64,000 nucleotides of DNA, from contig OZ244170.1 of NCBI GenBank assembly GCA_965216565.1, forward strand, positions 416,001 through 480,000. Direction: 5' to 3'. Shown here piece after piece: positions 1 through 64,000 of the stretch. Origin of the DNA: Bythopirellula sp. Lineage in GTDB: Bacteria > Planctomycetota > Planctomycetia > Pirellulales > Lacipirellulaceae. Below the pieces are notes generated by a model. It was not told the DNA's origin, ran no database searches, and saw only the letters and a list, made by a program, of their open reading frames with translations. The position numbers and the translations under genes were made by a program. Numbering within the stretch: the first letter of the stretch is position 1; every line of letters starts with the position of its first letter.

Positions 1-445
1 CTGCTACTACTAGCTTTGCAGGAACCAGTTCAGAGCCACCTTTGCCAATACGTGCATACGCAACATTATCTTCTATATATTTTACCGCACGTCTTACGGC
101 AGCTAAGTGAGCTTTCTGTAGTTTAGTTCGGGCATCCGGCTCCAGCTGTGCCCAAAGGACACTCACAGACTTAGGAGCGGAGAAGGTGAGATCCCAGCCT
201 GGTTTTCGCTCTAGTTTGCCACTAGTTTTACCAGCGTTTTGAACCAACGCTTTACCCTCTGGGGAAAAGCCTCGCATTAGCTGCTTTAGCTGCTCAGGCT
301 CAACTGTGCCACCTAGCTTCAGATGTCTACACCCTTCCCCTAGCCAACGGCCTTCAGGTTCACCACCTTCAAGGTAGTAATCCTCGACCGCTAGCGAGAG
401 ATAATACTTTTCTCCGCCTAGCGACATGTGAGAAATCGAAAGCAT
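1..445 (-). CDS. mobF: MobF/TrwC-family conjugative relaxase, N-terminal part (runs off the window start)
   Basis: Manual translation from ATG at 445 gives MLSISHMSLGGEKYYLSLAVEDYYLEGGEPEGRWLGEG...RKPGWDLTFSAPKSVSVLWAQ, with the YY/DYY catalytic tyrosines and DLTFSAPKSVS motif of TrwC/TraI. Not in the ORF track because it is truncated. Confidence 0.93.
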   Translation of the reverse strand, partial: MLSISHMSLGGEKYYLSLAVEDYYLEGGEPEGRWLGEGCRHLKLGGTVEPEQLKQLMRGFSPEGKALVQNAGKTSGKLERKPGWDLTFSAPKSVSVLWAQLEPDARTKLQKAHLAAVRRAVKYIEDNVAYARIGKGGSELVPAKLVVA

Positions 446-454
446 CTCTTCTAA

Positions 455-958
455 CTACTTTTCTGGTGGTGCCGACCTCCTGGTCTTCTTAGGTACAGCG
501 GCATCTGCCATTGATGCTGCCATCGCTATCCATTCTTGCTGTGGTTTCTTCTCGTACGCTGCTGGTCGCAGGTGTTTTAACAGGGTAAATAATGCTCTTC
601 CTAAGTCCCCCCTAGAAATTAGATTTTCAGCATCAGGAGTCTGAGACTGATTCCGAGGTTCAGCATCCTGAAGCTTCACTAAACCAGTTATTACAGCCTC
701 AGCGTGGGACTTCTGAACTTTGCGAAGGGACTCCTGCTCTCGTCGGATTTGAACAACATCATCAAACAATTGTTCAAACTGGTCTCTGACGGCCTTAACT
801 TCATGGAAGAGCTGGCTATCTTGCTCATCTTCTAGAAGATGGCTACTCATGATCTGCTCTGTGTATTTAGTCTTTGACAGGCCTGCAGCAGCAGCCCGTT
901 TTAGGAGGATATTGTGAGCATCTTCTGGGAGTCGATATGAGGTTGAGTGGGATGCCAT
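455..958 (-). CDS. Relaxosome accessory protein, ribbon-helix-helix-like N-terminus plus coiled coil (TrwA/MobC-like)
   Basis: TSYRLPEDAHNILLKRAAAAGLSKTKYTEQIM has RHH pattern; stop lies 9 bp upstream of the relaxase ATG; ATG at 958 chosen (track start 967). Confidence 0.6.
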   Translation of the reverse strand: MASHSTSYRLPEDAHNILLKRAAAAGLSKTKYTEQIMSSHLLEDEQDSQLFHEVKAVRDQFEQLFDDVVQIRREQESLRKVQKSHAEAVITGLVKLQDAEPRNQSQTPDAENLISRGDLGRALFTLLKHLRPAAYEKKPQQEWIAMAASMADAAVPKKTRRSAPPEK

Positions 959-967
959 GCTGCACAC

Positions 968-1360
968 CCTGTATACGCCTAGAAAATAGGGATATTCTTA
1001 GTGAAGAGGACTATTCTGTGTGCAAGTTGCACCCAGCCTAAACCTAACCAATAGCGAAGCATGCGACAAGAATGTAAACAAAAAGCGGTACCGTAGGTGC
1101 ATTCAGGTGTGGAGTATTCTGTGAGTGAAACGAGCAGAATACTCAGTTAGGCAATTGGCAGTGGAGGTGCCAATTGCAGTGCCGAGCAAGGATTGTGAGG
1201 CACGTAAGCTAAGGCTGATATGGAGGCCAGAGGAGGGGAGTTCCAGGCCTTCAGAGTGGGGCTCTGAAGGCCTGATTAACTGTGGGCCAATGAAGACAAA
1301 GACATGAGTATAGGGTGCGTAAGGGGGCAAGCTAGAGCTAGCAACGGAGTGCCTATGGGC
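968..1360. promoter_or_regulatory. Candidate oriT region
   Basis: Apparently non-coding gap directly upstream of the RHH-relaxase operon; inverted repeats GTGCAAgTTGCAC (~1020-1032), GAGTATTCTG..CAGAATACTC (1112-1144) and AGGCCTTCAGAG..CTCTGAAGGCCT (~1245-1273). The nic site was not identified. Confidence 0.5.
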
Positions 1361-1363
1361 TAG

Positions 1364-1807
1364 CTATCTGGGGCGAGCTGGAGCAGTTGAGTCGGCAAGT
1401 TCAGCTAAGCTATAGGAGCCGCCGTCATTGGCAAATTCTGGCTCAGAGAGTGCCTCAGTAAACCTTAGTGAGAGCCCCATTTTGGATTTGCCCTGGCTAG
1501 TGATGATTTCTTCTACCTTGGGCTTTAGCTCATCTTCTGTGAAGTTTTCACCATTAGCAAGCAAGGCCGAGATAGCTTCTACGACATCCTTCCTAGTAGG
1601 AGACGGCTTACCAGGGGAACGCTTCTTCCTACTCCCCGCCGTTTTCTTAATCGGCTTAGAGCTTAAAGCTGCAACACCTTCCTCAATTTGTGTTAGCTCC
1701 ACTAGAAGCTCACCCTCACGGGCTTTAACTTCCGTAAGCTCCGACAGTAGTCGCTCTCGTTCCTTCTCAAGCATAGACACTGCATCATCAATTACCTTAG
1801 TAGCCAT
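1364..1807 (-). CDS. Hypothetical protein (coiled coil, basic linker, possible winged-helix C-terminus)
   Basis: ATG 1807 with GAGGAG RBS; heptad N-terminus, KKTAGSRKKR linker, helical C-domain. Confidence 0.6.
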   Translation of the reverse strand: MATKVIDDAVSMLEKERERLLSELTEVKAREGELLVELTQIEEGVAALSSKPIKKTAGSRKKRSPGKPSPTRKDVVEAISALLANGENFTEDELKPKVEEIITSQGKSKMGLSLRFTEALSEPEFANDGGSYSLAELADSTAPARPR

Positions 1808-1965
1808 GAGATTAGGCTCCTCAGAAATAGGAGTAGGTGGCTTTGGTTTGGGAACAATTTCAGTGTAGTTAGGGGGATTGGTAATGAGAAGTAGCAAGAG
1901 TGCTATTAAAGGAAAATAATCGAAAGGGGAGGGAAGCCTCGCGGCCTCCCTCGGAACTAACTGAT

Positions 1966-2253
1966 TTAAGCAAGCAAGCCCATATTGCGAAGCATTCGCC
2001 GTACGCTGAGTGGATTTAGTCCAAAGAACTCACACACCACCTCAAAGGCAAGTGGTTCATTACTATTTGATTGAAACCAATCAACAGCCGACTGAAAGGC
2101 CTTTCCATGTTTAAAAGCTAGGTCACGCACAGCCCTATCAGTCACCCGAACCAGCAATTTATGTTCTGGTAGGCTGGGGCCTTTAAAGTGAATTGCCTCT
2201 AAGATGGTTAATGTACTTTCATGAAGGTCTAGTTTTTCTTGGGCTCCTACCAT
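1966..2253 (-). CDS. Hypothetical protein
   Basis: 95 aa ORF overlapping the upstream stop; AVRDL...DWF...FEVVCEFFGLNP pattern resembles mobile-element hypotheticals. Confidence 0.55.
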   Translation of the reverse strand: MVGAQEKLDLHESTLTILEAIHFKGPSLPEHKLLVRVTDRAVRDLAFKHGKAFQSAVDWFQSNSNEPLAFEVVCEFFGLNPLSVRRMLRNMGLLA

Positions 2254-2564
2254 TTCAACATACCTCCCAATAGAGCTAGGTTGCGAAGGCGAGAACCAAC
2301 AGTGTGCAACTTCTCGGCTACGCCCTTACAAAGAGCCTGGAAGTACAAAGAACGGACAAGCTTACAAACGGCACCTATAGAGCAATAAAGAGAATCATAT
2401 AGCTCCGTAAGTTGGCTATTGAACTCATGGCAGACCTGAGCATTCAGGTCACCTATATAGCGATGAAAATCAATCTCTGTCTCATAGGCTAGTTGTATTT
2501 CAGCTAGTTGCCGCTGAAGTTCTTCTTGTAGTACTGCGAGATGTTCTCCTGAATATTGATGCAT
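2247..2564 (-). CDS. Small helical hypothetical protein, paralog of 2615-2920
   Basis: AGGAG RBS; shares EI.xHRxxGxLxAxxC with the neighbouring gene. Confidence 0.6.
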   Translation of the reverse strand: MHQYSGEHLAVLQEELQRQLAEIQLAYETEIDFHRYIGDLNAQVCHEFNSQLTELYDSLYCSIGAVCKLVRSLYFQALCKGVAEKLHTVGSRLRNLALLGGMLKW

Positions 2565-2570
2565 AGTAGA

Positions 2571-2617
2571 TACTCCTAAAAAAAGTGGCTGGGTAAATCC
2601 CAGCCAGATATTGCTTA
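2571..2617. repeat. Intergenic hairpin/RBS repeat, copy 1
   Basis: TACTCC..GGCTGGG-loop-CCCAGCCAGxTATTGCTTA, similar to 2925-2978. Confidence 0.8.
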
Positions 2618-2920
2618 GCCTCTTAGAACTAACCTGCTAACCAAGTGCTTTCGTAAGTCAATCATGGCCTCAGTTACCACACGCAACACAAACCTGCGTG
2701 AAATAACAAGGGCCTTAGACTTTATCTCCTTGCTTGATTTCTGCAGAAGGTTGTGGACACCAAAGAGTTCTTTTTTTAGCCTTCTGCAAGTAAAGGCATC
2801 TAGTGAGCCTTGAACCCTATGGCGTTCTATCTCACCCTCTACCGAATGAAGAATGCCTAAAAGCTCGTGCTCAACTGAAGCTATCTGGCGACGTAAATGG
2901 ATTATGTTTTCTCTGTTCAT
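2615..2920 (-). CDS. Small helical hypothetical protein, paralog of 2247-2564
   Basis: AAGGAG RBS; EGEIERHRVQGSLDAFTC vs ETEIDFHRYIGDLNAQVC. Confidence 0.6.
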   Translation of the reverse strand: MNRENIIHLRRQIASVEHELLGILHSVEGEIERHRVQGSLDAFTCRRLKKELFGVHNLLQKSSKEIKSKALVISRRFVLRVVTEAMIDLRKHLVSRLVLRG

Positions 2921-2924
2921 CGAA

Positions 2925-2978
2925 TACTCCTTAAGAAAGTAAAGAAGGCTGGGCCGAAACCCAGCCAGGTATTGCTTA
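2925..2978. repeat. Intergenic hairpin/RBS repeat, copy 2
   Basis: TACTCC..GGCTGGGccgaaaCCCAGCCAGGTATTGCTTA. Confidence 0.8.
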
Positions 2979-3371
2979 GGCGGTTACATCTGAAGGTGCT
3001 ACGTAGGCCGAACCAGCAAGAGAAGTATCCACTGATGGAGGTAGCTGTTGTGGACTAAGCTTATTCTTTAGCTCTCTAATCTTTTCCTTGGCTTTGTAAG
3101 CAGCCTCAATCACCTCATCTAGCTCATCCTCAGAGACAGAACAGGGCTTGAACTGCCCTGTGTTCTCATCCTTGTACCAACGAACAATAGGTGAGGCCTT
3201 GTAGTAGACAGAGCCATCTTGCTTGTTGATGTTCTCAAAGATTCTCACCTTAAAGCGGCCTACTTTGACAAAAGGCGTTTCCCCTGTCGCTTGTCCCGCT
3301 TCGCCTCTTCCATTATCAGCTAGACCGTTGTTTGAGTTTTTCTCTGCTGGGTTCTTCTGCGTATTTGTCAT
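2976..3371 (-). CDS. Putative ssDNA-binding protein (PC4/SpoVG-like topology)
   Basis: ATG 3371 with GGAG RBS; beta-strands KVGRFKVRIFEN..VYYKAS..RWYKDENTGQFK followed by a helix and an unstructured tail. The fold is inferred. Confidence 0.45.
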   Translation of the reverse strand: MTNTQKNPAEKNSNNGLADNGRGEAGQATGETPFVKVGRFKVRIFENINKQDGSVYYKASPIVRWYKDENTGQFKPCSVSEDELDEVIEAAYKAKEKIRELKNKLSPQQLPPSVDTSLAGSAYVAPSDVTA

Positions 3372-3629
3372 GGTGAATTCTCCAATAAAATAAATAAAAG
3401 GTTTCATCTTCATGCGAGTTGAAAAGCGGGCCTGTTCTGGCTGTCAACAATTTTCGGCGGAGCGTAGCGAGCACTAAAAATGTTGAAGGCAACGATTAGA
3501 AGTAGCTGCCGCCAGCCAAAGAACAGGTCTGCTCAACTTGAGCAGTGAAAGGGAAACTTTTCTTTATGGAGAAGGAGGAAGTGGCAAATACCTAGAGAAG
3601 CCAGGTGAACAGGAAAAACTCAAACAATG
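3326..3629 (+). promoter_or_regulatory. ~300 nt imperfect inverted repeat, candidate ssDNA promoter (Frpo/ssi-like)
   Basis: 3326-3342 pairs with 3613-3629 and 3425-3443 with 3513-3533, with further arms between; apical GGAGCGTAGCGAGC; several mismatches are G.T on the + strand. Confidence 0.7.
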
Positions 3630-3773
3630 GGCACTCCAACCGCTTTTGTCTCCTCGTACGGTGATCTATCGAGTGGCTAGCAAGAAGATGCACCGATTAG
3701 AACTGCCTGGTGGATTGGTAGGTTCAAATTATGCGATGCATATTTTGAAGAGGTATGCATCTCACTCGCTGGG

Positions 3774-4136
3774 TTACCACCAAGAGTCATAGTAAACCAC
3801 GAGCCCATTTGAGATTGCTTTCCGAGCTTTAGCAATGAAATGTAAGTCATCCTCAATTTCAGTGCCGTCAGATATGCCAAAGAAGAACCCTGATGTCCAT
3901 GGAAGTCGTGATGATTTAATGTCCGACTCTAATCTTCCAAGGTCTTTAATCGTTAAGGCGACTTTTGCACAGTTAAACTGCTTAATGCCGCCTTTCTCAT
4001 AGTAAAGTTCCTCCATCCATCCGTGGAGGTCAGGGTGCTTTCGCCACTCGTGAAGACAGCGGTGCGGCTCAACATCAAAGTCCACTTCGTCAGTAATAAC
4101 ATCGGATGTTGTCCATGCGTACATATCAAGTCCCAT
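3774..4136 (-). CDS. Conserved phage/plasmid hypothetical protein (MGLDMY...WRKHPDLHGWME...YYDSWW family)
   Basis: Recognisable motif set; GGAGG RBS. Confidence 0.7.
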   Translation of the reverse strand: MGLDMYAWTTSDVITDEVDFDVEPHRCLHEWRKHPDLHGWMEELYYEKGGIKQFNCAKVALTIKDLGRLESDIKSSRLPWTSGFFFGISDGTEIEDDLHFIAKARKAISNGLVVYYDSWW

Positions 4137-4316
4137 TTATTTCCTCCAAAAAAGTTTTGTCCTTACACCCACCGGGTGAGGACAAAACTAGAATCGAGGA
4201 CGCGAGCTTAGCGTGAGCTATTTGGAAATGGCGAGGTAGGGGAGAGAGCCATCGCATAGTCAATGAGAAGGGTTAGCACTAAAAACGAACTATGCCAGAA
4301 CCGTTTAGGCTACAAG

Positions 4317-4624
4317 ACAGAGAAAGCAACACGGAGTGAGCATCGAGCCGTGGCGGTTGCTATTGCAATGAAGCTGCCTTTTCGCAGTTAGGCGACCCAT
4401 TTTCATCGATAATGGTTTGAGCGAACCGTTATAGGTCCCCCCAGAAATGTCGTGCTCTGAAATCGCGAAGTATTAAACGAGCCTGGAACCATGTCAGTAG
4501 TGCTAAATAGCTGCACATGATCTGAACCAAAGCGACCATAGAGGATAGCTCCACAAATAAGAAGGACGAGATAGGCCCTAAGTTCCCGCTCAGCATTTGC
4601 TATTGCCTGAGTATTCACCTCCAT
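4317..4624 (-). pseudogene. Degenerate duplicate of 5198-5508 (frameshifted paralog plus downstream hairpin)
   Basis: Aligns by eye over ~310 bp with 5198-5508; YGRFGSDHVQLF vs YGRFDSVDVQLF, then a small deletion near 4485 shifts the frame. Confidence 0.75.
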
Positions 4625-4671
4625 TCGTATTCAATTCAACGTGAATTCCTACTTTTTTAGTCTCTCCCCTA

Positions 4672-4998
4672 TTAACTTGCATCATTAACAAGAGCTTTCT
4701 TTTCGTCTAGGAATTCTTGGGCAAGGGTTTCGAGTGCCATCCAGCAGTCGCAGTCTGAATACTCCTTCTCAATACACCGAGCGATTCGCTGCATGTCATC
4801 GTCAGTAAATGTTCGAGCGTCGTCTTTCGATAATACGCACAGCAGATCATTCCGGCAGAGGGACGAAATCTCAAATGGCTTGCTCCAAAAATGCACTTCA
4901 TCTGATACCGGCGAGGGTTTGCGGGTGGCAGCATCAGTGATTGCATCGATAGTTGCTTCTTCACTTTGGCTATTTTCCGTTAGTTTTTTAGTGGCCAT
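4672..4998 (-). CDS. Small acidic hypothetical protein, paralog of 5251-5508
   Basis: GAGGAG RBS; SLCRNDL..FTDDDMQRIAR..W..LETLAQEFLDEKK matches SICRADL..FTYPDMLRLAR..WNDLERFAQTILDEKK. Confidence 0.7.
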   Translation of the reverse strand: MATKKLTENSQSEEATIDAITDAATRKPSPVSDEVHFWSKPFEISSLCRNDLLCVLSKDDARTFTDDDMQRIARCIEKEYSDCDCWMALETLAQEFLDEKKALVNDAS

Positions 4999-5250
4999 TT
5001 AATACTCCTCAATTGGATATCAATGTTTGCCCTTCTAGGTGATGTAGTTTTCATTTTGCAGTTCCTAAATAAGAATAGTCCTTTCGCCTCTTGGGGAAGG
5101 ACTATTCTGCCTAATAAGTCGGATACGATGCTGGAGAGCATTTCATTATTATGGTGAGAATCAAGGAACGACGTTGCATAGCAATGCACGTTAAAGAACA
5201 GAGAAAGCAACACGGAGTGAGGCATCGAGCCGTGGCGGTTGCTATTTCGA

Positions 5251-5508
5251 TTAAGCTGCCTCTTTGAAGTTAGGCGACTTTTTTTCATCGAGTATGGTTT
5301 GTGCGAACCGTTCTAGGTCGTTCCAGAAATGCCGTGCTCTGTAGGCATCGTGCATTAAACGAGCCAAGCGAAGCATATCGGGATAGGTAAACAGCTGCAC
5401 ATCAACCGAATCAAAGCGACCATAAAGATCAGCTCTGCAAATCGAAATCACCGGATAGGCTTTAAGCTCAATTTCAACGTCTGTTGCTGCCTGAGTATCT
5501 TTCTTCAT
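5251..5508 (-). CDS. Small hypothetical protein, paralog of 4672-4998
   Basis: GGGAG RBS; paralogy as above. Confidence 0.7.
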   Translation of the reverse strand: MKKDTQAATDVEIELKAYPVISICRADLYGRFDSVDVQLFTYPDMLRLARLMHDAYRARHFWNDLERFAQTILDEKKSPNFKEAA

Positions 5509-5541
5509 CGTTCACTCCCAAATTACAGTCGCTCCGCGTCG

Positions 5542-6216
5542 CTATTTCTTTCTTTTCCGAAGCACAAGGCATACATCATGAACTCTCGGTATGAATGAGA
5601 AATGATACGTGCGGTTAGTGGAAGTAGCTCCGTGACTAAGCCGAATAATCTCTGGACACGCCAGCTCAAGCCCTACTTGTGTTGCTACACACCACGTGCG
5701 AAATGGAAGGGCATCGTAAGAGCCTCGGCAGGTTCTATCACCAATTAGAATTGCAATATGGCCGTATGGAGAAAGCGTGTCTGCACAATTTTGTAAGACT
5801 GCTTTTAGTTTTACTAGAAACGAGTTCACGTCTTTGCAGCGAGACAAACATCTTGGGTCATCTTGGTACTTGATCAAAGTGTGATAGGGAGGGTGAAGCC
5901 ACACCATATCAAACTCTAGTAAGCCACTAAAGCTACTTGGCTCAGCTGCATCAAAGTCATCTTTTAAGTCAAATCCTTGATAGCGAATATCGAGAGACTC
6001 TGCGACATCCCGTGCAGTGCCTCCCCCTTGCATTGGGTCAAGTAGGTTTCGAGGTTTGAAGTAGTTGAGTAGGTCTCTAATCAGGAGCCCCGAACAATTA
6101 CCGCGATAACTTGGGTCGCCAAAATCACCTCTACCTTCTTCAGCATGGATACTGCATAGCGTTGGAACAGGGCTTGTAGTATTCGGAATTTCAAGAGGGA
6201 CTGTTAGTGTCGTCAT
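5542..6216 (-). CDS. Orphan amino (N4-C/N6-A) DNA methyltransferase
   Basis: Motif I DPMQGGGT before motif IV HPPY; YRGNCSG N-terminal motif; ATG 6216 with GGAGA RBS; no cognate endonuclease adjacent. Confidence 0.8.
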   Translation of the reverse strand: MTTLTVPLEIPNTTSPVPTLCSIHAEEGRGDFGDPSYRGNCSGLLIRDLLNYFKPRNLLDPMQGGGTARDVAESLDIRYQGFDLKDDFDAAEPSSFSGLLEFDMVWLHPPYHTLIKYQDDPRCLSRCKDVNSFLVKLKAVLQNCADTLSPYGHIAILIGDRTCRGSYDALPFRTWCVATQVGLELACPEIIRLSHGATSTNRTYHFSFIPRVHDVCLVLRKRKK

Positions 6217-6393
6217 AGGGTATATCTCCAAAAAAATGTTTGTCCTTTTGCCCTTTTGCAAAGGACAAACATTTACCGCTACCCGTAACAACTATGAGAA
6301 AAGCGAAATGGGCGTGTTATGCAACACGTGTGTACTAGCCAGCATAATGCTGATGTAGGGCCAGCTTGAAATGACGAAGCTGAGCAAGGCGTT

Positions 6394-6825
6394 ATGGAGG
6401 ATGCTATGCAGGTCTTAAAAGGCACAAAAGGAAGTGAGTCTCGGCGGGACGATTCAACGCGAGCCGTAGAGCCTAAGGGGACTGCCGTTGAAGGGGCACT
6501 GTTTGAGCGGCTAACTGAAAGTAAAATTGGAGACCTTATGTGCGAGGGACGATGCCTAAGGGACTACATATCTCATCAAACAAGTGATGGAATCTCAGTT
6601 GTGACTGATAGTGATTTGATGATTTTCTTACACGGGGAGCAGAATTGGTTCCGTGTCGATTTCGATGAAACAGCGGCTGACATCAATGATTGGGTAAAGA
6701 AAAACGACGGGTTCTACTACGAGTATTCAGCACCGAGTTACCAGGGGCAGGGGCATCGTGACACAGCGATTGCAGAGGCCCGCGAACAAGGTAGAAAAGT
6801 TGTCGTGATTTGCAATTTAGGCTAA
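6394..6825 (+). CDS. Hypothetical protein (start uncertain)
   Basis: 143 aa ORF; its 5' part overlaps a structured region, so the true start may be downstream. Confidence 0.35.
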   Translation: MEDAMQVLKGTKGSESRRDDSTRAVEPKGTAVEGALFERLTESKIGDLMCEGRCLRDYISHQTSDGISVVTDSDLMIFLHGEQNWFRVDFDETAADINDWVKKNDGFYYEYSAPSYQGQGHRDTAIAEAREQGRKVVVICNLG

Positions 6826-6845
6826 TCGCCGGAGAGTCGCGTTGC

Positions 6846-9071
6846 TTATTTACTAAGCTGAAAAGCACCTGGCACTTCTTTTCCAGCTCGCTCAGCATCC
6901 GAGACGTGATGAAAGGTTAGATAAGCCTTCTTATCTTTTCGATTGATTTTGAGCAACGTTCCATACTCACGATATTGGTCAAAGATAGTTCCGAGAGTAG
7001 GATTCGAGTTGCCAAGTGGCACACCTACGCAATGGGGCCTTGGTAGTTTCTGGTGATAACCGAGCACGTGCGGTTTGATATTTTTATTTGAGCCCATAGT
7101 CATACCGTAGGTGACGATGGCTGCTTTTTCTGCGTCACGGGAACGTTGGAAAGTAACGTATGAAGAGGCGAGATCTGGTGAGTCTCTATCCTTTACTAAG
7201 TTTATCTCATCAATCACGCCGAATCGGCCAAGCTCATCTCGTAGTAGATCTTCAGTGACATCGGGAGGAAGTTTATGAATACAAATGCAACTGCGAGTGG
7301 AATGAATAACAGAGAGACGATGTTGGGCACGTGAGGCAGCAAGATACCAATAGGTTTTGGGACTTCCTTTGAGTCTCGAAGGATGTTGGTAGTCAATAAC
7401 GATGATGCAATCAGCTTCTAAACCTTTGACCTGCCCGCCAACTAAATACCGCACTTGGGTATTGTTGCGGGGACGAGAAGCTTCTACTAGTTGTGGATTC
7501 TTGAGTGTGCTAAGCGATGTATCTTTAAGGGGTCTTCGTCCGACTACTAGTATTTGCGATGAGAGAAATCCTTGCTCTTGATAATGTTTTAGGTGTGCAG
7601 CTAATGCATGTCGTTGGTCGCACGGGTCAACTTCGTCTTCAAGAGGGGGCTCACCAGCAGGGGCGTCATCGTTGGGTCGCGACTCAACATTGACGGCCTC
7701 ATAAATGTAGCGAGCAATGGCCTTTGTATTGCGGTAGTTCTTATCCCATTTCATTCGAAACATGTCGGGAGGTAAACTAAGTCTATCTCGATAAGATTGT
7801 TTGCCCTGAAAAAAGAACTGGCGAAAGTTCTGGTCAGGGTCGTAAAATATACACAGACGACCATTTTTACCGTGTTTTAGTAGCAATGGGTCTTCAATTA
7901 GTGTCCACCAATCGTTCTCAAAATCCTGCCCTTCGTCGATTATGATCTGATCGTATGTTGTGTAAGGAGTGCCTTCTCGCTGCAATGAGTCGAGACATTC
8001 GTAACAGAGCATAAGCGCCTGAGTGGAGTAAAACTCTCTAAGTTCACCTGGGTCATCAGGTTCAATCCATTCGCTTGCTCTTCCAGCGGCGGTGATGACT
8101 GCTTTACAGAAAGTATGGAATGAAAATACGTCAACATACTTACAGCCAGAAAGTTGTGAGGCAATCCACTCTGCAAGATTCTGGTTGAAGGTAAGGAATA
8201 GAACTCGCTCAGCTTTTTTATTTAGCTCATGTGCATAAGAGAGGGCAGCGACTGTTTTACCTGACCCCGCAACTCCCTGTATCAATCGACGAGGTTCATC
8301 AATGGCGTATAGAAAGTCCTCCACCCTTTGTTTGAGTGAGCCGAATCGTTCTTTTTCAACTGATACGGGGTCGGGAGCAGTCTCTAAGGTCCAATCACCT
8401 AGTAGAGCGGTCTTAACGAGATTGAATTCATCTCGGGTAAGCGGTTGTGGCATCGGTTTGTTGAAGTAGCGATAAGCACCACGTATCCAGCCCTCAAAGC
8501 TTTCTTGGCTATTTGCATCTTCGTGCAGCATCGTTATGGCAAGGTCACCTGCTGAGCCCACTGATTGGTACTTTATGGCAATCTCTGATTGAACGGCGGG
8601 GTCGGTGAATGACTTTTGGCTCTCTAAGGCAAATTCCCGAGACCGAGTTTGCCTCACATTGGGCAGTGCAATAGCGAAACCGTGTGGGACACCGCGTGTT
8701 CTAAACCACGCCCGTCCCTTACCAAGTGTTGCCATGTATTGGTTGATCTTGGTAATAAACCCAAACTTCGTTGTGGCTGCTTGTTTGAATGGGTCTTTTT
8801 CTAAGGGATGCTCATTCTGATACCAACTACCATCTTTACACCTTACAAAGCCTGTTTTTGCCTCAACTAAAAGAAGTCCCAATTGCCGGTGCAGGAGTAA
8901 GAAGTCTGCTTCTCCGTCTCGTAGGCGGTCACTATGGTCTGGAAACAAGACCTGCTGGCTATGGAGCACAAGAAACTCATCGCTAAGAGCGTTCTCAAAT
9001 ACAGGAAATAGGAGCCTCTCAGCATGGCTGCCTGAGGAGTGTATGTACTCCTTTGGAATCATACGAGCCAT
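6846..9071 (-). CDS. NERD nuclease - SF1 (UvrD-like) helicase - tandem RRM-like fusion protein
   Basis: GEADFLLL..LVEAKTG (NERD), GVAGSGKT, IIIDEGQDF, KNYRNT, VKGLEAD, YLAASRA; C-terminal IHKLPPDVTEDLLRDELGRFGVIDEINL..YVTF and YGTLLKI..AYLTF (RRM-like). Confidence 0.85.
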   Translation of the reverse strand: MARMIPKEYIHSSGSHAERLLFPVFENALSDEFLVLHSQQVLFPDHSDRLRDGEADFLLLHRQLGLLLVEAKTGFVRCKDGSWYQNEHPLEKDPFKQAATTKFGFITKINQYMATLGKGRAWFRTRGVPHGFAIALPNVRQTRSREFALESQKSFTDPAVQSEIAIKYQSVGSAGDLAITMLHEDANSQESFEGWIRGAYRYFNKPMPQPLTRDEFNLVKTALLGDWTLETAPDPVSVEKERFGSLKQRVEDFLYAIDEPRRLIQGVAGSGKTVAALSYAHELNKKAERVLFLTFNQNLAEWIASQLSGCKYVDVFSFHTFCKAVITAAGRASEWIEPDDPGELREFYSTQALMLCYECLDSLQREGTPYTTYDQIIIDEGQDFENDWWTLIEDPLLLKHGKNGRLCIFYDPDQNFRQFFFQGKQSYRDRLSLPPDMFRMKWDKNYRNTKAIARYIYEAVNVESRPNDDAPAGEPPLEDEVDPCDQRHALAAHLKHYQEQGFLSSQILVVGRRPLKDTSLSTLKNPQLVEASRPRNNTQVRYLVGGQVKGLEADCIIVIDYQHPSRLKGSPKTYWYLAASRAQHRLSVIHSTRSCICIHKLPPDVTEDLLRDELGRFGVIDEINLVKDRDSPDLASSYVTFQRSRDAEKAAIVTYGMTMGSNKNIKPHVLGYHQKLPRPHCVGVPLGNSNPTLGTIFDQYREYGTLLKINRKDKKAYLTFHHVSDAERAGKEVPGAFQLSK

Positions 9072-9639
9072 CGGATTTCACCGCGACTAGAGGAAGATTT
9101 GATGGGATATGTGAGAGTAGGGACCGGGATGTTAGCCTAGTCCAATTTAAGCTAAGCCGTTTTAGATAACCAGTAATGTCTGGTTTGAAATCATATGGAA
9201 TTGGGCGATTTACGGAGTCAATGTAGGCAGTGAATTAGCTTCGTTTTGTTAGGGGGCTCAGCCATTTGATATACTGGTCCTTTCTCAGTTCGTCTGTAAT
9301 CAACCATGTTGTATCGCAACATACTGCCTAGTAAATGGTACCAAGTGATTTCCTGCTGCAATTAGTTTAGTTCCTTCCCGAACGGCTCAAAAATCACCGA
9401 CATTATCCACTTTGGTGTGATCTGTATTTACTTAGGAGTGTGCGAAGGAATAGTTGTAATATTGCTCGAAAGCGAGAGAATAGGGGATGCGAGCCGTGGC
9501 TGCTGTGGATGATTATTCCACCTGACGAAATACTTGATTGAGGCAAAGCATGATGGGCGACGAATACGACGTATTGGTCTTATTGGAACACGCGAAACGT
9601 GATGCACTGTTTGGGGTATAGCCTTCGGGGTTCGCACCA

Positions 9640-10458
9640 ATGGAAATAATCGACAACTATAAATACGAGTGTGGAGCAATTGGCGAGAAGGAGTCTGGTA
9701 CGGTTGTCATTAGTGATGTGAATCTGGACTCTCGGGGTCTTCGAGCCGTAGAACACCAACGGTCTGATCAGACATTCTTCTGGGATGTGCCAATAGAACG
9801 AAAAGATATAGTAAGCTCGTTTGACGGCTTACATCCCGACGCATATGGGTTTCGAGACTCGGGAGACGGCGAATACTCTGAGAACGTGCGGGCACTTTAC
9901 GAAGAGTGGGAGCTTGAAGACAGAGTGGAATACACATGGCTGCAAGCAGCGATTAGGTATGAAGTTTTCTCGCACCTTTTGGAAGTTCGGGCACCATGTG
10001 TTGCAAGAACACTTGGTATGATCGCGGAACGACAACGGCATCAGGCTCTTGATATTACTGAAGCCGATTTCTCTGGTGATACGGTACCGCTAGCCGTCGA
10101 TAGAGTGAGAATAGATAAGGCTTTGGCACATCTGCTAAGAATATTTGGTCAAGAGGGTTGTGAAAGGGACCTAATGCGGGTCTCAGATAAGCAATATCGA
10201 CAAGCTATGGCCCAATCAATTGAAGAAGTCGCAGACTCGCTTAGTCCAGAGGCTGCACAAGAGTATGTGGATGCTCTAGCATCCCTGACCGAGGGAATCT
10301 TTCATGGAGAGAAAGAGCCTGATAACTATACTCCAGAATTGCTCTTCCCTCTGATGGAATGTTTGAAAGATCAAGATAAAGTTGTCGATATGACAGAAAT
10401 CGTAAAACACTTGAGCTTAGATTCTTTCACACTGGAATCTCGCAAGAAACGCGATTAA
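9640..10458 (+). CDS. Hypothetical protein (acidic)
   Basis: 272 aa ORF, first of four co-oriented, closely spaced genes. Confidence 0.65.
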   Translation: MEIIDNYKYECGAIGEKESGTVVISDVNLDSRGLRAVEHQRSDQTFFWDVPIERKDIVSSFDGLHPDAYGFRDSGDGEYSENVRALYEEWELEDRVEYTWLQAAIRYEVFSHLLEVRAPCVARTLGMIAERQRHQALDITEADFSGDTVPLAVDRVRIDKALAHLLRIFGQEGCERDLMRVSDKQYRQAMAQSIEEVADSLSPEAAQEYVDALASLTEGIFHGEKEPDNYTPELLFPLMECLKDQDKVVDMTEIVKHLSLDSFTLESRKKRD

Positions 10459-10472
10459 AGAAAGTAGAATCA

Positions 10473-11192
10473 ATGGTGAATTACCACGAACTGCTGGGAC
10501 TAAATAAAAACGCTTCACTAGAAGAGGTGAAAGCGAACTATCGGAAGTTGTGCCTTGAGAATCATCCAGATCGTGAGGCAGGGAATGAAGAGCGGTTCAG
10601 AGAAGTACAAGCAGCTTTTGAAGTTCTCATAGAAGAAGTGAGTGGAAATGTTGCTGAGGAACCTGAGGAAGAAGAACCGAAGCCTGTGCCACTTGAGGAC
10701 AACGACAAACTCGTGTGGCCGAGAAGGCCTAAACACGGCCCTTTCAAAAAGATTCGCTTTGAATCATTTTTTGACTGGAATACCTGGTACGGAGACGAAA
10801 AGGCCTATGGTCCTAGTATGAAGCTTCCCTCGAACTGCTCAATTGGCTCTCTGTGGTTAATTGAAGATGGAAACGTGTGCGAGCAGTGGGATAGGTTCTA
10901 CAACTTTAGTGCAATGAAATCTTTTACCCCCCTGGGTGAACAGACGCCAATTGTAGATGGGGAATGGTCAGTCTTTGAGTCGAGCCATAATGGAACTTTC
11001 TTTATTGGAACAGGTAGTGGTGAAACTCCTAGAGTGCGAGTGCTGGCGAGGGGACATAAAGATGAGAATTCAGCATGGGTGGTGAATCAGTCTTATCTAT
11101 ATCGCTACATGAACAGTGCATGGTGGGAGCAGAGAGTGCAATTGGATGAAGCTGAGCGTACGTTTTACAAGGAACTAGGAATGGATATGTGA
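10473..11192 (+). CDS. J-domain (DnaJ class III) protein
   Basis: NYHELLGL..A..EEVKANYRKL...HPDR...F.EVQAAFEVL; unknown Trp-rich C-domain. Confidence 0.85.
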   Translation: MVNYHELLGLNKNASLEEVKANYRKLCLENHPDREAGNEERFREVQAAFEVLIEEVSGNVAEEPEEEEPKPVPLEDNDKLVWPRRPKHGPFKKIRFESFFDWNTWYGDEKAYGPSMKLPSNCSIGSLWLIEDGNVCEQWDRFYNFSAMKSFTPLGEQTPIVDGEWSVFESSHNGTFFIGTGSGETPRVRVLARGHKDENSAWVVNQSYLYRYMNSAWWEQRVQLDEAERTFYKELGMDM

Positions 11193-11217
11193 GAGTCGTG
11201 GTAGATGGGAAAATCTG

Positions 11218-11643
11218 ATGGAAGATCTTAGATGCGGGCCAATTCTGTTTGTGAGAGAGGATGGGGAGATTAAGTTCTTCTTAGTCCGAGATGAGCATGT
11301 TGGTCTATTACTTCCATGCACCCTCCAAGAAAAGAACGAGACTGAGGTAGAGACTGCCCGTCGTCTACTATTAGAGCTAACTGGCAAAGAGGCACTTAAG
11401 AGTTACGAGACTCAGCCAATTAGAAACGAATACGTTTCAAATATTGGAGGAGAAAAGTTGCTTAGGAAAATGGAATTCTACGTCTATGAATTTAGTGATG
11501 TAGAGCTTTATCTACAACGTGATTGTCTTGTCGAATATAGTTGGATAAGTCATCAGAGTGTTCGGGATTCGTTAGGAGAGAGCCGGGTAGTTGAGATTCT
11601 TGACGATGCTTTGCGTGTTCTTGGGCAGGAGCCATCGGTCTAG
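11218..11643 (+). CDS. NUDIX-fold protein with degenerate Nudix box
   Basis: LPCTLQEKNETEVETARRLLLELTG vs consensus GX5EX7REUXEEXG. Confidence 0.65.
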   Translation: MEDLRCGPILFVREDGEIKFFLVRDEHVGLLLPCTLQEKNETEVETARRLLLELTGKEALKSYETQPIRNEYVSNIGGEKLLRKMEFYVYEFSDVELYLQRDCLVEYSWISHQSVRDSLGESRVVEILDDALRVLGQEPSV

Positions 11644-11675
11644 TAAAACTCTTTAATTGAACAGAGTGAGAGTAG

Positions 11676-12074
11676 GTGAGGAATCTGATGGACTCTGACA
11701 AACAAAATTTAGAGAGCTACAAAGAGCTTCTAGGTTTACTCGAAAAACTTACTGAGATCCGAGCGAGTATGGATGCTGAAAAAGCATCTTGCTTGCCTGA
11801 TGAGTATCGGAGAAGAGGAGTATCAGACGACAGATTCTGTGAATGGCACGAAGAACATCTCGAGTACGGCAAAAAAACAGACACTGAACTTGAGAGTTCC
11901 TATCTTTTCTTTGAGCTTCGCGATGCAGCACAGCCTCTCCTTAAGGCCATAAGAGAACACCCGGCATGGGTGAATTTTTATGAAATGAAAGGGATGTTTG
12001 ATGAGTTCCAGCAGTTAAGTACTCCAAAGAAAAGTGCTGATGTTGTGGAGCCGGACAATGAGTGTCCGTTTTAG
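11676..12074 (+). CDS. Hypothetical protein
   Basis: 132 aa helical ORF, last gene of the + strand cluster. Confidence 0.55.
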   Translation: MRNLMDSDKQNLESYKELLGLLEKLTEIRASMDAEKASCLPDEYRRRGVSDDRFCEWHEEHLEYGKKTDTELESSYLFFELRDAAQPLLKAIREHPAWVNFYEMKGMFDEFQQLSTPKKSADVVEPDNECPF

Positions 12075-12414
12075 CAGACGTATAGGGACTGCTTGAAACG
12101 GGCTCAATCATACCGTAGAACGAACATTGGGAGAGCCCTTAGCTGTGTTCGTTTTTTCTTTTCGTCTCTCAGGGTGCCATAGGGGATTGCTCGGCTAATA
12201 ACTCAGACTTCGTGACTATCTCACAATGTTCTGTTGCTGAGACACATTGCCTAAAGAGTTTCCACTGATGGCGGATAGTCGCGTTCCGTTAGGGGCTCTC
12301 TCGTTAATTTATTGTAGCTCCATTCCGAATCGTGTTACCTTAAATGGATGCAAGAGAAACTTACGGTTTTTCTCTTTTGATAGCCACACCTATTCGTCAA
12401 GTACTTATAGGCTA

Positions 12415-13089
12415 CTACTTAGTAGCTGTGCCAAAAAGAACAGCCGATGCCACGCCACTCCCTCGACGACGAAGAAGTATACGCTTTCTGATGAGCCATG
12501 ACTCTTGCTCTATAGCCTCCATGCAAACAGGGTTAAATGCGATCAATTGAATTTCTCTGGGATTGGCTTCAATCGAATCTCTAATGTTATTTAACACACC
12601 ATGCAACGTTGGTCCTCCGAAAGGATTAAAGAAGAAAAAGATTGTTCCCTCCCGTATTTCAAAAGTCGCTGCATCACCATGATGTATTTCAATCTCAGTC
12701 CGTCGCACCCTAAGTCGCCGAGAGTTCTCCTTGGCCTTTTGTGCCCATAATGAATTGTATTCCACACCGTATACTTTTGACAGCTTGTATCTTGCGGCGA
12801 AACAAACAACACGACCAGTGCCACAACCAAAGTCGATCACTACATCGTTATTGCGGAGTAGAAGTCTGGAAAAGAGCTTGAAGAGGATCCAATAAGGAGT
12901 AGCAAGACATTCGAAGCTGTCTGGATGCGATCCCGGCTCTGAATCAATGTCTCTAGTAGATATAGCGTAAAAAGAATCAAGAACAAAGTCGTGTAGACCC
13001 ACGACTAACCTCGCAACGCTACTTATCACCATTTTTCTCCTAAGAACTCTACTTTGCGTTTTTATACATGACTGCCGACACTTCGCCAT
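12415..13089 (-). CDS. Class I SAM-dependent methyltransferase (DOT1-like); start may be ~13031
   Basis: ATPYW, IDFGCGTGRV, GVEYN, GDA, FFFFNPF. Confidence 0.85.
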   Translation of the reverse strand: MAKCRQSCIKTQSRVLRRKMVISSVARLVVGLHDFVLDSFYAISTRDIDSEPGSHPDSFECLATPYWILFKLFSRLLLRNNDVVIDFGCGTGRVVCFAARYKLSKVYGVEYNSLWAQKAKENSRRLRVRRTEIEIHHGDAATFEIREGTIFFFFNPFGGPTLHGVLNNIRDSIEANPREIQLIAFNPVCMEAIEQESWLIRKRILLRRRGSGVASAVLFGTATK

Positions 13090-13666
13090 TTCTTCGTTTT
13101 AAGAGCACTTGTTTTTTATCTAACCAATCTTGCTCCTCAAACTGCGAGAAACAGGCAGGGTTTAGCGCGACAATACGAATAGATCGGGGCCTCTCGTGAA
13201 TCGACAGCCTTATATTCTCTATTACTCTCTTTAGGGTTCCGCCGCCAAAGGGATTAAAAAAGTAAAAAATCGTGCCGTCGATGCAGTCGAATTCGACGGC
13301 ATCCTGCTCAGCAACGACAACTTCTGAACGCCGCTTCTTGAGACGAGTCGCGTTACTTCGTGCTTGAGCTGCCCATCTTGGGTTAAGCTCTACGCCATAA
13401 ACTCTACTAAAGTGCATTCGAGCCGCGAGGCAAATCACTCTCCCTGTCCCCGCCCCAAAATCAACAAAAACATCATTCGGACCCATCACTATTCTGCTTA
13501 GAATTCGTTGGGCTACCCAGTAAGGAGTCGGAAGACATTCAAAGTGTTCCGCAGATTTCGTATTACTACTTTGTAACTCCTCTTCTAGGGTATACACACC
13601 TAGTCGATAATCCATATAGCGATTGTGGTAGCTAACAACCTTTGGATATAGTAAATTTGCTGCCAT
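13049..13666 (-). CDS. Class I SAM-dependent methyltransferase (DOT1-like), paralog of the previous gene
   Basis: PTPYW, VDFGAGTGRV, GVELN, QDA, FYFFNPF. Confidence 0.85.
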   Translation of the reverse strand: MAANLLYPKVVSYHNRYMDYRLGVYTLEEELQSSNTKSAEHFECLPTPYWVAQRILSRIVMGPNDVFVDFGAGTGRVICLAARMHFSRVYGVELNPRWAAQARSNATRLKKRRSEVVVAEQDAVEFDCIDGTIFYFFNPFGGGTLKRVIENIRLSIHERPRSIRIVALNPACFSQFEEQDWLDKKQVLLKRRNGEVSAVMYKNAK

Positions 13667-14064
13667 TAAAAACCTCTCTCCTGTAAGCCTCGAATCATAA
13701 TAGCTCCTTTGTGGTCAGCCGTTTTGCTCCATAAATTCGATCTCCTCTTGGGTAATGTCTGGTAAGCGCCGAATGAAATTTACAAGCTTCCAAGCCGTTA
13801 GCTGCGTGGCACACAGCACAATGAGGGGTACTGCCAACATGTTGCACAGCATTACATGGGATGGAGAAGGTGAGCAAACCATGGCTAAAGACCCATCATG
13901 TTTTACTTCCAAAAGGGATAGTTTTACTTCCTGAGAATTCTGAAACTCGTGAAGTATCCCTTTGATTTTACTCGTTTTTCTTCACGAGAATTATTGACAG
14001 CCAGGGCTTTGTATAGCTTAGTAGTCTCACGACTGACGCTTTGGTGTACTAATCCAACTGATAG

Positions 14065-15078
14065 TTAATTCGCTAGTTCGCCACCATCGCGAGTCGACAT
14101 AGCACGCCAGACCGCGAGGTCAATTTCGTCCGGGATAGACTGTACAGAACCATCAAGAAGGCCTACTTGTACCTGCCCCGGGTGGAAGCTTCGTGACGTA
14201 ATCATCGCGAAGGTTGGATCACCAGCACTGCCATTCTTGCCCTCTTGCCATGAGTTGTAATCCGCATCCACTTCTTCTCCGTCCATCATGTGCGGCACGA
14301 AAGTATTAGGTGTCATCGTTGCTGTGAACCCCGTGTGATGGACTCGACCATCTGGCCATTCGGTGTGACCAGTACCTTTCTCTTGAGCACCAGACTCAAC
14401 CGCAGCGACCGCTTCAGCGATGGTGTTGGGAATATCAGTTGTCGCAGGGCCACCATTACGTGTATAGGGAGTCCAGGCTTTGACTTCTGCACAAAGTAGT
14501 GTGTTGCTAGTTCCATCGGTGACGCGAGCGAGTGGCAAGTTGCTGTTTGGATAAAAGGTTCCATTCCCCCCTTCTTGAGTCGTAGGATCAAAGACGAACC
14601 AAGTACCAAGATTGAACCCATAGTTCGTAGGCCACAGTGTCGGACGGTTATCCGAAAAAGTACGGGACTCTTCGCTCTTGAAATCACTTGGACACTGAAA
14701 CACTGGGATGCGTACATCGCTAATTGCTTGTTGATCATCCCAGGCGGCTTCGATGTTCACTAAATCTCTCAAGTTGTCTTGTTCCAAATAATTGAGGATG
14801 CGACCGTGAACTCCCCAAGAACCATTGTTGCCGGTACTGGTAACACTTAGATTAACCAAAGCACTAGGAGGTAAATGTCTTCTCGCACTTTCATAGTTAA
14901 GAATTCCAATTCCCAGTTGACGTAGATTGTTCTTGCATTGACTTCGTCTAGCGGCCTCCCTAGCAGCTTGGACGGCAGGTAGCAGCAAAGCTACCAAGAC
15001 ACCAATAATCGCAATTACGACCAACAGTTCCACGAGTGTAAAACCAAGGCTATAACGCGTCTTGCTGTTGTACTTCAT
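14065..15078 (-). CDS. DUF1559 (SBP_bac_10) prepilin-type N-methylation domain protein
   Basis: [46 protein letters not shown]...DGSV C-terminal motif. Confidence 0.95.
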
Positions 15079-15143
15079 CTGTTCCTCTGACTGTTCTCAG
15101 GAGTTGGGGCATATTCGAGTTCCAATAGTAGATTTCTCTCCGT

Positions 15144-15159
15144 AGCAATCATCGTTCCA
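15144..15159 (-). promoter_or_regulatory. sigma54 -24/-12 promoter for the DUF1559 gene
   Basis: Minus strand TGGAACGATGATTGCT = GG-N10-GC, 65 bp upstream of ATG 15078. Confidence 0.8.
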
Positions 15160-15242
15160 TAAGGCAATTTCACGTGCTGTTCGTTTGTAGTAGCAGTATT
15201 TATAATGAGACTTTTTAATCTGTACGATATCCATAGTTAATC

Positions 15243-15283
15243 GTGACGGTTGATTCGACACCTCGTGTCGAATGAATCGACAC
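15243..15283. promoter_or_regulatory. Two tandem enhancer (UAS) palindromes for the NtrC-family regulator
   Basis: GTGACG-N7-CGACAC and GTGTCG-N7-CGACAC, ~85-125 bp upstream of the sigma54 site. Confidence 0.7.
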
Positions 15284-15309
15284 TCCCTTATTTACGGTAG
15301 AGGACAAAA

Positions 15310-16719
15310 GTGATGCGTATGCCGATTCGCTATCAATTCATGCTACCGCTCTTGGGAGTTGCTATCGCAAGTTTAGTGGCTATCGGCAGCATCAATGCCC
15401 GCTGGGCCACTCAGCAAACGAGAAGTCGCATTGAGGAGCAGCTACGTGGAGTGGTCTCGGTACTCACCAACAGCAGCTATCCACTGACCAATTCCGTCTT
15501 AAAACAAATGGGAGGATTGGCTAACGCGGAATTCGTGTTGACGGACTCAAGTGGAAGAATGCAAGAGTCTAGCAGTTCGTTGAGCGTCGAAAGACTAGAA
15601 CCAAATAGTTTGACGAGTAAAAACGCCGAAGACGTAACTTTAGGTCCGCTGCTGATTTTAGATTCCAACCCATACCTGCACTCGTCGATTTGGGTGCAAA
15701 GACGAACACGACTAACTGAGCCGAACGTGCTGCATATCTTGTTTGCTCAGGAAGAATTTGATGCAGCTTGGCGAGCAGCATTTTTTCCACCGTTTTTCGT
15801 TGGCATGGGTACTCTCTTGGCGGTTACCGTCGTGATTCATATTGTGGCAGGTAGAGTAAGTAGAATTCTGGCACGGCTAGGTAGAGAAGTGCAGCGATTG
15901 TCGCAAGGAGATTATTCTGTAATTGAGCAACCTGCCTGGAATGACGAGACCAGAGATTTGGCAACATCGATTAATCAAGCAGCCGGTCAGTTGTCAGAAT
16001 ACGAAACAGAATTACGACGCACGGAACGGCTGCAAACCGTTGCCATGTTGGGAGCGGGTTTAGCCCACGAAATGCGAAACGCAGCAACGGGATGTCGCTT
16101 AGCACTCGACTTGCACACCGAAGGTTGTCATGAACAACAGGATGACGACAGCCTAGAAGTTGCTAGGCGTCAGTTAGTATTGATGGAGAATCGTTTGCAA
16201 CAACTGTTGCAAATCGGACATCAGTCAGTAGGGATGACTGAAAGTTCCATTGATCTTTCGGCTCTTGTGTCCGAGTCCATCAGTCTTATTCAGCCCGCAG
16301 CACGTCATGCTGGAATCCAACTTAATTGGGACGCACCCAATGAAGACGTAACCGTTAAAGCAGATGCAGAACTGTTGAGTCAAGCAATTATGAACCTCTT
16401 GCTCAACGCTCTCGATGCTGCCGCTAAAAACCAGACTAAGTGCGAACAAGCAGGCTTAGTTCAGGTTGAAGTGAACCGCTTAGCAGGGCAGTCGGAATTG
16501 ATCGTCTCTGATTCTGGAAACGGCCCTGCTAATAATAGCCCAGGTGATGTCTTCGAGCCTTTCGTAACCAGTAAACCGGAAGGTGTTGGCCTTGGACTAG
16601 CAGTTGCCAAACGAGTAGTCGAAACTTGTGGCGGTCAAATTGGCTGGACTCGCGTCGCTGGCCTGACAAAATTTCGCATACGGTTGCCGTTGGCAACAGC
16701 AGGAGTAAGCAATGTCTAA
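15310..16719 (+). CDS. Membrane sensor histidine kinase (HAMP-HisKA-HATPase)
   Basis: Two TM segments; AHEMRN H-box; NLLLNA, DSGNG, FEPF, GVGLGL boxes. Confidence 0.95.
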   Translation: MMRMPIRYQFMLPLLGVAIASLVAIGSINARWATQQTRSRIEEQLRGVVSVLTNSSYPLTNSVLKQMGGLANAEFVLTDSSGRMQESSSSLSVERLEPNSLTSKNAEDVTLGPLLILDSNPYLHSSIWVQRRTRLTEPNVLHILFAQEEFDAAWRAAFFPPFFVGMGTLLAVTVVIHIVAGRVSRILARLGREVQRLSQGDYSVIEQPAWNDETRDLATSINQAAGQLSEYETELRRTERLQTVAMLGAGLAHEMRNAATGCRLALDLHTEGCHEQQDDDSLEVARRQLVLMENRLQQLLQIGHQSVGMTESSIDLSALVSESISLIQPAARHAGIQLNWDAPNEDVTVKADAELLSQAIMNLLLNALDAAAKNQTKCEQAGLVQVEVNRLAGQSELIVSDSGNGPANNSPGDVFEPFVTSKPEGVGLGLAVAKRVVETCGGQIGWTRVAGLTKFRIRLPLATAGVSNV

Positions 16720-18109
16720 GATATTGGTCGTCGATGATGAGCAGGCGATTTGCTGGGGCTTCGTCAAACTTGGCGAAAGCATGGGGCACCAAGTACTAAC
16801 AGCAGCTTCTGCTGAGGAAGGGCTTCGGGTGGCAGCCCAATCGTCTCCCGACTTACTCGTACTCGATGTTCGTTTGCCCGGCATTGATGGACTAACAGCC
16901 TTGGAAAAATTCAAGGCAATTATCGGGAATGCTCCGGTCATTATTATTACTGCCTTTGGAGCCCTAGATATTGCTGTGAAAGCGGTTCGCGGTGGTGCTT
17001 TTGAGTATCTCATCAAGCCTTTTGATTTAACGGAAGTGCGGGCGGCAATAGAACGTGCACTTCGTAGTGTTGATGAGATTGCTATCGCTCCCTCACATAA
17101 TGACTCTCATGATGAGATGGTTGGAGCAACTCCGATTATGCAGGCCCTATTCAAGCGGATCGCGTTGGCTGCCCAGTCAGAAGCCAATATCCTAGTTAAT
17201 GGCGAAAGCGGAGTCGGCAAGGAATTGGCGGCACGTGCTATTCACTGTTATAGCCCACGAGCAGACGCTCCCTTCGTCGCGGTCAATGTTGCTGCCTTGA
17301 ATTCTAACCTTGCCGAATCAGAATTGTTTGGCCACGTCGATGGTGCCTTTACAGGAGCTAAAAGCAGTAGAGAGGGACTTCTGCAACAAGCCGATGGCGG
17401 TACGCTATTTCTGGATGAAGTTGCGGATATTCCGATGGCACTACAAGTAAAACTTTTGCGTGCAATTGAGCAGCAAGAGGTCTTGCCAGTGGGAGCTGAC
17501 GAGCCAATCAAGACTTCCTTCCGCGTGATTTCAGCAACACACCAGAATCTAAAAAGTCAGGTGAAAGCAAGTGCATTCCGGCACGATCTTTTTTATCGAA
17601 TTTCTGCTTTTGAAATCGTTATCCCTGCACTCCGCCAGCGAATCGAGGACATTCCGCTGTTGGCATCGTTTTTTGCAGTACAAGTGGGTGATGGGTCTCT
17701 CTCGTTAGCTCAAAGCACCCTTACTGACATGAAACAACGCAACTGGTCTGGCAATGTTCGGGAACTTCGCAACGCTATAGAACATGCCAGTGTTGTTGCT
17801 CGTACAGGGATTATTCTGCCTGAACACTTACCCGCTGAACAAGCGAGCTGTGAACCTGAGCCACCTACTTTACCAACTAGCAATCCAAGTTTAGCTGCCG
17901 CCTTAAATCATCGTGCCAACGAGTTGCTCGATGATCCCACAGCGGTAGGGATAGTCTACGAGACACTATTGAAAGAGGCGGAAGCACCTTTACTTAGCAA
18001 TGCTATGGAACGGTTCGACAACGAATGTGCTCCAGCCGCTCGCGCACTGGGTTTGCATCGCACTACATTGAAAAAGAAGCTCAAACAGCACAACATTGTT
18101 GGCGATTAA
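16712..18109 (+). CDS. sigma54-dependent NtrC-family response regulator
   Basis: Receiver (VVDDE, LDVRLP), GESGVGKE, GAFTGA, FLDEV, Fis-type HTH. Confidence 0.96.
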   Translation: MSKILVVDDEQAICWGFVKLGESMGHQVLTAASAEEGLRVAAQSSPDLLVLDVRLPGIDGLTALEKFKAIIGNAPVIIITAFGALDIAVKAVRGGAFEYLIKPFDLTEVRAAIERALRSVDEIAIAPSHNDSHDEMVGATPIMQALFKRIALAAQSEANILVNGESGVGKELAARAIHCYSPRADAPFVAVNVAALNSNLAESELFGHVDGAFTGAKSSREGLLQQADGGTLFLDEVADIPMALQVKLLRAIEQQEVLPVGADEPIKTSFRVISATHQNLKSQVKASAFRHDLFYRISAFEIVIPALRQRIEDIPLLASFFAVQVGDGSLSLAQSTLTDMKQRNWSGNVRELRNAIEHASVVARTGIILPEHLPAEQASCEPEPPTLPTSNPSLAAALNHRANELLDDPTAVGIVYETLLKEAEAPLLSNAMERFDNECAPAARALGLHRTTLKKKLKQHNIVGD

Positions 18110-18458
18110 GTGAAGTTCGAAGCTTCTTACCTCGGCAGTTTGAACTGTCCGAAAAATCGCAGCTGAAATACAAACCGATACGAATTTCGTATTACGCTAT
18201 GTCGCCTTAGGTGGGATCTGCCGAATGTATTTCATGCAATCTTTTGTTGACCTCGGTCGCCCACACCGAACGTAGATGTGGTTAGTAAGCTGATGGAGGT
18301 TGAATCTTTTGCAGCGAGATTATCGAGTTGCACATTCTTAGATTTTCGATGGCTAAACCATGCCTACGTAGGAAGGGAGGGGCAGAGAAGATTCTTTGAG
18401 AGGATTCCTACTTCTTTTGACAGCCTTACTTCACGAGAATTAGAAAACTAAGGATCTA

Positions 18459-19556
18459 TTGATCTCTGCGCATCCAAAGTGCCTTTCATAATTTCAACTG
18501 GGCGGATTTGAAGAAGGATTGTTTTAAGGAATGACTGATTTGTTGGCCTTTCAGTGTCGATCGAGCTTTGCGTTTGAGGTGCGACACGTCGTCGGGGACG
18601 AAGTTCGCCAGCTTTCCGTACTTCGCATGGCTCCATCTCGGCTCGACCGGATTGAGTTCGGGGGAGTATGCCGGCAGCCACTCGAATTCAACGCTTTCGA
18701 CTCGCGATGCCTCGATACGCTTGCTAACCGCGCGATGGACGCTCCAACGATCCCAAACGACGATCATCGGACGTTGCAGCTTTCGGCGCATCTCGGTGAG
18801 AAACGCGACAACTTCGTTGGTGCGGATGTTGTCGTCATGAATTTGAAACGGCGTACTGATAGTTCGTCGCGTCGGAGAAAGCGCCACGGCACCAATGACG
18901 CTCAAGCGATCGTAACGATCCCAAGCCCGTTGCACCGGTGTCTCACCTGTTTTCGCCCACGTTCGACGGTTCACCGGCTGCAGACGGAAGCCCGTTTCAT
19001 CGATAAATACAATGCTGGCGCCACGCCGACGGGCTTTTTTTTGATCCGCGGCCAATCTTTCTTGCGCCATCGCTCGACCGCTTCGGCGTCTTGTTCGCGG
19101 GCGACTTGTCGAGGTTTCTGCGGGCTGAAGCCCAAGTCGTGCATGATGCGACCGAGGTGGTCGGGATGGTACGTGACGCGAAAACGCTTGCGCACCAACT
19201 CGGCGACGCGAGCGCAAGTCCATAGATCGGTCGAAAAACCCGCTGCGATCGGCCCGGCAACTAGCAGTTCGACTAATTCCTCGCGTTGCTTCTCGGACAA
19301 CTTGGCTTCCCGTGGCGGATGTGGTTTGGCGGCCAAAGCATCCACGCCACCCGACTTCCAAGCCGACTTCCAACGCTTCACGCTGGTCAGGCTCACGCCA
19401 AAAAGGCGGGAAATGGTGCGCAGAGATTCCCCTGTATGGAAATGCTCTGCAGCGCGACGACGACGAGCCTCCAGCTCTGTCGCACTGCCTGGTGTTCTCA
19501 TGGAACATAGTACGGTGCTAGCTCCAGGCAAGGTTCATTTCACGCGCAGAGATCAA
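18459..19556 (-). mobile_element. IS630-family insertion sequence, complete
   Basis: Terminal inverted repeats TTGATCTCTGCGC / GCGCAGAGATCAA flanked by TA at 18457-58 and 19557-58; higher GC than the flanks. Confidence 0.95.
18486..19531 (-). CDS. IS630 transposase in two frames (HTH orfA 18971-19531; DDE part to 18486) joined by a -1 frameshift
   Basis: orfA has HTH/WT motifs; second frame has FIDETG, VVWDRWSVH, LPAYSPELNPVE; A8 run at 19035-19042 at the overlap. Confidence 0.9.
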
Positions 19557-19629
19557 TAGAATTATTCAGAATTTTGGTAATCATTAGGTAAGGCAACTCA
19601 GTTCTCATTGAGCTGAAATATAGGGATGG

Positions 19630-20061
19630 GTGTATATGGCTAATCGACCAATTCCAACGCAGTGCCTCGACTGCAAGAAACCTTTTCTTCATGGGGAGGA
19701 GATAAGGAATATTCTTATGGGAATAGAGAGGATTGATGATGGCGGCGGAATTATCACTGACGGTGATATTCTATACCACGTTGCGTTTTGCCTAGACTGC
19801 TGGGGTAGCGTAGGTCAGGAAGCAATAATTGTTCCCGGTCTGTCATTAGAAGCTCCAAAGTTTGAACAGTCAGATTACATCTGCTTCGCAAGTCATAGCT
19901 CAATCAATAACGGAGATAAAATGGTATCGGCATGTACCAATGCAGAATATCACAGTGGGAAATACCCGCTACAAATAGTTGGTGGAGACTGGATTTGGAT
20001 GCTTTGTATGAACTGTGCCTCGGATGTTGATTTCACTGAAGTACAGATACAGCAAAGGTAA
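19630..20061 (+). CDS. Cys-rich hypothetical protein (CxxC pairs, internal two-fold repeat)
   Basis: CLDC, CLDC, CFAS, CMNC motifs. Confidence 0.5.
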   Translation: MYMANRPIPTQCLDCKKPFLHGEEIRNILMGIERIDDGGGIITDGDILYHVAFCLDCWGSVGQEAIIVPGLSLEAPKFEQSDYICFASHSSINNGDKMVSACTNAEYHSGKYPLQIVGGDWIWMLCMNCASDVDFTEVQIQQR

Positions 20062-20120
20062 TGAGACAGCAGCTCATTTTAGAAGGGGGATTCTGACACT
20101 GCTATTTTTTTTGGTTCAGG

Positions 20121-20507
20121 TTACTTAGGGTCAACGTATTTGACCGGCACTAGATTATGTGTGGCCATATCAACTGCTAGTTGAGCTTGTTCCATAGGAA
20201 TGTAACCGAGTAAGGGTTCGTAGCCGCCTCCTTCTGGCTGCATATCGACGAACAAGATTTCCGTGCGTACCGCACGACAGCCGTCTATCTGAAGTTTTAC
20301 AGATCCCCATACTTCAGCGGTGGTAGTGCTTTGGTTACCTAGTTCAACCTTGACCTTACCTAAATGTTCAAGCTGACCTAGACAGTCTTTCCAAGCCGAA
20401 GGTAATGCTAAGAAGACAGTACCAGTATCGACTAATGCATTGCACTCAAAGGTGGTGTTTGGCTCGCTGAGATTCGAGATTGTGAGTTTAGTAGTAATCC
20501 GCCCCAT
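20121..20507 (-). CDS. Clan AA (retropepsin-like) aspartic protease
   Basis: ALVDTGT and PLLGYIPME motifs. Confidence 0.85.
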   Translation of the reverse strand: MGRITTKLTISNLSEPNTTFECNALVDTGTVFLALPSAWKDCLGQLEHLGKVKVELGNQSTTTAEVWGSVKLQIDGCRAVRTEILFVDMQPEGGGYEPLLGYIPMEQAQLAVDMATHNLVPVKYVDPK

Positions 20508-20691
20508 GAGCGAAGCTTAACACATCAGGAACTGTCATGAATACTATTGATAGAAGAGATTTTTGGCAGCGAGCTAATAGCGTGGTTCGCGAGCGAGGGA
20601 TGAGGTGACCCCAAGGCTTTAGCAGATTCTATTGGTCGACAAGACAATTCGTGATGGGGATGCTCACTAATTTGAGCAAGTCATGATGACT

Positions 20692-23600
20692 TTACTCGTT
20701 GGCGATGAATGCCCTTATAGCCCCGATTGTCCCCTCCTCAGGCTCTTTCAATCTAAGCCACTCGCGTCGCGCTTGACGTACCCATTCCTTCAGCTGATCG
20801 TCGTCCGACAGTTCAGGAGGAGGAAAACGCGTAGCGAGAAGCCGCGATGGTCGCCTTAGCCGAACTCCAAATCGGAACCATGCTAGAGTTCCCGGCGAAT
20901 CGCATCCGTATTTAATGCACATCGGCAAACTAGCGAGTGCGAGTGGTACGTCTCCGTCTAGAATCTGCTCCGCTATGGCTAAGAAACCACCTGCGATCAG
21001 CGACAGTGACGACCAGGCGTCATGGGAAACAGAAAGTGCTTTAGGGATTGGCTTACCCGCAATTCGATCACTGTCGATCTCGTCGACATCTTTTTCAGTA
21101 ATAATACTTGCGATTTCAAGGAAGCTCTTACCCGCCATCCAAGCATCGAGGGGTTTCTCAGCAGAGTTCCATGCTTCTTCCCAGAATTCTGGCGGCTTCC
21201 AATTCAAATCGCGATCGTGGAACAGGTCGGTGTGGTCTCTCACGATGGCTTTGAATTCTGCGGACACATGTTTCAGTTTGGGCGCAGGAATTTGTTTTGC
21301 CAATAAACCCGGTGGAATGTGTTTCACGAGCCGCAAGAATTCCTCACGCCAATCGATGACGTTCCAGTCCCGATAATCCGGCGGCAGCTCAGTTCGTACA
21401 GTATTCCAGGCCTGACTAATCGCAAGCGTTAGAAAGAAGTCTAATCCGGCACGCTGTGCAGCGATGGTTAACCATTCGGGCGCATCTGTCGACTCAATGA
21501 ATTCGGTGCCGATTGCAAGCAAAGCATCCGCATTTGCTTCTGTGACTTCCGGTTCACCACTCTTTCGTCGAAGGTATGCGGCGTATGTTCGACGCAGGAC
21601 TGGCTTCGGATCGATCTGATGCTCATCACCGCCGGCAAGCAGAGACACTACCTGCAACTCTGTGTCGTTAGCTTGATCGGAGCGAAGCGTGTCTGCACAA
21701 AGTGAGTCTAGGAAATCTGATAAGCCACTTTGAACGCGTACAGAATCATCGCTTTTCTGTAGGTAGTCGACTTGGCTTCTCGCACGCTTGACCGAATCGA
21801 AGTCATCGAACGCCACCGGTTTGTCTGGCACTGCCACAACAAGCCCTTGGTTGGCAAAACCTGCTCGTCCAGCACGGCCAGCAGCATTGAGTAACTGCGA
21901 AAACTTTCTACGTTGAACATTCTCTTGTTCTTCTCCCCGTGGGTCGCCAATACGAGAACCGGCAATGATGACGGCGATCGCCGGAAGATTGAGTCCTTGG
22001 GCGAGCGTTCCTGTTGCAAACATGACCGGAGCGCTACGAGACCGGAACATTGATTCAGCACCGATCTTCTCCGTTTCCAACATCAATGACGTGTGAACAG
22101 CAACTCCCTTGTCAAGAAGCGAAAACACTTGTGACTCGGTCCCTAGTTCGTACTCGGCCAACGTGCGGCAGATATCGACGAGTGGGGCATGAGCTGGGAG
22201 TGCGTCGAGAATGGATTCAGCCAACTTGACTTTTTTCCCGTTTGAGAAAGGGTAATGCTTGCTGGCGGGAGTGAAGATCAACGTCTGAATACCGGATTGT
22301 GCAAGCTTACTCCCCAGACTAATGGCGCACTTGTTGACCCAACTGTCACCTTCCCAATGGTATTCCCATTTCTTGAGACGCTTTTCTCGTACCAGTTTCA
22401 GCGGAGCTTCACAGTCGACTCGTGTTACGGCATAGTCGTCCTGTTCTTCCGATTGCCACGCGCCTTGCAGGTTTACGGCGAGAGCGCATTCCGACTTGAA
22501 GGATATCTTCTTCGTTCTGATTGGTCGAGTTTTCAAATCTTCGATAGAGTCACCCGCTCGACTCTGTACGGAGTCGTTATCGACGCCCAAAACCGCTCGC
22601 AACGTCCGCGTGGGACGCCAGCGAATCGTTACAGCTCCACTCGTTCCCTCTGTCGCCTCGGCTAGCCATTCGGAAAGTTCCTCTGGGTTCTGGACGATTG
22701 CCGACATCAGCAGAAAACGACATCCTGGTGCTCTGATCATTAGCTGAGTCAGGACGAGTTCCGCCACCGGCCCGCGAGTAGAACCAGTGTCTCCTAGAAG
22801 ATGACATTCGTCGAAGACAACCAACTGGCAGTCGTGAAATGCTCCAGGTGACAGCCGTAGTGCCAGAGCACACTTTTCGGGCGTCATCACTGCGACCGAA
22901 TTAGCTGGCATTTGATCGACGCGTTCAGCCGTAAATATTGAGTATTCTTGGTCCCCAATAAACGCGAAAATCTCTGTATCCAAGTCCCTTAGCCCTTCGC
23001 GAAGGTCGCCACGGATTTGCTCCGTAAGTGCGTTGGTTGGAGCCAAGTAGAGCACCCAGCCATTTTGAACGGCTTGTGAAATTGCCAATTCGGCGACAAA
23101 AGACTTCCCACTGCCAGTGGGCATCGCTGCTACGCAGTGTTTGGTGTCGCCAAGCAAACAAGCCCGCACGTATTCGAACGCTGATGGCCATAACACCGGC
23201 CGACTCATTGAGCGAGCATTTCCTACCGATCTCGCCTTCAAGTAACTACGATATGCCTCAGCATTCCCGCCTGCTGGATCGGGCACGACGTGAATAAGGG
23301 CTCGCTCTCCAAGGGCAGGTATGCAAAGCCTAAGGAGTACGCTCAGATGAAATATCCGGCTGTATTCATAGCCAAAAAGGGGAAGATTGGCTTCAGCTGA
23401 CTCCATTGAGAGAGCGTTGATGATGCTATCAAGCCGTTGTGTCGAGGAAGATAGAGCATCCTCTACACCTGCGAGCCACGAAGAGAACTCGCCTGCAGCA
23501 GCCCCTAGTTCTATGTAAAGCCGGGCAACGGTGTCCTGCTCAAGTGCTTCGGGCTCTAGGTCATCAGCGTTTCCAAAGTCTTCTGAGAATTCCGTACCCA

Positions 23601-24129
23601 AGGTCGGAGACAGATTCAAACGACACAATGTTTCAAGTCGCTGGAAACACCACACTGCTGCCACATCAGCGATCGAGTTACTTCTCTGGGCCGCTGACTC
23701 GCTTGCTCTCAAAACACTAGCAGCACATGCATCGTATCTGGCAAACAGGTACAGCAGCGATGATTCGACTCTGGCAAACCGCTCGGCTGATCGAACTTCC
23801 TCGACTCGTTCTTCTTCACTAGCTTCCACCGCAACGGCAAGGTAATCAGCCATGAGCGCAATCGCCTCGGCAGCCACAAAACCTGCCGCTTGACGTTCGG
23901 AAGTCTCACGGGCTTCGTCAAGAACGACGTGGAAGATCAAGGTGTTCGCCAAACGCCGCAGGAATGGCTGAACGTCACCTAGTTGCTCAGCAGCATCCTC
24001 GGAGCCGTTGACGCGATATTGAACTACTGCGAGGTAAGCCTGTGACAGTGCACGAGTCGCGTTCTCTTGAATGAGCCCGTCAAACTCTGAGAAGTCCGCG
24101 AACAGGGATCGTGCATAGTCGTCAAACAT
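20692..24129 (-). CDS. hamB: Ski2-like DEAD/DEAH helicase, Hachiman HamB/AbpB-like
   Basis: PTGSGKS, TPEK, DECH, MSA, ATGTLAQGLNLPA, AGRAGRAG; long helical N-terminus; follows a nuclease gene by 6 bp. Confidence 0.8.
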   Translation of the reverse strand: MFDDYARSLFADFSEFDGLIQENATRALSQAYLAVVQYRVNGSEDAAEQLGDVQPFLRRLANTLIFHVVLDEARETSERQAAGFVAAEAIALMADYLAVAVEASEEERVEEVRSAERFARVESSLLYLFARYDACAASVLRASESAAQRSNSIADVAAVWCFQRLETLCRLNLSPTLGTEFSEDFGNADDLEPEALEQDTVARLYIELGAAAGEFSSWLAGVEDALSSSTQRLDSIINALSMESAEANLPLFGYEYSRIFHLSVLLRLCIPALGERALIHVVPDPAGGNAEAYRSYLKARSVGNARSMSRPVLWPSAFEYVRACLLGDTKHCVAAMPTGSGKSFVAELAISQAVQNGWVLYLAPTNALTEQIRGDLREGLRDLDTEIFAFIGDQEYSIFTAERVDQMPANSVAVMTPEKCALALRLSPGAFHDCQLVVFDECHLLGDTGSTRGPVAELVLTQLMIRAPGCRFLLMSAIVQNPEELSEWLAEATEGTSGAVTIRWRPTRTLRAVLGVDNDSVQSRAGDSIEDLKTRPIRTKKISFKSECALAVNLQGAWQSEEQDDYAVTRVDCEAPLKLVREKRLKKWEYHWEGDSWVNKCAISLGSKLAQSGIQTLIFTPASKHYPFSNGKKVKLAESILDALPAHAPLVDICRTLAEYELGTESQVFSLLDKGVAVHTSLMLETEKIGAESMFRSRSAPVMFATGTLAQGLNLPAIAVIIAGSRIGDPRGEEQENVQRRKFSQLLNAAGRAGRAGFANQGLVVAVPDKPVAFDDFDSVKRARSQVDYLQKSDDSVRVQSGLSDFLDSLCADTLRSDQANDTELQVVSLLAGGDEHQIDPKPVLRRTYAAYLRRKSGEPEVTEANADALLAIGTEFIESTDAPEWLTIAAQRAGLDFFLTLAISQAWNTVRTELPPDYRDWNVIDWREEFLRLVKHIPPGLLAKQIPAPKLKHVSAEFKAIVRDHTDLFHDRDLNWKPPEFWEEAWNSAEKPLDAWMAGKSFLEIASIITEKDVDEIDSDRIAGKPIPKALSVSHDAWSSLSLIAGGFLAIAEQILDGDVPLALASLPMCIKYGCDSPGTLAWFRFGVRLRRPSRLLATRFPPPELSDDDQLKEWVRQARREWLRLKEPEEGTIGAIRAFIANE

Positions 24130-24135
24130 GCCAAT

Positions 24136-25020
24136 TTACCCTTCCCACGCAGCGTATGTACGCATAATGACACAAATGTTATCAAACGCTTCACGAGCGT
24201 CGGCTAACGCCAAAGGAATTAGGATTTTTCGGGAAACAGGAATCGCCAGTTTGCTTAAGGACTGACGCCTTCGATTCCAGTCGCTGGAATGGGCATCATC
24301 ACAGCAGATGAATGGCAAATAACTCCGTTCTTCTTTCCAGAAGCTACTAGCCAGTTTACTGTTCACATCTGCTGGCAAAGCGCACCTAAGTTGATTTACA
24401 GCTGCACGGATCTCTATATCTCGTTTGTTAGAATCAACTTCCCCAAGCTTATTTGATGCGTCAGTGATGCCGCGTCCAGGGTCCTCGAAATAGGCCTTAC
24501 ACTCCCCGGCAGACACTCCCAACGCATCCGATTGATAGACGGCAATCATATCAAGCCCGTGATCGTGAACGTCATACTTGATGCTTGTTTTGGCGAGCAC
24601 ATGTCCGCTCGGATGAAAAGCCTCATCCTTTCGCGATAGATGCATCAGCATGTGGCTGATCCCTTCCCACATCCAAGGGTTACGCACCATGGTTTTAAAC
24701 TCCTCATCGACGTCCTCTTCACCAACTACGGCAACCACGTCTGCGAGAAGCTCCCGATTGAAATTCTGCTCAGCGAAAAGCGCGCGGCGTATTTGAAGGT
24801 TTGCGTCAATGCTCTGAGCAATTGCTGAGACAAGGTAGACGGCTGTGGCATCCAGGCATTGCTGCAGATCGAAGTTGCTCAACAGTGACACGGAATGTGT
24901 TTTGCACTCTGTCTGTTGGAGGCCAAGGCTATCTGAGAGTTCCTCTAACGCCGTCTCAACATCATCGCTGAGTCGATTCACGCCAAAGTAGAGTCCGCTG
25001 GTGGTAATACAATCTGACAT
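24136..25020 (-). CDS. hamA: PD-(D/E)xK nuclease, Hachiman HamA (DUF1837)-like
   Basis: EGISH...HGLDMIAV...GECKAY catalytic pattern; ~300 aa; directly upstream of the helicase. Confidence 0.65.
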   Translation of the reverse strand: MSDCITTSGLYFGVNRLSDDVETALEELSDSLGLQQTECKTHSVSLLSNFDLQQCLDATAVYLVSAIAQSIDANLQIRRALFAEQNFNRELLADVVAVVGEEDVDEEFKTMVRNPWMWEGISHMLMHLSRKDEAFHPSGHVLAKTSIKYDVHDHGLDMIAVYQSDALGVSAGECKAYFEDPGRGITDASNKLGEVDSNKRDIEIRAAVNQLRCALPADVNSKLASSFWKEERSYLPFICCDDAHSSDWNRRRQSLSKLAIPVSRKILIPLALADAREAFDNICVIMRTYAAWEG

Positions 25021-25483
25021 CGCTCTTTGATTTGTCTCGACAATAGGACTGAAACCTATTGAGTTAAGTCCTCCGTGGCAGAAACGTACTAAGGCTCTCC
25101 ACCCGTCCTAACTGCTGTTGCTGCTTAGGCCGGATTGTTGAGTATGGAACATATAGTGACTTATCAGCATATTAGAGACTTTTTTCGACATCTGTCCATG
25201 TGACTCATCCTCATTGACAATAGTTTTCACGAAACGTTGCCTACTTGCGCAGATATATGCTGCTTAAAATCATAGGCCTGGGCACGAAGCCAACAGACGT
25301 CCGTTCCTTCAACTAAGGCTCGGCGACAGCAATCGGTCACAGTGATAAGACTAAGCAGCAGTCGAACGGAAAATGCGACCGTCTCGACAGAGCCTGAAAC
25401 CGCAGTCCCCGTTTGGGCTTTGCGTCAGGCAACGCCAAAGTTGTACGTCGAAGAATCTGCCTAGAAAAATAAGTTGTTAAACT

Positions 25484-25915
25484 TCACTCAGCATCAATAA
25501 TGACTTCACAACCGACTGCCTGATGGATTTGAGTAAGGGCCTCCGCCAAGGTCACAGTATTTCTTGCAACTTGGAGTTCGAACATCAAAACCTCGGTAAA
25601 CCCATTGGCAACTTATCCGAAATCAACGAGTCGTCCACGGTAATCGGCAGAGACAAGCTGCAGCGCTCGCCTGGCTCGGGGTAGAATGGGATCGTTATAG
25701 AGACGCAACTGTTCATCTGCGGCATTCGCCTGTTCAGTGAGGCGACGAATCTGACGGTACGTGTCATCACGAGCGTCTGTAAACTCTCGCGAGGAGGCAG
25801 CTACATTGGCAGAGGCCTCTCTGATACCCGCGCTAATGCGCTCCCGCCAAATTGGGAGCATCAAACCAACCATGAAATTAACGTTGTCGTGACCGTTGGC
25901 CGATCCTGCGACAGC
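25484..25915 (-). pseudogene. 3' remnant of a TolC/CzcC-family outer membrane factor
   Basis: VGLMLPIWRE...ILPRARRALQL..ADY, in-frame stop at 25613, homology continues to TGA at 25484; 5' part absent. Confidence 0.75.
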
Positions 25916-26026
25916 GAGTTGATCTCCATGAGATGGACATACGTTCCGTCGATGAAATCAAGCCCTACTCGGTTTTAAGGCGAACTGTAAGTTAATTCCC
26001 TAAAAATCGGACTGGCCTCTTGACGC

Positions 26027-26075
26027 AAGTTTAGCCTTGGCTAAACTATCGCAAAGTTTAGCCTGCGCTTAACTT
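26027..26075. promoter_or_regulatory. Two tandem MntR-type operator palindromes overlapping a promoter
   Basis: AAGTTTAGCcttgGCTAAACTA and AAGTTTAGCctgcGCTTAACTT directly after TTGACG (26020); same TAGC-N4-GCTA core as the E. coli MntR box. Confidence 0.75.
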
Positions 26076-26174
26076 GGTTCGGCATTGCCGTTTGGTTCTC
26101 TCAAAGAGTCCGTACGGTTGTACGGAGAAGTTGCGCGCATCCTCAATCCCTTCACGCAATTCCGGGAGGTAGGT

Positions 26175-27212
26175 ATGAGTCGGTATCTTGATCGTTGCAC
26201 GAGGTCGTCAAGATTCGCAGGTTTTACTCTGGTCGAGTTGTTGGTTGTGATCGCAATTATTGGGGTTCTAATTGCGATGTTGCTGCCGGCAGTTCAGGCA
26301 GCTCGCGAAGCCGCAAGGCGGGCTTCTTGCCAGAATAATTTGAAGCAGCTGGGTCTAGCGATTCAGAATCATCTTGCCGCCCAGGGTAGCTTCCCGGCAG
26401 GTGTAATCCGCAAGAAGTGGGATCAGCAACCAACGTGGTCGGAGGGACATTGGGCTTGGGGTGTGTTCGCAAATGTCTTGCCGTACATCGAACAAGGCAA
26501 TCTTCACGGGGCGCTCCGTCTCGACATGCCCCTACTGGGTGCCCCACCGATGTTTCCCATTCTTCCAGACCATCAAGAATTGGTTAACAAGCACGTAGAA
26601 ATATACCTTTGCCCCAGCGATAGCGAAGTGGTGCTTGATGAGCGATATCGGCCACTGAATTACGTGGCATGTCTGGGAAGCGGGGTTCAGACAGAGACGC
26701 AAACTGCTGGATCAGATCGTGAAGTGGACGGCTTATTTTATGTTAACTCGTACATTAAGCCTCGTCAGATCACGGACGGACTGTCCAATACGATCGCGAT
26801 CTCGGAGACTATCCTCGGCCCAGGAGGTCCAGGCCCCGATGGCTATGTCGTTTCCACCCCGCCCTCTGCACTGTCCGACGTCTGGGCTGCTCTGATGTCC
26901 CCAGATTTGAGCGAGAGCAATTGCGACTCGGCCGGTTCCTTCGGAGTGACGCGTGGAAACACCTGGGCGGCAGCCAGTCATCTAAGTGGCTTCTTCAATG
27001 CCTATCTGCCGCCCAACACTTCGCGTCCAGATTGTATCGCCCATTTTACCTTCTCACCTGGATGGGTCGCCGCGCGCAGTCGACACCCAGGAGGTGTCAA
27101 CACCCTGTTTGCCGATGGAAGCGTGCGACTGGCGCAAGATGCAGTCGATATTATGTTGTGGAGATCGCTTGCTACGCGAAACGGTAGTGAAACAGCACAA
27201 ACGCTGGAGTAA
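26175..27212 (+). CDS. DUF1559 domain protein
   Basis: [45 protein letters not shown] 26175 with GGAGGT RBS. Confidence 0.95.
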   Translation: MSRYLDRCTRSSRFAGFTLVELLVVIAIIGVLIAMLLPAVQAAREAARRASCQNNLKQLGLAIQNHLAAQGSFPAGVIRKKWDQQPTWSEGHWAWGVFANVLPYIEQGNLHGALRLDMPLLGAPPMFPILPDHQELVNKHVEIYLCPSDSEVVLDERYRPLNYVACLGSGVQTETQTAGSDREVDGLFYVNSYIKPRQITDGLSNTIAISETILGPGGPGPDGYVVSTPPSALSDVWAALMSPDLSESNCDSAGSFGVTRGNTWAAASHLSGFFNAYLPPNTSRPDCIAHFTFSPGWVAARSRHPGGVNTLFADGSVRLAQDAVDIMLWRSLATRNGSETAQTLE

Positions 27213-27337
27213 TTGGACGGTGCACTGAAATTCTTATAGACCTAAGGGTAGCTGATTTCAGTTTGGCAGGGAGTCAATTGCTCTGGCCGTTTACGCACGT
27301 TCGAAGGGTCTGCTGTAGAGGTAATGAGGATATTCCG

Positions 27338-28495
27338 ATGAATGTTAGACCTGCGGCTACATTGAGTGATTCAGGTTATTTTCCTGCTGAGGAAGGCATA
27401 CACAAGGGATCGGAACCGTCCGATCAGCAGGCGCTATCCGAAACAAGTACGTTCAATTTTGGACGGAGAATACGCATTGCAATGCTGTTCTGGATTTTGG
27501 GCCTGTCACTGACAGCTGCCGGTCATTGGGTCTACGTTTCTCTAAGATCTCTCGATCGTGATTTCTCTGCTTCCACGTATAGACAGGCTGGTGCTCCAGT
27601 CGCGTGGGTGGGCCATGGCACTCTTGAAGAAGCTAAGCATCAGGCATGGACACGTCATGGATCGCCAATGAAACTGCCTGTTGCCGAGAAGCCGAACCAG
27701 CCTGTTGTTCATACACTGCCAATGTCGCGATTTTGGACAGCAATAAGTTTGTCATTAGTTGGTGGCACGTTTCTTTTAATCTGGCTGGGACAGTTCCTGA
27801 AGGACAACGGGCTCCAGTCGTTCCTCGGTGCCTTAGCGGGTCACGCCCTATGGCTCGGCGGGATAGAGATTGGACTGGATCTTGCGTCTCGACGACTTGG
27901 TCTAGCGGGTAGCCTTGAAGTTCATGAGGGCAAACTTATTGGCGTACATGGAACGGGAATTCTGATCCAGATGTCAGCTGTCTTTCTCATCCCTATGTTG
28001 ATCGGGCTAACCTTTCATGAATCGAACCGTTGTGCCGTTTTTCGCTGGGTGCGAAAGCGCTTGCCGCTAACCCGCCGGCAACTAGTCAGCGGCCACGTGG
28101 ACAACTACGCTGCGCGGACGGCACTTCAATACTTCATGACAGTCTGGTTCTGTTATGTAACTGTTCTCTGGCTGGCCGATCCGGCGGCCTCCATGGTTGG
28201 ACATATTTTGCTATTCGCTGCTCTCGTGGCGATTGCAGTTTTCACGCCATACATGATCTGGCGTGCTGCATCTCAGCCCACGTCGGCCCAGGCACTCCGC
28301 TACAGCGTTAGTGGTGCCGTCGTTACGTGGACAGGTATTGAAATTGCGGCCGCGATGAGATTATTCGAAGAACCCTGGCCGAATGAGAGTTTGGCAATAG
28401 GCGCCGTTCTGGTGGGCCTATGTATAGCAGTTTCCCTAATGTCAGTGCGAGTCTTGGTCAACACACATAGCAGCAAACTGACCTCGGCAACATGA
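27338..28495 (+). CDS. Multi-pass membrane protein of unknown function
   Basis: About 8-9 hydrophobic segments; ATG 27338 with GAGGA RBS. Confidence 0.75.
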   Translation: MNVRPAATLSDSGYFPAEEGIHKGSEPSDQQALSETSTFNFGRRIRIAMLFWILGLSLTAAGHWVYVSLRSLDRDFSASTYRQAGAPVAWVGHGTLEEAKHQAWTRHGSPMKLPVAEKPNQPVVHTLPMSRFWTAISLSLVGGTFLLIWLGQFLKDNGLQSFLGALAGHALWLGGIEIGLDLASRRLGLAGSLEVHEGKLIGVHGTGILIQMSAVFLIPMLIGLTFHESNRCAVFRWVRKRLPLTRRQLVSGHVDNYAARTALQYFMTVWFCYVTVLWLADPAASMVGHILLFAALVAIAVFTPYMIWRAASQPTSAQALRYSVSGAVVTWTGIEIAAAMRLFEEPWPNESLAIGAVLVGLCIAVSLMSVRVLVNTHSSKLTSAT

Positions 28496-28772
28496 ATTCC
28501 CTACCGATGGCTAATTGGGCCAATCCATCGAGTAGGTGCCCGACTCGCTAATCTATTTGAGACCCCATTTGACTTCTAAAATTGCGCTTACCATTCTTGA
28601 TGCGAGCTGCTCACGATACTGAGGTCCGCTCTGCTGACTTCGGATCTTTCGAGATGAACCCGGCGGGATTGACTGCTAAAGCCAGGTCAGACAATATGGA
28701 ACCTTTACTTACACAGCTCATCATCCATTGGCCTAGTAGGGCCCCTGGTCCAGATTCGAGGGGTGCCACGCC

Positions 28773-29207
28773 GTGCCACGCAGTCGTTCAGCATCAAACC
28801 CACACGCCCGGACTCGCAGTGACCACACGACAGAAACAGCTGAAGACTATGTCGAGGCAATTGCTTCGATTATAGACGATCGTGGTAGTTGTCGTGGTGT
28901 TGACTTGGCAAAACGATTCGCCGTGAGTCACGCTACAGTAAACCGCAGTGTTACGAGGTTGCAGAAGCAAGGCTTGATTTCGACCAGGCCATATCGCCCA
29001 ATCGTGTTGACATCCAAGGGCAAGAAACTTGCTTCCATATCAAAAGAGCGACATCAAACAGTACATGATTTCTTGATCGCGATTGGGGTCGATGAAGCAA
29101 CGGCCGCAGTAGACGCCGAAGGGATCGAGCATCATGTTAGCAAGAAGACTTTGGATTGCCTCAAACAAGTCACGCGACGGCTGCACAGGTCAAGATTGAG
29201 CAAATAA
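28773..29207 (+). CDS. mntR: MntR/DtxR-family metalloregulator
   Basis: DHTTETAEDYVEAI, VSHATV HTH, RH..V..FL, DAEGIEHHVS. Confidence 0.92.
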   Translation: MPRSRSASNPHARTRSDHTTETAEDYVEAIASIIDDRGSCRGVDLAKRFAVSHATVNRSVTRLQKQGLISTRPYRPIVLTSKGKKLASISKERHQTVHDFLIAIGVDEATAAVDAEGIEHHVSKKTLDCLKQVTRRLHRSRLSK

Positions 29208-29401
29208 TGCTCCTTCAGAATTACCGACCATACGAATCGTACGAGGAGGGAGGGTCCAGAAGTGGTGTCATTACAAGAATCCATGTTAGTCGTATTGTGC
29301 CATGTATTGAGTAGATCGAAAGCAATAGTGGCGTACAGTGCGCCTGACTCACGAGTGTCGATGTCGGTGCTATAAGTCTGGTTGACGCAACCGAGTTCTC
29401 C

Positions 29402-29893
29402 TCACTTGAGGTCGACGATATCGACGTTGCTAGTTTCAGTATCTAGTAGTGCGACTGTCGGGCGACCGAACGACCAGCCGCCGGTTTCGCCGGGGTTAAT
29501 GAGCAGCTGGCCAGCTTCGCCACGTCGAACGCGAGGTTTGTGGGTATGACCGAACACAGCGACATCGTAGTACTGGTCAACATTTCGCAATTGTCGCTCC
29601 ATGTGGGTTATCACGAACTTCGTGCCGTCATCCCCGTTGTAGAACACCGGCGGTTCTCCAAAGGCGCTGGTGACGATGCTCAGTCCTGACAGAAGTCCAA
29701 CTTTATTGCCTTCGTTGTCACCAAAGCAGCCGACCAATGGACATCGCAACGCGCGCAGTGGCGGAACGGCAATCGTGGAAACCAGATCGCCTGCAAATAT
29801 CACCAATTCACAAGACGCGTCGTTGAAGCGCTGGACGGCTAAGCGAAGATGGTCTAGGTGATCGTGTGAATCTGCAAACAGTCCTACTTGCAT
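29402..29893 (-). CDS. Metallophosphoesterase (YfcE/MJ0936 family)
   Basis: DSHD, AGD, GDNE, TH, GHTH, NPGE; ATG 29893. Confidence 0.9.
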   Translation of the reverse strand: MQVGLFADSHDHLDHLRLAVQRFNDASCELVIFAGDLVSTIAVPPLRALRCPLVGCFGDNEGNKVGLLSGLSIVTSAFGEPPVFYNGDDGTKFVITHMERQLRNVDQYYDVAVFGHTHKPRVRRGEAGQLLINPGETGGWSFGRPTVALLDTETSNVDIVDLK

Positions 29894-29958
29894 GGCATGC
29901 GGGCCGGCGGACCGAACAAAGCTAAGAGCAGGGGCACTTAGCTTTGCTCGATCTAGAC

Positions 29959-30321
29959 CTACTCGGTCGGTTGTGGTGGTTTCTGGCCGGTCTTGGCCTC
30001 GTAGCGTGCGGCAAATTTGTCGAAACGTGCAGGGCTGCAAAGGAAACACTGGGACTCGGGTCGATTGTGTTCGTCGCACCAGTCACCCTCTTCTTTGAAC
30101 TTGGCAACCAGCGACTTGTCACACAAGGCGCACTCTCCCTCCGGAACGCCATGTTCAACGCACCACCAACCACCGTGACTGTGGTCGACGGCAGTCGCGG
30201 CGGGTGATTCGGCAGCTCCCTCGGAAGCGGTGTCGCTATTGCTGCATCCAGCCAACATGATCGCTGCTGTCGCCAGCACACCAAGTGACATCTTCCGTAC
30301 GCTCAAAATCCACTGCATCAA
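29959..30321 (-). CDS. Lipoprotein with WCxEHxxPExxCxxC metal-binding repeats
   Basis: LAGC lipobox; WCVEHGVPEGECALC and WCDEHNRPESQCFLC. Confidence 0.85.
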   Translation of the reverse strand: MMQWILSVRKMSLGVLATAAIMLAGCSNSDTASEGAAESPAATAVDHSHGGWWCVEHGVPEGECALCDKSLVAKFKEEGDWCDEHNRPESQCFLCSPARFDKFAARYEAKTGQKPPQPTE

Positions 30322-30351
30322 GAATCTCCTTTCGGCTTAGCCGAATCTAGG

Positions 30352-33300
30352 TTAGACCGACACCTCTTCCGGCAATTGCGCGGTTTCGCGCTTTGCTCCA
30401 GGTCCTGGGTCGGTCGGTTCAATGGGTTCGAAACGATGACCGTCATCGTCTCCTCCATCTTCATCAACACTCTCCGTCGGCAAATTGAAGACAACGTAGA
30501 GCACTCGTAAAACAAGCAAACTCATGATCATGGCGCTACAGACGCCACCGATGACGACCGTCGCCAACGGCCGCTGGACTTCCGCGCCCATGCCAGTGCT
30601 AAAGGCCATCGGCACGAAACCAAGGCTGGCGACGAGCGTCGTCATCAGAATTGGTCGCAATCGCGTCATTGCAGCCTCTTCGACCGCTTCGTCTAGCGAG
30701 CGGCCACGCCGGCGGAGCTGACGAATCGTCGAGACCAGCAGCATGTCATCCAAGACAGCAACGCCAGATAGCGCAATAAACCCGACCGCTGCCGAAATTG
30801 AAAACGGCATGTCTCGGATCCACAAGGCCAGAACGCCACCGATCCAAGCAAACGGCACTCCAGTGAATACTCGCAACGAGTCGATCCAATTGCGATACGT
30901 CATGTAAAGCAATGCCAGAATCATCAGCAATGCAATTGGGACAACAATCATCAGCCGCGTTTGAGCACGCTGAAGATTTTCGAACTGTCCCCCCCATTCA
31001 ATGCGGTAGCGGCCAGCAGGGAGTTGCACGTTTTCAGCAACGACTCGCTGCGCCTCGGCAACAAAGCTGCCAAGGTCTCGGCCGCGCACGTTGGATTCAA
31101 TCGTTATGCGGCGCTGGTACCAATCGCGTTTGATCGTGTTAAAGCCCTCAACGCGTTCAATGGAGGCGAGTCGCGAAAGAGGAATCCGCTGTCCCGATGG
31201 TGTGGCGACCAAGATCTTGCCAATCGCTTCGGGGTCGGCTCGGGCCGCCTCCGGTAAACGGATGACCAACGGAAACCGCAGTTGCCCTTCATGCACCTCT
31301 CCGACGTGGTTGCTGCCTAGCGAACGGACCAGGTTCATCACCGAGCGCGCGGGAATCCCATAGCGAGCGATTTCGTCTTGCTTGACACGAATCTCCAGGA
31401 CCGGCTGGCCGGTAATTTGCTCGATCTTGACGTCTTCAGCGCCCCGAATTGAATTGAGCAATCGTTCAATTTCTACGGCCTTTGCGTTCATCAGGTCGAG
31501 ATCGTCGCCATACAGAATGGCTGCAACATCCGAACGAACGCCCGATATCATTTCGTTCATGCGCATTTCAATTGGCTGGGACAACGCTAAGCGTGGTCCT
31601 GGCAAATCGCGAAGTTCGTGGTGCACAAGCGTCGTCAGTTCCTCCTGCGTAGTGGCTCGCGTCCAGTGCTGGCGCGGGTGGAGCGTGATAAACAGGTCGG
31701 TCAACTCAGTACCCATCGGGTCGGTCGCAACTTCGGCAGTCCCGATCCGGCTCCACACCTGGTTGACCTCGTCGGGAAACTTCTCCAACAAAACCTGCTC
31801 CATACGAGTGTTGTAGCGCATTGATTCTTCCAGAGGCGTCCCCGCAAGTCTCACGACGTTAAGCGTGATGGCACCTTCGGAAAGCCGAGGTACGAATTCG
31901 CTGCCAAGATTGGGAGCCACGAGACTGAACACACTGACAAGCAGCAGCAGTGCCGAGCCGATGACGAACGCCTTGTGGTGCATGGTGAACCGCAGAACTG
32001 GCGCGTAAAGCCATTTGAGAAACCGGATCAATAGCGGTTCTTTTTCTTTGACATTTTTGGGCAGGAACAGGCTGGCAAGCACCGGCATCAAGGTCAGTGA
32101 CAACACCATCGAACCGGCGAGCGCCATGATGACCGTTAGCGCCATCGGTCGAAATAGCTTGCCCTCGATTCCCTCCAGCGTGAGGATCGGCAGGTAGACG
32201 ATCATGATAATCAGCTCGCCGAACATGGTCGGCTTACGAACCTCGACTGCCGCCTCACGGATGATTTCTAATCGGCTACGCCCGTTCTGCCCATGAGCCA
32301 GGTGCCGTACGCAGTTTTCGATCATGACGACCGAGCTGTCGACAACCAGTCCGAAATCAATGGCGCCCAGGCTGAGCAGGCTGGCGGCAATGCCGAATTT
32401 GAGCATCCCAGAGAACGCACACAGCATCGACAAGGGAATTGCCAAGGCAACGATCAATCCCGCGCGGAGATTACCGAGAAAGATGAACAGCACCGCAATG
32501 ACAAGCAACCCGCCCTCGAAGAGGTTCTTCTGGACGGTGTGAATAACGTGGTCAATGAGTTCGGTGCGGTCGTAGACCGTTTCAATGGTGACCCCCGCTG
32601 GTAGTGTTTCCTTAATGTGTTCCAGTTTTTCTTTGAGTGCCCAGGTGACCTGATCGCTGTTCTCACCCATCAACATGAAGCCAAGACCGAGCACCGCCTC
32701 GCCACGGCCGTTTGCTGTGACTGCCCCGCGACGGACTTCATGTCCGATCTGCACCTCGGCAACGTCTCGCACGCGAACAGGCACACCGTCCTTTGCCGTC
32801 ACGATGACTTCCTCGATCTGCTCGATGCTCACCGTGCGTCCGACTCCGTGAACGAGCAACATTTCGCTACCATCGGTGACCGTCCCGCCCCCCACGTTTT
32901 CGTTGTTTACCTTGATCGCCTCGGAGACCTGCTCGAATGTCAGGCCATACTTGATCAGCAGCTCGGGATCGAGCCGGACCTGGTACTGCTTCTCGTAACC
33001 ACCCCAACTATTGACCTCAGCAACACCACGTACGGACCGTAGTTGAGGTTTGACTGTCCAATCATGAATCGTTCGCAGCTCAGTCAACCGGCGGACACGC
33101 TCTTCTTGTGGGACCGTCGAAAGATCAACGCCTTCGTAGACCAGAACATAGTGAAAGACTTCGCCCAAGCCAGTTGAGACGGGGCCCATCTGTGGTCGCT
33201 GAATGCCTGCAGGCAGTTCGACCGTCGAAAGTCGTTCGTTGACCAGTTGACGTGCAAAATAGATTTCGATGTCGTCGTCAAAGATGACCACAATCTGCGA

Positions 33301-33570
33301 CAATCCGAATTTGGATATCGAGCGAAGTTCCCTCAAGCCTGGCAAGCCGCTAATCGCCTGCTCGACCGGGAAGGTGATCTGTCGCTCAATCTCCTCAGAA
33401 GCGAGTGACGGGGCAACGGTGTTGATCTGAATCTGGACTGGCGTCGTGTCCGGAAACGCGTCGATATCAAGCTGCCGTAGCGAAAATGCGCCAACGACAG
33501 CGAACAAACCGGCGACTAGAATCACTAGCGCGCGATGTCGCAACGAAAAGTCTATTAACCAATTAAGCAT
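30352..33570 (-). CDS. czcA: Heavy-metal RND permease, CzcA-type
   Basis: IDAFPDTT, DFGLVVDSSVVMIEN (TM4), RLRPILMT. Confidence 0.93.
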   Translation of the reverse strand: MLNWLIDFSLRHRALVILVAGLFAVVGAFSLRQLDIDAFPDTTPVQIQINTVAPSLASEEIERQITFPVEQAISGLPGLRELRSISKFGLSQIVVIFDDDIEIYFARQLVNERLSTVELPAGIQRPQMGPVSTGLGEVFHYVLVYEGVDLSTVPQEERVRRLTELRTIHDWTVKPQLRSVRGVAEVNSWGGYEKQYQVRLDPELLIKYGLTFEQVSEAIKVNNENVGGGTVTDGSEMLLVHGVGRTVSIEQIEEVIVTAKDGVPVRVRDVAEVQIGHEVRRGAVTANGRGEAVLGLGFMLMGENSDQVTWALKEKLEHIKETLPAGVTIETVYDRTELIDHVIHTVQKNLFEGGLLVIAVLFIFLGNLRAGLIVALAIPLSMLCAFSGMLKFGIAASLLSLGAIDFGLVVDSSVVMIENCVRHLAHGQNGRSRLEIIREAAVEVRKPTMFGELIIMIVYLPILTLEGIEGKLFRPMALTVIMALAGSMVLSLTLMPVLASLFLPKNVKEKEPLLIRFLKWLYAPVLRFTMHHKAFVIGSALLLLVSVFSLVAPNLGSEFVPRLSEGAITLNVVRLAGTPLEESMRYNTRMEQVLLEKFPDEVNQVWSRIGTAEVATDPMGTELTDLFITLHPRQHWTRATTQEELTTLVHHELRDLPGPRLALSQPIEMRMNEMISGVRSDVAAILYGDDLDLMNAKAVEIERLLNSIRGAEDVKIEQITGQPVLEIRVKQDEIARYGIPARSVMNLVRSLGSNHVGEVHEGQLRFPLVIRLPEAARADPEAIGKILVATPSGQRIPLSRLASIERVEGFNTIKRDWYQRRITIESNVRGRDLGSFVAEAQRVVAENVQLPAGRYRIEWGGQFENLQRAQTRLMIVVPIALLMILALLYMTYRNWIDSLRVFTGVPFAWIGGVLALWIRDMPFSISAAVGFIALSGVAVLDDMLLVSTIRQLRRRGRSLDEAVEEAAMTRLRPILMTTLVASLGFVPMAFSTGMGAEVQRPLATVVIGGVCSAMIMSLLVLRVLYVVFNLPTESVDEDGGDDDGHRFEPIEPTDPGPGAKRETAQLPEEVSV

Positions 33571-33581
33571 CCTTGCTCTCC

Positions 33582-35264
33582 CTATTCAGCGACGCAGTCG
33601 CAACCAGCACCGAGGTTGTTTTTCAGTAGCTGTGCACGAAGCACGTCGCTTCCCGCTACAGCGATGACTTCCCGGGGAAGCACTCCGGAGATGACTTCGG
33701 TGTATTTGTCGTTGGATGCACCCAAACGCACGGATCGAACGTGGAATACTTTGGGGCTGCCCGAGCTAGTGAAGTAGTTCTTGTCACGGACGAAGACGAC
33801 TTGGCAGCATCCTTCCCAGTGTGATGATCCGTTGGGAATCACAATCGCCTCGGGTTCTTCACGGAGAATAATGTCACCGGTGCCGAAGGTTTCGTTGAGC
33901 AGCAGACCGTCAGAATTGGGGAGCACCGCCCGGACTTGAAACATTCGAGTCTGCTGATCGGCGGTCGTACTAATCCAATCGAGTTTGCCTTCGACTACGT
34001 CCTTACTGCCGTCGGGTTGGAATTGTACGGTTTGACCGACAGCAAGTTGGCCGCGATGTTCCAGCGGGAGATTCAGCAGCAGCCACATTTGGTTGAGGTT
34101 GGCGACTTGAAATAGGGTGCGCGTCGAATCGACAACTTCACCAGGTGTGACCGACCGATCGACTATGAGTCCGGTCATGGGCGAGAGGATGGGAAGCAGG
34201 TTCGCCGTTGATGTCTGATCACTAAGCGCTGAGCGTAGCGATTCGGGAATCCCCAGCAAACGCAATTGTTCCATGACCGCGGCGACCGACAGTCCGCGCA
34301 ACAGATTGACGTCGACTGGCAACCCGAGGTTTCGTAGCGATTGTTCGGCGCTGAGCACATCAGCCTGAGCTTTCGCCAGGGCGGCCTGAGCGTCTAGGAT
34401 TCGGGCTCCAGCGACAGCACCTTTCGCCTGATTGAGCCTGGAAACGTTCTGTCTTTGCAGGCGTTCCTCCGCGAGTGCTCGAAGCAGGTCGGTCTTCAGT
34501 TCTCCGACCTCGGCGGCATCGACCAAGGCGAGTACCTCGCCACGTTCGACCTGGTCGCCAACATTCTTCTGAACCATCCAGACGCTACCGGGCACTCGCG
34601 ACGCAAGGCTCGCCAGACGTGTAGGGTCGTAAACAATTTCACCGCTACCGCCGATCGACTCGACTAATGGCTGTCGCTCGACCAACTCAACGTCCACGCC
34701 CGCCTGCCGCACCGATTCGACCGACTCAAACTGAATTCGCGTCTTGTAGATCTTACAGGCGCTGTTGTTTTCCTTTCGCGGCGCAACTGCGAGGGCACGA
34801 GCGGCCCGCTCCAAATCGCTCGCCAACACAGTTGGCGTCTCCTTCAACTGGGCAACGTCTGGATGTTCCAACGTGCAATTGTGGACTCCGTGCTCTGGGC
34901 ACCAACCATAGTCGGGACCACGGGGCATCAGCGTTGAGTCACACTCAACGCATATCGATTCAGGTACAGCGTGTTCTTCACACCAGTCGGACACCAGCGG
35001 CTCGGCGGAACCGGTCAACACAGAAAACTTGGGGATTTTCCAATCGTTGTGGTGTCCGTAGTAGAACACAGCGACGAAACCGGCCAGAACCAAGGTTGGC
35101 CCAATGGCGCTGGTGACGACTTGGAACGGTCGCCGAATGGCATCGCGTGGTTTAGAAGGAGCCAGTACGGTCTCTGCGCTTTCGTCAGCTTGGCTGATGA
35201 CAGATTGCTGAGTTGGACCGCTGGGCGGTTTATGTTGAGTAGGATTAGTGACTGCATGGCTCAT
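33582..35264 (-). CDS. RND membrane fusion protein with N-terminal WCxEH metal-binding domain (CzcB-like)
   Basis: TM anchor; WCEEHAVPESICVEC; lipoyl/barrel MFP motifs; ends GAGCDC. Confidence 0.9.
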   Translation of the reverse strand: MSHAVTNPTQHKPPSGPTQQSVISQADESAETVLAPSKPRDAIRRPFQVVTSAIGPTLVLAGFVAVFYYGHHNDWKIPKFSVLTGSAEPLVSDWCEEHAVPESICVECDSTLMPRGPDYGWCPEHGVHNCTLEHPDVAQLKETPTVLASDLERAARALAVAPRKENNSACKIYKTRIQFESVESVRQAGVDVELVERQPLVESIGGSGEIVYDPTRLASLASRVPGSVWMVQKNVGDQVERGEVLALVDAAEVGELKTDLLRALAEERLQRQNVSRLNQAKGAVAGARILDAQAALAKAQADVLSAEQSLRNLGLPVDVNLLRGLSVAAVMEQLRLLGIPESLRSALSDQTSTANLLPILSPMTGLIVDRSVTPGEVVDSTRTLFQVANLNQMWLLLNLPLEHRGQLAVGQTVQFQPDGSKDVVEGKLDWISTTADQQTRMFQVRAVLPNSDGLLLNETFGTGDIILREEPEAIVIPNGSSHWEGCCQVVFVRDKNYFTSSGSPKVFHVRSVRLGASNDKYTEVISGVLPREVIAVAGSDVLRAQLLKNNLGAGCDCVAE

Positions 35265-35429
35265 AGGAGGGCTCCTGCTTGTAACGTGGGAATGGTCGTC
35301 GCAATGCGTCGAAGGTTGCCCAAGCGGACGCGAAAGGACGAGGGGGCACTGACAACGATAACTATTGGCTCAGAATCGACGTGCGTCGGCACCGTCGGTT
35401 CCAAGTGTCAGCGCAGTGGCCAGATAGGC

Positions 35430-35864
35430 CTAGAGCAGCAGCGAGGCAATCACTAGTCGGATCGCTATCCCACTAGAAAGGTCCGGACGGCTTTCGGTGC
35501 GGGATTCGAGATGATTGGGCGAAGCGAACGAACGGCAGACCTCGTCAATCGACGCCGCATCAAACTGTTCGCTGAGCGACCAACCAAAACTTAGTTGGCG
35601 GATCTTGTTGGGAGCATCTGAGAGCGCGTGGCACATGCACGATTCGTCGCAAGGGCACTGCGAGGGAGTGGGGCAACGCTCTTCATGGCCGTAGCCGGAA
35701 GACGCCGGTGACAAATCCTGGGAGGTTGAGCACTCGCAACGAAAGACACTCTCACATCGATCCGGTGTAACTGAGGCCTGGGCGACGTTCGCTGTACCCA
35801 TGCATAGCATGGGGCAGAACAGTACCCGCAGCACGATCAGAGAAACGACGATGTGGTGGAACAT
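35430..35864 (-). CDS. Cys-rich secreted small protein heading RND operon 1
   Basis: Signal-like N-terminus, many Cys, C-terminus AIRLVIASLLL. Confidence 0.7.
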   Translation of the reverse strand: MFHHIVVSLIVLRVLFCPMLCMGTANVAQASVTPDRCESVFRCECSTSQDLSPASSGYGHEERCPTPSQCPCDESCMCHALSDAPNKIRQLSFGWSLSEQFDAASIDEVCRSFASPNHLESRTESRPDLSSGIAIRLVIASLLL

Positions 35865-36180
35865 GGAAAATTACCGGTGAAAACTGCCTTTACCCATTCC
35901 ATTATACTATACCTATCTTGCCGAGGGGACAAGACTGGCCCCAGCAGCCGCTCCCTAGCTAAAAATCGGGAAGAATGCCTGCTTTCGCGGATCCGGAGAC
36001 GGTCGCCAAGGAGCGTTGCATGCAGTGATCTCCATTGAATGACCAGCTGGTAATGCCGTCTTGCAGCGTACCTACATTTGGCTTGGCGAATGCAATAGAC
36101 AGACCTTGGTCTTCATAGTTCAATGACGATTTTGTCGAGTTTTGGAACGAGTGCCACGCCGAATGGGAAGTAGGTTTGAG

Positions 36181-38358
36181 TTAGCGAAGCAATCGCAAGC
36201 CATTGAAGACGACCACGAGCGAAGCGCCCATGTCAGCGGCAATCGCAGCCCACAGCGAAGAATAGCCCCCAAAAGTTAGCAGCACGAACAATGCTTTTAC
36301 GCAGAGAGAAAAGGTGATGTTTTGCCGAATGATTGCCAAAGTACGACGCGAATGGTGAATCAACCAAGGGAGTTTGGCGAGGTCATCTGACATCAAAGCA
36401 ATATCAGCCGTTTCGATCGCAGCATCAGTACCTACAGCACCCATGGCAATTCCCAGTGAGGCACGGGCTAAGGCGGGAGCGTCATTGACACCATCGCCAA
36501 TCATACCAACGTGCTCGAATCTCTCGACAAGGTTTTCTACGGCGTCAACTTTGTTCTCGGGTAGTAATTCTGCATGTACCTCATCGATACCCGCTTCGGA
36601 AGCAATCTTGTCTGCTGTGCCTTGGTTGTCACCGGTCAGCATGACGATGCTTTCAACGCCAGCTTCATGGAGTTCCGACAAGGTTTGCCTGACCGTAGGT
36701 CGTAGTGCATCCGCAAGTGAAATGAAGCCACAAACATGATCGTCGTTACCTACAACTACTATGGAACGCCCTGCTTCTTGCAACGTTTGGAGTTGATGGT
36801 GAATATCAGGAGTCTCTTGGCCGCGCTGTTCCAGATATCGATGCGATCCGAGCCAAAACAGCTTACCACCAACGAGCCCTTGAGCTCCCTTGCCCTGGAT
36901 GATTTCAAAGTTGCCAGCGGGCGGGATGGAAAGGTATCGTTCATTTGCTTCGGCAACAATTGCACGTGCCAGTGGATGGTTGGAGTGCGATTCTAGTGCC
37001 GCCGCTCTCTCCAATAATTCAGTTTCGTTATGTCCGCTAAGCGGTCGGATATCAACGACTTTCGGATTACCATGTGTCAATGTACCAGTCTTGTCCATAG
37101 CAATCGCTCGCAGCTTTGCTGGTGCCTCCACGAAGACGCCACCTTTGATGAGCACGCCGTTCTTGGCTGCTGCCGCCAGTGCGGAAACGATTGAGACGGG
37201 CGTCGAAATCACCAAGGCACACGGGCATGCGATCACTAAGAGCACCAGTGACCGGTAGAGCCACACCGACCACTCGCCGGAAAACAGTAGAGGTGGAACC
37301 AGTAATACCAAAGCAGCTAAGGCCATGACGCAAGGCGTATAATACCGGGCGAATTTTTCGACCCATTGCTCAGACGGGGAGCGTTTTGACTGGGCTTCGC
37401 CAACCATTTTAATGATGCGGGCTAGCGTGGTGTCCTCGGCCTGCCTAGTGGAGTTGATTTCTAGCACGCCATCCCCGTTGATCGTTCCAGCAAATACTTC
37501 CGCATCTTTTTCCTTTTGAGCAGGTACGCTTTCTCCTGTGATGGGTGCCTGATTAACCGCACTAGAACCCTTCAGAACAAGGCCATCCAACGGAATCTTC
37601 TCGCCTGGACGAACAGTAAACGTTGTGCCCACATGCACTTCGGCCACTGCAACTTCTTTTTCGTTTCCGTGTTCGTCACGTACGCGAGCCATTTGTGGAG
37701 CCAGATCCATCAGGGCAGCAATCGCTCGACGCGCGCGGCCAACACTCCATGACTCAAGAAGTAGCGAGACTGAAAACAGGAACGCAACCGTAGCGGCTTC
37801 TAGCCATTCACCTATAGCAGCTGCACCAATTACTGCTACGGTCATCAATAGATTCATGTCTGGTCGTAAAGTCTTTGCTGCCCGCCATGCCTTGGGAAGC
37901 ACGTACCATACGCCCGACAAGATGCCGATGAGATAAGCCGCGACCGACACGACCGGTACGGAGTGTGCGATTCCCATTCCTTCAGAACCCAAGCCTGATT
38001 GCAGACTTCCACCAATCCAGACAGCAAGTACGAAACCCAGCAGGCCGAACAAACCGCTAGCTGATGTCAGGCATATGCGTCCGTAATTTTGCCAGAATCC
38101 GTGGTCGAGAGAATCGTTAGCACGATCACTCCACATTTCTGCATGCATACCAGTGCGTGAGACATAATCGATTACGTCTGTAGCAGAGACCGCAACACCT
38201 TCAGTATCAACACTCAGCTTGGCATTCAGTAGATCAAAGGATAGACGTTCAACTTCTCCAACGAGCGGTCCCAGCTTATCTCTAAGTAAAGATATCTCTT
38301 CGGCGCAATGCATGCCGTCAATTCGAAATTCAAGTCTGTTCGCCATCTTATAATCCAT
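36181..38358 (-). CDS. cadA: P1B-type heavy-metal ATPase (Zn/Cd/Pb, CadA/ZntA-like)
   Basis: GMHCAEE N-domain, TGES, CPC, DKTGT, HP, GDGVNDAP, K in TM7, D in TM8. Confidence 0.92.
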   Translation of the reverse strand: MDYKMANRLEFRIDGMHCAEEISLLRDKLGPLVGEVERLSFDLLNAKLSVDTEGVAVSATDVIDYVSRTGMHAEMWSDRANDSLDHGFWQNYGRICLTSASGLFGLLGFVLAVWIGGSLQSGLGSEGMGIAHSVPVVSVAAYLIGILSGVWYVLPKAWRAAKTLRPDMNLLMTVAVIGAAAIGEWLEAATVAFLFSVSLLLESWSVGRARRAIAALMDLAPQMARVRDEHGNEKEVAVAEVHVGTTFTVRPGEKIPLDGLVLKGSSAVNQAPITGESVPAQKEKDAEVFAGTINGDGVLEINSTRQAEDTTLARIIKMVGEAQSKRSPSEQWVEKFARYYTPCVMALAALVLLVPPLLFSGEWSVWLYRSLVLLVIACPCALVISTPVSIVSALAAAAKNGVLIKGGVFVEAPAKLRAIAMDKTGTLTHGNPKVVDIRPLSGHNETELLERAAALESHSNHPLARAIVAEANERYLSIPPAGNFEIIQGKGAQGLVGGKLFWLGSHRYLEQRGQETPDIHHQLQTLQEAGRSIVVVGNDDHVCGFISLADALRPTVRQTLSELHEAGVESIVMLTGDNQGTADKIASEAGIDEVHAELLPENKVDAVENLVERFEHVGMIGDGVNDAPALARASLGIAMGAVGTDAAIETADIALMSDDLAKLPWLIHHSRRTLAIIRQNITFSLCVKALFVLLTFGGYSSLWAAIAADMGASLVVVFNGLRLLR

Positions 38359-38533
38359 GAATGATTTGTGAGTGTTGTCAAAGTAACGACCGTAAGTGCA
38401 TATAGTAAAGTCGTAACCTAAAAAGCCATATTAAGAAGATGAGGTCGTCATTTCGATGTTGCCGTGAGTAAGTATCCATCACTTAACATACGTGGTGTAG
38501 ATGTTGATATATATCCTTTCTGCTATGAGTCTC

Positions 38534-39379
38534 TCATCGCAATACTGTCCATTTTCTGTAGAACAGTGATTTGTACCGTCCTACACAGATACTCACGCCG
38601 GCAAGGATTGCACTCATTAGTCGTGGCCAAGGCGACGGCCTTAGGATATCTATGAAAAGGCAATAACGTTTACCTTCCGACTCGTTGCACGATCTGTGTA
38701 GAAGAGTATCGTCCAAGATAAACAAGGGGTTGTCACGCCAATGATTTACGCAATCTCCTACCTCGATAAATGCCTTACCCTCTGAGGTCGGACCGAAATT
38801 ATACAGCACTCTGAGTGTTATTCGAAGCGAGCCAAAATGTTCTGAGGTCGACTGGTGTTTATTGAAGGCGGATACTCCGATAGTGCGGATATATTTGTGG
38901 GACTGATGGAATTCCGGTACATGGTCAAAGTTCGTATTGTTTGCCCCGTACCATTTGAAGAACTGCATGAGCCGCCCCGTCCCTTCCATAGCGACATTCA
39001 ATGTTTTGGGGAAATCGGTTTGGTCTACTACTCGAAGTATATCTGTAATCTCTTGCTGATGGCCATCTGGCAAATCTGCGAGTGTGTATATGCCTTTGTT
39101 CTTGTATGGCAGTGATAAAGCATCCATTGTCACATTGAAGGGTGATAACAGCCATGTCGTCACGCCATTTCCGGTGAAGTAACGCCAGAATAATTTGGCA
39201 TTGCGCTTCTTATTACGTAAGACGTCGATGGTGCCACACACGACAAAAAGTAGTGTTAAGCGAGGGATGAAGTAGACCACCACGCCAAGGAAGACGACCC
39301 GTTTCGTCGTTTTTAGGAATATCCTTGGCATCGTGGTGCGTCCCGTGCGAGATGTTTGTGGTGTAGAGTTATTTGCCAT
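38534..39379 (-). CDS. Aspartyl/asparaginyl beta-hydroxylase family (LpxO-like) protein
   Basis: TM N-terminus; EHFG..LR, DDTLLHRSCN..RYCLFIDILRP. Confidence 0.8.
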   Translation of the reverse strand: MANNSTPQTSRTGRTTMPRIFLKTTKRVVFLGVVVYFIPRLTLLFVVCGTIDVLRNKKRNAKLFWRYFTGNGVTTWLLSPFNVTMDALSLPYKNKGIYTLADLPDGHQQEITDILRVVDQTDFPKTLNVAMEGTGRLMQFFKWYGANNTNFDHVPEFHQSHKYIRTIGVSAFNKHQSTSEHFGSLRITLRVLYNFGPTSEGKAFIEVGDCVNHWRDNPLFILDDTLLHRSCNESEGKRYCLFIDILRPSPWPRLMSAILAGVSICVGRYKSLFYRKWTVLR

Positions 39380-39404
39380 ATGGCACTTGTTTCTCTTAAC
39401 ACTT

Positions 39405-40493
39405 CTATAGCACAACTCCGCCATCCCATACCAATGGGTCCGGTATTCCTTCGTCATCAATGAGCTGACGAATATCGATCTCGATGCTTCGGCTTAGGTC
39501 TGTAATCGGGACGTCGTTAGGGCCACCCTCAAACGGATTCTCTGAATGCTCGCCGACGATTTCCAACGCATAAAACACCCAAGAAACGATGGCGCTGAAA
39601 GGAATCGAAAACCAGACGAAATGTTTGCCAATAAAGACCCATAAAGCGTGAAGCCCAGCTCTCGCAGATTCATGCGCAGGATGATCTGAAATAATGTGAT
39701 CACCAATCTTCTCAAATTCCTCCATCACGCCATACGGTACCAGAAAGATAAACAACCATACGAACATGTAGTTCAACGTTGCAAACTGACGCGGATAAGG
39801 AAAGTTCTTGATGCGTTCCGATTTGCCCTGCAATGCATACAATTCCGATAGCGTTTTTTCGATCGCAACGTGCTCATAGGCTCCGACAAGATCGCGTTGT
39901 CGAAGCTCCTTGATCCGAGCGGACTGTATGCCCAACAGCTGAGATGCTTGATTCTCTTTCTCAAACACATCCACTAATTCGGTCTTCGTAATATATCGTG
40001 CAATCGCCTCCCGACATGGGACATCTGATTCCATTACATTGACGACAACACCGCGAAACCGTTTGTTTTCGGGAGATGCACGTTTGTTTTCCCACTGACG
40101 CACTGTCCTCAGCTGATACCTTAGTGCAGTCAACCAGGCGACATGTCGATGCACCATTTCACGGTGAATCGACTTGAGTTGGTCCGCGGGCAATTGGTCA
40201 TCTTGAACGAAGTCCCTCACCATTATCGTGAAAGATCGCGATGCATTAACGATTCCGCCCCAAATCTTCCGAGCCTCCCACAAGCGATCGTAAGAAGCAT
40301 TGTTCTTGAAGCCGACAATGAAAGCAACAGCCGTACCAACCACGCTGAGCGGAAGCCACGGCACGTGCAACCACGTCAGTCCAAGGATGTCGTACAGAAA
40401 TACCGGAACAAACGCCAGTAACAGGAAGCCAATAATATGCCCCCGCGTCCAGCGAAGCATCTTCTTGATTGGCACCGTTTTTCTAATGTACAT
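39405..40493 (-). CDS. Bestrophin-family ion channel
   Basis: GFKNNASYDRLWEARKIWG, ERIKNFPYP, ENPFEG..DVP. Confidence 0.92.
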   Translation of the reverse strand: MYIRKTVPIKKMLRWTRGHIIGFLLLAFVPVFLYDILGLTWLHVPWLPLSVVGTAVAFIVGFKNNASYDRLWEARKIWGGIVNASRSFTIMVRDFVQDDQLPADQLKSIHREMVHRHVAWLTALRYQLRTVRQWENKRASPENKRFRGVVVNVMESDVPCREAIARYITKTELVDVFEKENQASQLLGIQSARIKELRQRDLVGAYEHVAIEKTLSELYALQGKSERIKNFPYPRQFATLNYMFVWLFIFLVPYGVMEEFEKIGDHIISDHPAHESARAGLHALWVFIGKHFVWFSIPFSAIVSWVFYALEIVGEHSENPFEGGPNDVPITDLSRSIEIDIRQLIDDEGIPDPLVWDGGVVL

Positions 40494-40586
40494 AAGTGAA
40501 TCCGTGATTGCTTGAATGAACCCAACTCACTAGCCGGATAAAAAGTCGATTAGAGTGACGTGCGCTAGGTGAGATAAAGAGCATGT

Positions 40587-41270
40587 TTAGGCGGCGGAAA
40601 GCCTGTCAAGTTCATACGTAACACCTTCGACAAGCTGTATCCCCCGCTTCGCGAATGCGGCGGTGCTTGCGTCCTGGGTGGCAATTATGATCGTTTGTCC
40701 GTTCCTGTGAAAATCGCTGAGATAATTCATCACCTGCTGGCCCGTTCCCGAATCGAGGTTCCCCGTCGGTTCGTCCGCAAGGATTACCTGCGGGTCGTTT
40801 GCCAATGTGCGGGCCAGAGCGACCCGCTGTTGTTGGCCTGGGCTCAGTTCCGATGGCAGGTGGTCAGCTCGACCTGATAGCCCTACTCGTTCGAGAAGTT
40901 GGAGACCACGTTCTCGTTGCTCTTCCTCTGGCTTGCCAGAGAGCATTAGCGGAATCTGGACGTTCTCACAGGCCGACAGCCATGCCACAAGATTGACTGA
41001 CTGAAAGATGAATCCTATCTTATCGCTTCGCAATTTAGTTCGTTCGTGAATCGACATTCCGTACAACGAGCGGTCCTCAAGAAAGACGTTGCCCGATGAC
41101 GGAGCCAGCAACCCACCCAGGATCGACAGCAATGTCGTCTTGCCACTACCGCTGGGTCCGACTATAGCGATGTAGTCATTGTCGGATACTTCAAGATTGC
41201 AGTTTTCGAGTGCGGTCGCGACGTTGTGGCGACGCTTGTAGGTTTGAGTAATTGATTGAAGTTTGTACAT
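40587..41270 (-). CDS. ABC exporter ATP-binding protein (LolD/MacB-type), atypical motifs
   Basis: [27 protein letters not shown]-loop reads ATQD. Confidence 0.88.
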
Positions 41271-41314
41271 GGGGAGACACTTTCGCTATTGCGTTGTCTA
41301 GGATTTCAGCCGCG

Positions 41315-42562
41315 CTAGTGGCTGTGGCCTGCCTCATTAAGAAGCAGGCAAGGATCAATGACAGCTCCAAATGTAGCGGGCAGGAAGCTGGCGGCGATAG
41401 TAACTGTGATTGCATAGACGATGCCAACGACTAAAAGATGCGGCATTGGCTGAACAGAAACGCCTAGCAGTTGTTGTCCTACGACCGCGGCGACGGCGGT
41501 GCCCACAACGAACCCTCCTAGTCCTCCGGCCAAACCAAGCAGCGTTGCCTTGCCGAGGAACATTCGAGTCACGAAACTGCGGCTGGCACCAAGGACCTTC
41601 AGCGTGGCGATTTCCTTACGACGTTCGGTCACGTTGTAATACATACTGCGGGCGAGACTCATTCCACCGATAACCAGCAGAATCGAGAGAAATACCCTTA
41701 ACACGTCTGCCAGCCGACCGTTGACAGCGGCTAGTGCCTGCACTACTTGAGCGATGGTGATGATGCGATAGTCTGGAAGTTCGACGGAAAGATTTGTCAT
41801 CAAACTCTCAGCAGCGTCTTCGCAGCACGCCATGATCTCGATGGCGTTCACAACCGGCCCAGTACCGGACAGGTCCTGAACACTATGCAGGTGGGCGTAT
41901 AAGCGGCTGTCGTCGATTGTACCGGTAGATGGGAGCACGGAGAGAACAGCAAAGGTTTCGCCGAGTACCGTTAGATCATCACCGACATTGGCTCCCAATT
42001 GGGTAGCCAGATATTGCCCAAGAACCACTTCGCGCTCACCAAGTTCATTGAGGTTCCTACTCATGGCCAAGGATTTCGGATTACTGGTTCCTGCAACGGC
42101 TTCGGCCTTTGCCCCACAACAGCCATGGGCAGAGCCGACGGAGTTGATTGCTCCAAGGTCTAGGCGATCTGACTTCGCATGCAGCTCGGATCGAGGAAGA
42201 ATTCCTGTGACTAGGACGGGCACTGAATCGACATCCGATTCCACGCTGAGCTTTGGGGCAACGCTCTCTACCCCCGGCATTTTCGCCAGAGCTAGTCGCA
42301 AAGCATATTCCTCCGGCATTGTGTAGCTATGCACATCGGCGGCGTAATAGTCCTGCAGGGTGACTGCTGGTGGCAACACCAACACGTTCGCTCGGAGCGA
42401 TTCCATGTCCTCAGTGTTCTTCTTGTCGGAGGATATCGCAATATTTTGACTCGCCACCATGGCCGATACGCCTAGAGTGATCGCCAATAGACTGGTCAGC
42501 ATTGACGATGGCCGCTTCCAAAGTTCTTTCCAAATCATTGATCGTAGTTTCATAGTATCCAT
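41315..42562 (-). CDS. ABC exporter permease (MacB_PCD/FtsX) with CC motifs
   Basis: TM1, periplasmic domain with HGCCG and [17 protein letters not shown]. Confidence 0.88.
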
Positions 42563-42893
42563 CCCTTAGGGGATTGTTGATTTGAGGTTGGAGATTGCTA
42601 AATCGGTGCCGGGAGAGTGCGGACTTTTTTCTCAAACCTCAACTCTTGACTAGGGGCTACTCGCGATTAATCGGCTTGAGGGTGGTTGTCATCAGCCTGA
42701 TGGTGCTTGGAGTTATCGTCTTCGCAGGAATTTCCAGCCGTTTTTTAGTTCTATGCTTTACGAATGCTCATCTGTGGTCATCCATACTTTGAATCGACGG
42801 TAAAACAGGTGGCGTCAGCCCCGAAGCGACCGGGGCACATGTGCCCCGGTTACTCGGACCGTTTGTCCTCCTTCCCTTTCATGTCTATTGCTG

Positions 42894-43013
42894 TTACGGC
42901 CCGCAGCTGGGGCAACCTCCGGAGCCACTATGCTTGCCTGTTGTTCGACAGCCTATCGCTGAAAGACATACCAGGGCTGCTACGAGCAACGAGAGAATAG
43001 GTATCTTTGACAT
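42894..43013 (-). CDS. 39-aa lipoprotein ending GGCPSCGP
   Basis: ATG 43013 with AAGGAGG RBS; AIGC lipobox; hairpin downstream (~42826-42851). Confidence 0.65.
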   Translation of the reverse strand: MSKIPILSLLVAALVCLSAIGCRTTGKHSGSGGCPSCGP

Positions 43014-43109
43014 CTTCTTAATCCTCCTTGAAATGAGTCGCCTGAAATGAGCTGTTTCAGTACGGCTGAAACACTGCAGACGCAATCAACTGCAACCTTG
43101 TCATACGCT

Positions 43110-43760
43110 TTACGCTACTGACCGTTGCTGGCCTCCCTCGGGAATCCGATCCACAGGTTTTCCGGCCTGAGACAACCGACATTGCAAGAGGTCAAGCAAT
43201 CTGTGGAGCACTCCCCCGTAGACAATCACGTCTCTAGAAGTTGCCATACTTAGCCACTGGTCGATGGCACTCGGCGGTTCTGGTGAATAGATCCACACTG
43301 AGCGATTGGCATCGATAAGTCGCAACTTGGCTGAGGTAAGCCAGGCACTTTCGTCGTGTTGATTGTCACTTAGAAGTACTAACTCGGGACTGTGGCGAAG
43401 CATTTTGCCTGCCAACTCAGTCGCACTCTCAGCCCTGAAGACGGCAACACCGAGAAGTTCCAGTAAATGGGCAATGGGAGCGTACGCTTCGTCACGGAAC
43501 TCCACGATCACTACGGAACTAAATCTGTTGACTAACTGGGCCGATTGTTGACGCGGTGCTCTGTGTATTCGACTCGAACGTGTGTAACAAAGGCTTCGAA
43601 TATGTGCTTCGTATCCTCGTAAAGCGCAGGGATTTGCACGCATGACGGACTCCTGTTGAATTAATTGAATAGCGAGGGCCGATACCCGTTCGGGGTAATC
43701 GGTCGCTAAAGGACCGCTTTGGTCACCGCGCAAGACAAAGCAGCGGAGGCGGCACATCAA
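43110..43760 (-). CDS. Hypothetical protein with receiver-like C-terminal domain (start uncertain)
   Basis: LGVAVFRAESATE...PELVLLS...VWIYS pattern; lacks a clear phosphoacceptor. Confidence 0.5.
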   Translation of the reverse strand: MMCRLRCFVLRGDQSGPLATDYPERVSALAIQLIQQESVMRANPCALRGYEAHIRSLCYTRSSRIHRAPRQQSAQLVNRFSSVVIVEFRDEAYAPIAHLLELLGVAVFRAESATELAGKMLRHSPELVLLSDNQHDESAWLTSAKLRLIDANRSVWIYSPEPPSAIDQWLSMATSRDVIVYGGVLHRLLDLLQCRLSQAGKPVDRIPEGGQQRSVA

Positions 43761-43824
43761 AGGCGAGAAGGCTTGCGAACTTGAGCGCTTTCGGGCAACT
43801 CAGTCGAAACCAAGCAGCAGCCGC

Positions 43825-44277
43825 TCAGAGCAAGAAACGGCAGAAGAGGATACAGGGTTGCTGCACGCTGCTGGAGTTGTTTTGCGTGTCAGTGAATGTG
43901 AACTGACGTAACAATTCGAGATGGTTCGATGCGGTACTTGAGACGGAACAGACATCGACATGCAATAGTTCTGAGAGGGAACGTGTCTGCTGCTGCGAGA
44001 ACGGTAATCCGCTCAGCGGTAGCTTATGACATTTGCAGGTGCAGGGCTGCCCTTGTGAGTCTGTGCAATTACAAGAGCAGCAAATAGAATCGGCATATTT
44101 TGATGTTTTGGAGTGGGATTCACATTGGCAATGTGATGTGTCGCTAGATTGACAGGGACAATCTAGCGTACAGATACAGATTGAAGCGAACACGACATGG
44201 CAAGGCATGCAAAGTGCGAGGCATACAGCCACGATAGTACGGATTGAGGCACGCTTTTTAAACATGTTATCGTTCAC
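43825..44277 (-). CDS. Cys-rich secreted small protein heading the ABC/bestrophin cluster
   Basis: Signal-like N-terminus, CxC clusters, C-terminus QPCILFCRFLL. Confidence 0.7.
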   Translation of the reverse strand: MNDNMFKKRASIRTIVAVCLALCMPCHVVFASICICTLDCPCQSSDTSHCQCESHSKTSKYADSICCSCNCTDSQGQPCTCKCHKLPLSGLPFSQQQTRSLSELLHVDVCSVSSTASNHLELLRQFTFTDTQNNSSSVQQPCILFCRFLL

Positions 44278-44414
44278 AAATAATAAACCAGCTTCTACCT
44301 ATTAGCTCTTTTCGTTTATCGACAATTGCCGATCTATTCGTAACGTGTATTTACTAAATATCAACGGTTTCCGCTATTTCGTGATAGCATCACTTGCTTA
44401 GTTGCAACTCATCT

Positions 44415-44645
44415 TCAGCCGTACAGCAAAATCATAACTGCTGCGGCTACGGCAATTACAGTGCCTAAGATTACTTGGAACGTATTGGTCGGGTTTGGGT
44501 ACCTTACAAAGTCGATAATTTGCGGAAGGCATTGGAGTTCAACCAACAACGCAGCCACTGGTGCCAAACAGAAGCGCCAACGCTTCGGTAATCTTTTTTT
44601 ATCTGGTCGATCAAGTCTCTTTTTGTACTTCGTTCTTTTGCTCAT
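44415..44645 (-). CDS. Small two-TM membrane protein
   Basis: Basic N-terminus and two hydrophobic helices; GAGG RBS. Confidence 0.5.
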   Translation of the reverse strand: MSKRTKYKKRLDRPDKKRLPKRWRFCLAPVAALLVELQCLPQIIDFVRYPNPTNTFQVILGTVIAVAAAVMILLYG

Positions 44646-44856
44646 CGATTCCTCTCACCCCACTCGCGGAATGGCATCATCTGCAACATCGAAAACTCTG
44701 TCGGTGGTTGGTTCCAGTAGCCCAAAAATCCCGCCGGGGAAGCGAGTGCGGCCGCGGGGCACTGTGCGCACCACAGGCTCGCCTCCCCGACGCGGAGCGA
44801 TGGAATGAGTTGAATCCAGATTATTTTCTCACTGCAAGTGTATGCTTCACGAACAC

Positions 44857-46308
44857 CTACCTGTTGAGTACAACAAGATGCCTTCCTTTGTTTGATTGAA
44901 GTAGCACAAGGAGTGCCTTGTTCTTGGGACAATGGCTGATTGCATCCTTGTAGTCATCAAGGCTACTAATCGCATGGCTATTTACGCGTAACACGACCAT
45001 GCCAGCAGCCACGCCTTCCTTGTAGGCTGGGCTTCCGCTAGCCACGTCTGTGATAAGAACTCCACGCAGTCTCTTAGGGAAGTGAAGCTGCTTAGCCATT
45101 TCAACTGTTAGCGCATCAAGACCGAGACCGAGCATATCATCGACGTACTCAGAAACGTAACTAGCGTGTTCCGCGTAATCGAGCGATTGAGTTTCTTCCC
45201 TGCTTGGTCGCCTTCCCATCTCCACGTCAACAGTGACAGACGTTCCATTACGAAAATATGTGGTAGGGTAGCTCTTACCAGGGACAGGGTCGTCGAAGAG
45301 CTTTGAGGGCGGGAACGTGTCATCAATTGGTTGGCCGTCAAAATGAGTGATTACATCCCCGCGTCTAATTCCACCACTTGCCGCCGGGGACTTCTCTTCG
45401 ACGTCTTTGACATAGAGTCCCCCTTCTACAGGCAATTCCAGCAGTTGGGCAATCTGGAGAGTTAACTTTTGGGTTTCGCAACCCAAATATCCTCGCTGAG
45501 ATACCTTCGGATCGATCAGCTCGTCGACAACTTGTCGGGCAGTATTGATAGGAATGGCTAGACCAATTCCTTGAAATTCTCTTGCTGCACTAAAGCCCCC
45601 AGTGATCATTCCCACAACCTCTCCTCGAAGGTTGAGCAAGGCACCTCCTGAGCTGCCAGGATTCGTTGCCGCATCGTTTTGAACAAACGGATGAGGTATT
45701 CCAGGTATCCAACGCTCAGTAGCACTAACGATGCCCGCGCTGACTGAGTCTTTTAAGTCATACGGGTTTGCTAGTGATACGACCCAGTCGCCCACTTGCA
45801 GGCCATCAGAGTTGCCCATCGTCACTTCATCGAGGTCACTGGCACCTTCGATGCGAAGAACAGCTACGTCTGCAACAGGGTCTCCACGAATGTCAACTAC
45901 TTCGTATTTGCTGCCATCAGGTAATACGACAAACACCACCTCAGCGGACGCAACAACGTGATTACAAGTGAGAACCAGCCCCTCGCTATCGATAAGAATT
46001 CCTGAGCCTTGTTCGTCACGCAATTCTTCTGATGGAATCATTGCTCGATGGCCTCTCTGAGGTGCAATGCGTCTCCGCCACATCTCCGTCATTCGAGGGC
46101 CCCTCAAGGTATAGATTGTCACTAGCCCCTTAGATGCACTGTCAGCAGCAGTGCGAAACGCAGCCGATAATTCTGTTGGTGGGTGGGAGTTTTTAGTTTC
46201 TTCCTGCCGAATTTCTCCCTCAGCAGCTAAGGGTTGCTCGGCCAGAAGGCAAGCTGCAAATAAAACAGCTCCCACGAAAGGCGTCCACTGCAGAATTGTT
46301 TTATGCAC
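44857..46308 (-). CDS. HtrA/DegP serine protease with two PDZ domains
   Basis: GSG, TCNHVV, DVAVLRI, NPGSSGG, two PDZ domains. Confidence 0.93.
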   Translation of the reverse strand: MHKTILQWTPFVGAVLFAACLLAEQPLAAEGEIRQEETKNSHPPTELSAAFRTAADSASKGLVTIYTLRGPRMTEMWRRRIAPQRGHRAMIPSEELRDEQGSGILIDSEGLVLTCNHVVASAEVVFVVLPDGSKYEVVDIRGDPVADVAVLRIEGASDLDEVTMGNSDGLQVGDWVVSLANPYDLKDSVSAGIVSATERWIPGIPHPFVQNDAATNPGSSGGALLNLRGEVVGMITGGFSAAREFQGIGLAIPINTARQVVDELIDPKVSQRGYLGCETQKLTLQIAQLLELPVEGGLYVKDVEEKSPAASGGIRRGDVITHFDGQPIDDTFPPSKLFDDPVPGKSYPTTYFRNGTSVTVDVEMGRRPSREETQSLDYAEHASYVSEYVDDMLGLGLDALTVEMAKQLHFPKRLRGVLITDVASGSPAYKEGVAAGMVVLRVNSHAISSLDDYKDAISHCPKNKALLVLLQSNKGRHLVVLNR

Positions 46309-46444
46309 AGCTGTATTCCTTCCGTAAGCGTGCTTGCTCTATCGATGGCAACACCGAAGCCGGGCTGAAAACGTAGAGTCGGGAGCAGCACGTCCGTGGC
46401 TTGCCAAAAACGGCACTATAGGACTCGCTTGGATTCATCAATAC

Positions 46445-46690
46445 TCAATTCCTTGCAGTGACTACAACTTGTAATTTGCCACTTTTGAAGAGGACGTTTT
46501 GTTGGCTGAGAAGTCGCTTTATCTCAGCTAGTTCGCGAACTATATCCGATCTCTGAGCGGCCGGATTAACCTGCGGTGCAGGTTTGCGACGCAGCTCCGC
46601 CTGACTGTTTGATGCGAACGAAAAAGTAAACCATGCAATTGCATTGCAGAGTATCAACAACGCCCATCGCGAAGTCAGAAAACTTTTCAT
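46445..46690 (-). CDS. Small secreted protein
   Basis: Signal peptide, short coiled coil; AAGGAG RBS. Confidence 0.65.
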   Translation of the reverse strand: MKSFLTSRWALLILCNAIAWFTFSFASNSQAELRRKPAPQVNPAAQRSDIVRELAEIKRLLSQQNVLFKSGKLQVVVTARN

Positions 46691-46864
46691 TGTTCTCTCC
46701 TTAGACTGATTTCTCTTTGCTAGTCAGCGCATCCATCTCTCGCCTTCAGGGAACGCGAGCGTAGCTACTAATGGGAGTGTTAGAGCCACAGCTCGCGTTC
46801 CCCAAGCGGAACTACCAACGAAAGTCCGCTCTCACGTTCCCTTCCCGAGAGACGGTTCTATCGC

Positions 46865-47407
46865 TTAGTGGCCATGTCCTTCGTGTCCATGCCCTTCGTG
46901 GTCATGGTCGTGATGAATCTCTCCCCGGTATTGCTTACCGCCTATCGAAACCACTAACTGTGCTTCCACACCTTCGTGGTCAAGTTCTTCAGCTAGCTCT
47001 GCATCAGAGGAATTAAATCTCGACGCTTTGCCGGAAGGATCGCTCACTTGTGGATGCGCAGCCAAGCTGAATTGCTCGGCTTGCCCATCATGGGTCAAAT
47101 TGACCAGTAGTGTGGCAGCCTCAATTGGCACTGCATTTTTTGCGGAGGAGTCGAGCAGATAGAACGTGACAGTGCCGGCATCCTCGTCATGCACAAGTTC
47201 CGCGTGGTATTCCTCATTGCCTAGTTCAATGAGGCTTCCATGGTGAGGTCCTTCCGTTGGATGGTTATGAACATCGACTGTAGCCGGTGGAGGGGCACTA
47301 ACGGGTTTGCTCTCTTGCTCTCCTTGACTACAGCCTGAAACCAGCAGTAGACCGAGGCTAAGCCCCATTGCAATTTGCTTTCGAATCTCTATAAGTGACA
47401 ACTTCAT
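46865..47407 (-). CDS. His-rich lipoprotein
   Basis: VSGC lipobox; GPHHGSLIELG..YHAELVH; HHDHDHEGHGHEGHGH tail. Confidence 0.85.
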   Translation of the reverse strand: MKLSLIEIRKQIAMGLSLGLLLVSGCSQGEQESKPVSAPPPATVDVHNHPTEGPHHGSLIELGNEEYHAELVHDEDAGTVTFYLLDSSAKNAVPIEAATLLVNLTHDGQAEQFSLAAHPQVSDPSGKASRFNSSDAELAEELDHEGVEAQLVVSIGGKQYRGEIHHDHDHEGHGHEGHGH

Positions 47408-47454
47408 GGCATACTCCCTAGTGACATGGTGATAACGCCTTGTGGCGTTCGGTT

Positions 47455-48141
47455 CTAATGGTCGTGATCTGGGTCCTCATGACGAACATCGAAGCCTGCT
47501 GAGGCGAGCCATTTCTCCCACTTCTCGGCAGTCTTGTGGTCGACAAATTCGACTGCAGTCCATTTTGGACAGCGAAACTGTATATCTGTGTGTCCTTCAT
47601 GCGTCACGGGCTTTACTTCACAGCGTAGTGCTTGAGCGATGGTGATGAACTGAGATGCTGCAACTTTATCAGTAAAATGTTGAGTGGCCCAAGTTGGAGT
47701 TTTGTAGAGCACAACCTCGCCATGCTCTTCATCGTGGTCGTGACCATCCTTCTCACCTTCGTGGCCATGCTTCTCGTCGTGGGCGTGTTCTTCATGATCA
47801 GGGCTATGTCCGTGGAGCGTCTCAAAGCCGGCCGCCTTCAACCAATCCTCCCACTGGTGAGCCAGTTCATCAGATTCAATGCGAAGTGGCTTCCAATTTG
47901 CTGACCGATAAATGACGTCCACGTGAGTCTCATGACTATCGACTCGAACCTCTGCACCGAGTTGCTTCACGGCAGCGGCATGTTGCTGGGCTTTTGCGGC
48001 GTCTTCGAAGTGCCTCGTGTGCCATTCCTTTAGCCGATGCGCAAGGACAAAATCCTCCTTGTCGTGATTCGGTAGTTGTGCAATCACTATGTTCTCCATC
48101 AAGGCGAACACCACCGTCATTAACAATGTGTAATACTTCAT
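47455..48141 (-). CDS. Secreted His-rich protein with internal duplication
   Basis: ATG 48141 with GGAGG RBS; two repeats ending WEDWLKAAGFE / WEKWLASAGFD around a His linker. Confidence 0.8.
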   Translation of the reverse strand: MKYYTLLMTVVFALMENIVIAQLPNHDKEDFVLAHRLKEWHTRHFEDAAKAQQHAAAVKQLGAEVRVDSHETHVDVIYRSANWKPLRIESDELAHQWEDWLKAAGFETLHGHSPDHEEHAHDEKHGHEGEKDGHDHDEEHGEVVLYKTPTWATQHFTDKVAASQFITIAQALRCEVKPVTHEGHTDIQFRCPKWTAVEFVDHKTAEKWEKWLASAGFDVRHEDPDHDH

Positions 48142-48208
48142 TTCTCTTTCCTCCTTGGTAAAACATCCAATTCCGTAAAACGACTTGCCTGAATCAGACA
48201 TGCATGTG

Positions 48209-51200
48209 TCAGACGGTTTCTCCCTCCTCGACCAACTCAACATGCTGTTGTCCAGCTTTAATCACTCGGTGCGCTGCTCCCAGTCCGAATGTCCAGAACA
48301 GCGCCGGGCGGACGAAGAATTCAAGTACCGTGCTACTGATTAGTCCGCCCAGGATTACAGTAGCTATCGGATACAAGATTTCTTTCCCTGGTTCACCGGC
48401 CGACATTGCTAGCGGGACGAGCCCGATACCCGATGTCAACGCAGTCATGAGCACGGGGGCTAGGCGCTCTTTACCGGCTCGAATAATCATCTCTTTTGAC
48501 CAGGTTTCTCCTTCATGGCGAACGAGATGCAAGTAATGGTTGAGCAGCAAAATGCCATTACGTGAGGCAATACCGCCTAGCGAAATAAAACCAACCATCG
48601 CTGCCACTGTTAGTGTCTGGCCTGTAATCACAAGCGCTGTTACCGACCCAATGAACGCCATTGGCAATGCCACCATCACCTGCAACGCAAAATTCACCGA
48701 ACGGAACATCGTATAGAGCACCATCAGAACCCCGAACATGGATACGCTAAACAGCACACCGATAACTCGACTAGCATTCTTTTCACTTTCGAATTGCCCA
48801 CCGTATTCAACGAAATATCCTGCTGGAAGAGATTCAATTACCGAACGCTGGGCAGCTTGCATCTCGGTCACCACATCTACCAGGCCTCGACCGGAGACGT
48901 TGCACTGAATAACGATACGGCGTCGCACTAGCTCGCGGTTGATAGTGTTCGGTCCACTAGATTTATAGATCTTCGCAACCGATGACAGTGGTGCGGTTCC
49001 GCCTCCTGGCAGATCAATCGAAAGTCGCCCCAGGGCTTGCAAGTTCTCCCGGTATTTTTCATCCATTCGGACTAACAGATCAAAGGTACGCTGACCTAGT
49101 AGCACCTGACTAACGACTTCACCGTTCATGGCGGTCGAAATGTATTCATTCACAAAGACCGGGGTCAGGCCGTACTGCTCAAGTTTGTCGCGGTTCAGTT
49201 CTATGCGAAGCTGGGGAATCTCAACTTGCGGCTCTACGAGCAAGTCGGTGACGCCATCGATACCGCGCATCTTTGCCGCCATTTCCTGGGCGCTGCGACG
49301 AAGAATGCTCAAATCGTCGCCGTAAATCTTAATACCCACCTGGGCCTTCACACCGGAGATCATGTGCGAAATCAAGTGAGCTAGTGGCTGTTCAACTGTC
49401 GTAACGATGCCAGGAATGTCTTCCATCGCGTATCGAATATTGTCCAGTACTTCTTCGCGGCTGACATCAGATTCAGGGTCAAAGCTAATGAACAACTCGG
49501 TGATGTTAACGCCTTCGGCGTGCTCATCGAGTTCTGCCCGACCGGTCCGTCTTGCAAAGGCCTCGACTCCCTCAATTTGCATCAATCGCTCAATCACAGT
49601 TTGGGCGATAGTGTTCGACTTCTTCAGTGATGTACCCGGCGGCAAAACGACGTTGAGTTGAGCCACTCCCTCGTTAAACGGCGGCAAGAAATCACGCTCA
49701 AGGCTAGCAAGATAGGCGAAGGCTATCGCGACTCCACAGGCAGCTGCAAGCAACATAGCTTTTGGAATGCGAAGACTCAGCTGCATAGCGCCCCCAGCGA
49801 CCCACTTGAGAAAACGGAGCAGGGGTCCATCCTTTTCGCTTTCCATCAATTTCGCACGAGACAAAAGCCAATAGGACAAAACCGGCGTCAATGTCAGCGA
49901 GACAAGCAAAGAGGACAGAATCGAGACGATGTACGCGACCCCCAGTGGCGCGAACAGCCGTCCTTCCATTCCAGACAGAGCAAACAGTGGAATAAACACG
50001 ATGACTACGATCATCGTGCCAAAAACAATCGAGTTTCGAATCTCGACGCTGGCTTGGAACACCACCAGCAGCGGGTGTTTGGGAGATTTAGCGTGGCGAT
50101 TCTCACGGAGTCGACGGAAAATATTCTCAACATCGACAATCGCATCATCGACCAATTCTCCAATGGCAACTGCCAAGCCCCCAAGCGTCATCGTATTGAT
50201 TGATAGCCCAAAGGCTGTAAACACAAGAGCAGTGATGGCGATGGAGAGTGGAATCGCGGTTAGGGTAATAAAAGTTGTCCGGAAGTTCATCAGGAAGAGA
50301 AAGAGGATGATGACAACGAGAATACCTCCGTCACGAAGAGCTTCCACGACATTGTCTATTGCACGCTCAATGAACGCCTTTTGCGAGTACAGTTCAGGTT
50401 GAATGCGGATGTCGTCCGGCAATGATGGCTTCAGATCTTCCAGTGCCTGCATGATCTGATCGGTGACTTCACGCGTATCTGCTTTCGGCTGCTTGTTCAC
50501 GGTGAGAATAACAGCCGGGCCACCCGAAAACTCTCCATTTTCGTCCCGAACGTATGCCGAGCTGTCACCACGTTTGACTTGGGGGCCTTCAATGACGGTC
50601 GCAATCTGCGAAAGTAACACCGGGCGGCCTTCTCGCATCTTTACTACAACTCGTTTCAAGTCATTGAGAGTTTGCACGCGGCCTAGAGCACGTACAAGAA
50701 ACTCATTTGGCCCTTGTTCGTCCAAATAACCTCCGGTGGCATTTTCGTTGCTTTCTTGGCAAGCGCGCTTCACATCGTGCAGTGTTATGCCGTATTCGAG
50801 CAGCTTGTCAGGGTCGACGAGCACTTGAAATTGCATGCGACCACCGCCCATGGTGAACACTTGAGATACACCGGGGATGGTGAGCAGTCGCTGTCGAACC
50901 ACCCAATCGGCAAGCGTCCGCACTTCCAGCGGCGAGGTTTTTCCCTCTTCGCTCCACATGCCGATCATAATGATCTGTCCCATGATGGAGGAGATTGGTG
51001 CGAGCTGTGGTTTGACACCCTCCGGCATTCGGTCTTGGACCAACTGCAATCGCTCCATAACGATCTGCCGGTCGTTATAAATATCAGTCCCCCAATCAAA
51101 TTCGACGTAGATGACAGAGATGCCAACGCCTGCGGAACTGCGAACGGCTTCAACACCATTAGCACCATTGATCGCGGTTTCGAGCGGGAATGTGATCAAG

Positions 51201-51388
51201 GCTTCAACTTCTTCTGGCGCCATTCCTGGTGCCTCAGTCATTACCACCACGCGAGGTCGGTTTAAGTTTGGAAAGACGTCGATGTCCATCTGGATTGCTT
51301 TCCAGCCCCCAAATCCCATCAGGAAAAGGGAGAGGACAACGACAAGCAAACGCTGCCCCAGTGCAAATCGAATAATGGCGTTGAGCAC
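48209..51388 (-). CDS. Heavy-metal RND permease (CusA/CzcA family, AIG-DD-EN TM4 type)
   Basis: IDVFPNLNRP, AIGELVDDAIVDVEN, RLAPVLMT. Confidence 0.93.
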   Translation of the reverse strand: MLNAIIRFALGQRLLVVVLSLFLMGFGGWKAIQMDIDVFPNLNRPRVVVMTEAPGMAPEEVEALITFPLETAINGANGVEAVRSSAGVGISVIYVEFDWGTDIYNDRQIVMERLQLVQDRMPEGVKPQLAPISSIMGQIIMIGMWSEEGKTSPLEVRTLADWVVRQRLLTIPGVSQVFTMGGGRMQFQVLVDPDKLLEYGITLHDVKRACQESNENATGGYLDEQGPNEFLVRALGRVQTLNDLKRVVVKMREGRPVLLSQIATVIEGPQVKRGDSSAYVRDENGEFSGGPAVILTVNKQPKADTREVTDQIMQALEDLKPSLPDDIRIQPELYSQKAFIERAIDNVVEALRDGGILVVIILFLFLMNFRTTFITLTAIPLSIAITALVFTAFGLSINTMTLGGLAVAIGELVDDAIVDVENIFRRLRENRHAKSPKHPLLVVFQASVEIRNSIVFGTMIVVIVFIPLFALSGMEGRLFAPLGVAYIVSILSSLLVSLTLTPVLSYWLLSRAKLMESEKDGPLLRFLKWVAGGAMQLSLRIPKAMLLAAACGVAIAFAYLASLERDFLPPFNEGVAQLNVVLPPGTSLKKSNTIAQTVIERLMQIEGVEAFARRTGRAELDEHAEGVNITELFISFDPESDVSREEVLDNIRYAMEDIPGIVTTVEQPLAHLISHMISGVKAQVGIKIYGDDLSILRRSAQEMAAKMRGIDGVTDLLVEPQVEIPQLRIELNRDKLEQYGLTPVFVNEYISTAMNGEVVSQVLLGQRTFDLLVRMDEKYRENLQALGRLSIDLPGGGTAPLSSVAKIYKSSGPNTINRELVRRRIVIQCNVSGRGLVDVVTEMQAAQRSVIESLPAGYFVEYGGQFESEKNASRVIGVLFSVSMFGVLMVLYTMFRSVNFALQVMVALPMAFIGSVTALVITGQTLTVAAMVGFISLGGIASRNGILLLNHYLHLVRHEGETWSKEMIIRAGKERLAPVLMTALTSGIGLVPLAMSAGEPGKEILYPIATVILGGLISSTVLEFFVRPALFWTFGLGAAHRVIKAGQQHVELVEEGETV

Positions 51389-51399
51389 GGTGGAATCTC

Positions 51400-52887
51400 C
51401 TAGTGATTGTGTCCTGCATGCGGATCAACTCCGCCACCGGCTTTATTCTTAAGGGCGACTTGCATCTGATGGGCACCTGTCAGAGCGACGGTGTCTCCAG
51501 GAAACAAGGACCCATCATTAGCAACTACGACCCACAATTGGTCCCGATACTCGACATGCACTGCCCGTCGGTCGAAATGGTCGCCGTTTTGCAGAAACAC
51601 GAAGGTCTCTGCTCCTTCCTGGGCAACAGCGTCGACTGGCAAGACAATTCGATCTTTCCACTGCTCGACAGGAACACGAAGCTGCATCCGTTGTCCCGGC
51701 TTGAACCGCCACGTCACAAAACGGTGGCCATCCGGTGTGGTCGTGTCTTGAAGTACCTGATTTGGAATATCTACGTAGAACCGCTGTGCCCGAGAGTCGG
51801 TTTCTACTTCGTTGTCTACAAAGACTATCTTTAGGCCTTCAACAGTTTGTGTGCCGGGCCCATTGTTTTCGAGAACTGCTGTAATGTCCCAGCCAGGTTC
51901 GCCCGCAGCCTGCATGCGCGCCGCGAGGGCGATCTCTTCAGCATCTTGCTCGAAGGCTTGTCCCTCCACAAACAATTCATCGAGGTCTGCCAGGACAGCC
52001 AACGGGTAACCAACTTCCATTGATGATCCCACATGTACGTTTACTGCTTGCACGGTATACATATGGTCTGACTTAAGGCTGTTATCTGACGGGGCTGTTG
52101 AAGTGACTGGCCTTAGGGTCGTATCGTATTGATGCAATCTCTCGCCATGAACTGGTAGGGCCGGTGCTCGAACTTCGAGTTGGCGCAACAAGCGTCGACC
52201 GCTGGCGATATTGTCAATTTGCTTAGTTGACAACCCGTGCAGCAGCAATGCTTCACGGTGAGCGTTTAAGAATGCCTCTAGTTTTTGCTTGGAATACTTA
52301 CGCTCAAGGAGTCTCTTGCCAGCGATAACACCGCTAACATCGAGGCCGGACAGACGCTCGATTTCACGCTCTTCAACGTCGAGCTCGCCCAATGTTTTTA
52401 AGAACACAGTCTGGGCTTGAACGAGATCTTCGTGCGTTAGCTTGACGGTAAACATTAAGTCCCCCGGTTCGATGGCCTCTCCTTGCACGGTATGTACTGC
52501 CTCAATAACTCCGTTCATTGGGGCAGCAATTTGGACTTTTGTATGTCCTGGACGTTCGACAATACGAGCTGGGACATTGAGTGTGCGAATAAAAGCCCTC
52601 AGCTGGATCGGTTGCAGCTTCTCAGCAGTCAATCCGATATTGCGTTGAGCCTGCGGCGAGAGCTCCAGAGAGGTGGCTTCTGTATGACCCGCATGTGCGG
52701 CATGGTCGTGACCTTCGTGGCTATCCGGTTCACTAGCGACACCTTCCTCTTGCTTCCCAAGGTTTCCGCGCTGCACGAGCGGCAACCAATAGGCTCTCGT
52801 AGCGATAGTCGCAGTTACCAAGACGAGCACACCAATAAGGAGAATGGAGCCGCGTATAACCAGCGCCTTAGTTGAATTAGTTGCCAT
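51400..52887 (-). CDS. RND membrane fusion protein, His-rich
   Basis: TM anchor, HEGHDHAAHAGH, MFP motifs, DPHAGHNH C-terminus. Confidence 0.9.
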   Translation of the reverse strand: MATNSTKALVIRGSILLIGVLVLVTATIATRAYWLPLVQRGNLGKQEEGVASEPDSHEGHDHAAHAGHTEATSLELSPQAQRNIGLTAEKLQPIQLRAFIRTLNVPARIVERPGHTKVQIAAPMNGVIEAVHTVQGEAIEPGDLMFTVKLTHEDLVQAQTVFLKTLGELDVEEREIERLSGLDVSGVIAGKRLLERKYSKQKLEAFLNAHREALLLHGLSTKQIDNIASGRRLLRQLEVRAPALPVHGERLHQYDTTLRPVTSTAPSDNSLKSDHMYTVQAVNVHVGSSMEVGYPLAVLADLDELFVEGQAFEQDAEEIALAARMQAAGEPGWDITAVLENNGPGTQTVEGLKIVFVDNEVETDSRAQRFYVDIPNQVLQDTTTPDGHRFVTWRFKPGQRMQLRVPVEQWKDRIVLPVDAVAQEGAETFVFLQNGDHFDRRAVHVEYRDQLWVVVANDGSLFPGDTVALTGAHQMQVALKNKAGGGVDPHAGHNH

Positions 52888-53054
52888 GATGGAACACTCC
52901 CATTCGTGTCTAGCGCAGGTAAACGCCTTAAGACTCGAACGATGTAGGTGGTAACGCTGACGAAAAATAGTCAGGTGCAGGAAATAACCACAGTAAAGAC
53001 GGGACCTGGAAAGACCTCGCGTAATAACGCAAGGTTACTTGTCCCGCGAGCGGT

Positions 53055-53513
53055 TCAAATCAAGAAGACGCAATTAGCGAGGTGCGAGCGCACCGGTAGC
53101 GCATGTGGAGAATGAGCTACGGAGAAGGTGAGAGTCGATTCGCCGACAGGGAACAATGAAACGAATGTGGCGTCGAGAACAGGTGTCAGGGCGAACAGAA
53201 AGTCCAACTGAATCAGATCACTGCCGTCCCGCATTTCGGGTGCAGGCCACATGCACTGAGCATGGGTGCATGTATGTGGAGCGGGATGGGTCGGATCTGT
53301 GGGATGGTGAGCATGTTCCCCACATGAGTGGTTTGTTTCCAAGTGCAGTGGGACTTGCTCATTTTCTTCTTCATGACAATCTTGACCACCAACTTCATGG
53401 TGGTGATGACCGCAGACGGCATCAATAAGACTGTGTCCCTCATGCGCGCAACATCCCAGTGTCGCATGGACCAGGATTGCAGCAGCTGTGATTAGGTGGA
53501 CGTACGTACGCAT
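53055..53513 (-). CDS. His/Cys-rich secreted small protein heading RND operon 2
   Basis: Signal-like N-terminus, GCCAH, HHHH, CxHxxC, C-terminus RSHLANCVFLI. Confidence 0.75.
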   Translation of the reverse strand: MRTYVHLITAAAILVHATLGCCAHEGHSLIDAVCGHHHHEVGGQDCHEEENEQVPLHLETNHSCGEHAHHPTDPTHPAPHTCTHAQCMWPAPEMRDGSDLIQLDFLFALTPVLDATFVSLFPVGESTLTFSVAHSPHALPVRSHLANCVFLI

Positions 53514-53842
53514 GTCATGAAAAAAACAGGATTATTCTGTGTTGGCAGCCCTAATTAAACAAGATTGCCTTTGTCAAGTCTAGGTCAGAAAAAGGCTAGC
53601 TTCTGGCCTCAGCTCAAGTAGCAATCGGGATTCAGCGAAAAACAGGAGGGCTGCGACTATTATAACCTAAGATCTCAGATCGTAGGACCTAGCGAAACCA
53701 GGCTCGATAGCAATGATTCTTCTAACAGGCGAAAGTGCCAGCTAATTATCGCTAACTTTGTTATTCGACAGGAAGTCTTCTACGGACCTGGTTGGCAATG
53801 GTTCGTCGATTATTGTAGTGCCCAGGCACACATATAGGAAAA

Positions 53843-54742
53843 CTACTGCAATCGAATCGAGAGCCCCGTGCCAGCAAAATAGTCGTCCGCAGCGTCGTTG
53901 AGCCCCACACCAGCGCGAATGTCCCACTGGACATTATTATTTATTAGAACCGTGAATCCACCATTAAAGAAGTGCTCCGGCAAAGCGGAATCGGCACTAT
54001 GTGGGATGAGTGCGAACCATTCTGTGTAAGCACCCAGTCGTTCCCCTAAAGAGTAGCCGATTGTCCAAGATTGCGCCCACTCGGTATACGCGTCGGTGGT
54101 TGTCTCGTCGATGGCCCGATTGAACTGGGTACTGCCAGCCGTTGAAATGAAATCGTTGACTTCCCAGCCATAGATCCAGTTCAGTCCTGGCAATACCTCA
54201 TCGGCAGTAAATGGATCAGCGCCTACTGGAACGAGCATTTGTGGAATTAGTGCCATCTCGGGCAAGATGCCTTCCTGCGGTGTCAATCCAATTTTGAAAC
54301 CAAGGTAGAGATCTTCTGAGCCAGATGTGCGAACGCCGTTAACGGCTTCCGTCGCGTAATTCCAACCGACTCGGAGTTCTAACCAGTCGGCAAGTATTCC
54401 CGCTCGCAGTAGAGGTTCTGGGTAGGAGTGACCGATTGTTTGATCTGTTCCATCGTTGTCGAATGAATAAGTGTAGCCAAGCTCGATTTGTGCTACACCC
54501 AGTCCTACTGTGGAACTAGCTTCAGTGAAGTCAGGGCGATCCGTAACTAGTGGCGCGTCGAGGTCGGGTCCGCCAGAAAAACTTGTACCGTAGCTCCACT
54601 GGAAGAGGGTTCCACGCGGCTGGCATTCACAGGGGCCATAGGTACAGTCTTCGCCAGCGCAATTAGCTGCAGTAGCAAAAAGTAGTACTAGTGCAGTTGG
54701 TATGGTATATAGATACCTTTGCTTCGAAATTGGTAAATGCAT
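53843..54742 (-). CDS. Putative outer-membrane beta-barrel transporter (phenol MetA-pathway/CoxB-like family)
   Basis: Signal peptide, TDRPDFTE motif, alternating strands, C-terminal GLSIRL. Confidence 0.8.
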   Translation of the reverse strand: MHLPISKQRYLYTIPTALVLLFATAANCAGEDCTYGPCECQPRGTLFQWSYGTSFSGGPDLDAPLVTDRPDFTEASSTVGLGVAQIELGYTYSFDNDGTDQTIGHSYPEPLLRAGILADWLELRVGWNYATEAVNGVRTSGSEDLYLGFKIGLTPQEGILPEMALIPQMLVPVGADPFTADEVLPGLNWIYGWEVNDFISTAGSTQFNRAIDETTTDAYTEWAQSWTIGYSLGERLGAYTEWFALIPHSADSALPEHFFNGGFTVLINNNVQWDIRAGVGLNDAADDYFAGTGLSIRLQ

Positions 54743-54976
54743 AAGCTTGAATCCGTTCTTAGAAAGGACGGCAATGTGCTTAAGCACTTGTGCCGCATTC
54801 GTCCTCGTCTGCTAGTGTTCAGATGCTGGGACTACTTGGTTCTAAATTCTCACAGTGTGAGACCCATTTATGCGTAGTGACTCTCACGCGAGGGTTGCTC
54901 GTGCTAGAGCCTGGGCCGGTAATGGTTCTCCGCGTATGGCTAAAAATCGGTCGTTGCTTGCAATGGGCTTAACTTA

Positions 54977-54998
54977 AAATGTAGCAATCGCTACACTT
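54977..54998. promoter_or_regulatory. MntR-type operator between the divergent barrel and mntR genes
   Basis: AAATGTAGCaatcGCTACACTT, same TAGC-N4-GCTA core as 26027-26075. Confidence 0.75.
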
Positions 54999-55080
54999 TG
55001 AGGCCCGCTGGGCCGAAGTAATGGTACTAGGTGCCATTCCCTACCCTTAAAGCCTAATTTCACCAAGATCGAGAACAGCT

Positions 55081-55527
55081 GTGACACTAACTAGCACCGG
55101 AAATAATCCACACCTACGCACGCGCTGCGACCATGCCAACGAGACGGCGGAAGACTATGTCGAAGCGATCGCCGACATTATCGATGAGTCTGGGAGTTGT
55201 CGTTGTGTCGACTTGGCAAAGTGCTTTGCCGTAAGTCATGTTACCGTAAATCGAATTGTCACACGGCTTGAAAAGCAAGAGCTGGTTTCAACCGAGCCCT
55301 ACCGCCCCATCCAGTTGACGGCAAAGGGAAAACGTTTGGCCGCCAAATGTCGCGAACGGCACGACATCGTGTATCGCTTCCTCGTTGCCATTGGGATTGA
55401 TGAACAGACCGCGGCAATCGATGCAGAAGGTATCGAACACCACGTAAGTCGTAAGACGCTACAGCGTTTCTCAGAGTTAGCCGATGGGAGTGGCATCAAC
55501 GTTACCCAGGGGTCTCCAGCTCTGTAG
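55081..55527 (+). CDS. mntR: MntR/DtxR-family metalloregulator (second copy)
   Basis: DHANETAEDYVEAI, VSHVTV, DAEGIEHHVS. Confidence 0.92.
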   Translation: MTLTSTGNNPHLRTRCDHANETAEDYVEAIADIIDESGSCRCVDLAKCFAVSHVTVNRIVTRLEKQELVSTEPYRPIQLTAKGKRLAAKCRERHDIVYRFLVAIGIDEQTAAIDAEGIEHHVSRKTLQRFSELADGSGINVTQGSPAL

Positions 55528-55898
55528 CCGACGGATGCTTATTGAACGCCGGGAACCTAGTCGAGAACCTGTTGCACATGGCCGGATCATGCTGGACATG
55601 TCATCTCAGCCACATTGACAGAGCAGGAAACTCTCTTTTGGTCGATGCGACTTGCTTCTTGTCCCGACGCGGTCAACGAGAGCAAAAACATTGCCGCAAT
55701 ACCAACACCCATCTGACATAATCCGCTCTTCAACATATAACTTTCCCCTAAACGCTTGAGATAGTATCTTTAAGGGTTGCGATGCCAGGTGACACCAGCA
55801 ATTTGGCAGACTGGGATTATCTTGCCGGTCACTGTTGCGTATTACGATCGCCACACGCGAAAGAGGTGTTTGAATAGAATCGCACGGAGAAAATTACG

Positions 55899-56279
55899 CT
55901 AGTCTGGCCGTAGGCAGCATCCATTATGGTCAAGCACACCCTCATTCGGTAGGACGCCTTCGAGACGTTTAATGTAGAAGCCGGAGTTCTTCTTAAATAG
56001 TTCTTGGCAATGCGGACAACGGCAAAAGTACACGTCTTGCTCGCCAATCCTCAGTTTGGCGGCCCATCTCATTGGTTTTTCAGCCAAGCAGACAGGGCAA
56101 ACAATCAGGTCACTCGTCTCCAGAAGGTATTTCTCGGGGTGAGTGATGAACAGGTCGACACACCCCTGGCAACAGAACTGGTAGTCTTCGCGGTGATGGC
56201 TATGAAAAGTCGACAGCTCCGTGCTTATTCCCAGCCTTACAAGAGAGCAACCACACGTAGGACAAATGGGCGTCTTCAT
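55899..56279 (-). CDS. Tandem YHS/TRASH-like metal-binding domain protein
   Basis: CPTCG..YQFCCQGC..F..PEKY and CPVC..YFCRCPHC; ATGA overlap with the upstream gene. Confidence 0.8.
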   Translation of the reverse strand: MKTPICPTCGCSLVRLGISTELSTFHSHHREDYQFCCQGCVDLFITHPEKYLLETSDLIVCPVCLAEKPMRWAAKLRIGEQDVYFCRCPHCQELFKKNSGFYIKRLEGVLPNEGVLDHNGCCLRPD

Positions 56280-57514
56280 TTCTTGTCCTCTGTTGCAAAG
56301 GGAGTTTCCTTACCTGCTTCCGCCGGAATAAGCGTGCCGCGATATCCGGCACTTTCGATTGCTGCAAGAAGTTTTTCATTGGGGACAGTGCAACATGCTT
56401 CCGTGCCGACCACAGCTTGCCCATCGGCGTAGCTCACTTCCACGGCAAGTACTCCAGGTACGCCGTGAATTGCATTGGCCGCGATGGCTGAACAGCCCTC
56501 GCAGGTCATCCCTTCAATGGCAAACACCGAGCGGTTCATGCTCGCAGTCACTTTGCTGCCATCGCCGCCAAGAAAAGCTCCTACGTAACTGGGGAAGAGC
56601 AGAAAAGCTACGGCTACTACCGTAACTCCCCAAAGCATGACCTTGTTCATCGTCATCATGTTGAAACGCCCCTTGCCTGGTGAGCAACAATCTTCGACCT
56701 CTTCGAATTCTCCACCGGCACAGCAATCGTGCCCACCACCGGCTACCGATTTCTTCGGGCGGTACGTGTAGTAGAACGCCGCCGCCAGGAAACTTAACGT
56801 AACGACCATGAATAGCGGTCGGTAAGCTTCCATTGTCGAGGCGATACCCGCTCCCGACACGCCGACGGCTAACAGCACCAACGGCAACCAGCAGCAACTG
56901 GAGGCTATGATGGCCGAAATGACTGTGCCAACCTTAGCAATGGTTTCACCACGGTTCGAAGCTGATTGCTTAGTTCCACCTGTCGGAACAACGACTGTAT
57001 CACTCATTTCAAGCTCCTCCTGAGCGGATTTGATTCCCTTTGTAACGCTACCCAGACAGCACGACCCAGACGGGTTTTCGGTCTCGCACCGACAACCGGG
57101 GTCCTTCATCTTTTGGCGAATGTCTTCCAGTGCATCCGAACTCCCTTTTGAGCGAAGTTCGTTTTTGACGCTGGCCACTGAATGGCCAAAGCAGTAACAG
57201 AGTGGTCGGTCTCCGGCTGTTTCCTTTACACCAACCGCCACTCTTAGTTGTGATTTCGTGAACGCGGTTTCGCTTTCTTCGGAAAAATACACCACGTCGC
57301 AACCCGTCGAATCACAAAACCGCCAACCGGTTTCTCCCTTGACAGGCGTGCAACCCTCGCCGTTTGAGTCACAACAGGAGTGGTCGTCCATCTTGAACTG
57401 CTCGGCGAACTCATCGCTGAGCAACGCTCCGAGAGTAACCGTGCTAACTCGCTTTGCCTTTTTATTACAAGACGGGCAGGTGACCCGCTTGACGGTCGTC
57501 GTTTCATTAGGCAT
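56276..57514 (-). CDS. Fusion: CopZ-N-like Zn/Fe-S domain + MerT-like transporter + HMA domain
   Basis: CPSC..FCDSTGCDVVYF..LCYCF..CRCETENPSGSCC; ASSCCWLPLVL and 3 TM; GMTCEGC. Confidence 0.85.
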   Translation of the reverse strand: MPNETTTVKRVTCPSCNKKAKRVSTVTLGALLSDEFAEQFKMDDHSCCDSNGEGCTPVKGETGWRFCDSTGCDVVYFSEESETAFTKSQLRVAVGVKETAGDRPLCYCFGHSVASVKNELRSKGSSDALEDIRQKMKDPGCRCETENPSGSCCLGSVTKGIKSAQEELEMSDTVVVPTGGTKQSASNRGETIAKVGTVISAIIASSCCWLPLVLLAVGVSGAGIASTMEAYRPLFMVVTLSFLAAAFYYTYRPKKSVAGGGHDCCAGGEFEEVEDCCSPGKGRFNMMTMNKVMLWGVTVVAVAFLLFPSYVGAFLGGDGSKVTASMNRSVFAIEGMTCEGCSAIAANAIHGVPGVLAVEVSYADGQAVVGTEACCTVPNEKLLAAIESAGYRGTLIPAEAGKETPFATEDKK

Positions 57515-57577
57515 GGGTTTGCTCCCTCATCGGTGGTCGTAATTCGCTTCGAGTTGCCGAAGACTCTCTATTCATGT

Positions 57578-57609
57578 ATTATCGACCTTGCACCTTAGTG
57601 CAAGGTCAA
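57578..57609 (-). promoter_or_regulatory. MerR-type promoter/operator
   Basis: Minus strand TTGACC-20 bp-GATAAT with perfect dyad GACCTTGCAC-N4-GTGCAAGGTC (57584-57607). Confidence 0.88.
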
Positions 57610-57689
57610 GGGGAAGTTGGCCTGCATCTAGGAAATCTGCTTGCTGGGGGGTTCGGGTGTGAGAGGGCTCACGTAATGGAGGTTGCGGC

Positions 57690-58094
57690 ATGTCAAATCA
57701 GTACACAATTAGCCGATTAGCTAAGGCTGCTGGCATTCCTACCACAACCGTTCGATACTACGAACGCATTGGATTGGTCCAACCCGAAGACCGCAGCCAC
57801 GGGAACTACCGGCTGTATAGCAACGAATCGCTCGATAAACTTAAGTTCATTCGTGCTGCTCAGGCGACCGGCTTTACGCTCGATGACGTCAGAGCCTTGC
57901 TTTGCGATGAGGCTGGTGACACTCCCACCTGCGGAAGTGTGCAGGGATTGATTGAGGAGCGGCTTGGCGACATCGAGCAACGGCTCAAAGACCTACGACA
58001 GGTTCGGAAGGTCTTGAAAAGTGCTCTGGAAAAATGTCGGAAGCAAAAGAAATCTGCAAGCTGTCAGGTTGTGACGGAGTTGAAGAGCAGATAG
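57690..58094 (+). CDS. MerR-family metal-responsive regulator
   Basis: TISRLAKAAG..TVRYYERIGL..GNYRLY; Cys before the dimer helix plus C-terminal C-X7-C. Confidence 0.93.
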   Translation: MSNQYTISRLAKAAGIPTTTVRYYERIGLVQPEDRSHGNYRLYSNESLDKLKFIRAAQATGFTLDDVRALLCDEAGDTPTCGSVQGLIEERLGDIEQRLKDLRQVRKVLKSALEKCRKQKKSASCQVVTELKSR

Positions 58095-58468
58095 TTGCAA
58101 CGCTCCTAGGACGGATCGGCCATCTACTTGGGTTCAGGTTCCCTAGAAGCGTACATCATGGCAGAAACCTGCTCATCATCCTAATTGACATGCATACGAT
58201 TTGTGTACTGGCCCGCGATGTTTTGGTATCGATCTACGATCGTATTTTATAGCTCTAAAGAGGTAGGGCACTCCGTGCTGTATGAGTCAACAATAGTCCC
58301 TGCGATGGAGCTGACGTATAATGGCAAGGGCAATTATCGATATGAGAGACGTCCCAGTTGACGTATCCGATACAAACGCTTGAACTCCATTCGAGGTTTT
58401 TCTAGGGCACAGTGTTGTGCTGGTTGGTCTCCTTGTTGCCGACCGATACTATCTATGAGGAGATTACA

Positions 58469-59335
58469 ATGAAAAAGTATCTAACTTTCTTTGCTGCGTG
58501 CTTAGCAACCGTCACGTTGCTGTGGCAGCCGTCGTCCGTGAGTGCCCAGCACCACCGTGGGGGACATCATGGGCATGGTGGCCACGGACACTTTAGTCAC
58601 GGGCACAGCGGTCATGGGCATTTTAGTCATGGCCATAGTGGGCGCGGCCATTATGGAGGATATGGACATTTCGGTGGTCATGCTCATGGTCTTGGTGTGA
58701 GTATCGGCCATCACAGAGTTCACGTCGGACGTCATTTTGTAGTACCCCACTACGATCATCACTATCACGGCAGCTACTGGGTCGACTCTGGCCGGTACTA
58801 CTACCAGCCGCGCACCTATGTAGTGAGCCCGCAGGTACATGTTGCGGCCAAGCCAATTGTCGTAGAGTTCGGCACCTTTTCACAAGTTGACGACTTATCA
58901 GGTCGTCTGGAGAGGCTTGCAAACGAACTCTGCCTAGACATGCATTACAACTATTCACATAACTCCGGTTTTGCCGAAACTTATCGAGAAGCGTATCAGA
59001 TTCTCGGTGCCACTAAATCCATCCATGCCACAGAGATGCAAAATGACCGAGCCGAAATCGCCCGACGAGTCCAGGAATTAGATTCCTTATTCCATCACGT
59101 GCAAAGTGAAATCAAAAAGTGGAATCGACAACATCATCGGCAGATTGGACAGGCCGGTATCTTAACGAAAACAGACGCCATGGAAGCATTGTTACATCAT
59201 TTGATGAACGATGTCGGCATCAAGCCCCATAGTTCAGAATCAATGGAAGTAGCGCCTGCTCCAGCGACTGACGAAGTCGCACCTCCTCCCGCACCAGCCA
59301 CAATCACTTCCCCCCCACCTCCGACCATACCGTAA
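58469..59335 (+). CDS. Secreted His/Gly-rich protein with helical C-domain and Pro-rich tail
   Basis: ATG 58469 with GAGGAG RBS; signal peptide; (GHGHFSHGHS)x2 repeat. Confidence 0.8.
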   Translation: MKKYLTFFAACLATVTLLWQPSSVSAQHHRGGHHGHGGHGHFSHGHSGHGHFSHGHSGRGHYGGYGHFGGHAHGLGVSIGHHRVHVGRHFVVPHYDHHYHGSYWVDSGRYYYQPRTYVVSPQVHVAAKPIVVEFGTFSQVDDLSGRLERLANELCLDMHYNYSHNSGFAETYREAYQILGATKSIHATEMQNDRAEIARRVQELDSLFHHVQSEIKKWNRQHHRQIGQAGILTKTDAMEALLHHLMNDVGIKPHSSESMEVAPAPATDEVAPPPAPATITSPPPPTIP

Positions 59336-59389
59336 TTGAAGCTTCGACCGCTTGGTTTACGGCTGGTTCCATGTAAGCGGGGCACTTTT

Positions 59390-59788
59390 TTAATGGGAAC
59401 AACACCCCGATGTGCATCCCGAAGAACTAGATCCAGCCCGAGATCTATAGCTACCGCTTGAGGAGCTACCAAAGAAATCTGTCTGTGGGCGATCTTCGTC
59501 AAGCGAATCTAGTCCTTCATCCTCTTTCGGCAGGTAAGGGATTAGCTCCGGGTCAATGGAACGACCAGTTCTAGTCGCATCAATATCTTGAGTGGAGGCG
59601 AGAGAAATCGAGGGTTGCTTCGCCATCAAGGATGGCGATCCAGCTGGCGTTACTGAACCCACAGAGGGAGTTGACGAATAAGCCGGCGGCGTTACGTAGG
59701 AAGGCTCCTTCGCAACTCGACAACCGACGAAGCCAATCACACTCGTCCCAACGAATGCACATTTGAAAATTGATGATGCGTTAAGCAT
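59390..59788 (-). CDS. Lipoprotein ending SGCTSGCCSH
   Basis: ATG 59788 with GGAGA RBS; VGC lipobox; Ser/Pro-rich body. Confidence 0.65.
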   Translation of the reverse strand: MLNASSIFKCAFVGTSVIGFVGCRVAKEPSYVTPPAYSSTPSVGSVTPAGSPSLMAKQPSISLASTQDIDATRTGRSIDPELIPYLPKEDEGLDSLDEDRPQTDFFGSSSSGSYRSRAGSSSSGCTSGCCSH

Positions 59789-59878
59789 GTTAATATATCT
59801 CCAGAACGGAAGCACGAGATTTGGAGTAGCAGCGTTGGTAGTTTTCAATGTGTTTTTATGGACTGGAATCCTCTAAAA

Positions 59879-61297
59879 CTAATTTGCTGGAGATGACAGG
59901 CTATTGTTGAGCAACAATCCTTCGATCTGTACATAGCTTTGCCAAAGCGACCCAAGTGCATCGAGATACACTAGATTAGTTTGTGAATAGGTTTGCTGAG
60001 CAGCCAACACGTCGAGGTAGCCTACTTCTCCCTGTTTGTAACCTCTCTGTACGAGTTCAAACGTGCGTTGCGCGCGGGGGAGAATGTCGCTCGCGTAGCT
60101 CGTTGCTGTTACGTGGGCATCGGTATACTGCCGGAAGGCATCGGCAAGCCGACGATTGAGACTCAACTCAACACGATCAACGTTTCGGACTGCTTCACTA
60201 ACTTCGGCCTGTGCTTGACGAATGCCCCCTTGGTTGCGGTTCCAAAGCGGTAAGGGTATTCCTACTTGAACGCCAGCAATCGTGTCACTAGTGGCGTCGT
60301 CATACTGCACACTTAACTGAGTACTGATGTCAGGCACTGCCTCAACACAAGCACGATTCAAGGCTCTGCGAGTTCGTTCAACTTCGGCCATTGCCGCTGC
60401 AATCTCAGGACTCTCGGTTTGCAGTCGAGCTAACTGCTGCTCCCAATCAAGTGCTTCTGGAAGCTGACTCACGTCACCCTCAAGATACTGAATGGGCAAT
60501 CCTGGGCTGACGACCACCGTTGATAGCCGTCGCCAAGCTTGAGCTTGACCATTCTGGGCGGTACGTAAAAGGACCTGAGCATTTTGCTGCTGCACTTCGG
60601 TCTGTAACATCCCAGCCACTGTACTCTCTTCCGCCTCAACAAGAGCTTTCGAAGCCTCAGCTGCCTCAGTGGTCAGCCGAACCAACTCGGCAGCTAACTC
60701 AACTCGGCGTTGGGCTAGCAAGGCCTCGTAGTAACCCTGTCTGACATCGGTAAATACTCTTCTTTGAACGGCTGCCAGTTCTTGTTCGGCACGACTGATT
60801 TCTGCGGAAACTACAGCCCGATTACGCTGAAGCTTCTTTGCCGTAATAAAATTTTGCCCAACAAAACCGCCTTGTTGCCCGGCTGCACCGTCGTTGCCAA
60901 TTTCACCAGCGACGTACCCTACTGTTGGATTTGGTGCCAGGCCAACCTGTACCCATTTGCCACGTAGCGCACGCACACGGGCTGCGGACTGTGAGATGGC
61001 AGGGCTATTAGCAAGCGCCATCTGCTCAAGTGCATCTAGATTTAGTCCGCCCGCAGGTGGAAGAGGTTGGGGTGAATCGGACCCTACCGTGCCTTCAAGT
61101 GATTCAGCGACAGACGGAGGTTGGACAAGCTCAGGTAAAACTGACTCTTCAAAGTCCACTTGGGTAATCGTGGATTTTTCATCAGCAGCATTTGCAGCTG
61201 AAGATGCTTCTGCCGGTGAATTTTTTGAAAGCGGGCTAGACGCACAGCCTCCCACAAGCACAAGTACAACAACGAAGCATATTGTTTGTTTGGCCAT
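59879..61297 (-). CDS. TolC/CzcC-family outer membrane efflux protein
   Basis: Lipobox GGC; IPLPLWNRNQGGI, ILPRA, GYKQGEVGYLDVL. Confidence 0.92.
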   Translation of the reverse strand: MAKQTICFVVVLVLVGGCASSPLSKNSPAEASSAANAADEKSTITQVDFEESVLPELVQPPSVAESLEGTVGSDSPQPLPPAGGLNLDALEQMALANSPAISQSAARVRALRGKWVQVGLAPNPTVGYVAGEIGNDGAAGQQGGFVGQNFITAKKLQRNRAVVSAEISRAEQELAAVQRRVFTDVRQGYYEALLAQRRVELAAELVRLTTEAAEASKALVEAEESTVAGMLQTEVQQQNAQVLLRTAQNGQAQAWRRLSTVVVSPGLPIQYLEGDVSQLPEALDWEQQLARLQTESPEIAAAMAEVERTRRALNRACVEAVPDISTQLSVQYDDATSDTIAGVQVGIPLPLWNRNQGGIRQAQAEVSEAVRNVDRVELSLNRRLADAFRQYTDAHVTATSYASDILPRAQRTFELVQRGYKQGEVGYLDVLAAQQTYSQTNLVYLDALGSLWQSYVQIEGLLLNNSLSSPAN

Positions 61298-61390
61298 CCT
61301 TGGCCTCCTTACTTATTCTACTGACTGCTACATACCTACCCATTTTATCGGTTGTTATGTATAGCATGCGTTAGTGAGTGACTTTGATAT

Positions 61391-62533
61391 TTAAGCATGC
61401 CGTAGTGCTGGGACGATCTCTGTACGCGACGCGTGCCAGCCCGGTGCCAGCCCTGCTAGGATGCCAACTGCAATCGCCACTACTACTCCCTGAATGGCTA
61501 ACACAAGTGACGGTTCAAACGCGATGGTCACTCCCTCGGCCGCAACCGACATACCTGATGACGACAATAGCAGTGCACTTCCGACGACACCCAGAATTCC
61601 ACCCAAAGTGCTAAGCAATAAACTCTCAGTAAGCACTAAGCCAAATACTCGCATGGGGCGTAGTCCGAGAGTTTGTAAGACGGCATGCTCTTTGATGCGA
61701 TCTTGTACCGACATCACCGTGGTCGTAGCGACCAGTGACAGCACTAATCCCACGCAAGCGTAACCGAGCCAGTGCACGAAACCAATCAACTCTGCCAAGT
61801 CTGCAAGTGTATCGGCCTGAAACATTCCCTTGGTTCGAGTGGTGGTTCCGACTGGGCCGGAGCGAAACTCTTGGTCGATCTGCTTTGCCAATGCATCAGG
61901 GTCGGCTGTGTCATTGAGGTGCACTTCGAGTTGAGTGACCGTACCAACGTCGTTTGCGCCGCGTGCCCGCTGCAGGAAATCAAGTTGAGTGAAGATGAGA
62001 TTGTTTTCAGCAGCCGTCGCGGATTGAAATACGCCCCGTACAACGACGGAAACATCACCGATAGTGAATTTGTCACCTACACTCAGTTGGCGCCTCGTGG
62101 CCACATCAACGCCGACCAGGGCAGCATCGTCTTGGCTGGCGAAAGAGGAGAAGTCGCCAGACTGAAGGTCAATGTCACGCCAAGCTTTCAGCTTTTCTGG
62201 AGGCATGCCTTGGAAAACAATGGCATCCAGGCTAGCTCGACAATTGTTGGTAAATACCTTGATGGGAACCACGTCCTTTACGCCGGACATTTTTTCGATA
62301 GTTCGCGAGTAGTCTTGTGGCATCCGACTGCTTTGTGGGCAAAAGCGGTTTTCTTGAAAGACGATCAGCGTTCGCCCTGCATCCTCTCCCGCCGTTAGAG
62401 CCAGCAATCCTTGTTGCACAGCACCGATAAAGCAGAACACTAGCAGCGCTACCGCTGTGCCGCTCACAGTTAGTAGCGTGCGTGCTCGATGCCGCCAGAG
62501 ACTTTTGAAGACGTAGGGAATGAACTTAAACAT
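61391..62533 (-). CDS. ABC exporter permease (MacB/FtsX)
   Basis: [12 protein letters not shown], periplasmic domain, [13 protein letters not shown]. Confidence 0.92.
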
Positions 62534-62535
62534 AG

Positions 62536-63249
62536 TTAGGCAGTCCTGACAATTTGTGCGGTGTGAAGTTCTTCGCCATTTTCCATGAGCCGACCACGCT
62601 CCAAACGAATTTGCCGCTTGGCTCGCGCTCCGGCTTCGACGTCGTGTGTGACCATCAACAGGGTCATCCCCAGCTCGTTGTTTACACGACTCAATAGGGT
62701 GAGAATCTGCTCGGTGGTCTCATCGTCGAGACTACCAGTGGGTTCATCAGCAACGACAACGGTTGGGTTGGTAACAATCGCGCGTGCGATGCCGACTCGC
62801 TGCTCCTGACCACCTGACATTTGGCGCGGATAATGAGTTGCCCTAGAAGTCAGGTCGACCGCCTCCATTGCGATCTCAACTCGCTTACGTCTCTCAGCAG
62901 CCGACATAGACAGCAGCAATAGGGGTAATTCAACGTTTTCGTAAGCTGTTAATACAGGAATGAGGTTGTGTGTCTGAAACACATATCCGATGTGGCGGGC
63001 TCGCCAGTCGGCTAGTTTGCCGCGAGAAAGCTGCGTGATGTCGGTGCCAGCCACGACAATCTCGCCGGAAGTGACAACGTCGATTCCAGCAATGAGATTT
63101 AGCAACGTACTCTTGCCCGATCCACTGGCCCCCATCAACGAGGCATAGTCACCCTCATCTACTGTGAGACTCACTCCATCCAGAGGACGAATAGTTTCCT
63201 CGCCATTGGCGTATTCTTTTGTGACATTCATGACTTCGACTAAGGGCAT
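62536..63249 (-). CDS. ABC exporter ATP-binding protein
   Basis: [30 protein letters not shown] 63249. Confidence 0.93.
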
Positions 63250-63268
63250 GATAGTGTTCCTCTTCGTG

Positions 63269-64000
63269 TTAGCTGTCTGAGCCGCCCGCTTGAGCGGTGC
63301 GGGCAGCGGGTTGGCCGCCCTGAGAGTTCCAGTTGCCACCGGAAAGGGTACGGTCCTCGCCAGTCACCCGCACACGGGTGCCTTCAGTAATTGATTCTCG
63401 ACCGGCAACAATTAACTTATCAGTTGGTTGAAGTCCGCTAGTAATTTCCACGAGGCCATCGTCAGTTGCACCTCGGCCAACTGCTACCGTCTTTCGTTTC
63501 GCAAGGCTCGCTGTAAGATCCGCTACCCAAACCACGGCCCCTCCCTCGGAGTTTGATACAAGAGACTGTGGTACGAATAGTCGCAAGGGCGAATCACCTT
63601 CATCTTCTTGGACCACAGGTGAGGGTGGCGCAAGAAAGGTTACCTTCCCCAGCATTTCTGGTTTGATCACCTCGGGCGGTTCGTTAACTGCAACTTTCAC
63701 TTGCAATGTATTCTTCTGAATGTCTGCGAAAGTCGTAACTGAAATTACCTCGCCTGCAATGGGAGCTGGCAGAGCGGCGGTCTCGATGAGTGCTGGTTGC
63801 CCAAGTTGCACTTGCGGCACGTCTTCCAAACGGACATCGACCCGAACCTGTAGACTTTGCGGGTCGTAAAGTCCTACAACTGCACTTGAGCCTTGCGATG
63901 AGTGTGGGTTAATACCTGAAAGTCGTTGGCCTGGTCGAGCTTCTAGGCTGAGTACTCGTCCAGCAATCGGTGATCGCACCGTCATCCGCTCAAGCTGTAG
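63269..64000 (-). CDS. Efflux membrane fusion protein, C-terminal part (starts beyond the window)
   Basis: [29 protein letters not shown]. Confidence 0.88.

Follow-up and report, generated by a model that had tools for sequence, protein, structure and literature searches.

Sequence evidence for a probable leading region in a 158-kb MOBF integrative mobilizable element of a planctomycete chromosome

Introduction

Leading regions of conjugative elements have a recurrent organization. The accessible part of the report by Samuel et al. (2024; PMC11541004) describes methyltransferases, single-stranded-DNA-binding proteins (SSBs), and anti-defense genes of these regions as sharing one orientation. 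The nic site of the F plasmid (MOBF), as given in the portion of PMC3074121 available, consists of an inverted repeat ending TGC, a short spacer ending GGTGT, and then GG. For planctomycetes, the part consulted of a 2024 plasmidome preprint (bioRxiv 10.1101/2024.01.22.576637) reports 29 MOBF relaxases in 21 chromosomes, loci that often carry a coupling protein and no complete mating-pair system, as does the one described here. Conjugation between planctomycetes is unreported in that preprint and the word oriT is absent from its main text; the element boundaries and the nic candidate given below come from the present analysis.

Here, we describe a locus in 64,000 nucleotides of a Bythopirellula sp. 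chromosome (assembly GCA_965216565.1, contig OZ244170.1, positions 416,001 to 480,000; hereafter, the window). Our main reading, to which we give a probability of roughly 0.7, is that a 158-kb MOBF integrative mobilizable element sits at a tRNA-Lys gene and has ten small genes near the left end of the window as its leading region; they would enter a recipient first and be expressed early for establishment. The block resembles the anti-defense islands in the accessible part of PMC11541004 in lying beside oriT opposite the relaxase, in its small one-directional genes, in its orphan methyltransferase, and in its many uncharacterized genes. It differs in that no anti-restriction, anti-CRISPR, or anti-SOS gene was recognized in it and neither a canonical SSB nor a Frpo consensus was found, and in belonging to a chromosomal element. 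The terms “Planctomyc” and “phosphoglycerate kinase” (the source name of one gene family of the block) were not found in 10 supplementary files of that paper.

Results

The relaxase that begins the window is a 943-aa TrwC-helicase (genome positions 413614 to 416445), after which come a gene of 155 aa and a coupling protein of the TrwB type (Table 1). The initial annotation had a MobF relaxase and an RHH gene pointing away from a palindrome-rich gap, and this holds well for the relaxase and for the gap, which between 960 and 1365 folds better than 100 of 100 shuffles; the putative accessory gene matches the RHH type weakly (RelB-like, E 0.005, falling far short of the cut-off), and a similar-sized gene occupies its slot in several relatives.

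Table 1. Features at the left end of the window, with positions counted from its first nucleotide.
Feature	Position	Strand	Basis or remark
MOBF relaxase-helicase, 5' part	1..445	-	TrwC match, E 2.7e-35
Putative RHH-like relaxosome accessory gene	455..967	-	position and weak match
oriT gap (predicted oriT)	968..1363		several hairpins; folding z -4.1
Predicted nic	1086..1114	+	short hairpin ending TGC, then ATTCAGGTGT^GG; F-like layout GGTGT^GG
o1, 147 aa	1364..1807	-	coiled coil, basic linker, helical domain
o2, orphan, 95 aa	1966..2253	-	homolog searches empty
o3, orphan, 105 aa	2247..2564	-	orphan by homolog searches
Hairpin and T run	2586..2606		just before o3 ribosome-binding site
o4, basic orphan, 101 aa, pI 10.9	2615..2920	-	orphan by homolog searches
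o5, 131 aa	2976..3371	-	planctomycete mobile-element family
130-nt stem-loop upstream of o5	3415..3545	+	folding z -3.2
o6, 120 aa, acidic	3774..4136	-	large family, source name “phosphoglycerate kinase”
Hairpin and T run	4142..4200		before o6 ribosome-binding site; z -6.0
o7, frameshifted copy of o9	4403..4624	-	2-nt deletion
o8, 108 aa, acidic o9 paralog	4672..4998	-	sequence comparison
o9, 85 aa, unnamed small family	5251..5508	-	consensus F.ITSVCR.DL...FW.DL
Orphan N6/N4 DNA methyltransferase, 224 aa	5542..6216	-	Pfam E 4e-5; PADLOC MTase_II E 9e-19
Hairpin and T run	6234..6274		before methyltransferase ribosome-binding site; z -4.4

Within the gap, we predict a cut between 1110 and 1111 with transfer of the plus strand. 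The candidate shares with the F nic, as partly consulted, the repeat ending TGC, the spacer ending GGTGT, and the following GG, and differs from it in a shorter, imperfect stem, a 3-nt loop, and another spacer. A pattern composed after inspection of the window and its relatives placed the motif on the strand reading away from the relaxase, 450 to 820 nt upstream, in 11 of 15 relaxases of the clade; beyond the clade it was seen in 1 of 23, and about 0.04 occurrences are expected per 2.5 kb. Three clade members lack it, and a fourth (L012) has a nearer copy on the other strand; in other clades, no F-like nic motif was found upstream of most relaxases. A stricter pattern run over 300 genomes of the class gave five matches, against one for a reversed control, and two of the five had a relaxase at the predicted place. 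A cut at this conserved site would bring the genes of the block in first, with the transferred strand as their template.

The ten open reading frames (ORFs) of the block, from 1364 to 6216, all read toward the gap on the side of the predicted oriT opposite the relaxase. Nine of ten neighbors share the first gene's strand (probability about 0.002 if genes were independent, a figure that operons make overstated), and the array ends near 6280, because the next ORF (6394 to 6825) lies on the opposite strand. In 7 of 13 clade relatives examined, an ArdA, methyltransferase, or o5-family gene lies beyond oriT in the window's orientation; these loci, like the others compared here, are related, and the counts overstate their independence. 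The block is very probably a leading region, as initially annotated; a nic-like site conserved on the expected strand and the genes in the same slot of relatives now support this better than the initial annotation could. The co-orientation of about ten small genes likewise stands; ten independent novel families do not, because o7 is a copy of o9 and o7, o8, and o9 are paralogs, which leaves eight families.

Less remains of the proposal that these genes form an anti-defense cassette. Searches of the block against Pfam, PHROG, and NCBIfam found no ArdA, ArdC, anti-restriction, anti-CRISPR, or anti-SOS gene, in agreement with the initial failure to recognize any known anti-defense family, and our own ArdA and ArdC profiles match only elsewhere in the genome; o1 resembles a DNA-binding protein adjacent to oriT, the o9 family has no relaxase link elsewhere, and o2 to o4 are orphans. 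When homologs were checked for linkage to mobile elements, o1, o5, o6, and the methyltransferase had it and the o9 family lacked a link to relaxases. The “PC4/SSB-like” label of o5 is putative: in Pfam, PHROG, and PDB, neither o5 nor its 25 homologs had a match that would back the claim of an SSB-like gene. We judge it reasonably likely that the block serves establishment, and give somewhat less than an even chance that at least one of o2 to o9 directly inhibits a defense system.

The orphan methyltransferase at the end of the array was borne out by Pfam and PADLOC, and a scan of 14 neighbors turned up no restriction enzyme. Its homologs occur in 887 plasmid records, 783 of them typed conjugative. 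Of 40 planctomycete loci with the methyltransferase, 18 also carry TrwC, in every case on the opposite strand, an orientation that counts against the leading-region reading; apart from L196, the TrwC-bearing loci with a position in the tree fall in other clades.

Among the block genes, o6 is the one with positive, indirect support for an anti-defense role. Its source name is rejected, as a 120-aa protein has no phosphoglycerate kinase match in Pfam, NCBIfam, or PDB sequences. Of 80 homolog loci, 39 have a MOBP relaxase within the fetched flank (27 in the window's order, 11 convergent with the relaxase) and 29 have ArdC, with 30 of 30 ArdC genes on the strand of o6. Neighbor clustering for these loci included many shadow ORFs; 50 filtered representatives were scanned, and clusters that were Pfam named or plainly co-oriented were counted.

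The predicted fold of o6 (a single-sequence fold, at pLDDT 40, was discarded) bears a weak likeness to DMP12, YfbM, and the DapD N-terminal domain. According to the part of PMC3643605 available, DMP12 is a Neisseria DNA mimic that binds HU. Like o6, DMP12 and Escherichia coli YfbM have about 120 aa and are acidic, and they may share with its predicted fold a similar alpha/beta arrangement over 93 to 94 residues, at 10 to 16% identity to o6; DMP12 is described there as limited to Neisseria and Moraxella, whereas o6 relatives occur in mobile elements and phages. Structural comparison gave Z 5.0 for DMP12 (rmsd 4.0, 94 aa) and 5.5 for YfbM, both below the reliable range, and an Atlas score of 0.86 serves as a lead only. 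Prediction of a complex between o6 and a host dimer of the HU/IHF family spoke neither for nor against binding (0.15; mark 0.32). ArdA, Ocr, and similar anti-defense proteins were not listed in the o6 fold searches, and may still be related; profiles of o5, o6, and o9 had no significant match among PDB sequences. A literature search found nothing joining “phosphoglycerate kinase,” misannotation, phage, anti-defense, and ArdC, and the o6 family was not found in the DMP12 and DNA-mimic/leading-region literature, judged by title or abstract start.

We consider it unlikely that o6 is a DNA mimic. A sizable minority possibility is that o6 is a small enzyme or metal-binding protein whose invariant residues form a pocket, not a charged surface: H34, H38, C56, W31, W40, W120, and an N-terminal GLD are invariant in 40 of 40 aligned homologs, and the best structural Z, 7.1, was to the DapD N-terminal domain, above DMP12. 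Against the pocket stand the sixteen positions that are acidic in at least 70% of homologs, the acidity of o6 (pI 4.96, net charge -8) and of its family (median pI 4.56, median net charge -10), and the place of DMP12 as Foldseek's top, nonsignificant PDB row (E 0.32, TM 0.42). Doubtful, too, is the joint proposal that the o6 family, which counts thousands of proteins from mobilizable elements and phages, represents a DMP12/YfbM-fold mimic disarming host DNA-binding defense proteins alongside ArdC and that the locus defines a planctomycete MOBF oriT with further new counter-defense families (o8/o9 and o2 to o4) among the genes that enter first.

It is rather unlikely that the block, being first in, is mostly a DNA-processing and regulation module with accumulated small cassettes, in which o1 and o4 would be regulators that bind DNA, o5 would bind single strands, the hairpins would signal priming or termination, o2, o3, and o7 to o9 would be near-neutral passengers, and the methyltransferase would be the only dedicated anti-defense protein. 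The o1 family, for which no common Pfam family was found, adjoins a relaxase at seven loci plus L230, and its homologs lie 0.6 to 1.1 kb upstream of the relaxase in five sister-clade loci, as expected of such a module; o1, which probably starts at 1807, is likely a DNA-binding oriT accessory or regulator. Orphans fit it as well: no homolog of o2 was found, word-indexed search included, and plasmid matches were absent for o3 and, for o4, reached only E 0.3 to 0.6. The o5 protein, also without a plasmid match, belongs to a family that recurs beside related relaxases.

Passengers are further suggested by o7, which is broken, and by the o9 family, seen in viral contigs and beside housekeeping genes. 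A unit at 4317 to 4614 is 77% identical to 5198 to 5498, and the 2-nt deletion in o7 is also present, without gaps, in contigs of two studies. Homologs of o9 were found by exhaustive search after a word-indexed search came back empty; Atlas matches (at most 0.81) were set aside, and our own profiles placed TrwC or a MOBP relaxase at 0 of 69 o9-family loci, of which only 29 reach at least 8 kb. The hairpins with T runs resemble terminators; that at 4142 to 4200 shares arms with that at 6234 to 6274, and a copy related to the one before o3 lies at 2947 to 2966, before o4. The stem-loop at 3415 to 3545 is a candidate single-strand promoter or priming signal. No counterpart of the intergenic hairpins was found in the other fetched loci, no Rfam match in the region, and no excess of sigma-70 consensus (2 found versus 6.6 expected). 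What tells against a mere processing module is that ArdA occupies the block's slot in two relatives, that o6 is tightly co-oriented with ArdC elsewhere, and that the o6 and o9 families are both acidic (median pI 4.59 for o9).

The relaxase, RHH-like gene, structured gap, and ten co-oriented genes form the left end of a 157,841-bp island that runs from about 409.3 to 567.1 kb of the genome between two copies of tRNA-Lys with an identical core of 45 bp. Short repeats mark both of its ends, and its GC content is 49.7% versus 53.7%. By profile matches, the island encodes the TrwC-helicase, the TrwB-type coupling protein, a tyrosine integrase (E 4e-6, at the cut-off), ParAB, RPA, and a topoisomerase. 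Profile search of the 94%-complete genome found no VirB4-type ATPase (PF03135, PF19044). A self-transmissible ICE is thus rejected and, with a coupling protein present and no VirB4 found, the element is, on its gene content, mobilizable rather than “conjugative,” as first annotated; relaxase, integrase, and att repeats without VirB4 place it among integrative mobilizable elements. It is improbable that the element has become immobile, as a relic or as a chimera of tandem islands, and that its block is no longer transferred. For this speak the lack of a VirB4 match, the broken o7, and, as suggestions of accretion, insertion-sequence-like ORFs within the island and another o5-family gene, which lies close to its right end in the opposite orientation; against it, the relaxase, the coupling protein, the nic-like site, the integrase frame, and both att cores are intact.

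Discussion

Under the leading-region reading, the relaxase would nick the plus strand near 1110, and a borrowed secretion system would carry this strand in, 5' end first; with no VirB4 found in the genome, transfer would need a helper. With the incoming strand as template, the ten genes may then be expressed early and help the element establish. In such a scheme, the methyltransferase would shield incoming DNA from restriction, o5 would bind single-stranded DNA, o1 would bind DNA near oriT, and o6, being acidic, may serve as a decoy for host proteins of restriction or DNA binding.

Other phyla already offer well-known examples of this overall architecture. Large, mislabeled, and ArdC associated, the o6 family also has a structure predicted with confidence, and counter-defense screens could reasonably include it. 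With the clade-wide nic candidate, transfer can be tested using one relaxase and a few oligonucleotides, and the candidate could yield a native mobilization tool for the phylum.

Organization of the left end

The ten co-oriented genes at the left end of the window probably form the leading region of a mobilizable MOBF island in a planctomycete. The analysis bears out the relaxase, the structured gap, the small genes reading toward it, and the terminal orphan methyltransferase described in the initial annotation, which had recognized none of the remaining ORFs as ArdA, KlcA, PsiB, or Acr; none of these nine small genes (o1 to o9) has a significant match in Pfam, PHROG, NCBIfam, or PADLOC. The two methyltransferase motifs listed in the table are presumably, in order, the SAM-binding and catalytic motifs.

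Features at the left end of the window, with the basis of each assignment
Feature	Position	Strand	Basis or content
TrwC relaxase, 5' part	1-445	-	Domain match
Gene with weak RHH-type match	455-967	-	Weak profile match
Structured gap	968-1363		Folding z -4.1
nic candidate	1086-1114	+	Short hairpin ending TGC, then ATTCAGGTGT, then GG
Ten ORFs, all pointing to the gap	1364-6216	-	
Orphan N6/N4 methyltransferase, tenth ORF	5542-6216	-	Motifs DPMQGGGT and HPPY
GAGCGTAGCGAG motif	3459-3470	+	In loop of large hairpin
NERD-helicase gene	6846-9071	-	741 aa; NERD, UvrD-type helicase, and RRM
Tandem paralogous SAM-dependent methyltransferases	12415-13666	-	Weak DOT1-type matches

Three of the genes (o7, o8, and o9) are paralogues of one another, and a 2-nt deletion in o7 relative to o9 recurs in contigs from two studies. 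Runs from two other studies contain fragments (X6, X7, and X8) near-identical to sequence within positions 1 to 10000; these may represent the same strain or very recent spread. The NERD-helicase gene directly behind the block is possibly a defence gene, with PADLOC matches to RTasNERD-Hel (E 2e-33) and C3a187 (E 1.5e-23).

The surrounding island

The genome is a single contig of 5.21 Mb, of which the window covers 416001 to 480000. Its assignment to the planctomycetes is based on the initial annotation and on the kin and named relatives that the searches identified. At its full 943 aa, the relaxase includes a helicase domain, and the gene for a TrwB-type coupling protein comes after it. Two tRNA-Lys copies bracket the island, one 7 kb left of the window and the other 158 kb farther right, with an identical core of 45 bp in common; there are short repeats just inside each end. 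GC content is 49.7% over the intervening 157,841 bp, versus 53.7% elsewhere. The right end carries genes for a tyrosine integrase (E 4e-6), ParA, ParB, an RPA-like protein, and a topoisomerase. Given the relaxase, coupling protein, integrase, and tRNA-Lys repeats, and zero matches to two VirB4-type profiles across this 94% complete genome, the island fits an integrative mobilizable element. A preprint on Planctomycetes (10.1101/2024.01.22.576637) describes 29 such chromosomal MOBF relaxases; a coupling protein frequently accompanies them, but a full mating-pair system never does.

Small plus-strand genes near the island's right end (G000:C1:553700-556400), one of the o5 family, may be what is left of another element that used this tRNA. 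Elsewhere in the genome (G000:C1:4587400-4620000), a second MOBF element shares the nic-like motif and end repeat of the island; 18 kb separate its relaxase from ArdA-like and o5-family genes, and inspection by eye suggests that genes resembling restriction-modification and other defence genes are inserted between.

Predicted nic and direction of transfer

A related relaxase was present in 21 of the 61 genomes searched, and 20 of the 29 matches outside the source genome were taken for comparison. In a tree of 38 relaxases, that of the window falls within a 15-member clade (support 100/100). The nic candidate shares the layout of F nic (PMC3074121). In 11 of the 15 members, including the window, the motif, a pattern composed after inspection of these same sequences, is found upstream of the relaxase at a distance of 450 to 820 nt, on the strand that points away from it; in one member, L012, the nearer copy is on the other strand, and three have none. 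Outside the clade, it accompanies 1 of 23 relaxases (one truncated relaxase omitted), and the genome-wide rate predicts ∼0.04 per region. A stricter pattern gave five matches in 300 genomes of the class, compared with one for the reversed control. Two of the five have TrwC 450 to 580 nt away on the 5' side, oriented as predicted, with an o1 homologue on the 3' side of one and an o5 homologue on that of the other; in three, the stretch examined (a 4-kb contig in one case) contains no relaxase.

Because MOBF relaxases become attached to the 5' phosphate at nic (PMC6362355), we infer that the plus strand would enter from 1111 rightwards, so that the ten genes would enter first, with the entering strand as their template.

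In two sister relaxase loci, L012 (genome G018) and L015 (genome G012, a looser match), the nic-like motif is directed toward the relaxase and the adjoining single-strand-binding-type genes are likewise flipped; the nicked strand would thus remain the template of these genes, although they would enter last. In another MOBF clade (L017 to L023, L184, L188, L195, and L200), the region upstream of the relaxase has a conserved sequence of a different kind, with 10-mers in 5 of 11 loci, which is a candidate second oriT; o1 homologues stand in front of several of its relaxases.

Gene content in relatives

Beyond oriT, 7 of 13 clade relatives carry ArdA (L006 and L016), a homologue of the window's methyltransferase (L009), or a member of the o5 family (L006, L008, L009, L011, and L014), oriented as in the window. 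Five contain none of the profiled families, and in L196 they are present but reversed. The ArdA and ArdC profiles were built in this analysis; ArdC was confirmed by Pfam, and the ArdA assignment is a putative one based on its sequence. Since its contents vary between elements, the slot is a variable cassette.

Homologues of the methyltransferase occur in 887 plasmid records, 783 typed conjugative. An IncC plasmid has the gene inside a co-oriented ssb-bet-exonuclease block, and a planctomycete plasmid has it 2 kb upstream of mobC-relaxase. Of 301 genomes of the class, 64 contain the family. Among 40 loci picked by score and contig size (5 kb upstream to 14 kb downstream), o5-family genes share the orientation of the methyltransferase in 20 and oppose it in 2, ArdC shares it in 8, and a MOBP relaxase is downstream and co-oriented in 7. 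TrwC is on the opposite strand in 18 of 18 cases; planctomycete MOBF elements therefore do not generally have the layout seen in the window.

Homologues of o1 occur at seven relaxase loci, in five of them no more than 1.2 kb upstream of the relaxase gene, which points to a possible function at oriT and not in countering defence. The acidic o8/o9 family (median pI 4.59; 36 representatives) is found at 54 metagenome and 15 viral loci and in none of 300 other genomes of the phylum; our profiles detected neither TrwC nor MOBP relaxases at these 69 loci (29 of at least 8 kb). One locus has a replication-relaxation gene and SSB, and another a homologue of the window's methyltransferase. In related viral contigs (L165 to L176), o9-family genes belong to an extended series of small genes on one strand that also includes a reverse transcriptase, an integrase-like gene, and PcfJ. 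The o5 family has nine copies in the source genome, and its 25 aligned homologues have no match in the libraries searched; homologue searches with o2, o3, and o4 returned none.

The o6 family

Several sources name the family of o6 (4,692 homologues) "phosphoglycerate kinase," a name we reject, as it has zero similarity to that enzyme in Pfam, NCBIfam, or PDB sequences. Among the closest 80 of 257 o6 loci, which are partly kin, a MOBP relaxase flanks 39 (27 in the single-strand order o6, mobC/nikA, relaxase; 11 convergent; 1 upstream), and ArdC is present in 29, invariably on o6's strand. DUF736, DUF2958, and ParB are also co-oriented, and the nearest Atlas clusters are for the most part phage proteins.

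The predicted structure is confident (pLDDT 90.6). The top PDB matches in Foldseek were DMP12 (E 0.32) and YfbM (E 1.4), and a wider search gave DapD N-terminal domains (Z 7.1 and 5.8), YfbM (5.5), and DMP12 (5.0), all below the ∼8 that the tool calls common; three uncharacterized phage proteins match at E <0.001. A DNA mimic is a reasonable lead, if an unlikely one; the chance that o6 is a small enzyme or a metal-binding protein is no lower.

Hairpins upstream of the block genes

Unusually good folding marks 3 of 10 upstream regions (o3, z -3.0; o6, -6.0; methyltransferase, -4.4), compared with 3% of 150 control regions at z -3 or below, and the region ahead of o5 contains a stem-loop of 130 nt (z -3.2). 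The leaders of o3 and o4 are mutual copies, and the o6 and methyltransferase hairpins have arms in common. In four hairpins, a T-rich run and then a ribosome-binding site follow on the message strand, an arrangement that looks terminator-like and leaves no room for a promoter; the upstream regions show no excess of the sigma-70 consensus and no Rfam family. The hairpins may be single-strand promoters, priming signals, or attenuators. The loop motif GAGCGTAGCGAG, one of three in the genome, has copies in several mobile loci; similar loops occur in single-strand origins.

The block is probably of the same kind as the leading regions described by Samuel et al. (PMC11541004), and an anti-defence role of its unnamed genes is hypothetical. 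The nic candidate and the o6 family are useful new leads.

Follow-up and report, generated by a model that had tools for sequence, protein, structure and literature searches.

Results

Leader genes at the locus

The window, the whole stretch of 64,000 nucleotides of Bythopirellula sp. DNA analysed here, contains three real minus-strand genes of 144-152 aa, termed A, B and C, whose C-termini are those quoted in the original prediction. Each product combines an N-terminal hydrophobic helix with a Cys/His-rich composition (Cys/His counts of 11/5, 19/6 and 8/20, respectively). ORF A (35430..35864; 144 aa) has a Cys-rich middle and a 66-residue spacer, and its tail of 13 conserved codons plus the TAG stop (35430..35471, minus strand) reads G-x-x-x-R-L-x-x-A-S-L-L-L. 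The 165-nt intergenic region that follows (35265..35429, minus strand) is predicted to be structured (z -3.3 with flanks) and leads to the likely target of A, the gene of a CzcB-like RND periplasmic adaptor (MFP; 33582..35264, minus strand), with its SD AGGAG at 35272-35276 on the same strand. Minus-strand codons 35434-35455 of A are predicted to pair with this SD and the first codons of the MFP gene. The same run includes a CusA/CzcA heavy-metal RND pump (30352..33570, minus strand; TIGR00914 above cut-off), and a Zn/Cd-type P1B ATPase gene (ZntA-type; 36181..38358, minus strand) ends 316 nt upstream of A.

ORF C (53055..53513, minus strand; 152 aa) is His-rich, displays H-x-x-x-G-C-C-A-H where the hydrophobic segment ends, and has a 65-residue spacer; the end of the gene encodes P-V-R-x-H-L-A-x-C-V-F-L-I, directly followed by TGA. 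Its intergenic region of 167 nt (52888..53054, minus strand) is likewise predicted to be structured (z -3.2), the conserved stop-to-SD helix being absent, and precedes the MFP gene that is the likely target (51400..52887, minus strand) and a second CusA/CzcA heavy-metal RND pump (48209..51388, minus strand; TIGR00914 above cut-off). ORF B (43825..44277, minus strand; 150 aa) has 19 Cys, a 67-residue spacer, the tail C-x-x-[LF]-C-R-F-x-L and a TGA stop, and the fold of its 181-nt intergenic region (43644..43824, minus strand) is not significant (z -0.7). The gene after B (43110..43643, minus strand) has no family match above cut-off, looks receiver-like by eye only and is not a known metal gene; beyond it lie ABC permease and ATPase genes of the MacB/FtsX type. 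Thus, the view that all three ORFs head metal-export runs holds for A and C but not for B. Similarly, a gap of about 165 bp before the MFP gene had been ascribed to two of them, which applies to A and C; since the gap of B measures 181 nt when counted to the ATG that has an SD, a long gap is in fact present in all three.

The statement that no dedicated transcription factor adjoins these operons was too strong. Two genes of the window exceed the MntR cut-off (NF008273), one at 28773..29207 (plus strand), converging on the end of the A run, and one at 55081..55527 (plus strand), divergent and one gene upstream of C. These two MntR-family regulators flank the metal-resistance island. In a promoter scan, neither A nor C was preceded by a minus-strand site, a terminator search detected none in the A or C gap, and perfect palindromes with arms of at least 6 bases were not present ahead of A or C. 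By eye only, -35/-10-like words are seen ahead of the A and C orthologues.

Neither Pfam nor NCBIfam yielded a family match for A, B or C, and each was without a paralogue in a tblastn search of the genome. A B-family profile retrieved four further B-type leaders from the genome, with A and C not among the matches. Homology between A and C was below detection (hhalign probability 0.08), an Atlas search gave nothing but unnamed clusters and, as leads with low counts, Bacteroidota DUF6769 and DUF8199, and the AlphaFold model of A contained no compact domain. Judged by these sequence comparisons, A, B and C are three separate uncatalogued families.

Conservation of position, tail and spacer

Position and tail, whose lack of conservation had been named as grounds for dismissing the idea, turned out to be strongly conserved in this computational survey. 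When orthologues were picked by position, an A-type leader was present at 59/60 MFP1 loci having upstream DNA, a C-type leader at 19/20 MFP2 loci and a B-type leader at 21/25 loci of the gene after B, most of these loci being related and the counts thus not independent. A B-type leader usually accompanies homologues of the latter gene, for which a metagenome scan gave a single weak locus.

In every family a conserved tail of 11-13 residues runs up to the stop codon. When the 24,213 ORF ends of the genome were ranked with profiles of the orthologue tails, the first seven places went to A, B, C and four other leaders (scores of 20.9-39.3, next ORF end 9.0), with the window sequences being part of the profiles; when the window sequence was left out, A and C each ranked first and B fifth with their own-family profile. 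The proposed common C-tail therefore stands as a pattern common to A, B and C that exceeds chance. A single motif common to the three is too strong a description, given the hhalign value for A and C and a rank of 3710 for the B tail with the C profile. The claim of a non-RAPP C-terminus is borne out, as the RAPP motif occurred in none of the position-picked leaders (0/49 A, 0/21 B, 0/20 C) or profile hits (0/155).

Conserved tail residues are encoded by many synonymous codons; for instance, G(-13) of the A tail is kept in 38/39 unique tails with all four Gly codons used. In family A, pN/pS is not reduced in the tail (0.40) relative to the spacer (0.38). Stop codons are mostly TAG in A (36/49), TGA in C (18/20) and TAA or TGA in B, and this family-to-family variation excludes a conserved stop codon. 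Genome-wide, TAG is the most frequent stop. A CaaX-type signal was rejected because the Cys is located at -5 and is often substituted, and a tail anchor because the tail is short and charged.

The distance from the last Cys pair to the C-terminus is nearly fixed, namely 61-69 residues in all 49 sequences of A, 63-74 in all 21 of B and 58-66 in 17 of the 20 of C (medians of 63, 68 and 63). In the genome, a spacer of 60-69 residues was found in 10/10 leaders as compared with 2/47 other Cys-rich hydrophobic ORFs.

Predicted RNA structure at the stop codon

In family A, complementarity to the SD peaks at the stop codon (medians of -13.5 to -14.6 kcal/mol; all other positions scanned, -5.7 to -10.9). 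Of 39 A loci, 15 had the cost of opening the RBS reduced by 1.4 kcal or more when a ribosome footprint was modelled at the stop (2 and 3 in controls), the effect being missing in the other 24/39; the same reduction was seen in 7/14 distant planctomycete leaders of unrelated sequence (2 in the control). This modelling predicts that, in family A and the distant leaders, the next SD is masked by the RNA at the stop. The family A helix is 90.6% paired, with covariation not above shuffles and 1 compensatory pair, and it was not chosen by RNAalifold. For family B the footprint effect was weak, being seen in 9/19 loci versus 5/19 in the control, and for B of the window the drop was larger in the control. 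Family C showed no SD-complementarity peak and the footprint effect in just 2/15 loci, and no consensus RNA structure was obtained.

Distribution in the genome and phylum

A leader is present at 4/5 heavy-metal RND pumps of the genome but at 0/7 other RND pumps. A phylum-wide survey of 40 CzcA loci showed a tail-type leader in this slot in 17 cases and a CutF-like HPP leader with a spacer of 44-49 residues in 8; one of four HPP leaders has a DUF2946 match below cut-off (E 0.041). The two types thus appear to be interchangeable in the CzcA slot, which we regard as a sign of a cis-acting leader.

Discussion

The most probable interpretation of these data, to which we assign a probability of roughly 0.58, is that A, B and C are conserved cis-acting, exported sensors of metals or thiols whose proline-free tail pauses translation at the stop codon or immediately ahead of it, thereby switching on the next gene. 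By analogy, they would be CutF-like sensors with a new stop-proximal arrest motif. The metal-sensing leader envisaged originally is partly supported by the retention of tail and position, the fixed Cys-to-end spacer, the HPP/CutF-like leaders in the same slot, and, for family A and distant leaders, the helix predicted at the stop that would mask the SD. It fits less well that no RNA switch was found in family C, that the target of B is no metal pump and that MntR-type regulators are located nearby, which could be an alternative source of transcriptional control.

In the proposed mechanism, the hydrophobic N-terminus would thread the nascent chain into the Sec channel. With the last Cys pair about 60-70 residues from the end, an observed property of the sequences, the Cys/His part would sit in the periplasm while the tail is still inside the exit tunnel. 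At this distance a folding periplasmic domain can exert a pull on a chain that has not left the ribosome; the periplasmic domain of LepB is described as folding about 70 residues from the PTC (10.1101/2021.02.06.430026). As suggested by CutF, disulfide formation or folding might exert a pull that releases the pause when metal is lacking, whereas bound metal would block the pull and prolong the pause. The paused ribosome is predicted to cover the SD-masking RNA arm so that the pump is translated, a step supported for family A, for distant planctomycete leaders and for ScsA; the output of family C may instead be an RNA rearrangement or transcription termination.

It is conceivable, albeit rather unlikely, that these are cis-acting leaders without metal specificity, which monitor secretion or periplasmic disulfide formation, or that plain termination opens the helix (constitutive coupling). 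The same tail is found upstream of ScsB (a disulfide reductase), the gene after B and ABC exporters, and DsbA-dependent folding can pass force to the PTC (PMC7513700). Yet, among RND pumps, the leaders mark only those for heavy metals, His-rich versus Cys-rich variants suggest differing ligands, and plain coupling would require neither a conserved peptide tail nor a fixed spacer. We consider it still more doubtful that the products are free periplasmic or lipid-anchored metal binders, that is, metallothionein-like buffers or chaperones acting in trans, with the tail as a protease or PDZ signal. Conserved Cys positions, a possible lipobox-like L-G-C in family C, the HtrA-type PDZ protease gene at 44857-46308 and the use of non-polar C-termini as degradation signals (PMC9426467) would agree with this idea. 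However, the conserved stretch spans the final 11-13 residues, Arg, His and Gly among them, ScsA retains the pattern despite ending in Arg-Glu, and a degron does not account for the SD-masking helix, the constant spacer length, the long gap or the location as first gene.

The least probable of the alternatives, most plausible for C, is a CruR-like pause that governs Rho-dependent transcription termination in the long intergenic region instead of translation initiation. With 165-181 nt, the gaps are similar in length to the cruR-bfrG region of 162 nt (PMC9426467), family C is without an anti-SD helix, and the pyrimidine content of the intergenic regions is high (median 0.59; background 90th percentile 0.58), but their C/G ratio is just 1.13 versus 1.05 in the background. 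Moreover, anti-SD helices are predicted in family A and ScsA, and metal turns genes off in the CruR logic, which fits an importer rather than an exporter.

If the preferred reading of a tail that stalls ribosomes at termination is correct, it would represent a new arrest chemistry and a common route to control heavy-metal pumps from the periplasm with no transcription factor needed. Precedents for metal-responsive leader peptides are the proline-motif cases CruR and CutF, and because the published surveys considered here were filtered on PP or RAPP, a proline-free class would be missed. We tentatively consider it possible, at somewhat less than even odds, that the leaders represent another widespread class of leader peptide, one that senses across the membrane and exists alongside the proline (RAPP/HPP) class. 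Such a class would have a helical, proline-free motif acting at termination, its own ruler of 60-70 residues, periplasmic metal/thiol reporting and about ten uses in this genome; it would be swappable with CutF-like leaders at CzcA and include ScsA as a translation regulator of scsBCD, not an enzyme. Our literature search, mostly beyond subscription papers, retrieved no description of this tail or of ScsA as a leader.

Comparison with known systems

CutF of Rhodobacter capsulatus and CutF-like proteins are likewise small, exported Cys/His proteins encoded first in an operon (PMC9973294; 10.1101/2025.02.05.636593), often upstream of CusA/CzcA/CusB genes; a stem-loop masks the next SD, and a metal-prolonged stall has been proposed. 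A Cys/His metal motif combined with a position upstream of metal genes, one of the CutF-like rules, is found for A and C, B not being located before a known metal gene. The rules also specify a length of about 150 aa or below and an N-terminal signal peptide; A, B and C have 144-152 aa and a hydrophobic N-terminal helix. CutF-like proteins are, however, defined by PP in the last 15 residues, which occurs in 0/49 A, 0/21 B and 2/20 C leaders and in none of the window ORFs. In addition, the motif described here ends at the stop codon and its spacer measures 60-70 residues, as opposed to 44-49 in the HPP leaders of the same slot.

CruR of Bordetella pertussis (Bp2923; DUF2946, PF11162), whose arrest was shown in vitro (PMC12992588), resembles our leaders in its size of about 145 aa, its first-gene position, a long intergenic region and a conserved distance separating the metal motif from the motif at the C-terminus (PMC9426467). 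Unlike the window leaders, which precede exporters, have a longer spacer and lack RAPP, CruR acts through Rho on a downstream importer, and its CxxC lies about 45 residues before the arrest motif, as compared with median distances of 63, 68 and 63 residues to the C-terminus here. A search for DUF2946 (PF11162) gave no match for A, B and C at E<=0.1 or for 9 C-family proteins at E<=1.

CzcI of Cupriavidus metallidurans, encoded upstream of czcCBA, has no C-terminal proline motif and is suggested to be a metal-sensing regulator (PMC9973294). The window families may overlap with the PP-less cluster 20 (CzcI) of that study, the likeness to CzcI being one of description only. The stop-proximal arrest peptides uDF_DGMK-stop, uA_NSP-stop and LudP have other motifs and are located upstream of sec/yidC genes, and a metal-binding part is not reported in the consulted sections of the respective papers (PMC10987492; 10.64898/2026.10.26.761930).

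ScsA, encoded by the first gene of enterobacterial scsABCD, also has a hydrophobic N-terminus (PMC10907172, PMC3672137), and its tail R-x-H-L-x-x-C-V-F is in the same register as that of C, a comparison that concerns the tails only. Six ScsA-type genes have this register and a stop-to-SD hairpin in common, with the last codons paired with the next SD. ScsA differs by its Arg-Glu end, few Cys, a second hydrophobic segment and a gap of 46-50 nt, and the window ORFs are not ScsA, as their next genes encode an MFP or an uncharacterised protein rather than ScsB and the tail pattern alone is common to both. An annotated ScsA-like gene was not found ahead of dsbD at Phaeobacter-type and Pantoea deleyi loci. 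In print, ScsA is of unknown function or a possible peroxidase (PMC10907172, PMC3672137). The C-type tail and the hairpin bear on this protein, whose function was still open in a 2024 review (PMC10907172). Deletion of scsA renders cells peroxide-sensitive while that of scsABCD does not (PMC3672137), an odd result with which a leader role would be compatible. If true, ScsA would be a regulator of scsBCD translation instead of an enzyme.

Leader genes and their surroundings

The original prediction placed three Cys/His-rich leader ORFs at the head of metal-export gene runs. All three are present on the minus strand with the C-termini as quoted (A, 35430–35864; B, 43825–44277; C, 53055–53513). 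A and C lie 165 and 167 nt, respectively, upstream of gene pairs for an RND periplasmic adaptor (MFP1 and MFP2) and a CusA/CzcA pump (RND2 in the run of C), as proposed. The proposal failed for B, where the next gene is unannotated and starts 181 nt further downstream, at an SD-bearing ATG; beyond that gene, a MacB/FtsX ABC exporter is encoded. None of the three leaders matched Pfam or NCBIfam.

Genes for two MntR-family regulators (28773–29207 and 55081–55527), which resemble each other, bracket the island, and a Zn/Cd-type ATPase gene lies ahead of A. The intergenic region ahead of 55081–55527 contains two perfect palindromes. The gene after B (43110–43643, minus strand) and G000:C1:499999–500772, on a contig of the same genome, represent an unannotated family that follows B-type leaders; of 301 genomes from the order, 19 encode it. 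By eye this family is receiver-like, and the second copy starts with a CxxC...CxxC zinc-ribbon-like segment. Between the gene after B and the ABC permease gene, a 39-codon ORF (42894–43013, minus strand) follows a strong SD and encodes a lipoprotein-like signal and, C-terminally, a CxxC. Further minus-strand genes encode two His-rich exported proteins without family matches after the second pump (46865–48243) and a Cys-rich CopZ-N/MerT/HMA fusion protein (56276–57514).

A total of ten leaders of this class occur in the genome. The seven additional ones (G000:C1 483544–484053, 500914–501378, 521131–521787, 522579–522977, 1374237–1374761, 1389175–1389654 and 2832929–2833414) precede CusBA-type pumps, ABC exporters or small exported proteins, and two of them carry a CU-rich anti-SD immediately 3' of the stop codon. 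Leaders were found ahead of four of the five pumps passing TIGR00914 but of none of the seven other RND pumps. At G000:C1:492650–494153, ahead of the leaderless fifth heavy-metal RND operon, we noted, by eye, an ECF σ/zinc anti-σ-like pair. Tandem leaders occur at G000:C1:521131–522977, with a small Cys-rich gene in between, and, at locus L024:3946–4833, before a single MFP gene.

Conservation of position, tail and spacer

Conservation of leader position and tail had been set beforehand as a test; upstream of orthologues of the downstream genes, both were kept in families A, B and C, the orthologue sets of the three leaders. Leaders were picked via the neighbours of downstream genes, which avoids selecting on the tail; relatives identified by taxonomy search and among named matches were planctomycetes. 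Reading 63 MFP1 loci by eye (three without upstream DNA), we found in 59 of 60 a leader that is rich in Cys and ends in a hydrophobic tail, the sole other leader ending in a PP motif (L060). Numbered back from the last residue (−1), the family A tail reads G(−13) 94%, R(−12) 87%, R(−9) 75% and S(−4) 74%, followed by hydrophobic residues (53 unique automatic picks, including one wrong frame, L041). A C-type leader was present in 19 of 20 loci hand-chosen among RND2 matches. The family C profile yielded 271 matches at E≤0.001; in 155 retrieved proteins, picked by a profile that itself contains the tail, tail residues are P(−13) 69%, R(−11) 95%, H(−9) 93%, L(−8) 92%, V(−4) 88% and I(−1) 85%. The gene after B was examined at 25 loci, two of them in this genome; 21 have a leader, mostly ending in C-x-x-L-[CS]-R-F-x-L, and the four others were excluded from later counts. 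By eye, a promoter-like word, TAGAC...N17...TAAT, recurs 30–60 nt upstream of the start in C orthologues (L064–L078), and a different one, TTG...TA-a-aT, lies upstream of A orthologues.

The tail proposed to be common to the three leaders is a shared pattern rather than a single motif. Alignment is weak between A and B (E 4e-5) and gave no detectable match between A and C; the leaders form three separate families. Counting scores above the 99th percentile for ORF ends in this genome, the A tail profile recovers 11/19 B and 14/19 C tails, the C profile 17/33 A and 6/19 B tails, and the B profile 9/33 A and 11/19 C tails. Because the conserved tail residues are encoded by many synonymous codons, constraint acts on the tail peptide, although for family A the tail pN/pS (0.40) matches that of its spacer (0.38).

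A second constant feature is the spacer that separates the C-terminus from the last Cys pair, with 61–69 residues in 49/49 A, 63–74 in 21/21 B and 58–66 in 17/20 C proteins. In this genome, all ten leaders have a spacer of 60–69 residues; among 47 other Cys-rich hydrophobic ORFs, probably spurious in many cases, two do. In 27 A proteins the spacer length varies half as much as that of the N-terminal part (SD 1.7 versus 3.5). According to 10.1101/2021.02.06.430026, a LepB periplasmic domain folds at about 70 residues from the PTC, and for PhoA disulfide-driven folding is reported to pass force to the PTC (PMC7513700). An AlphaFold model of A (27 sequences; pLDDT 61, pTM 0.26) shows one helix at the N-terminus and another at 133–143, with a low-confidence stretch between them, weak evidence that A may lack a compact domain.

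Across the phylum, 40 of 65 other CzcA matches from a draw of 150 genomes were filtered and then sorted by eye. A hydrophobic-tail leader occupies the slot at 17 loci (spacer 63–73 in 12) and a CutF-like HPP leader at eight (L146, L148, L154, L157, L160, L161, L170 and L173), all with spacers of 44–49 residues, close to the 45 given for CruR in PMC9426467. The HPP leaders are mostly without Pfam match, one giving a sub-cut-off match to DUF2946. No leader was seen at the remaining 15 loci, of which three lack upstream DNA and one spans only a tandem-pump gap.

RNA around the stop codon

In family A, a 7-base element directly 3' of the stop codon is complementary to bases running into the MFP SD. 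Among 39 unique loci (five with doubtful starts removed), SD complementarity is maximal at the stop, the best window lying at 0 or +6 in 17. With a ribosome footprint blocked at the stop, opening the RBS is predicted to cost at least 1.4 kcal less in 15/39 (controls, 2 and 3). In A of the window the element is altered on both sides; its last codons instead form the predicted partner of the SD and start region (z −3.3), and the block reduces the cost from 8.8 to 6.5 kcal. The named stop-to-SD helix is 90.6% paired in family A, yet covariation is no greater than in shuffles, and RNAalifold favoured an inner helix over it. The footprint effect recurs in 7/14 distant leaders with unrelated pairing sequences (control, 2) and in 9/19 family B loci (control, 5/19). 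Family C has neither an SD-complementarity peak nor a consensus RNA structure, and the effect is seen in 2 of 15 scored loci (three with doubtful starts and two others lie outside this count).

A C-type tail also occurs before scsB. On a Cronobacter plasmid the gene preceding an scsB-like dsbD ends in R-I-H-L-K-N-C-V-F-R-E, and as query it retrieved 39 plasmid records, one with an annotated ScsA before ScsB (Klebsiella aerogenes). With the planctomycete C profile, four of six ScsA-type tails (L086:1180–1685, L118:1195–1604, L119–L122) rank 6th among 24,213 ORF ends, the others 43rd and 168th. In all six, the last codons and stop are predicted to fold onto the scsB SD, with 5 of 20 consensus pairs changed on both sides. 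The ScsA-type gene of the Pantoea agglomerans record (L120) is unannotated. ScsA function is given as unknown in a 2024 review (PMC10907172). In PMC3672137, deletion of the whole scsA frame is reported to cause peroxide but not copper sensitivity, whereas an scsABCD deletion is not peroxide sensitive, which its authors read as imbalance. We infer that losing the masking arm would yield this scsA-deletion phenotype.

Proposed mechanism and known systems

Position, tail, spacer and the slot shared with HPP leaders are observed; a CutF model (10.1101/2025.02.05.636593) with a different arrest motif is the most likely reading of the leaders. The leader would be exported, and the ribosome would pause while the tail sits in the tunnel, to be released by periplasmic folding or disulfides. 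Bound metal would prolong the pause and the SD of the next gene would become unmasked; here we infer export and pausing as well as metal response and sign of control. Since the tail motif ends exactly at the stop, arrest at termination is likely; stop-proximal precedents are described in PMC10987492 and in the LudP preprint (10.64898/2026.10.26.761930).

Our literature search found no description of this tail; the supplements of PMC9973294, outside that search, may bear on it. As originally predicted, the C-terminal motif differs from RAPP, which is absent from A, B and C. The leaders would work like CutF and CruR but differ from both in membership features: those of the window have no PF11162 match and neither RAPP nor PP, and their spacer is longer than in the CutF/CruR type. 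The literature describes CzcI as a PP-less relative (PMC9973294).
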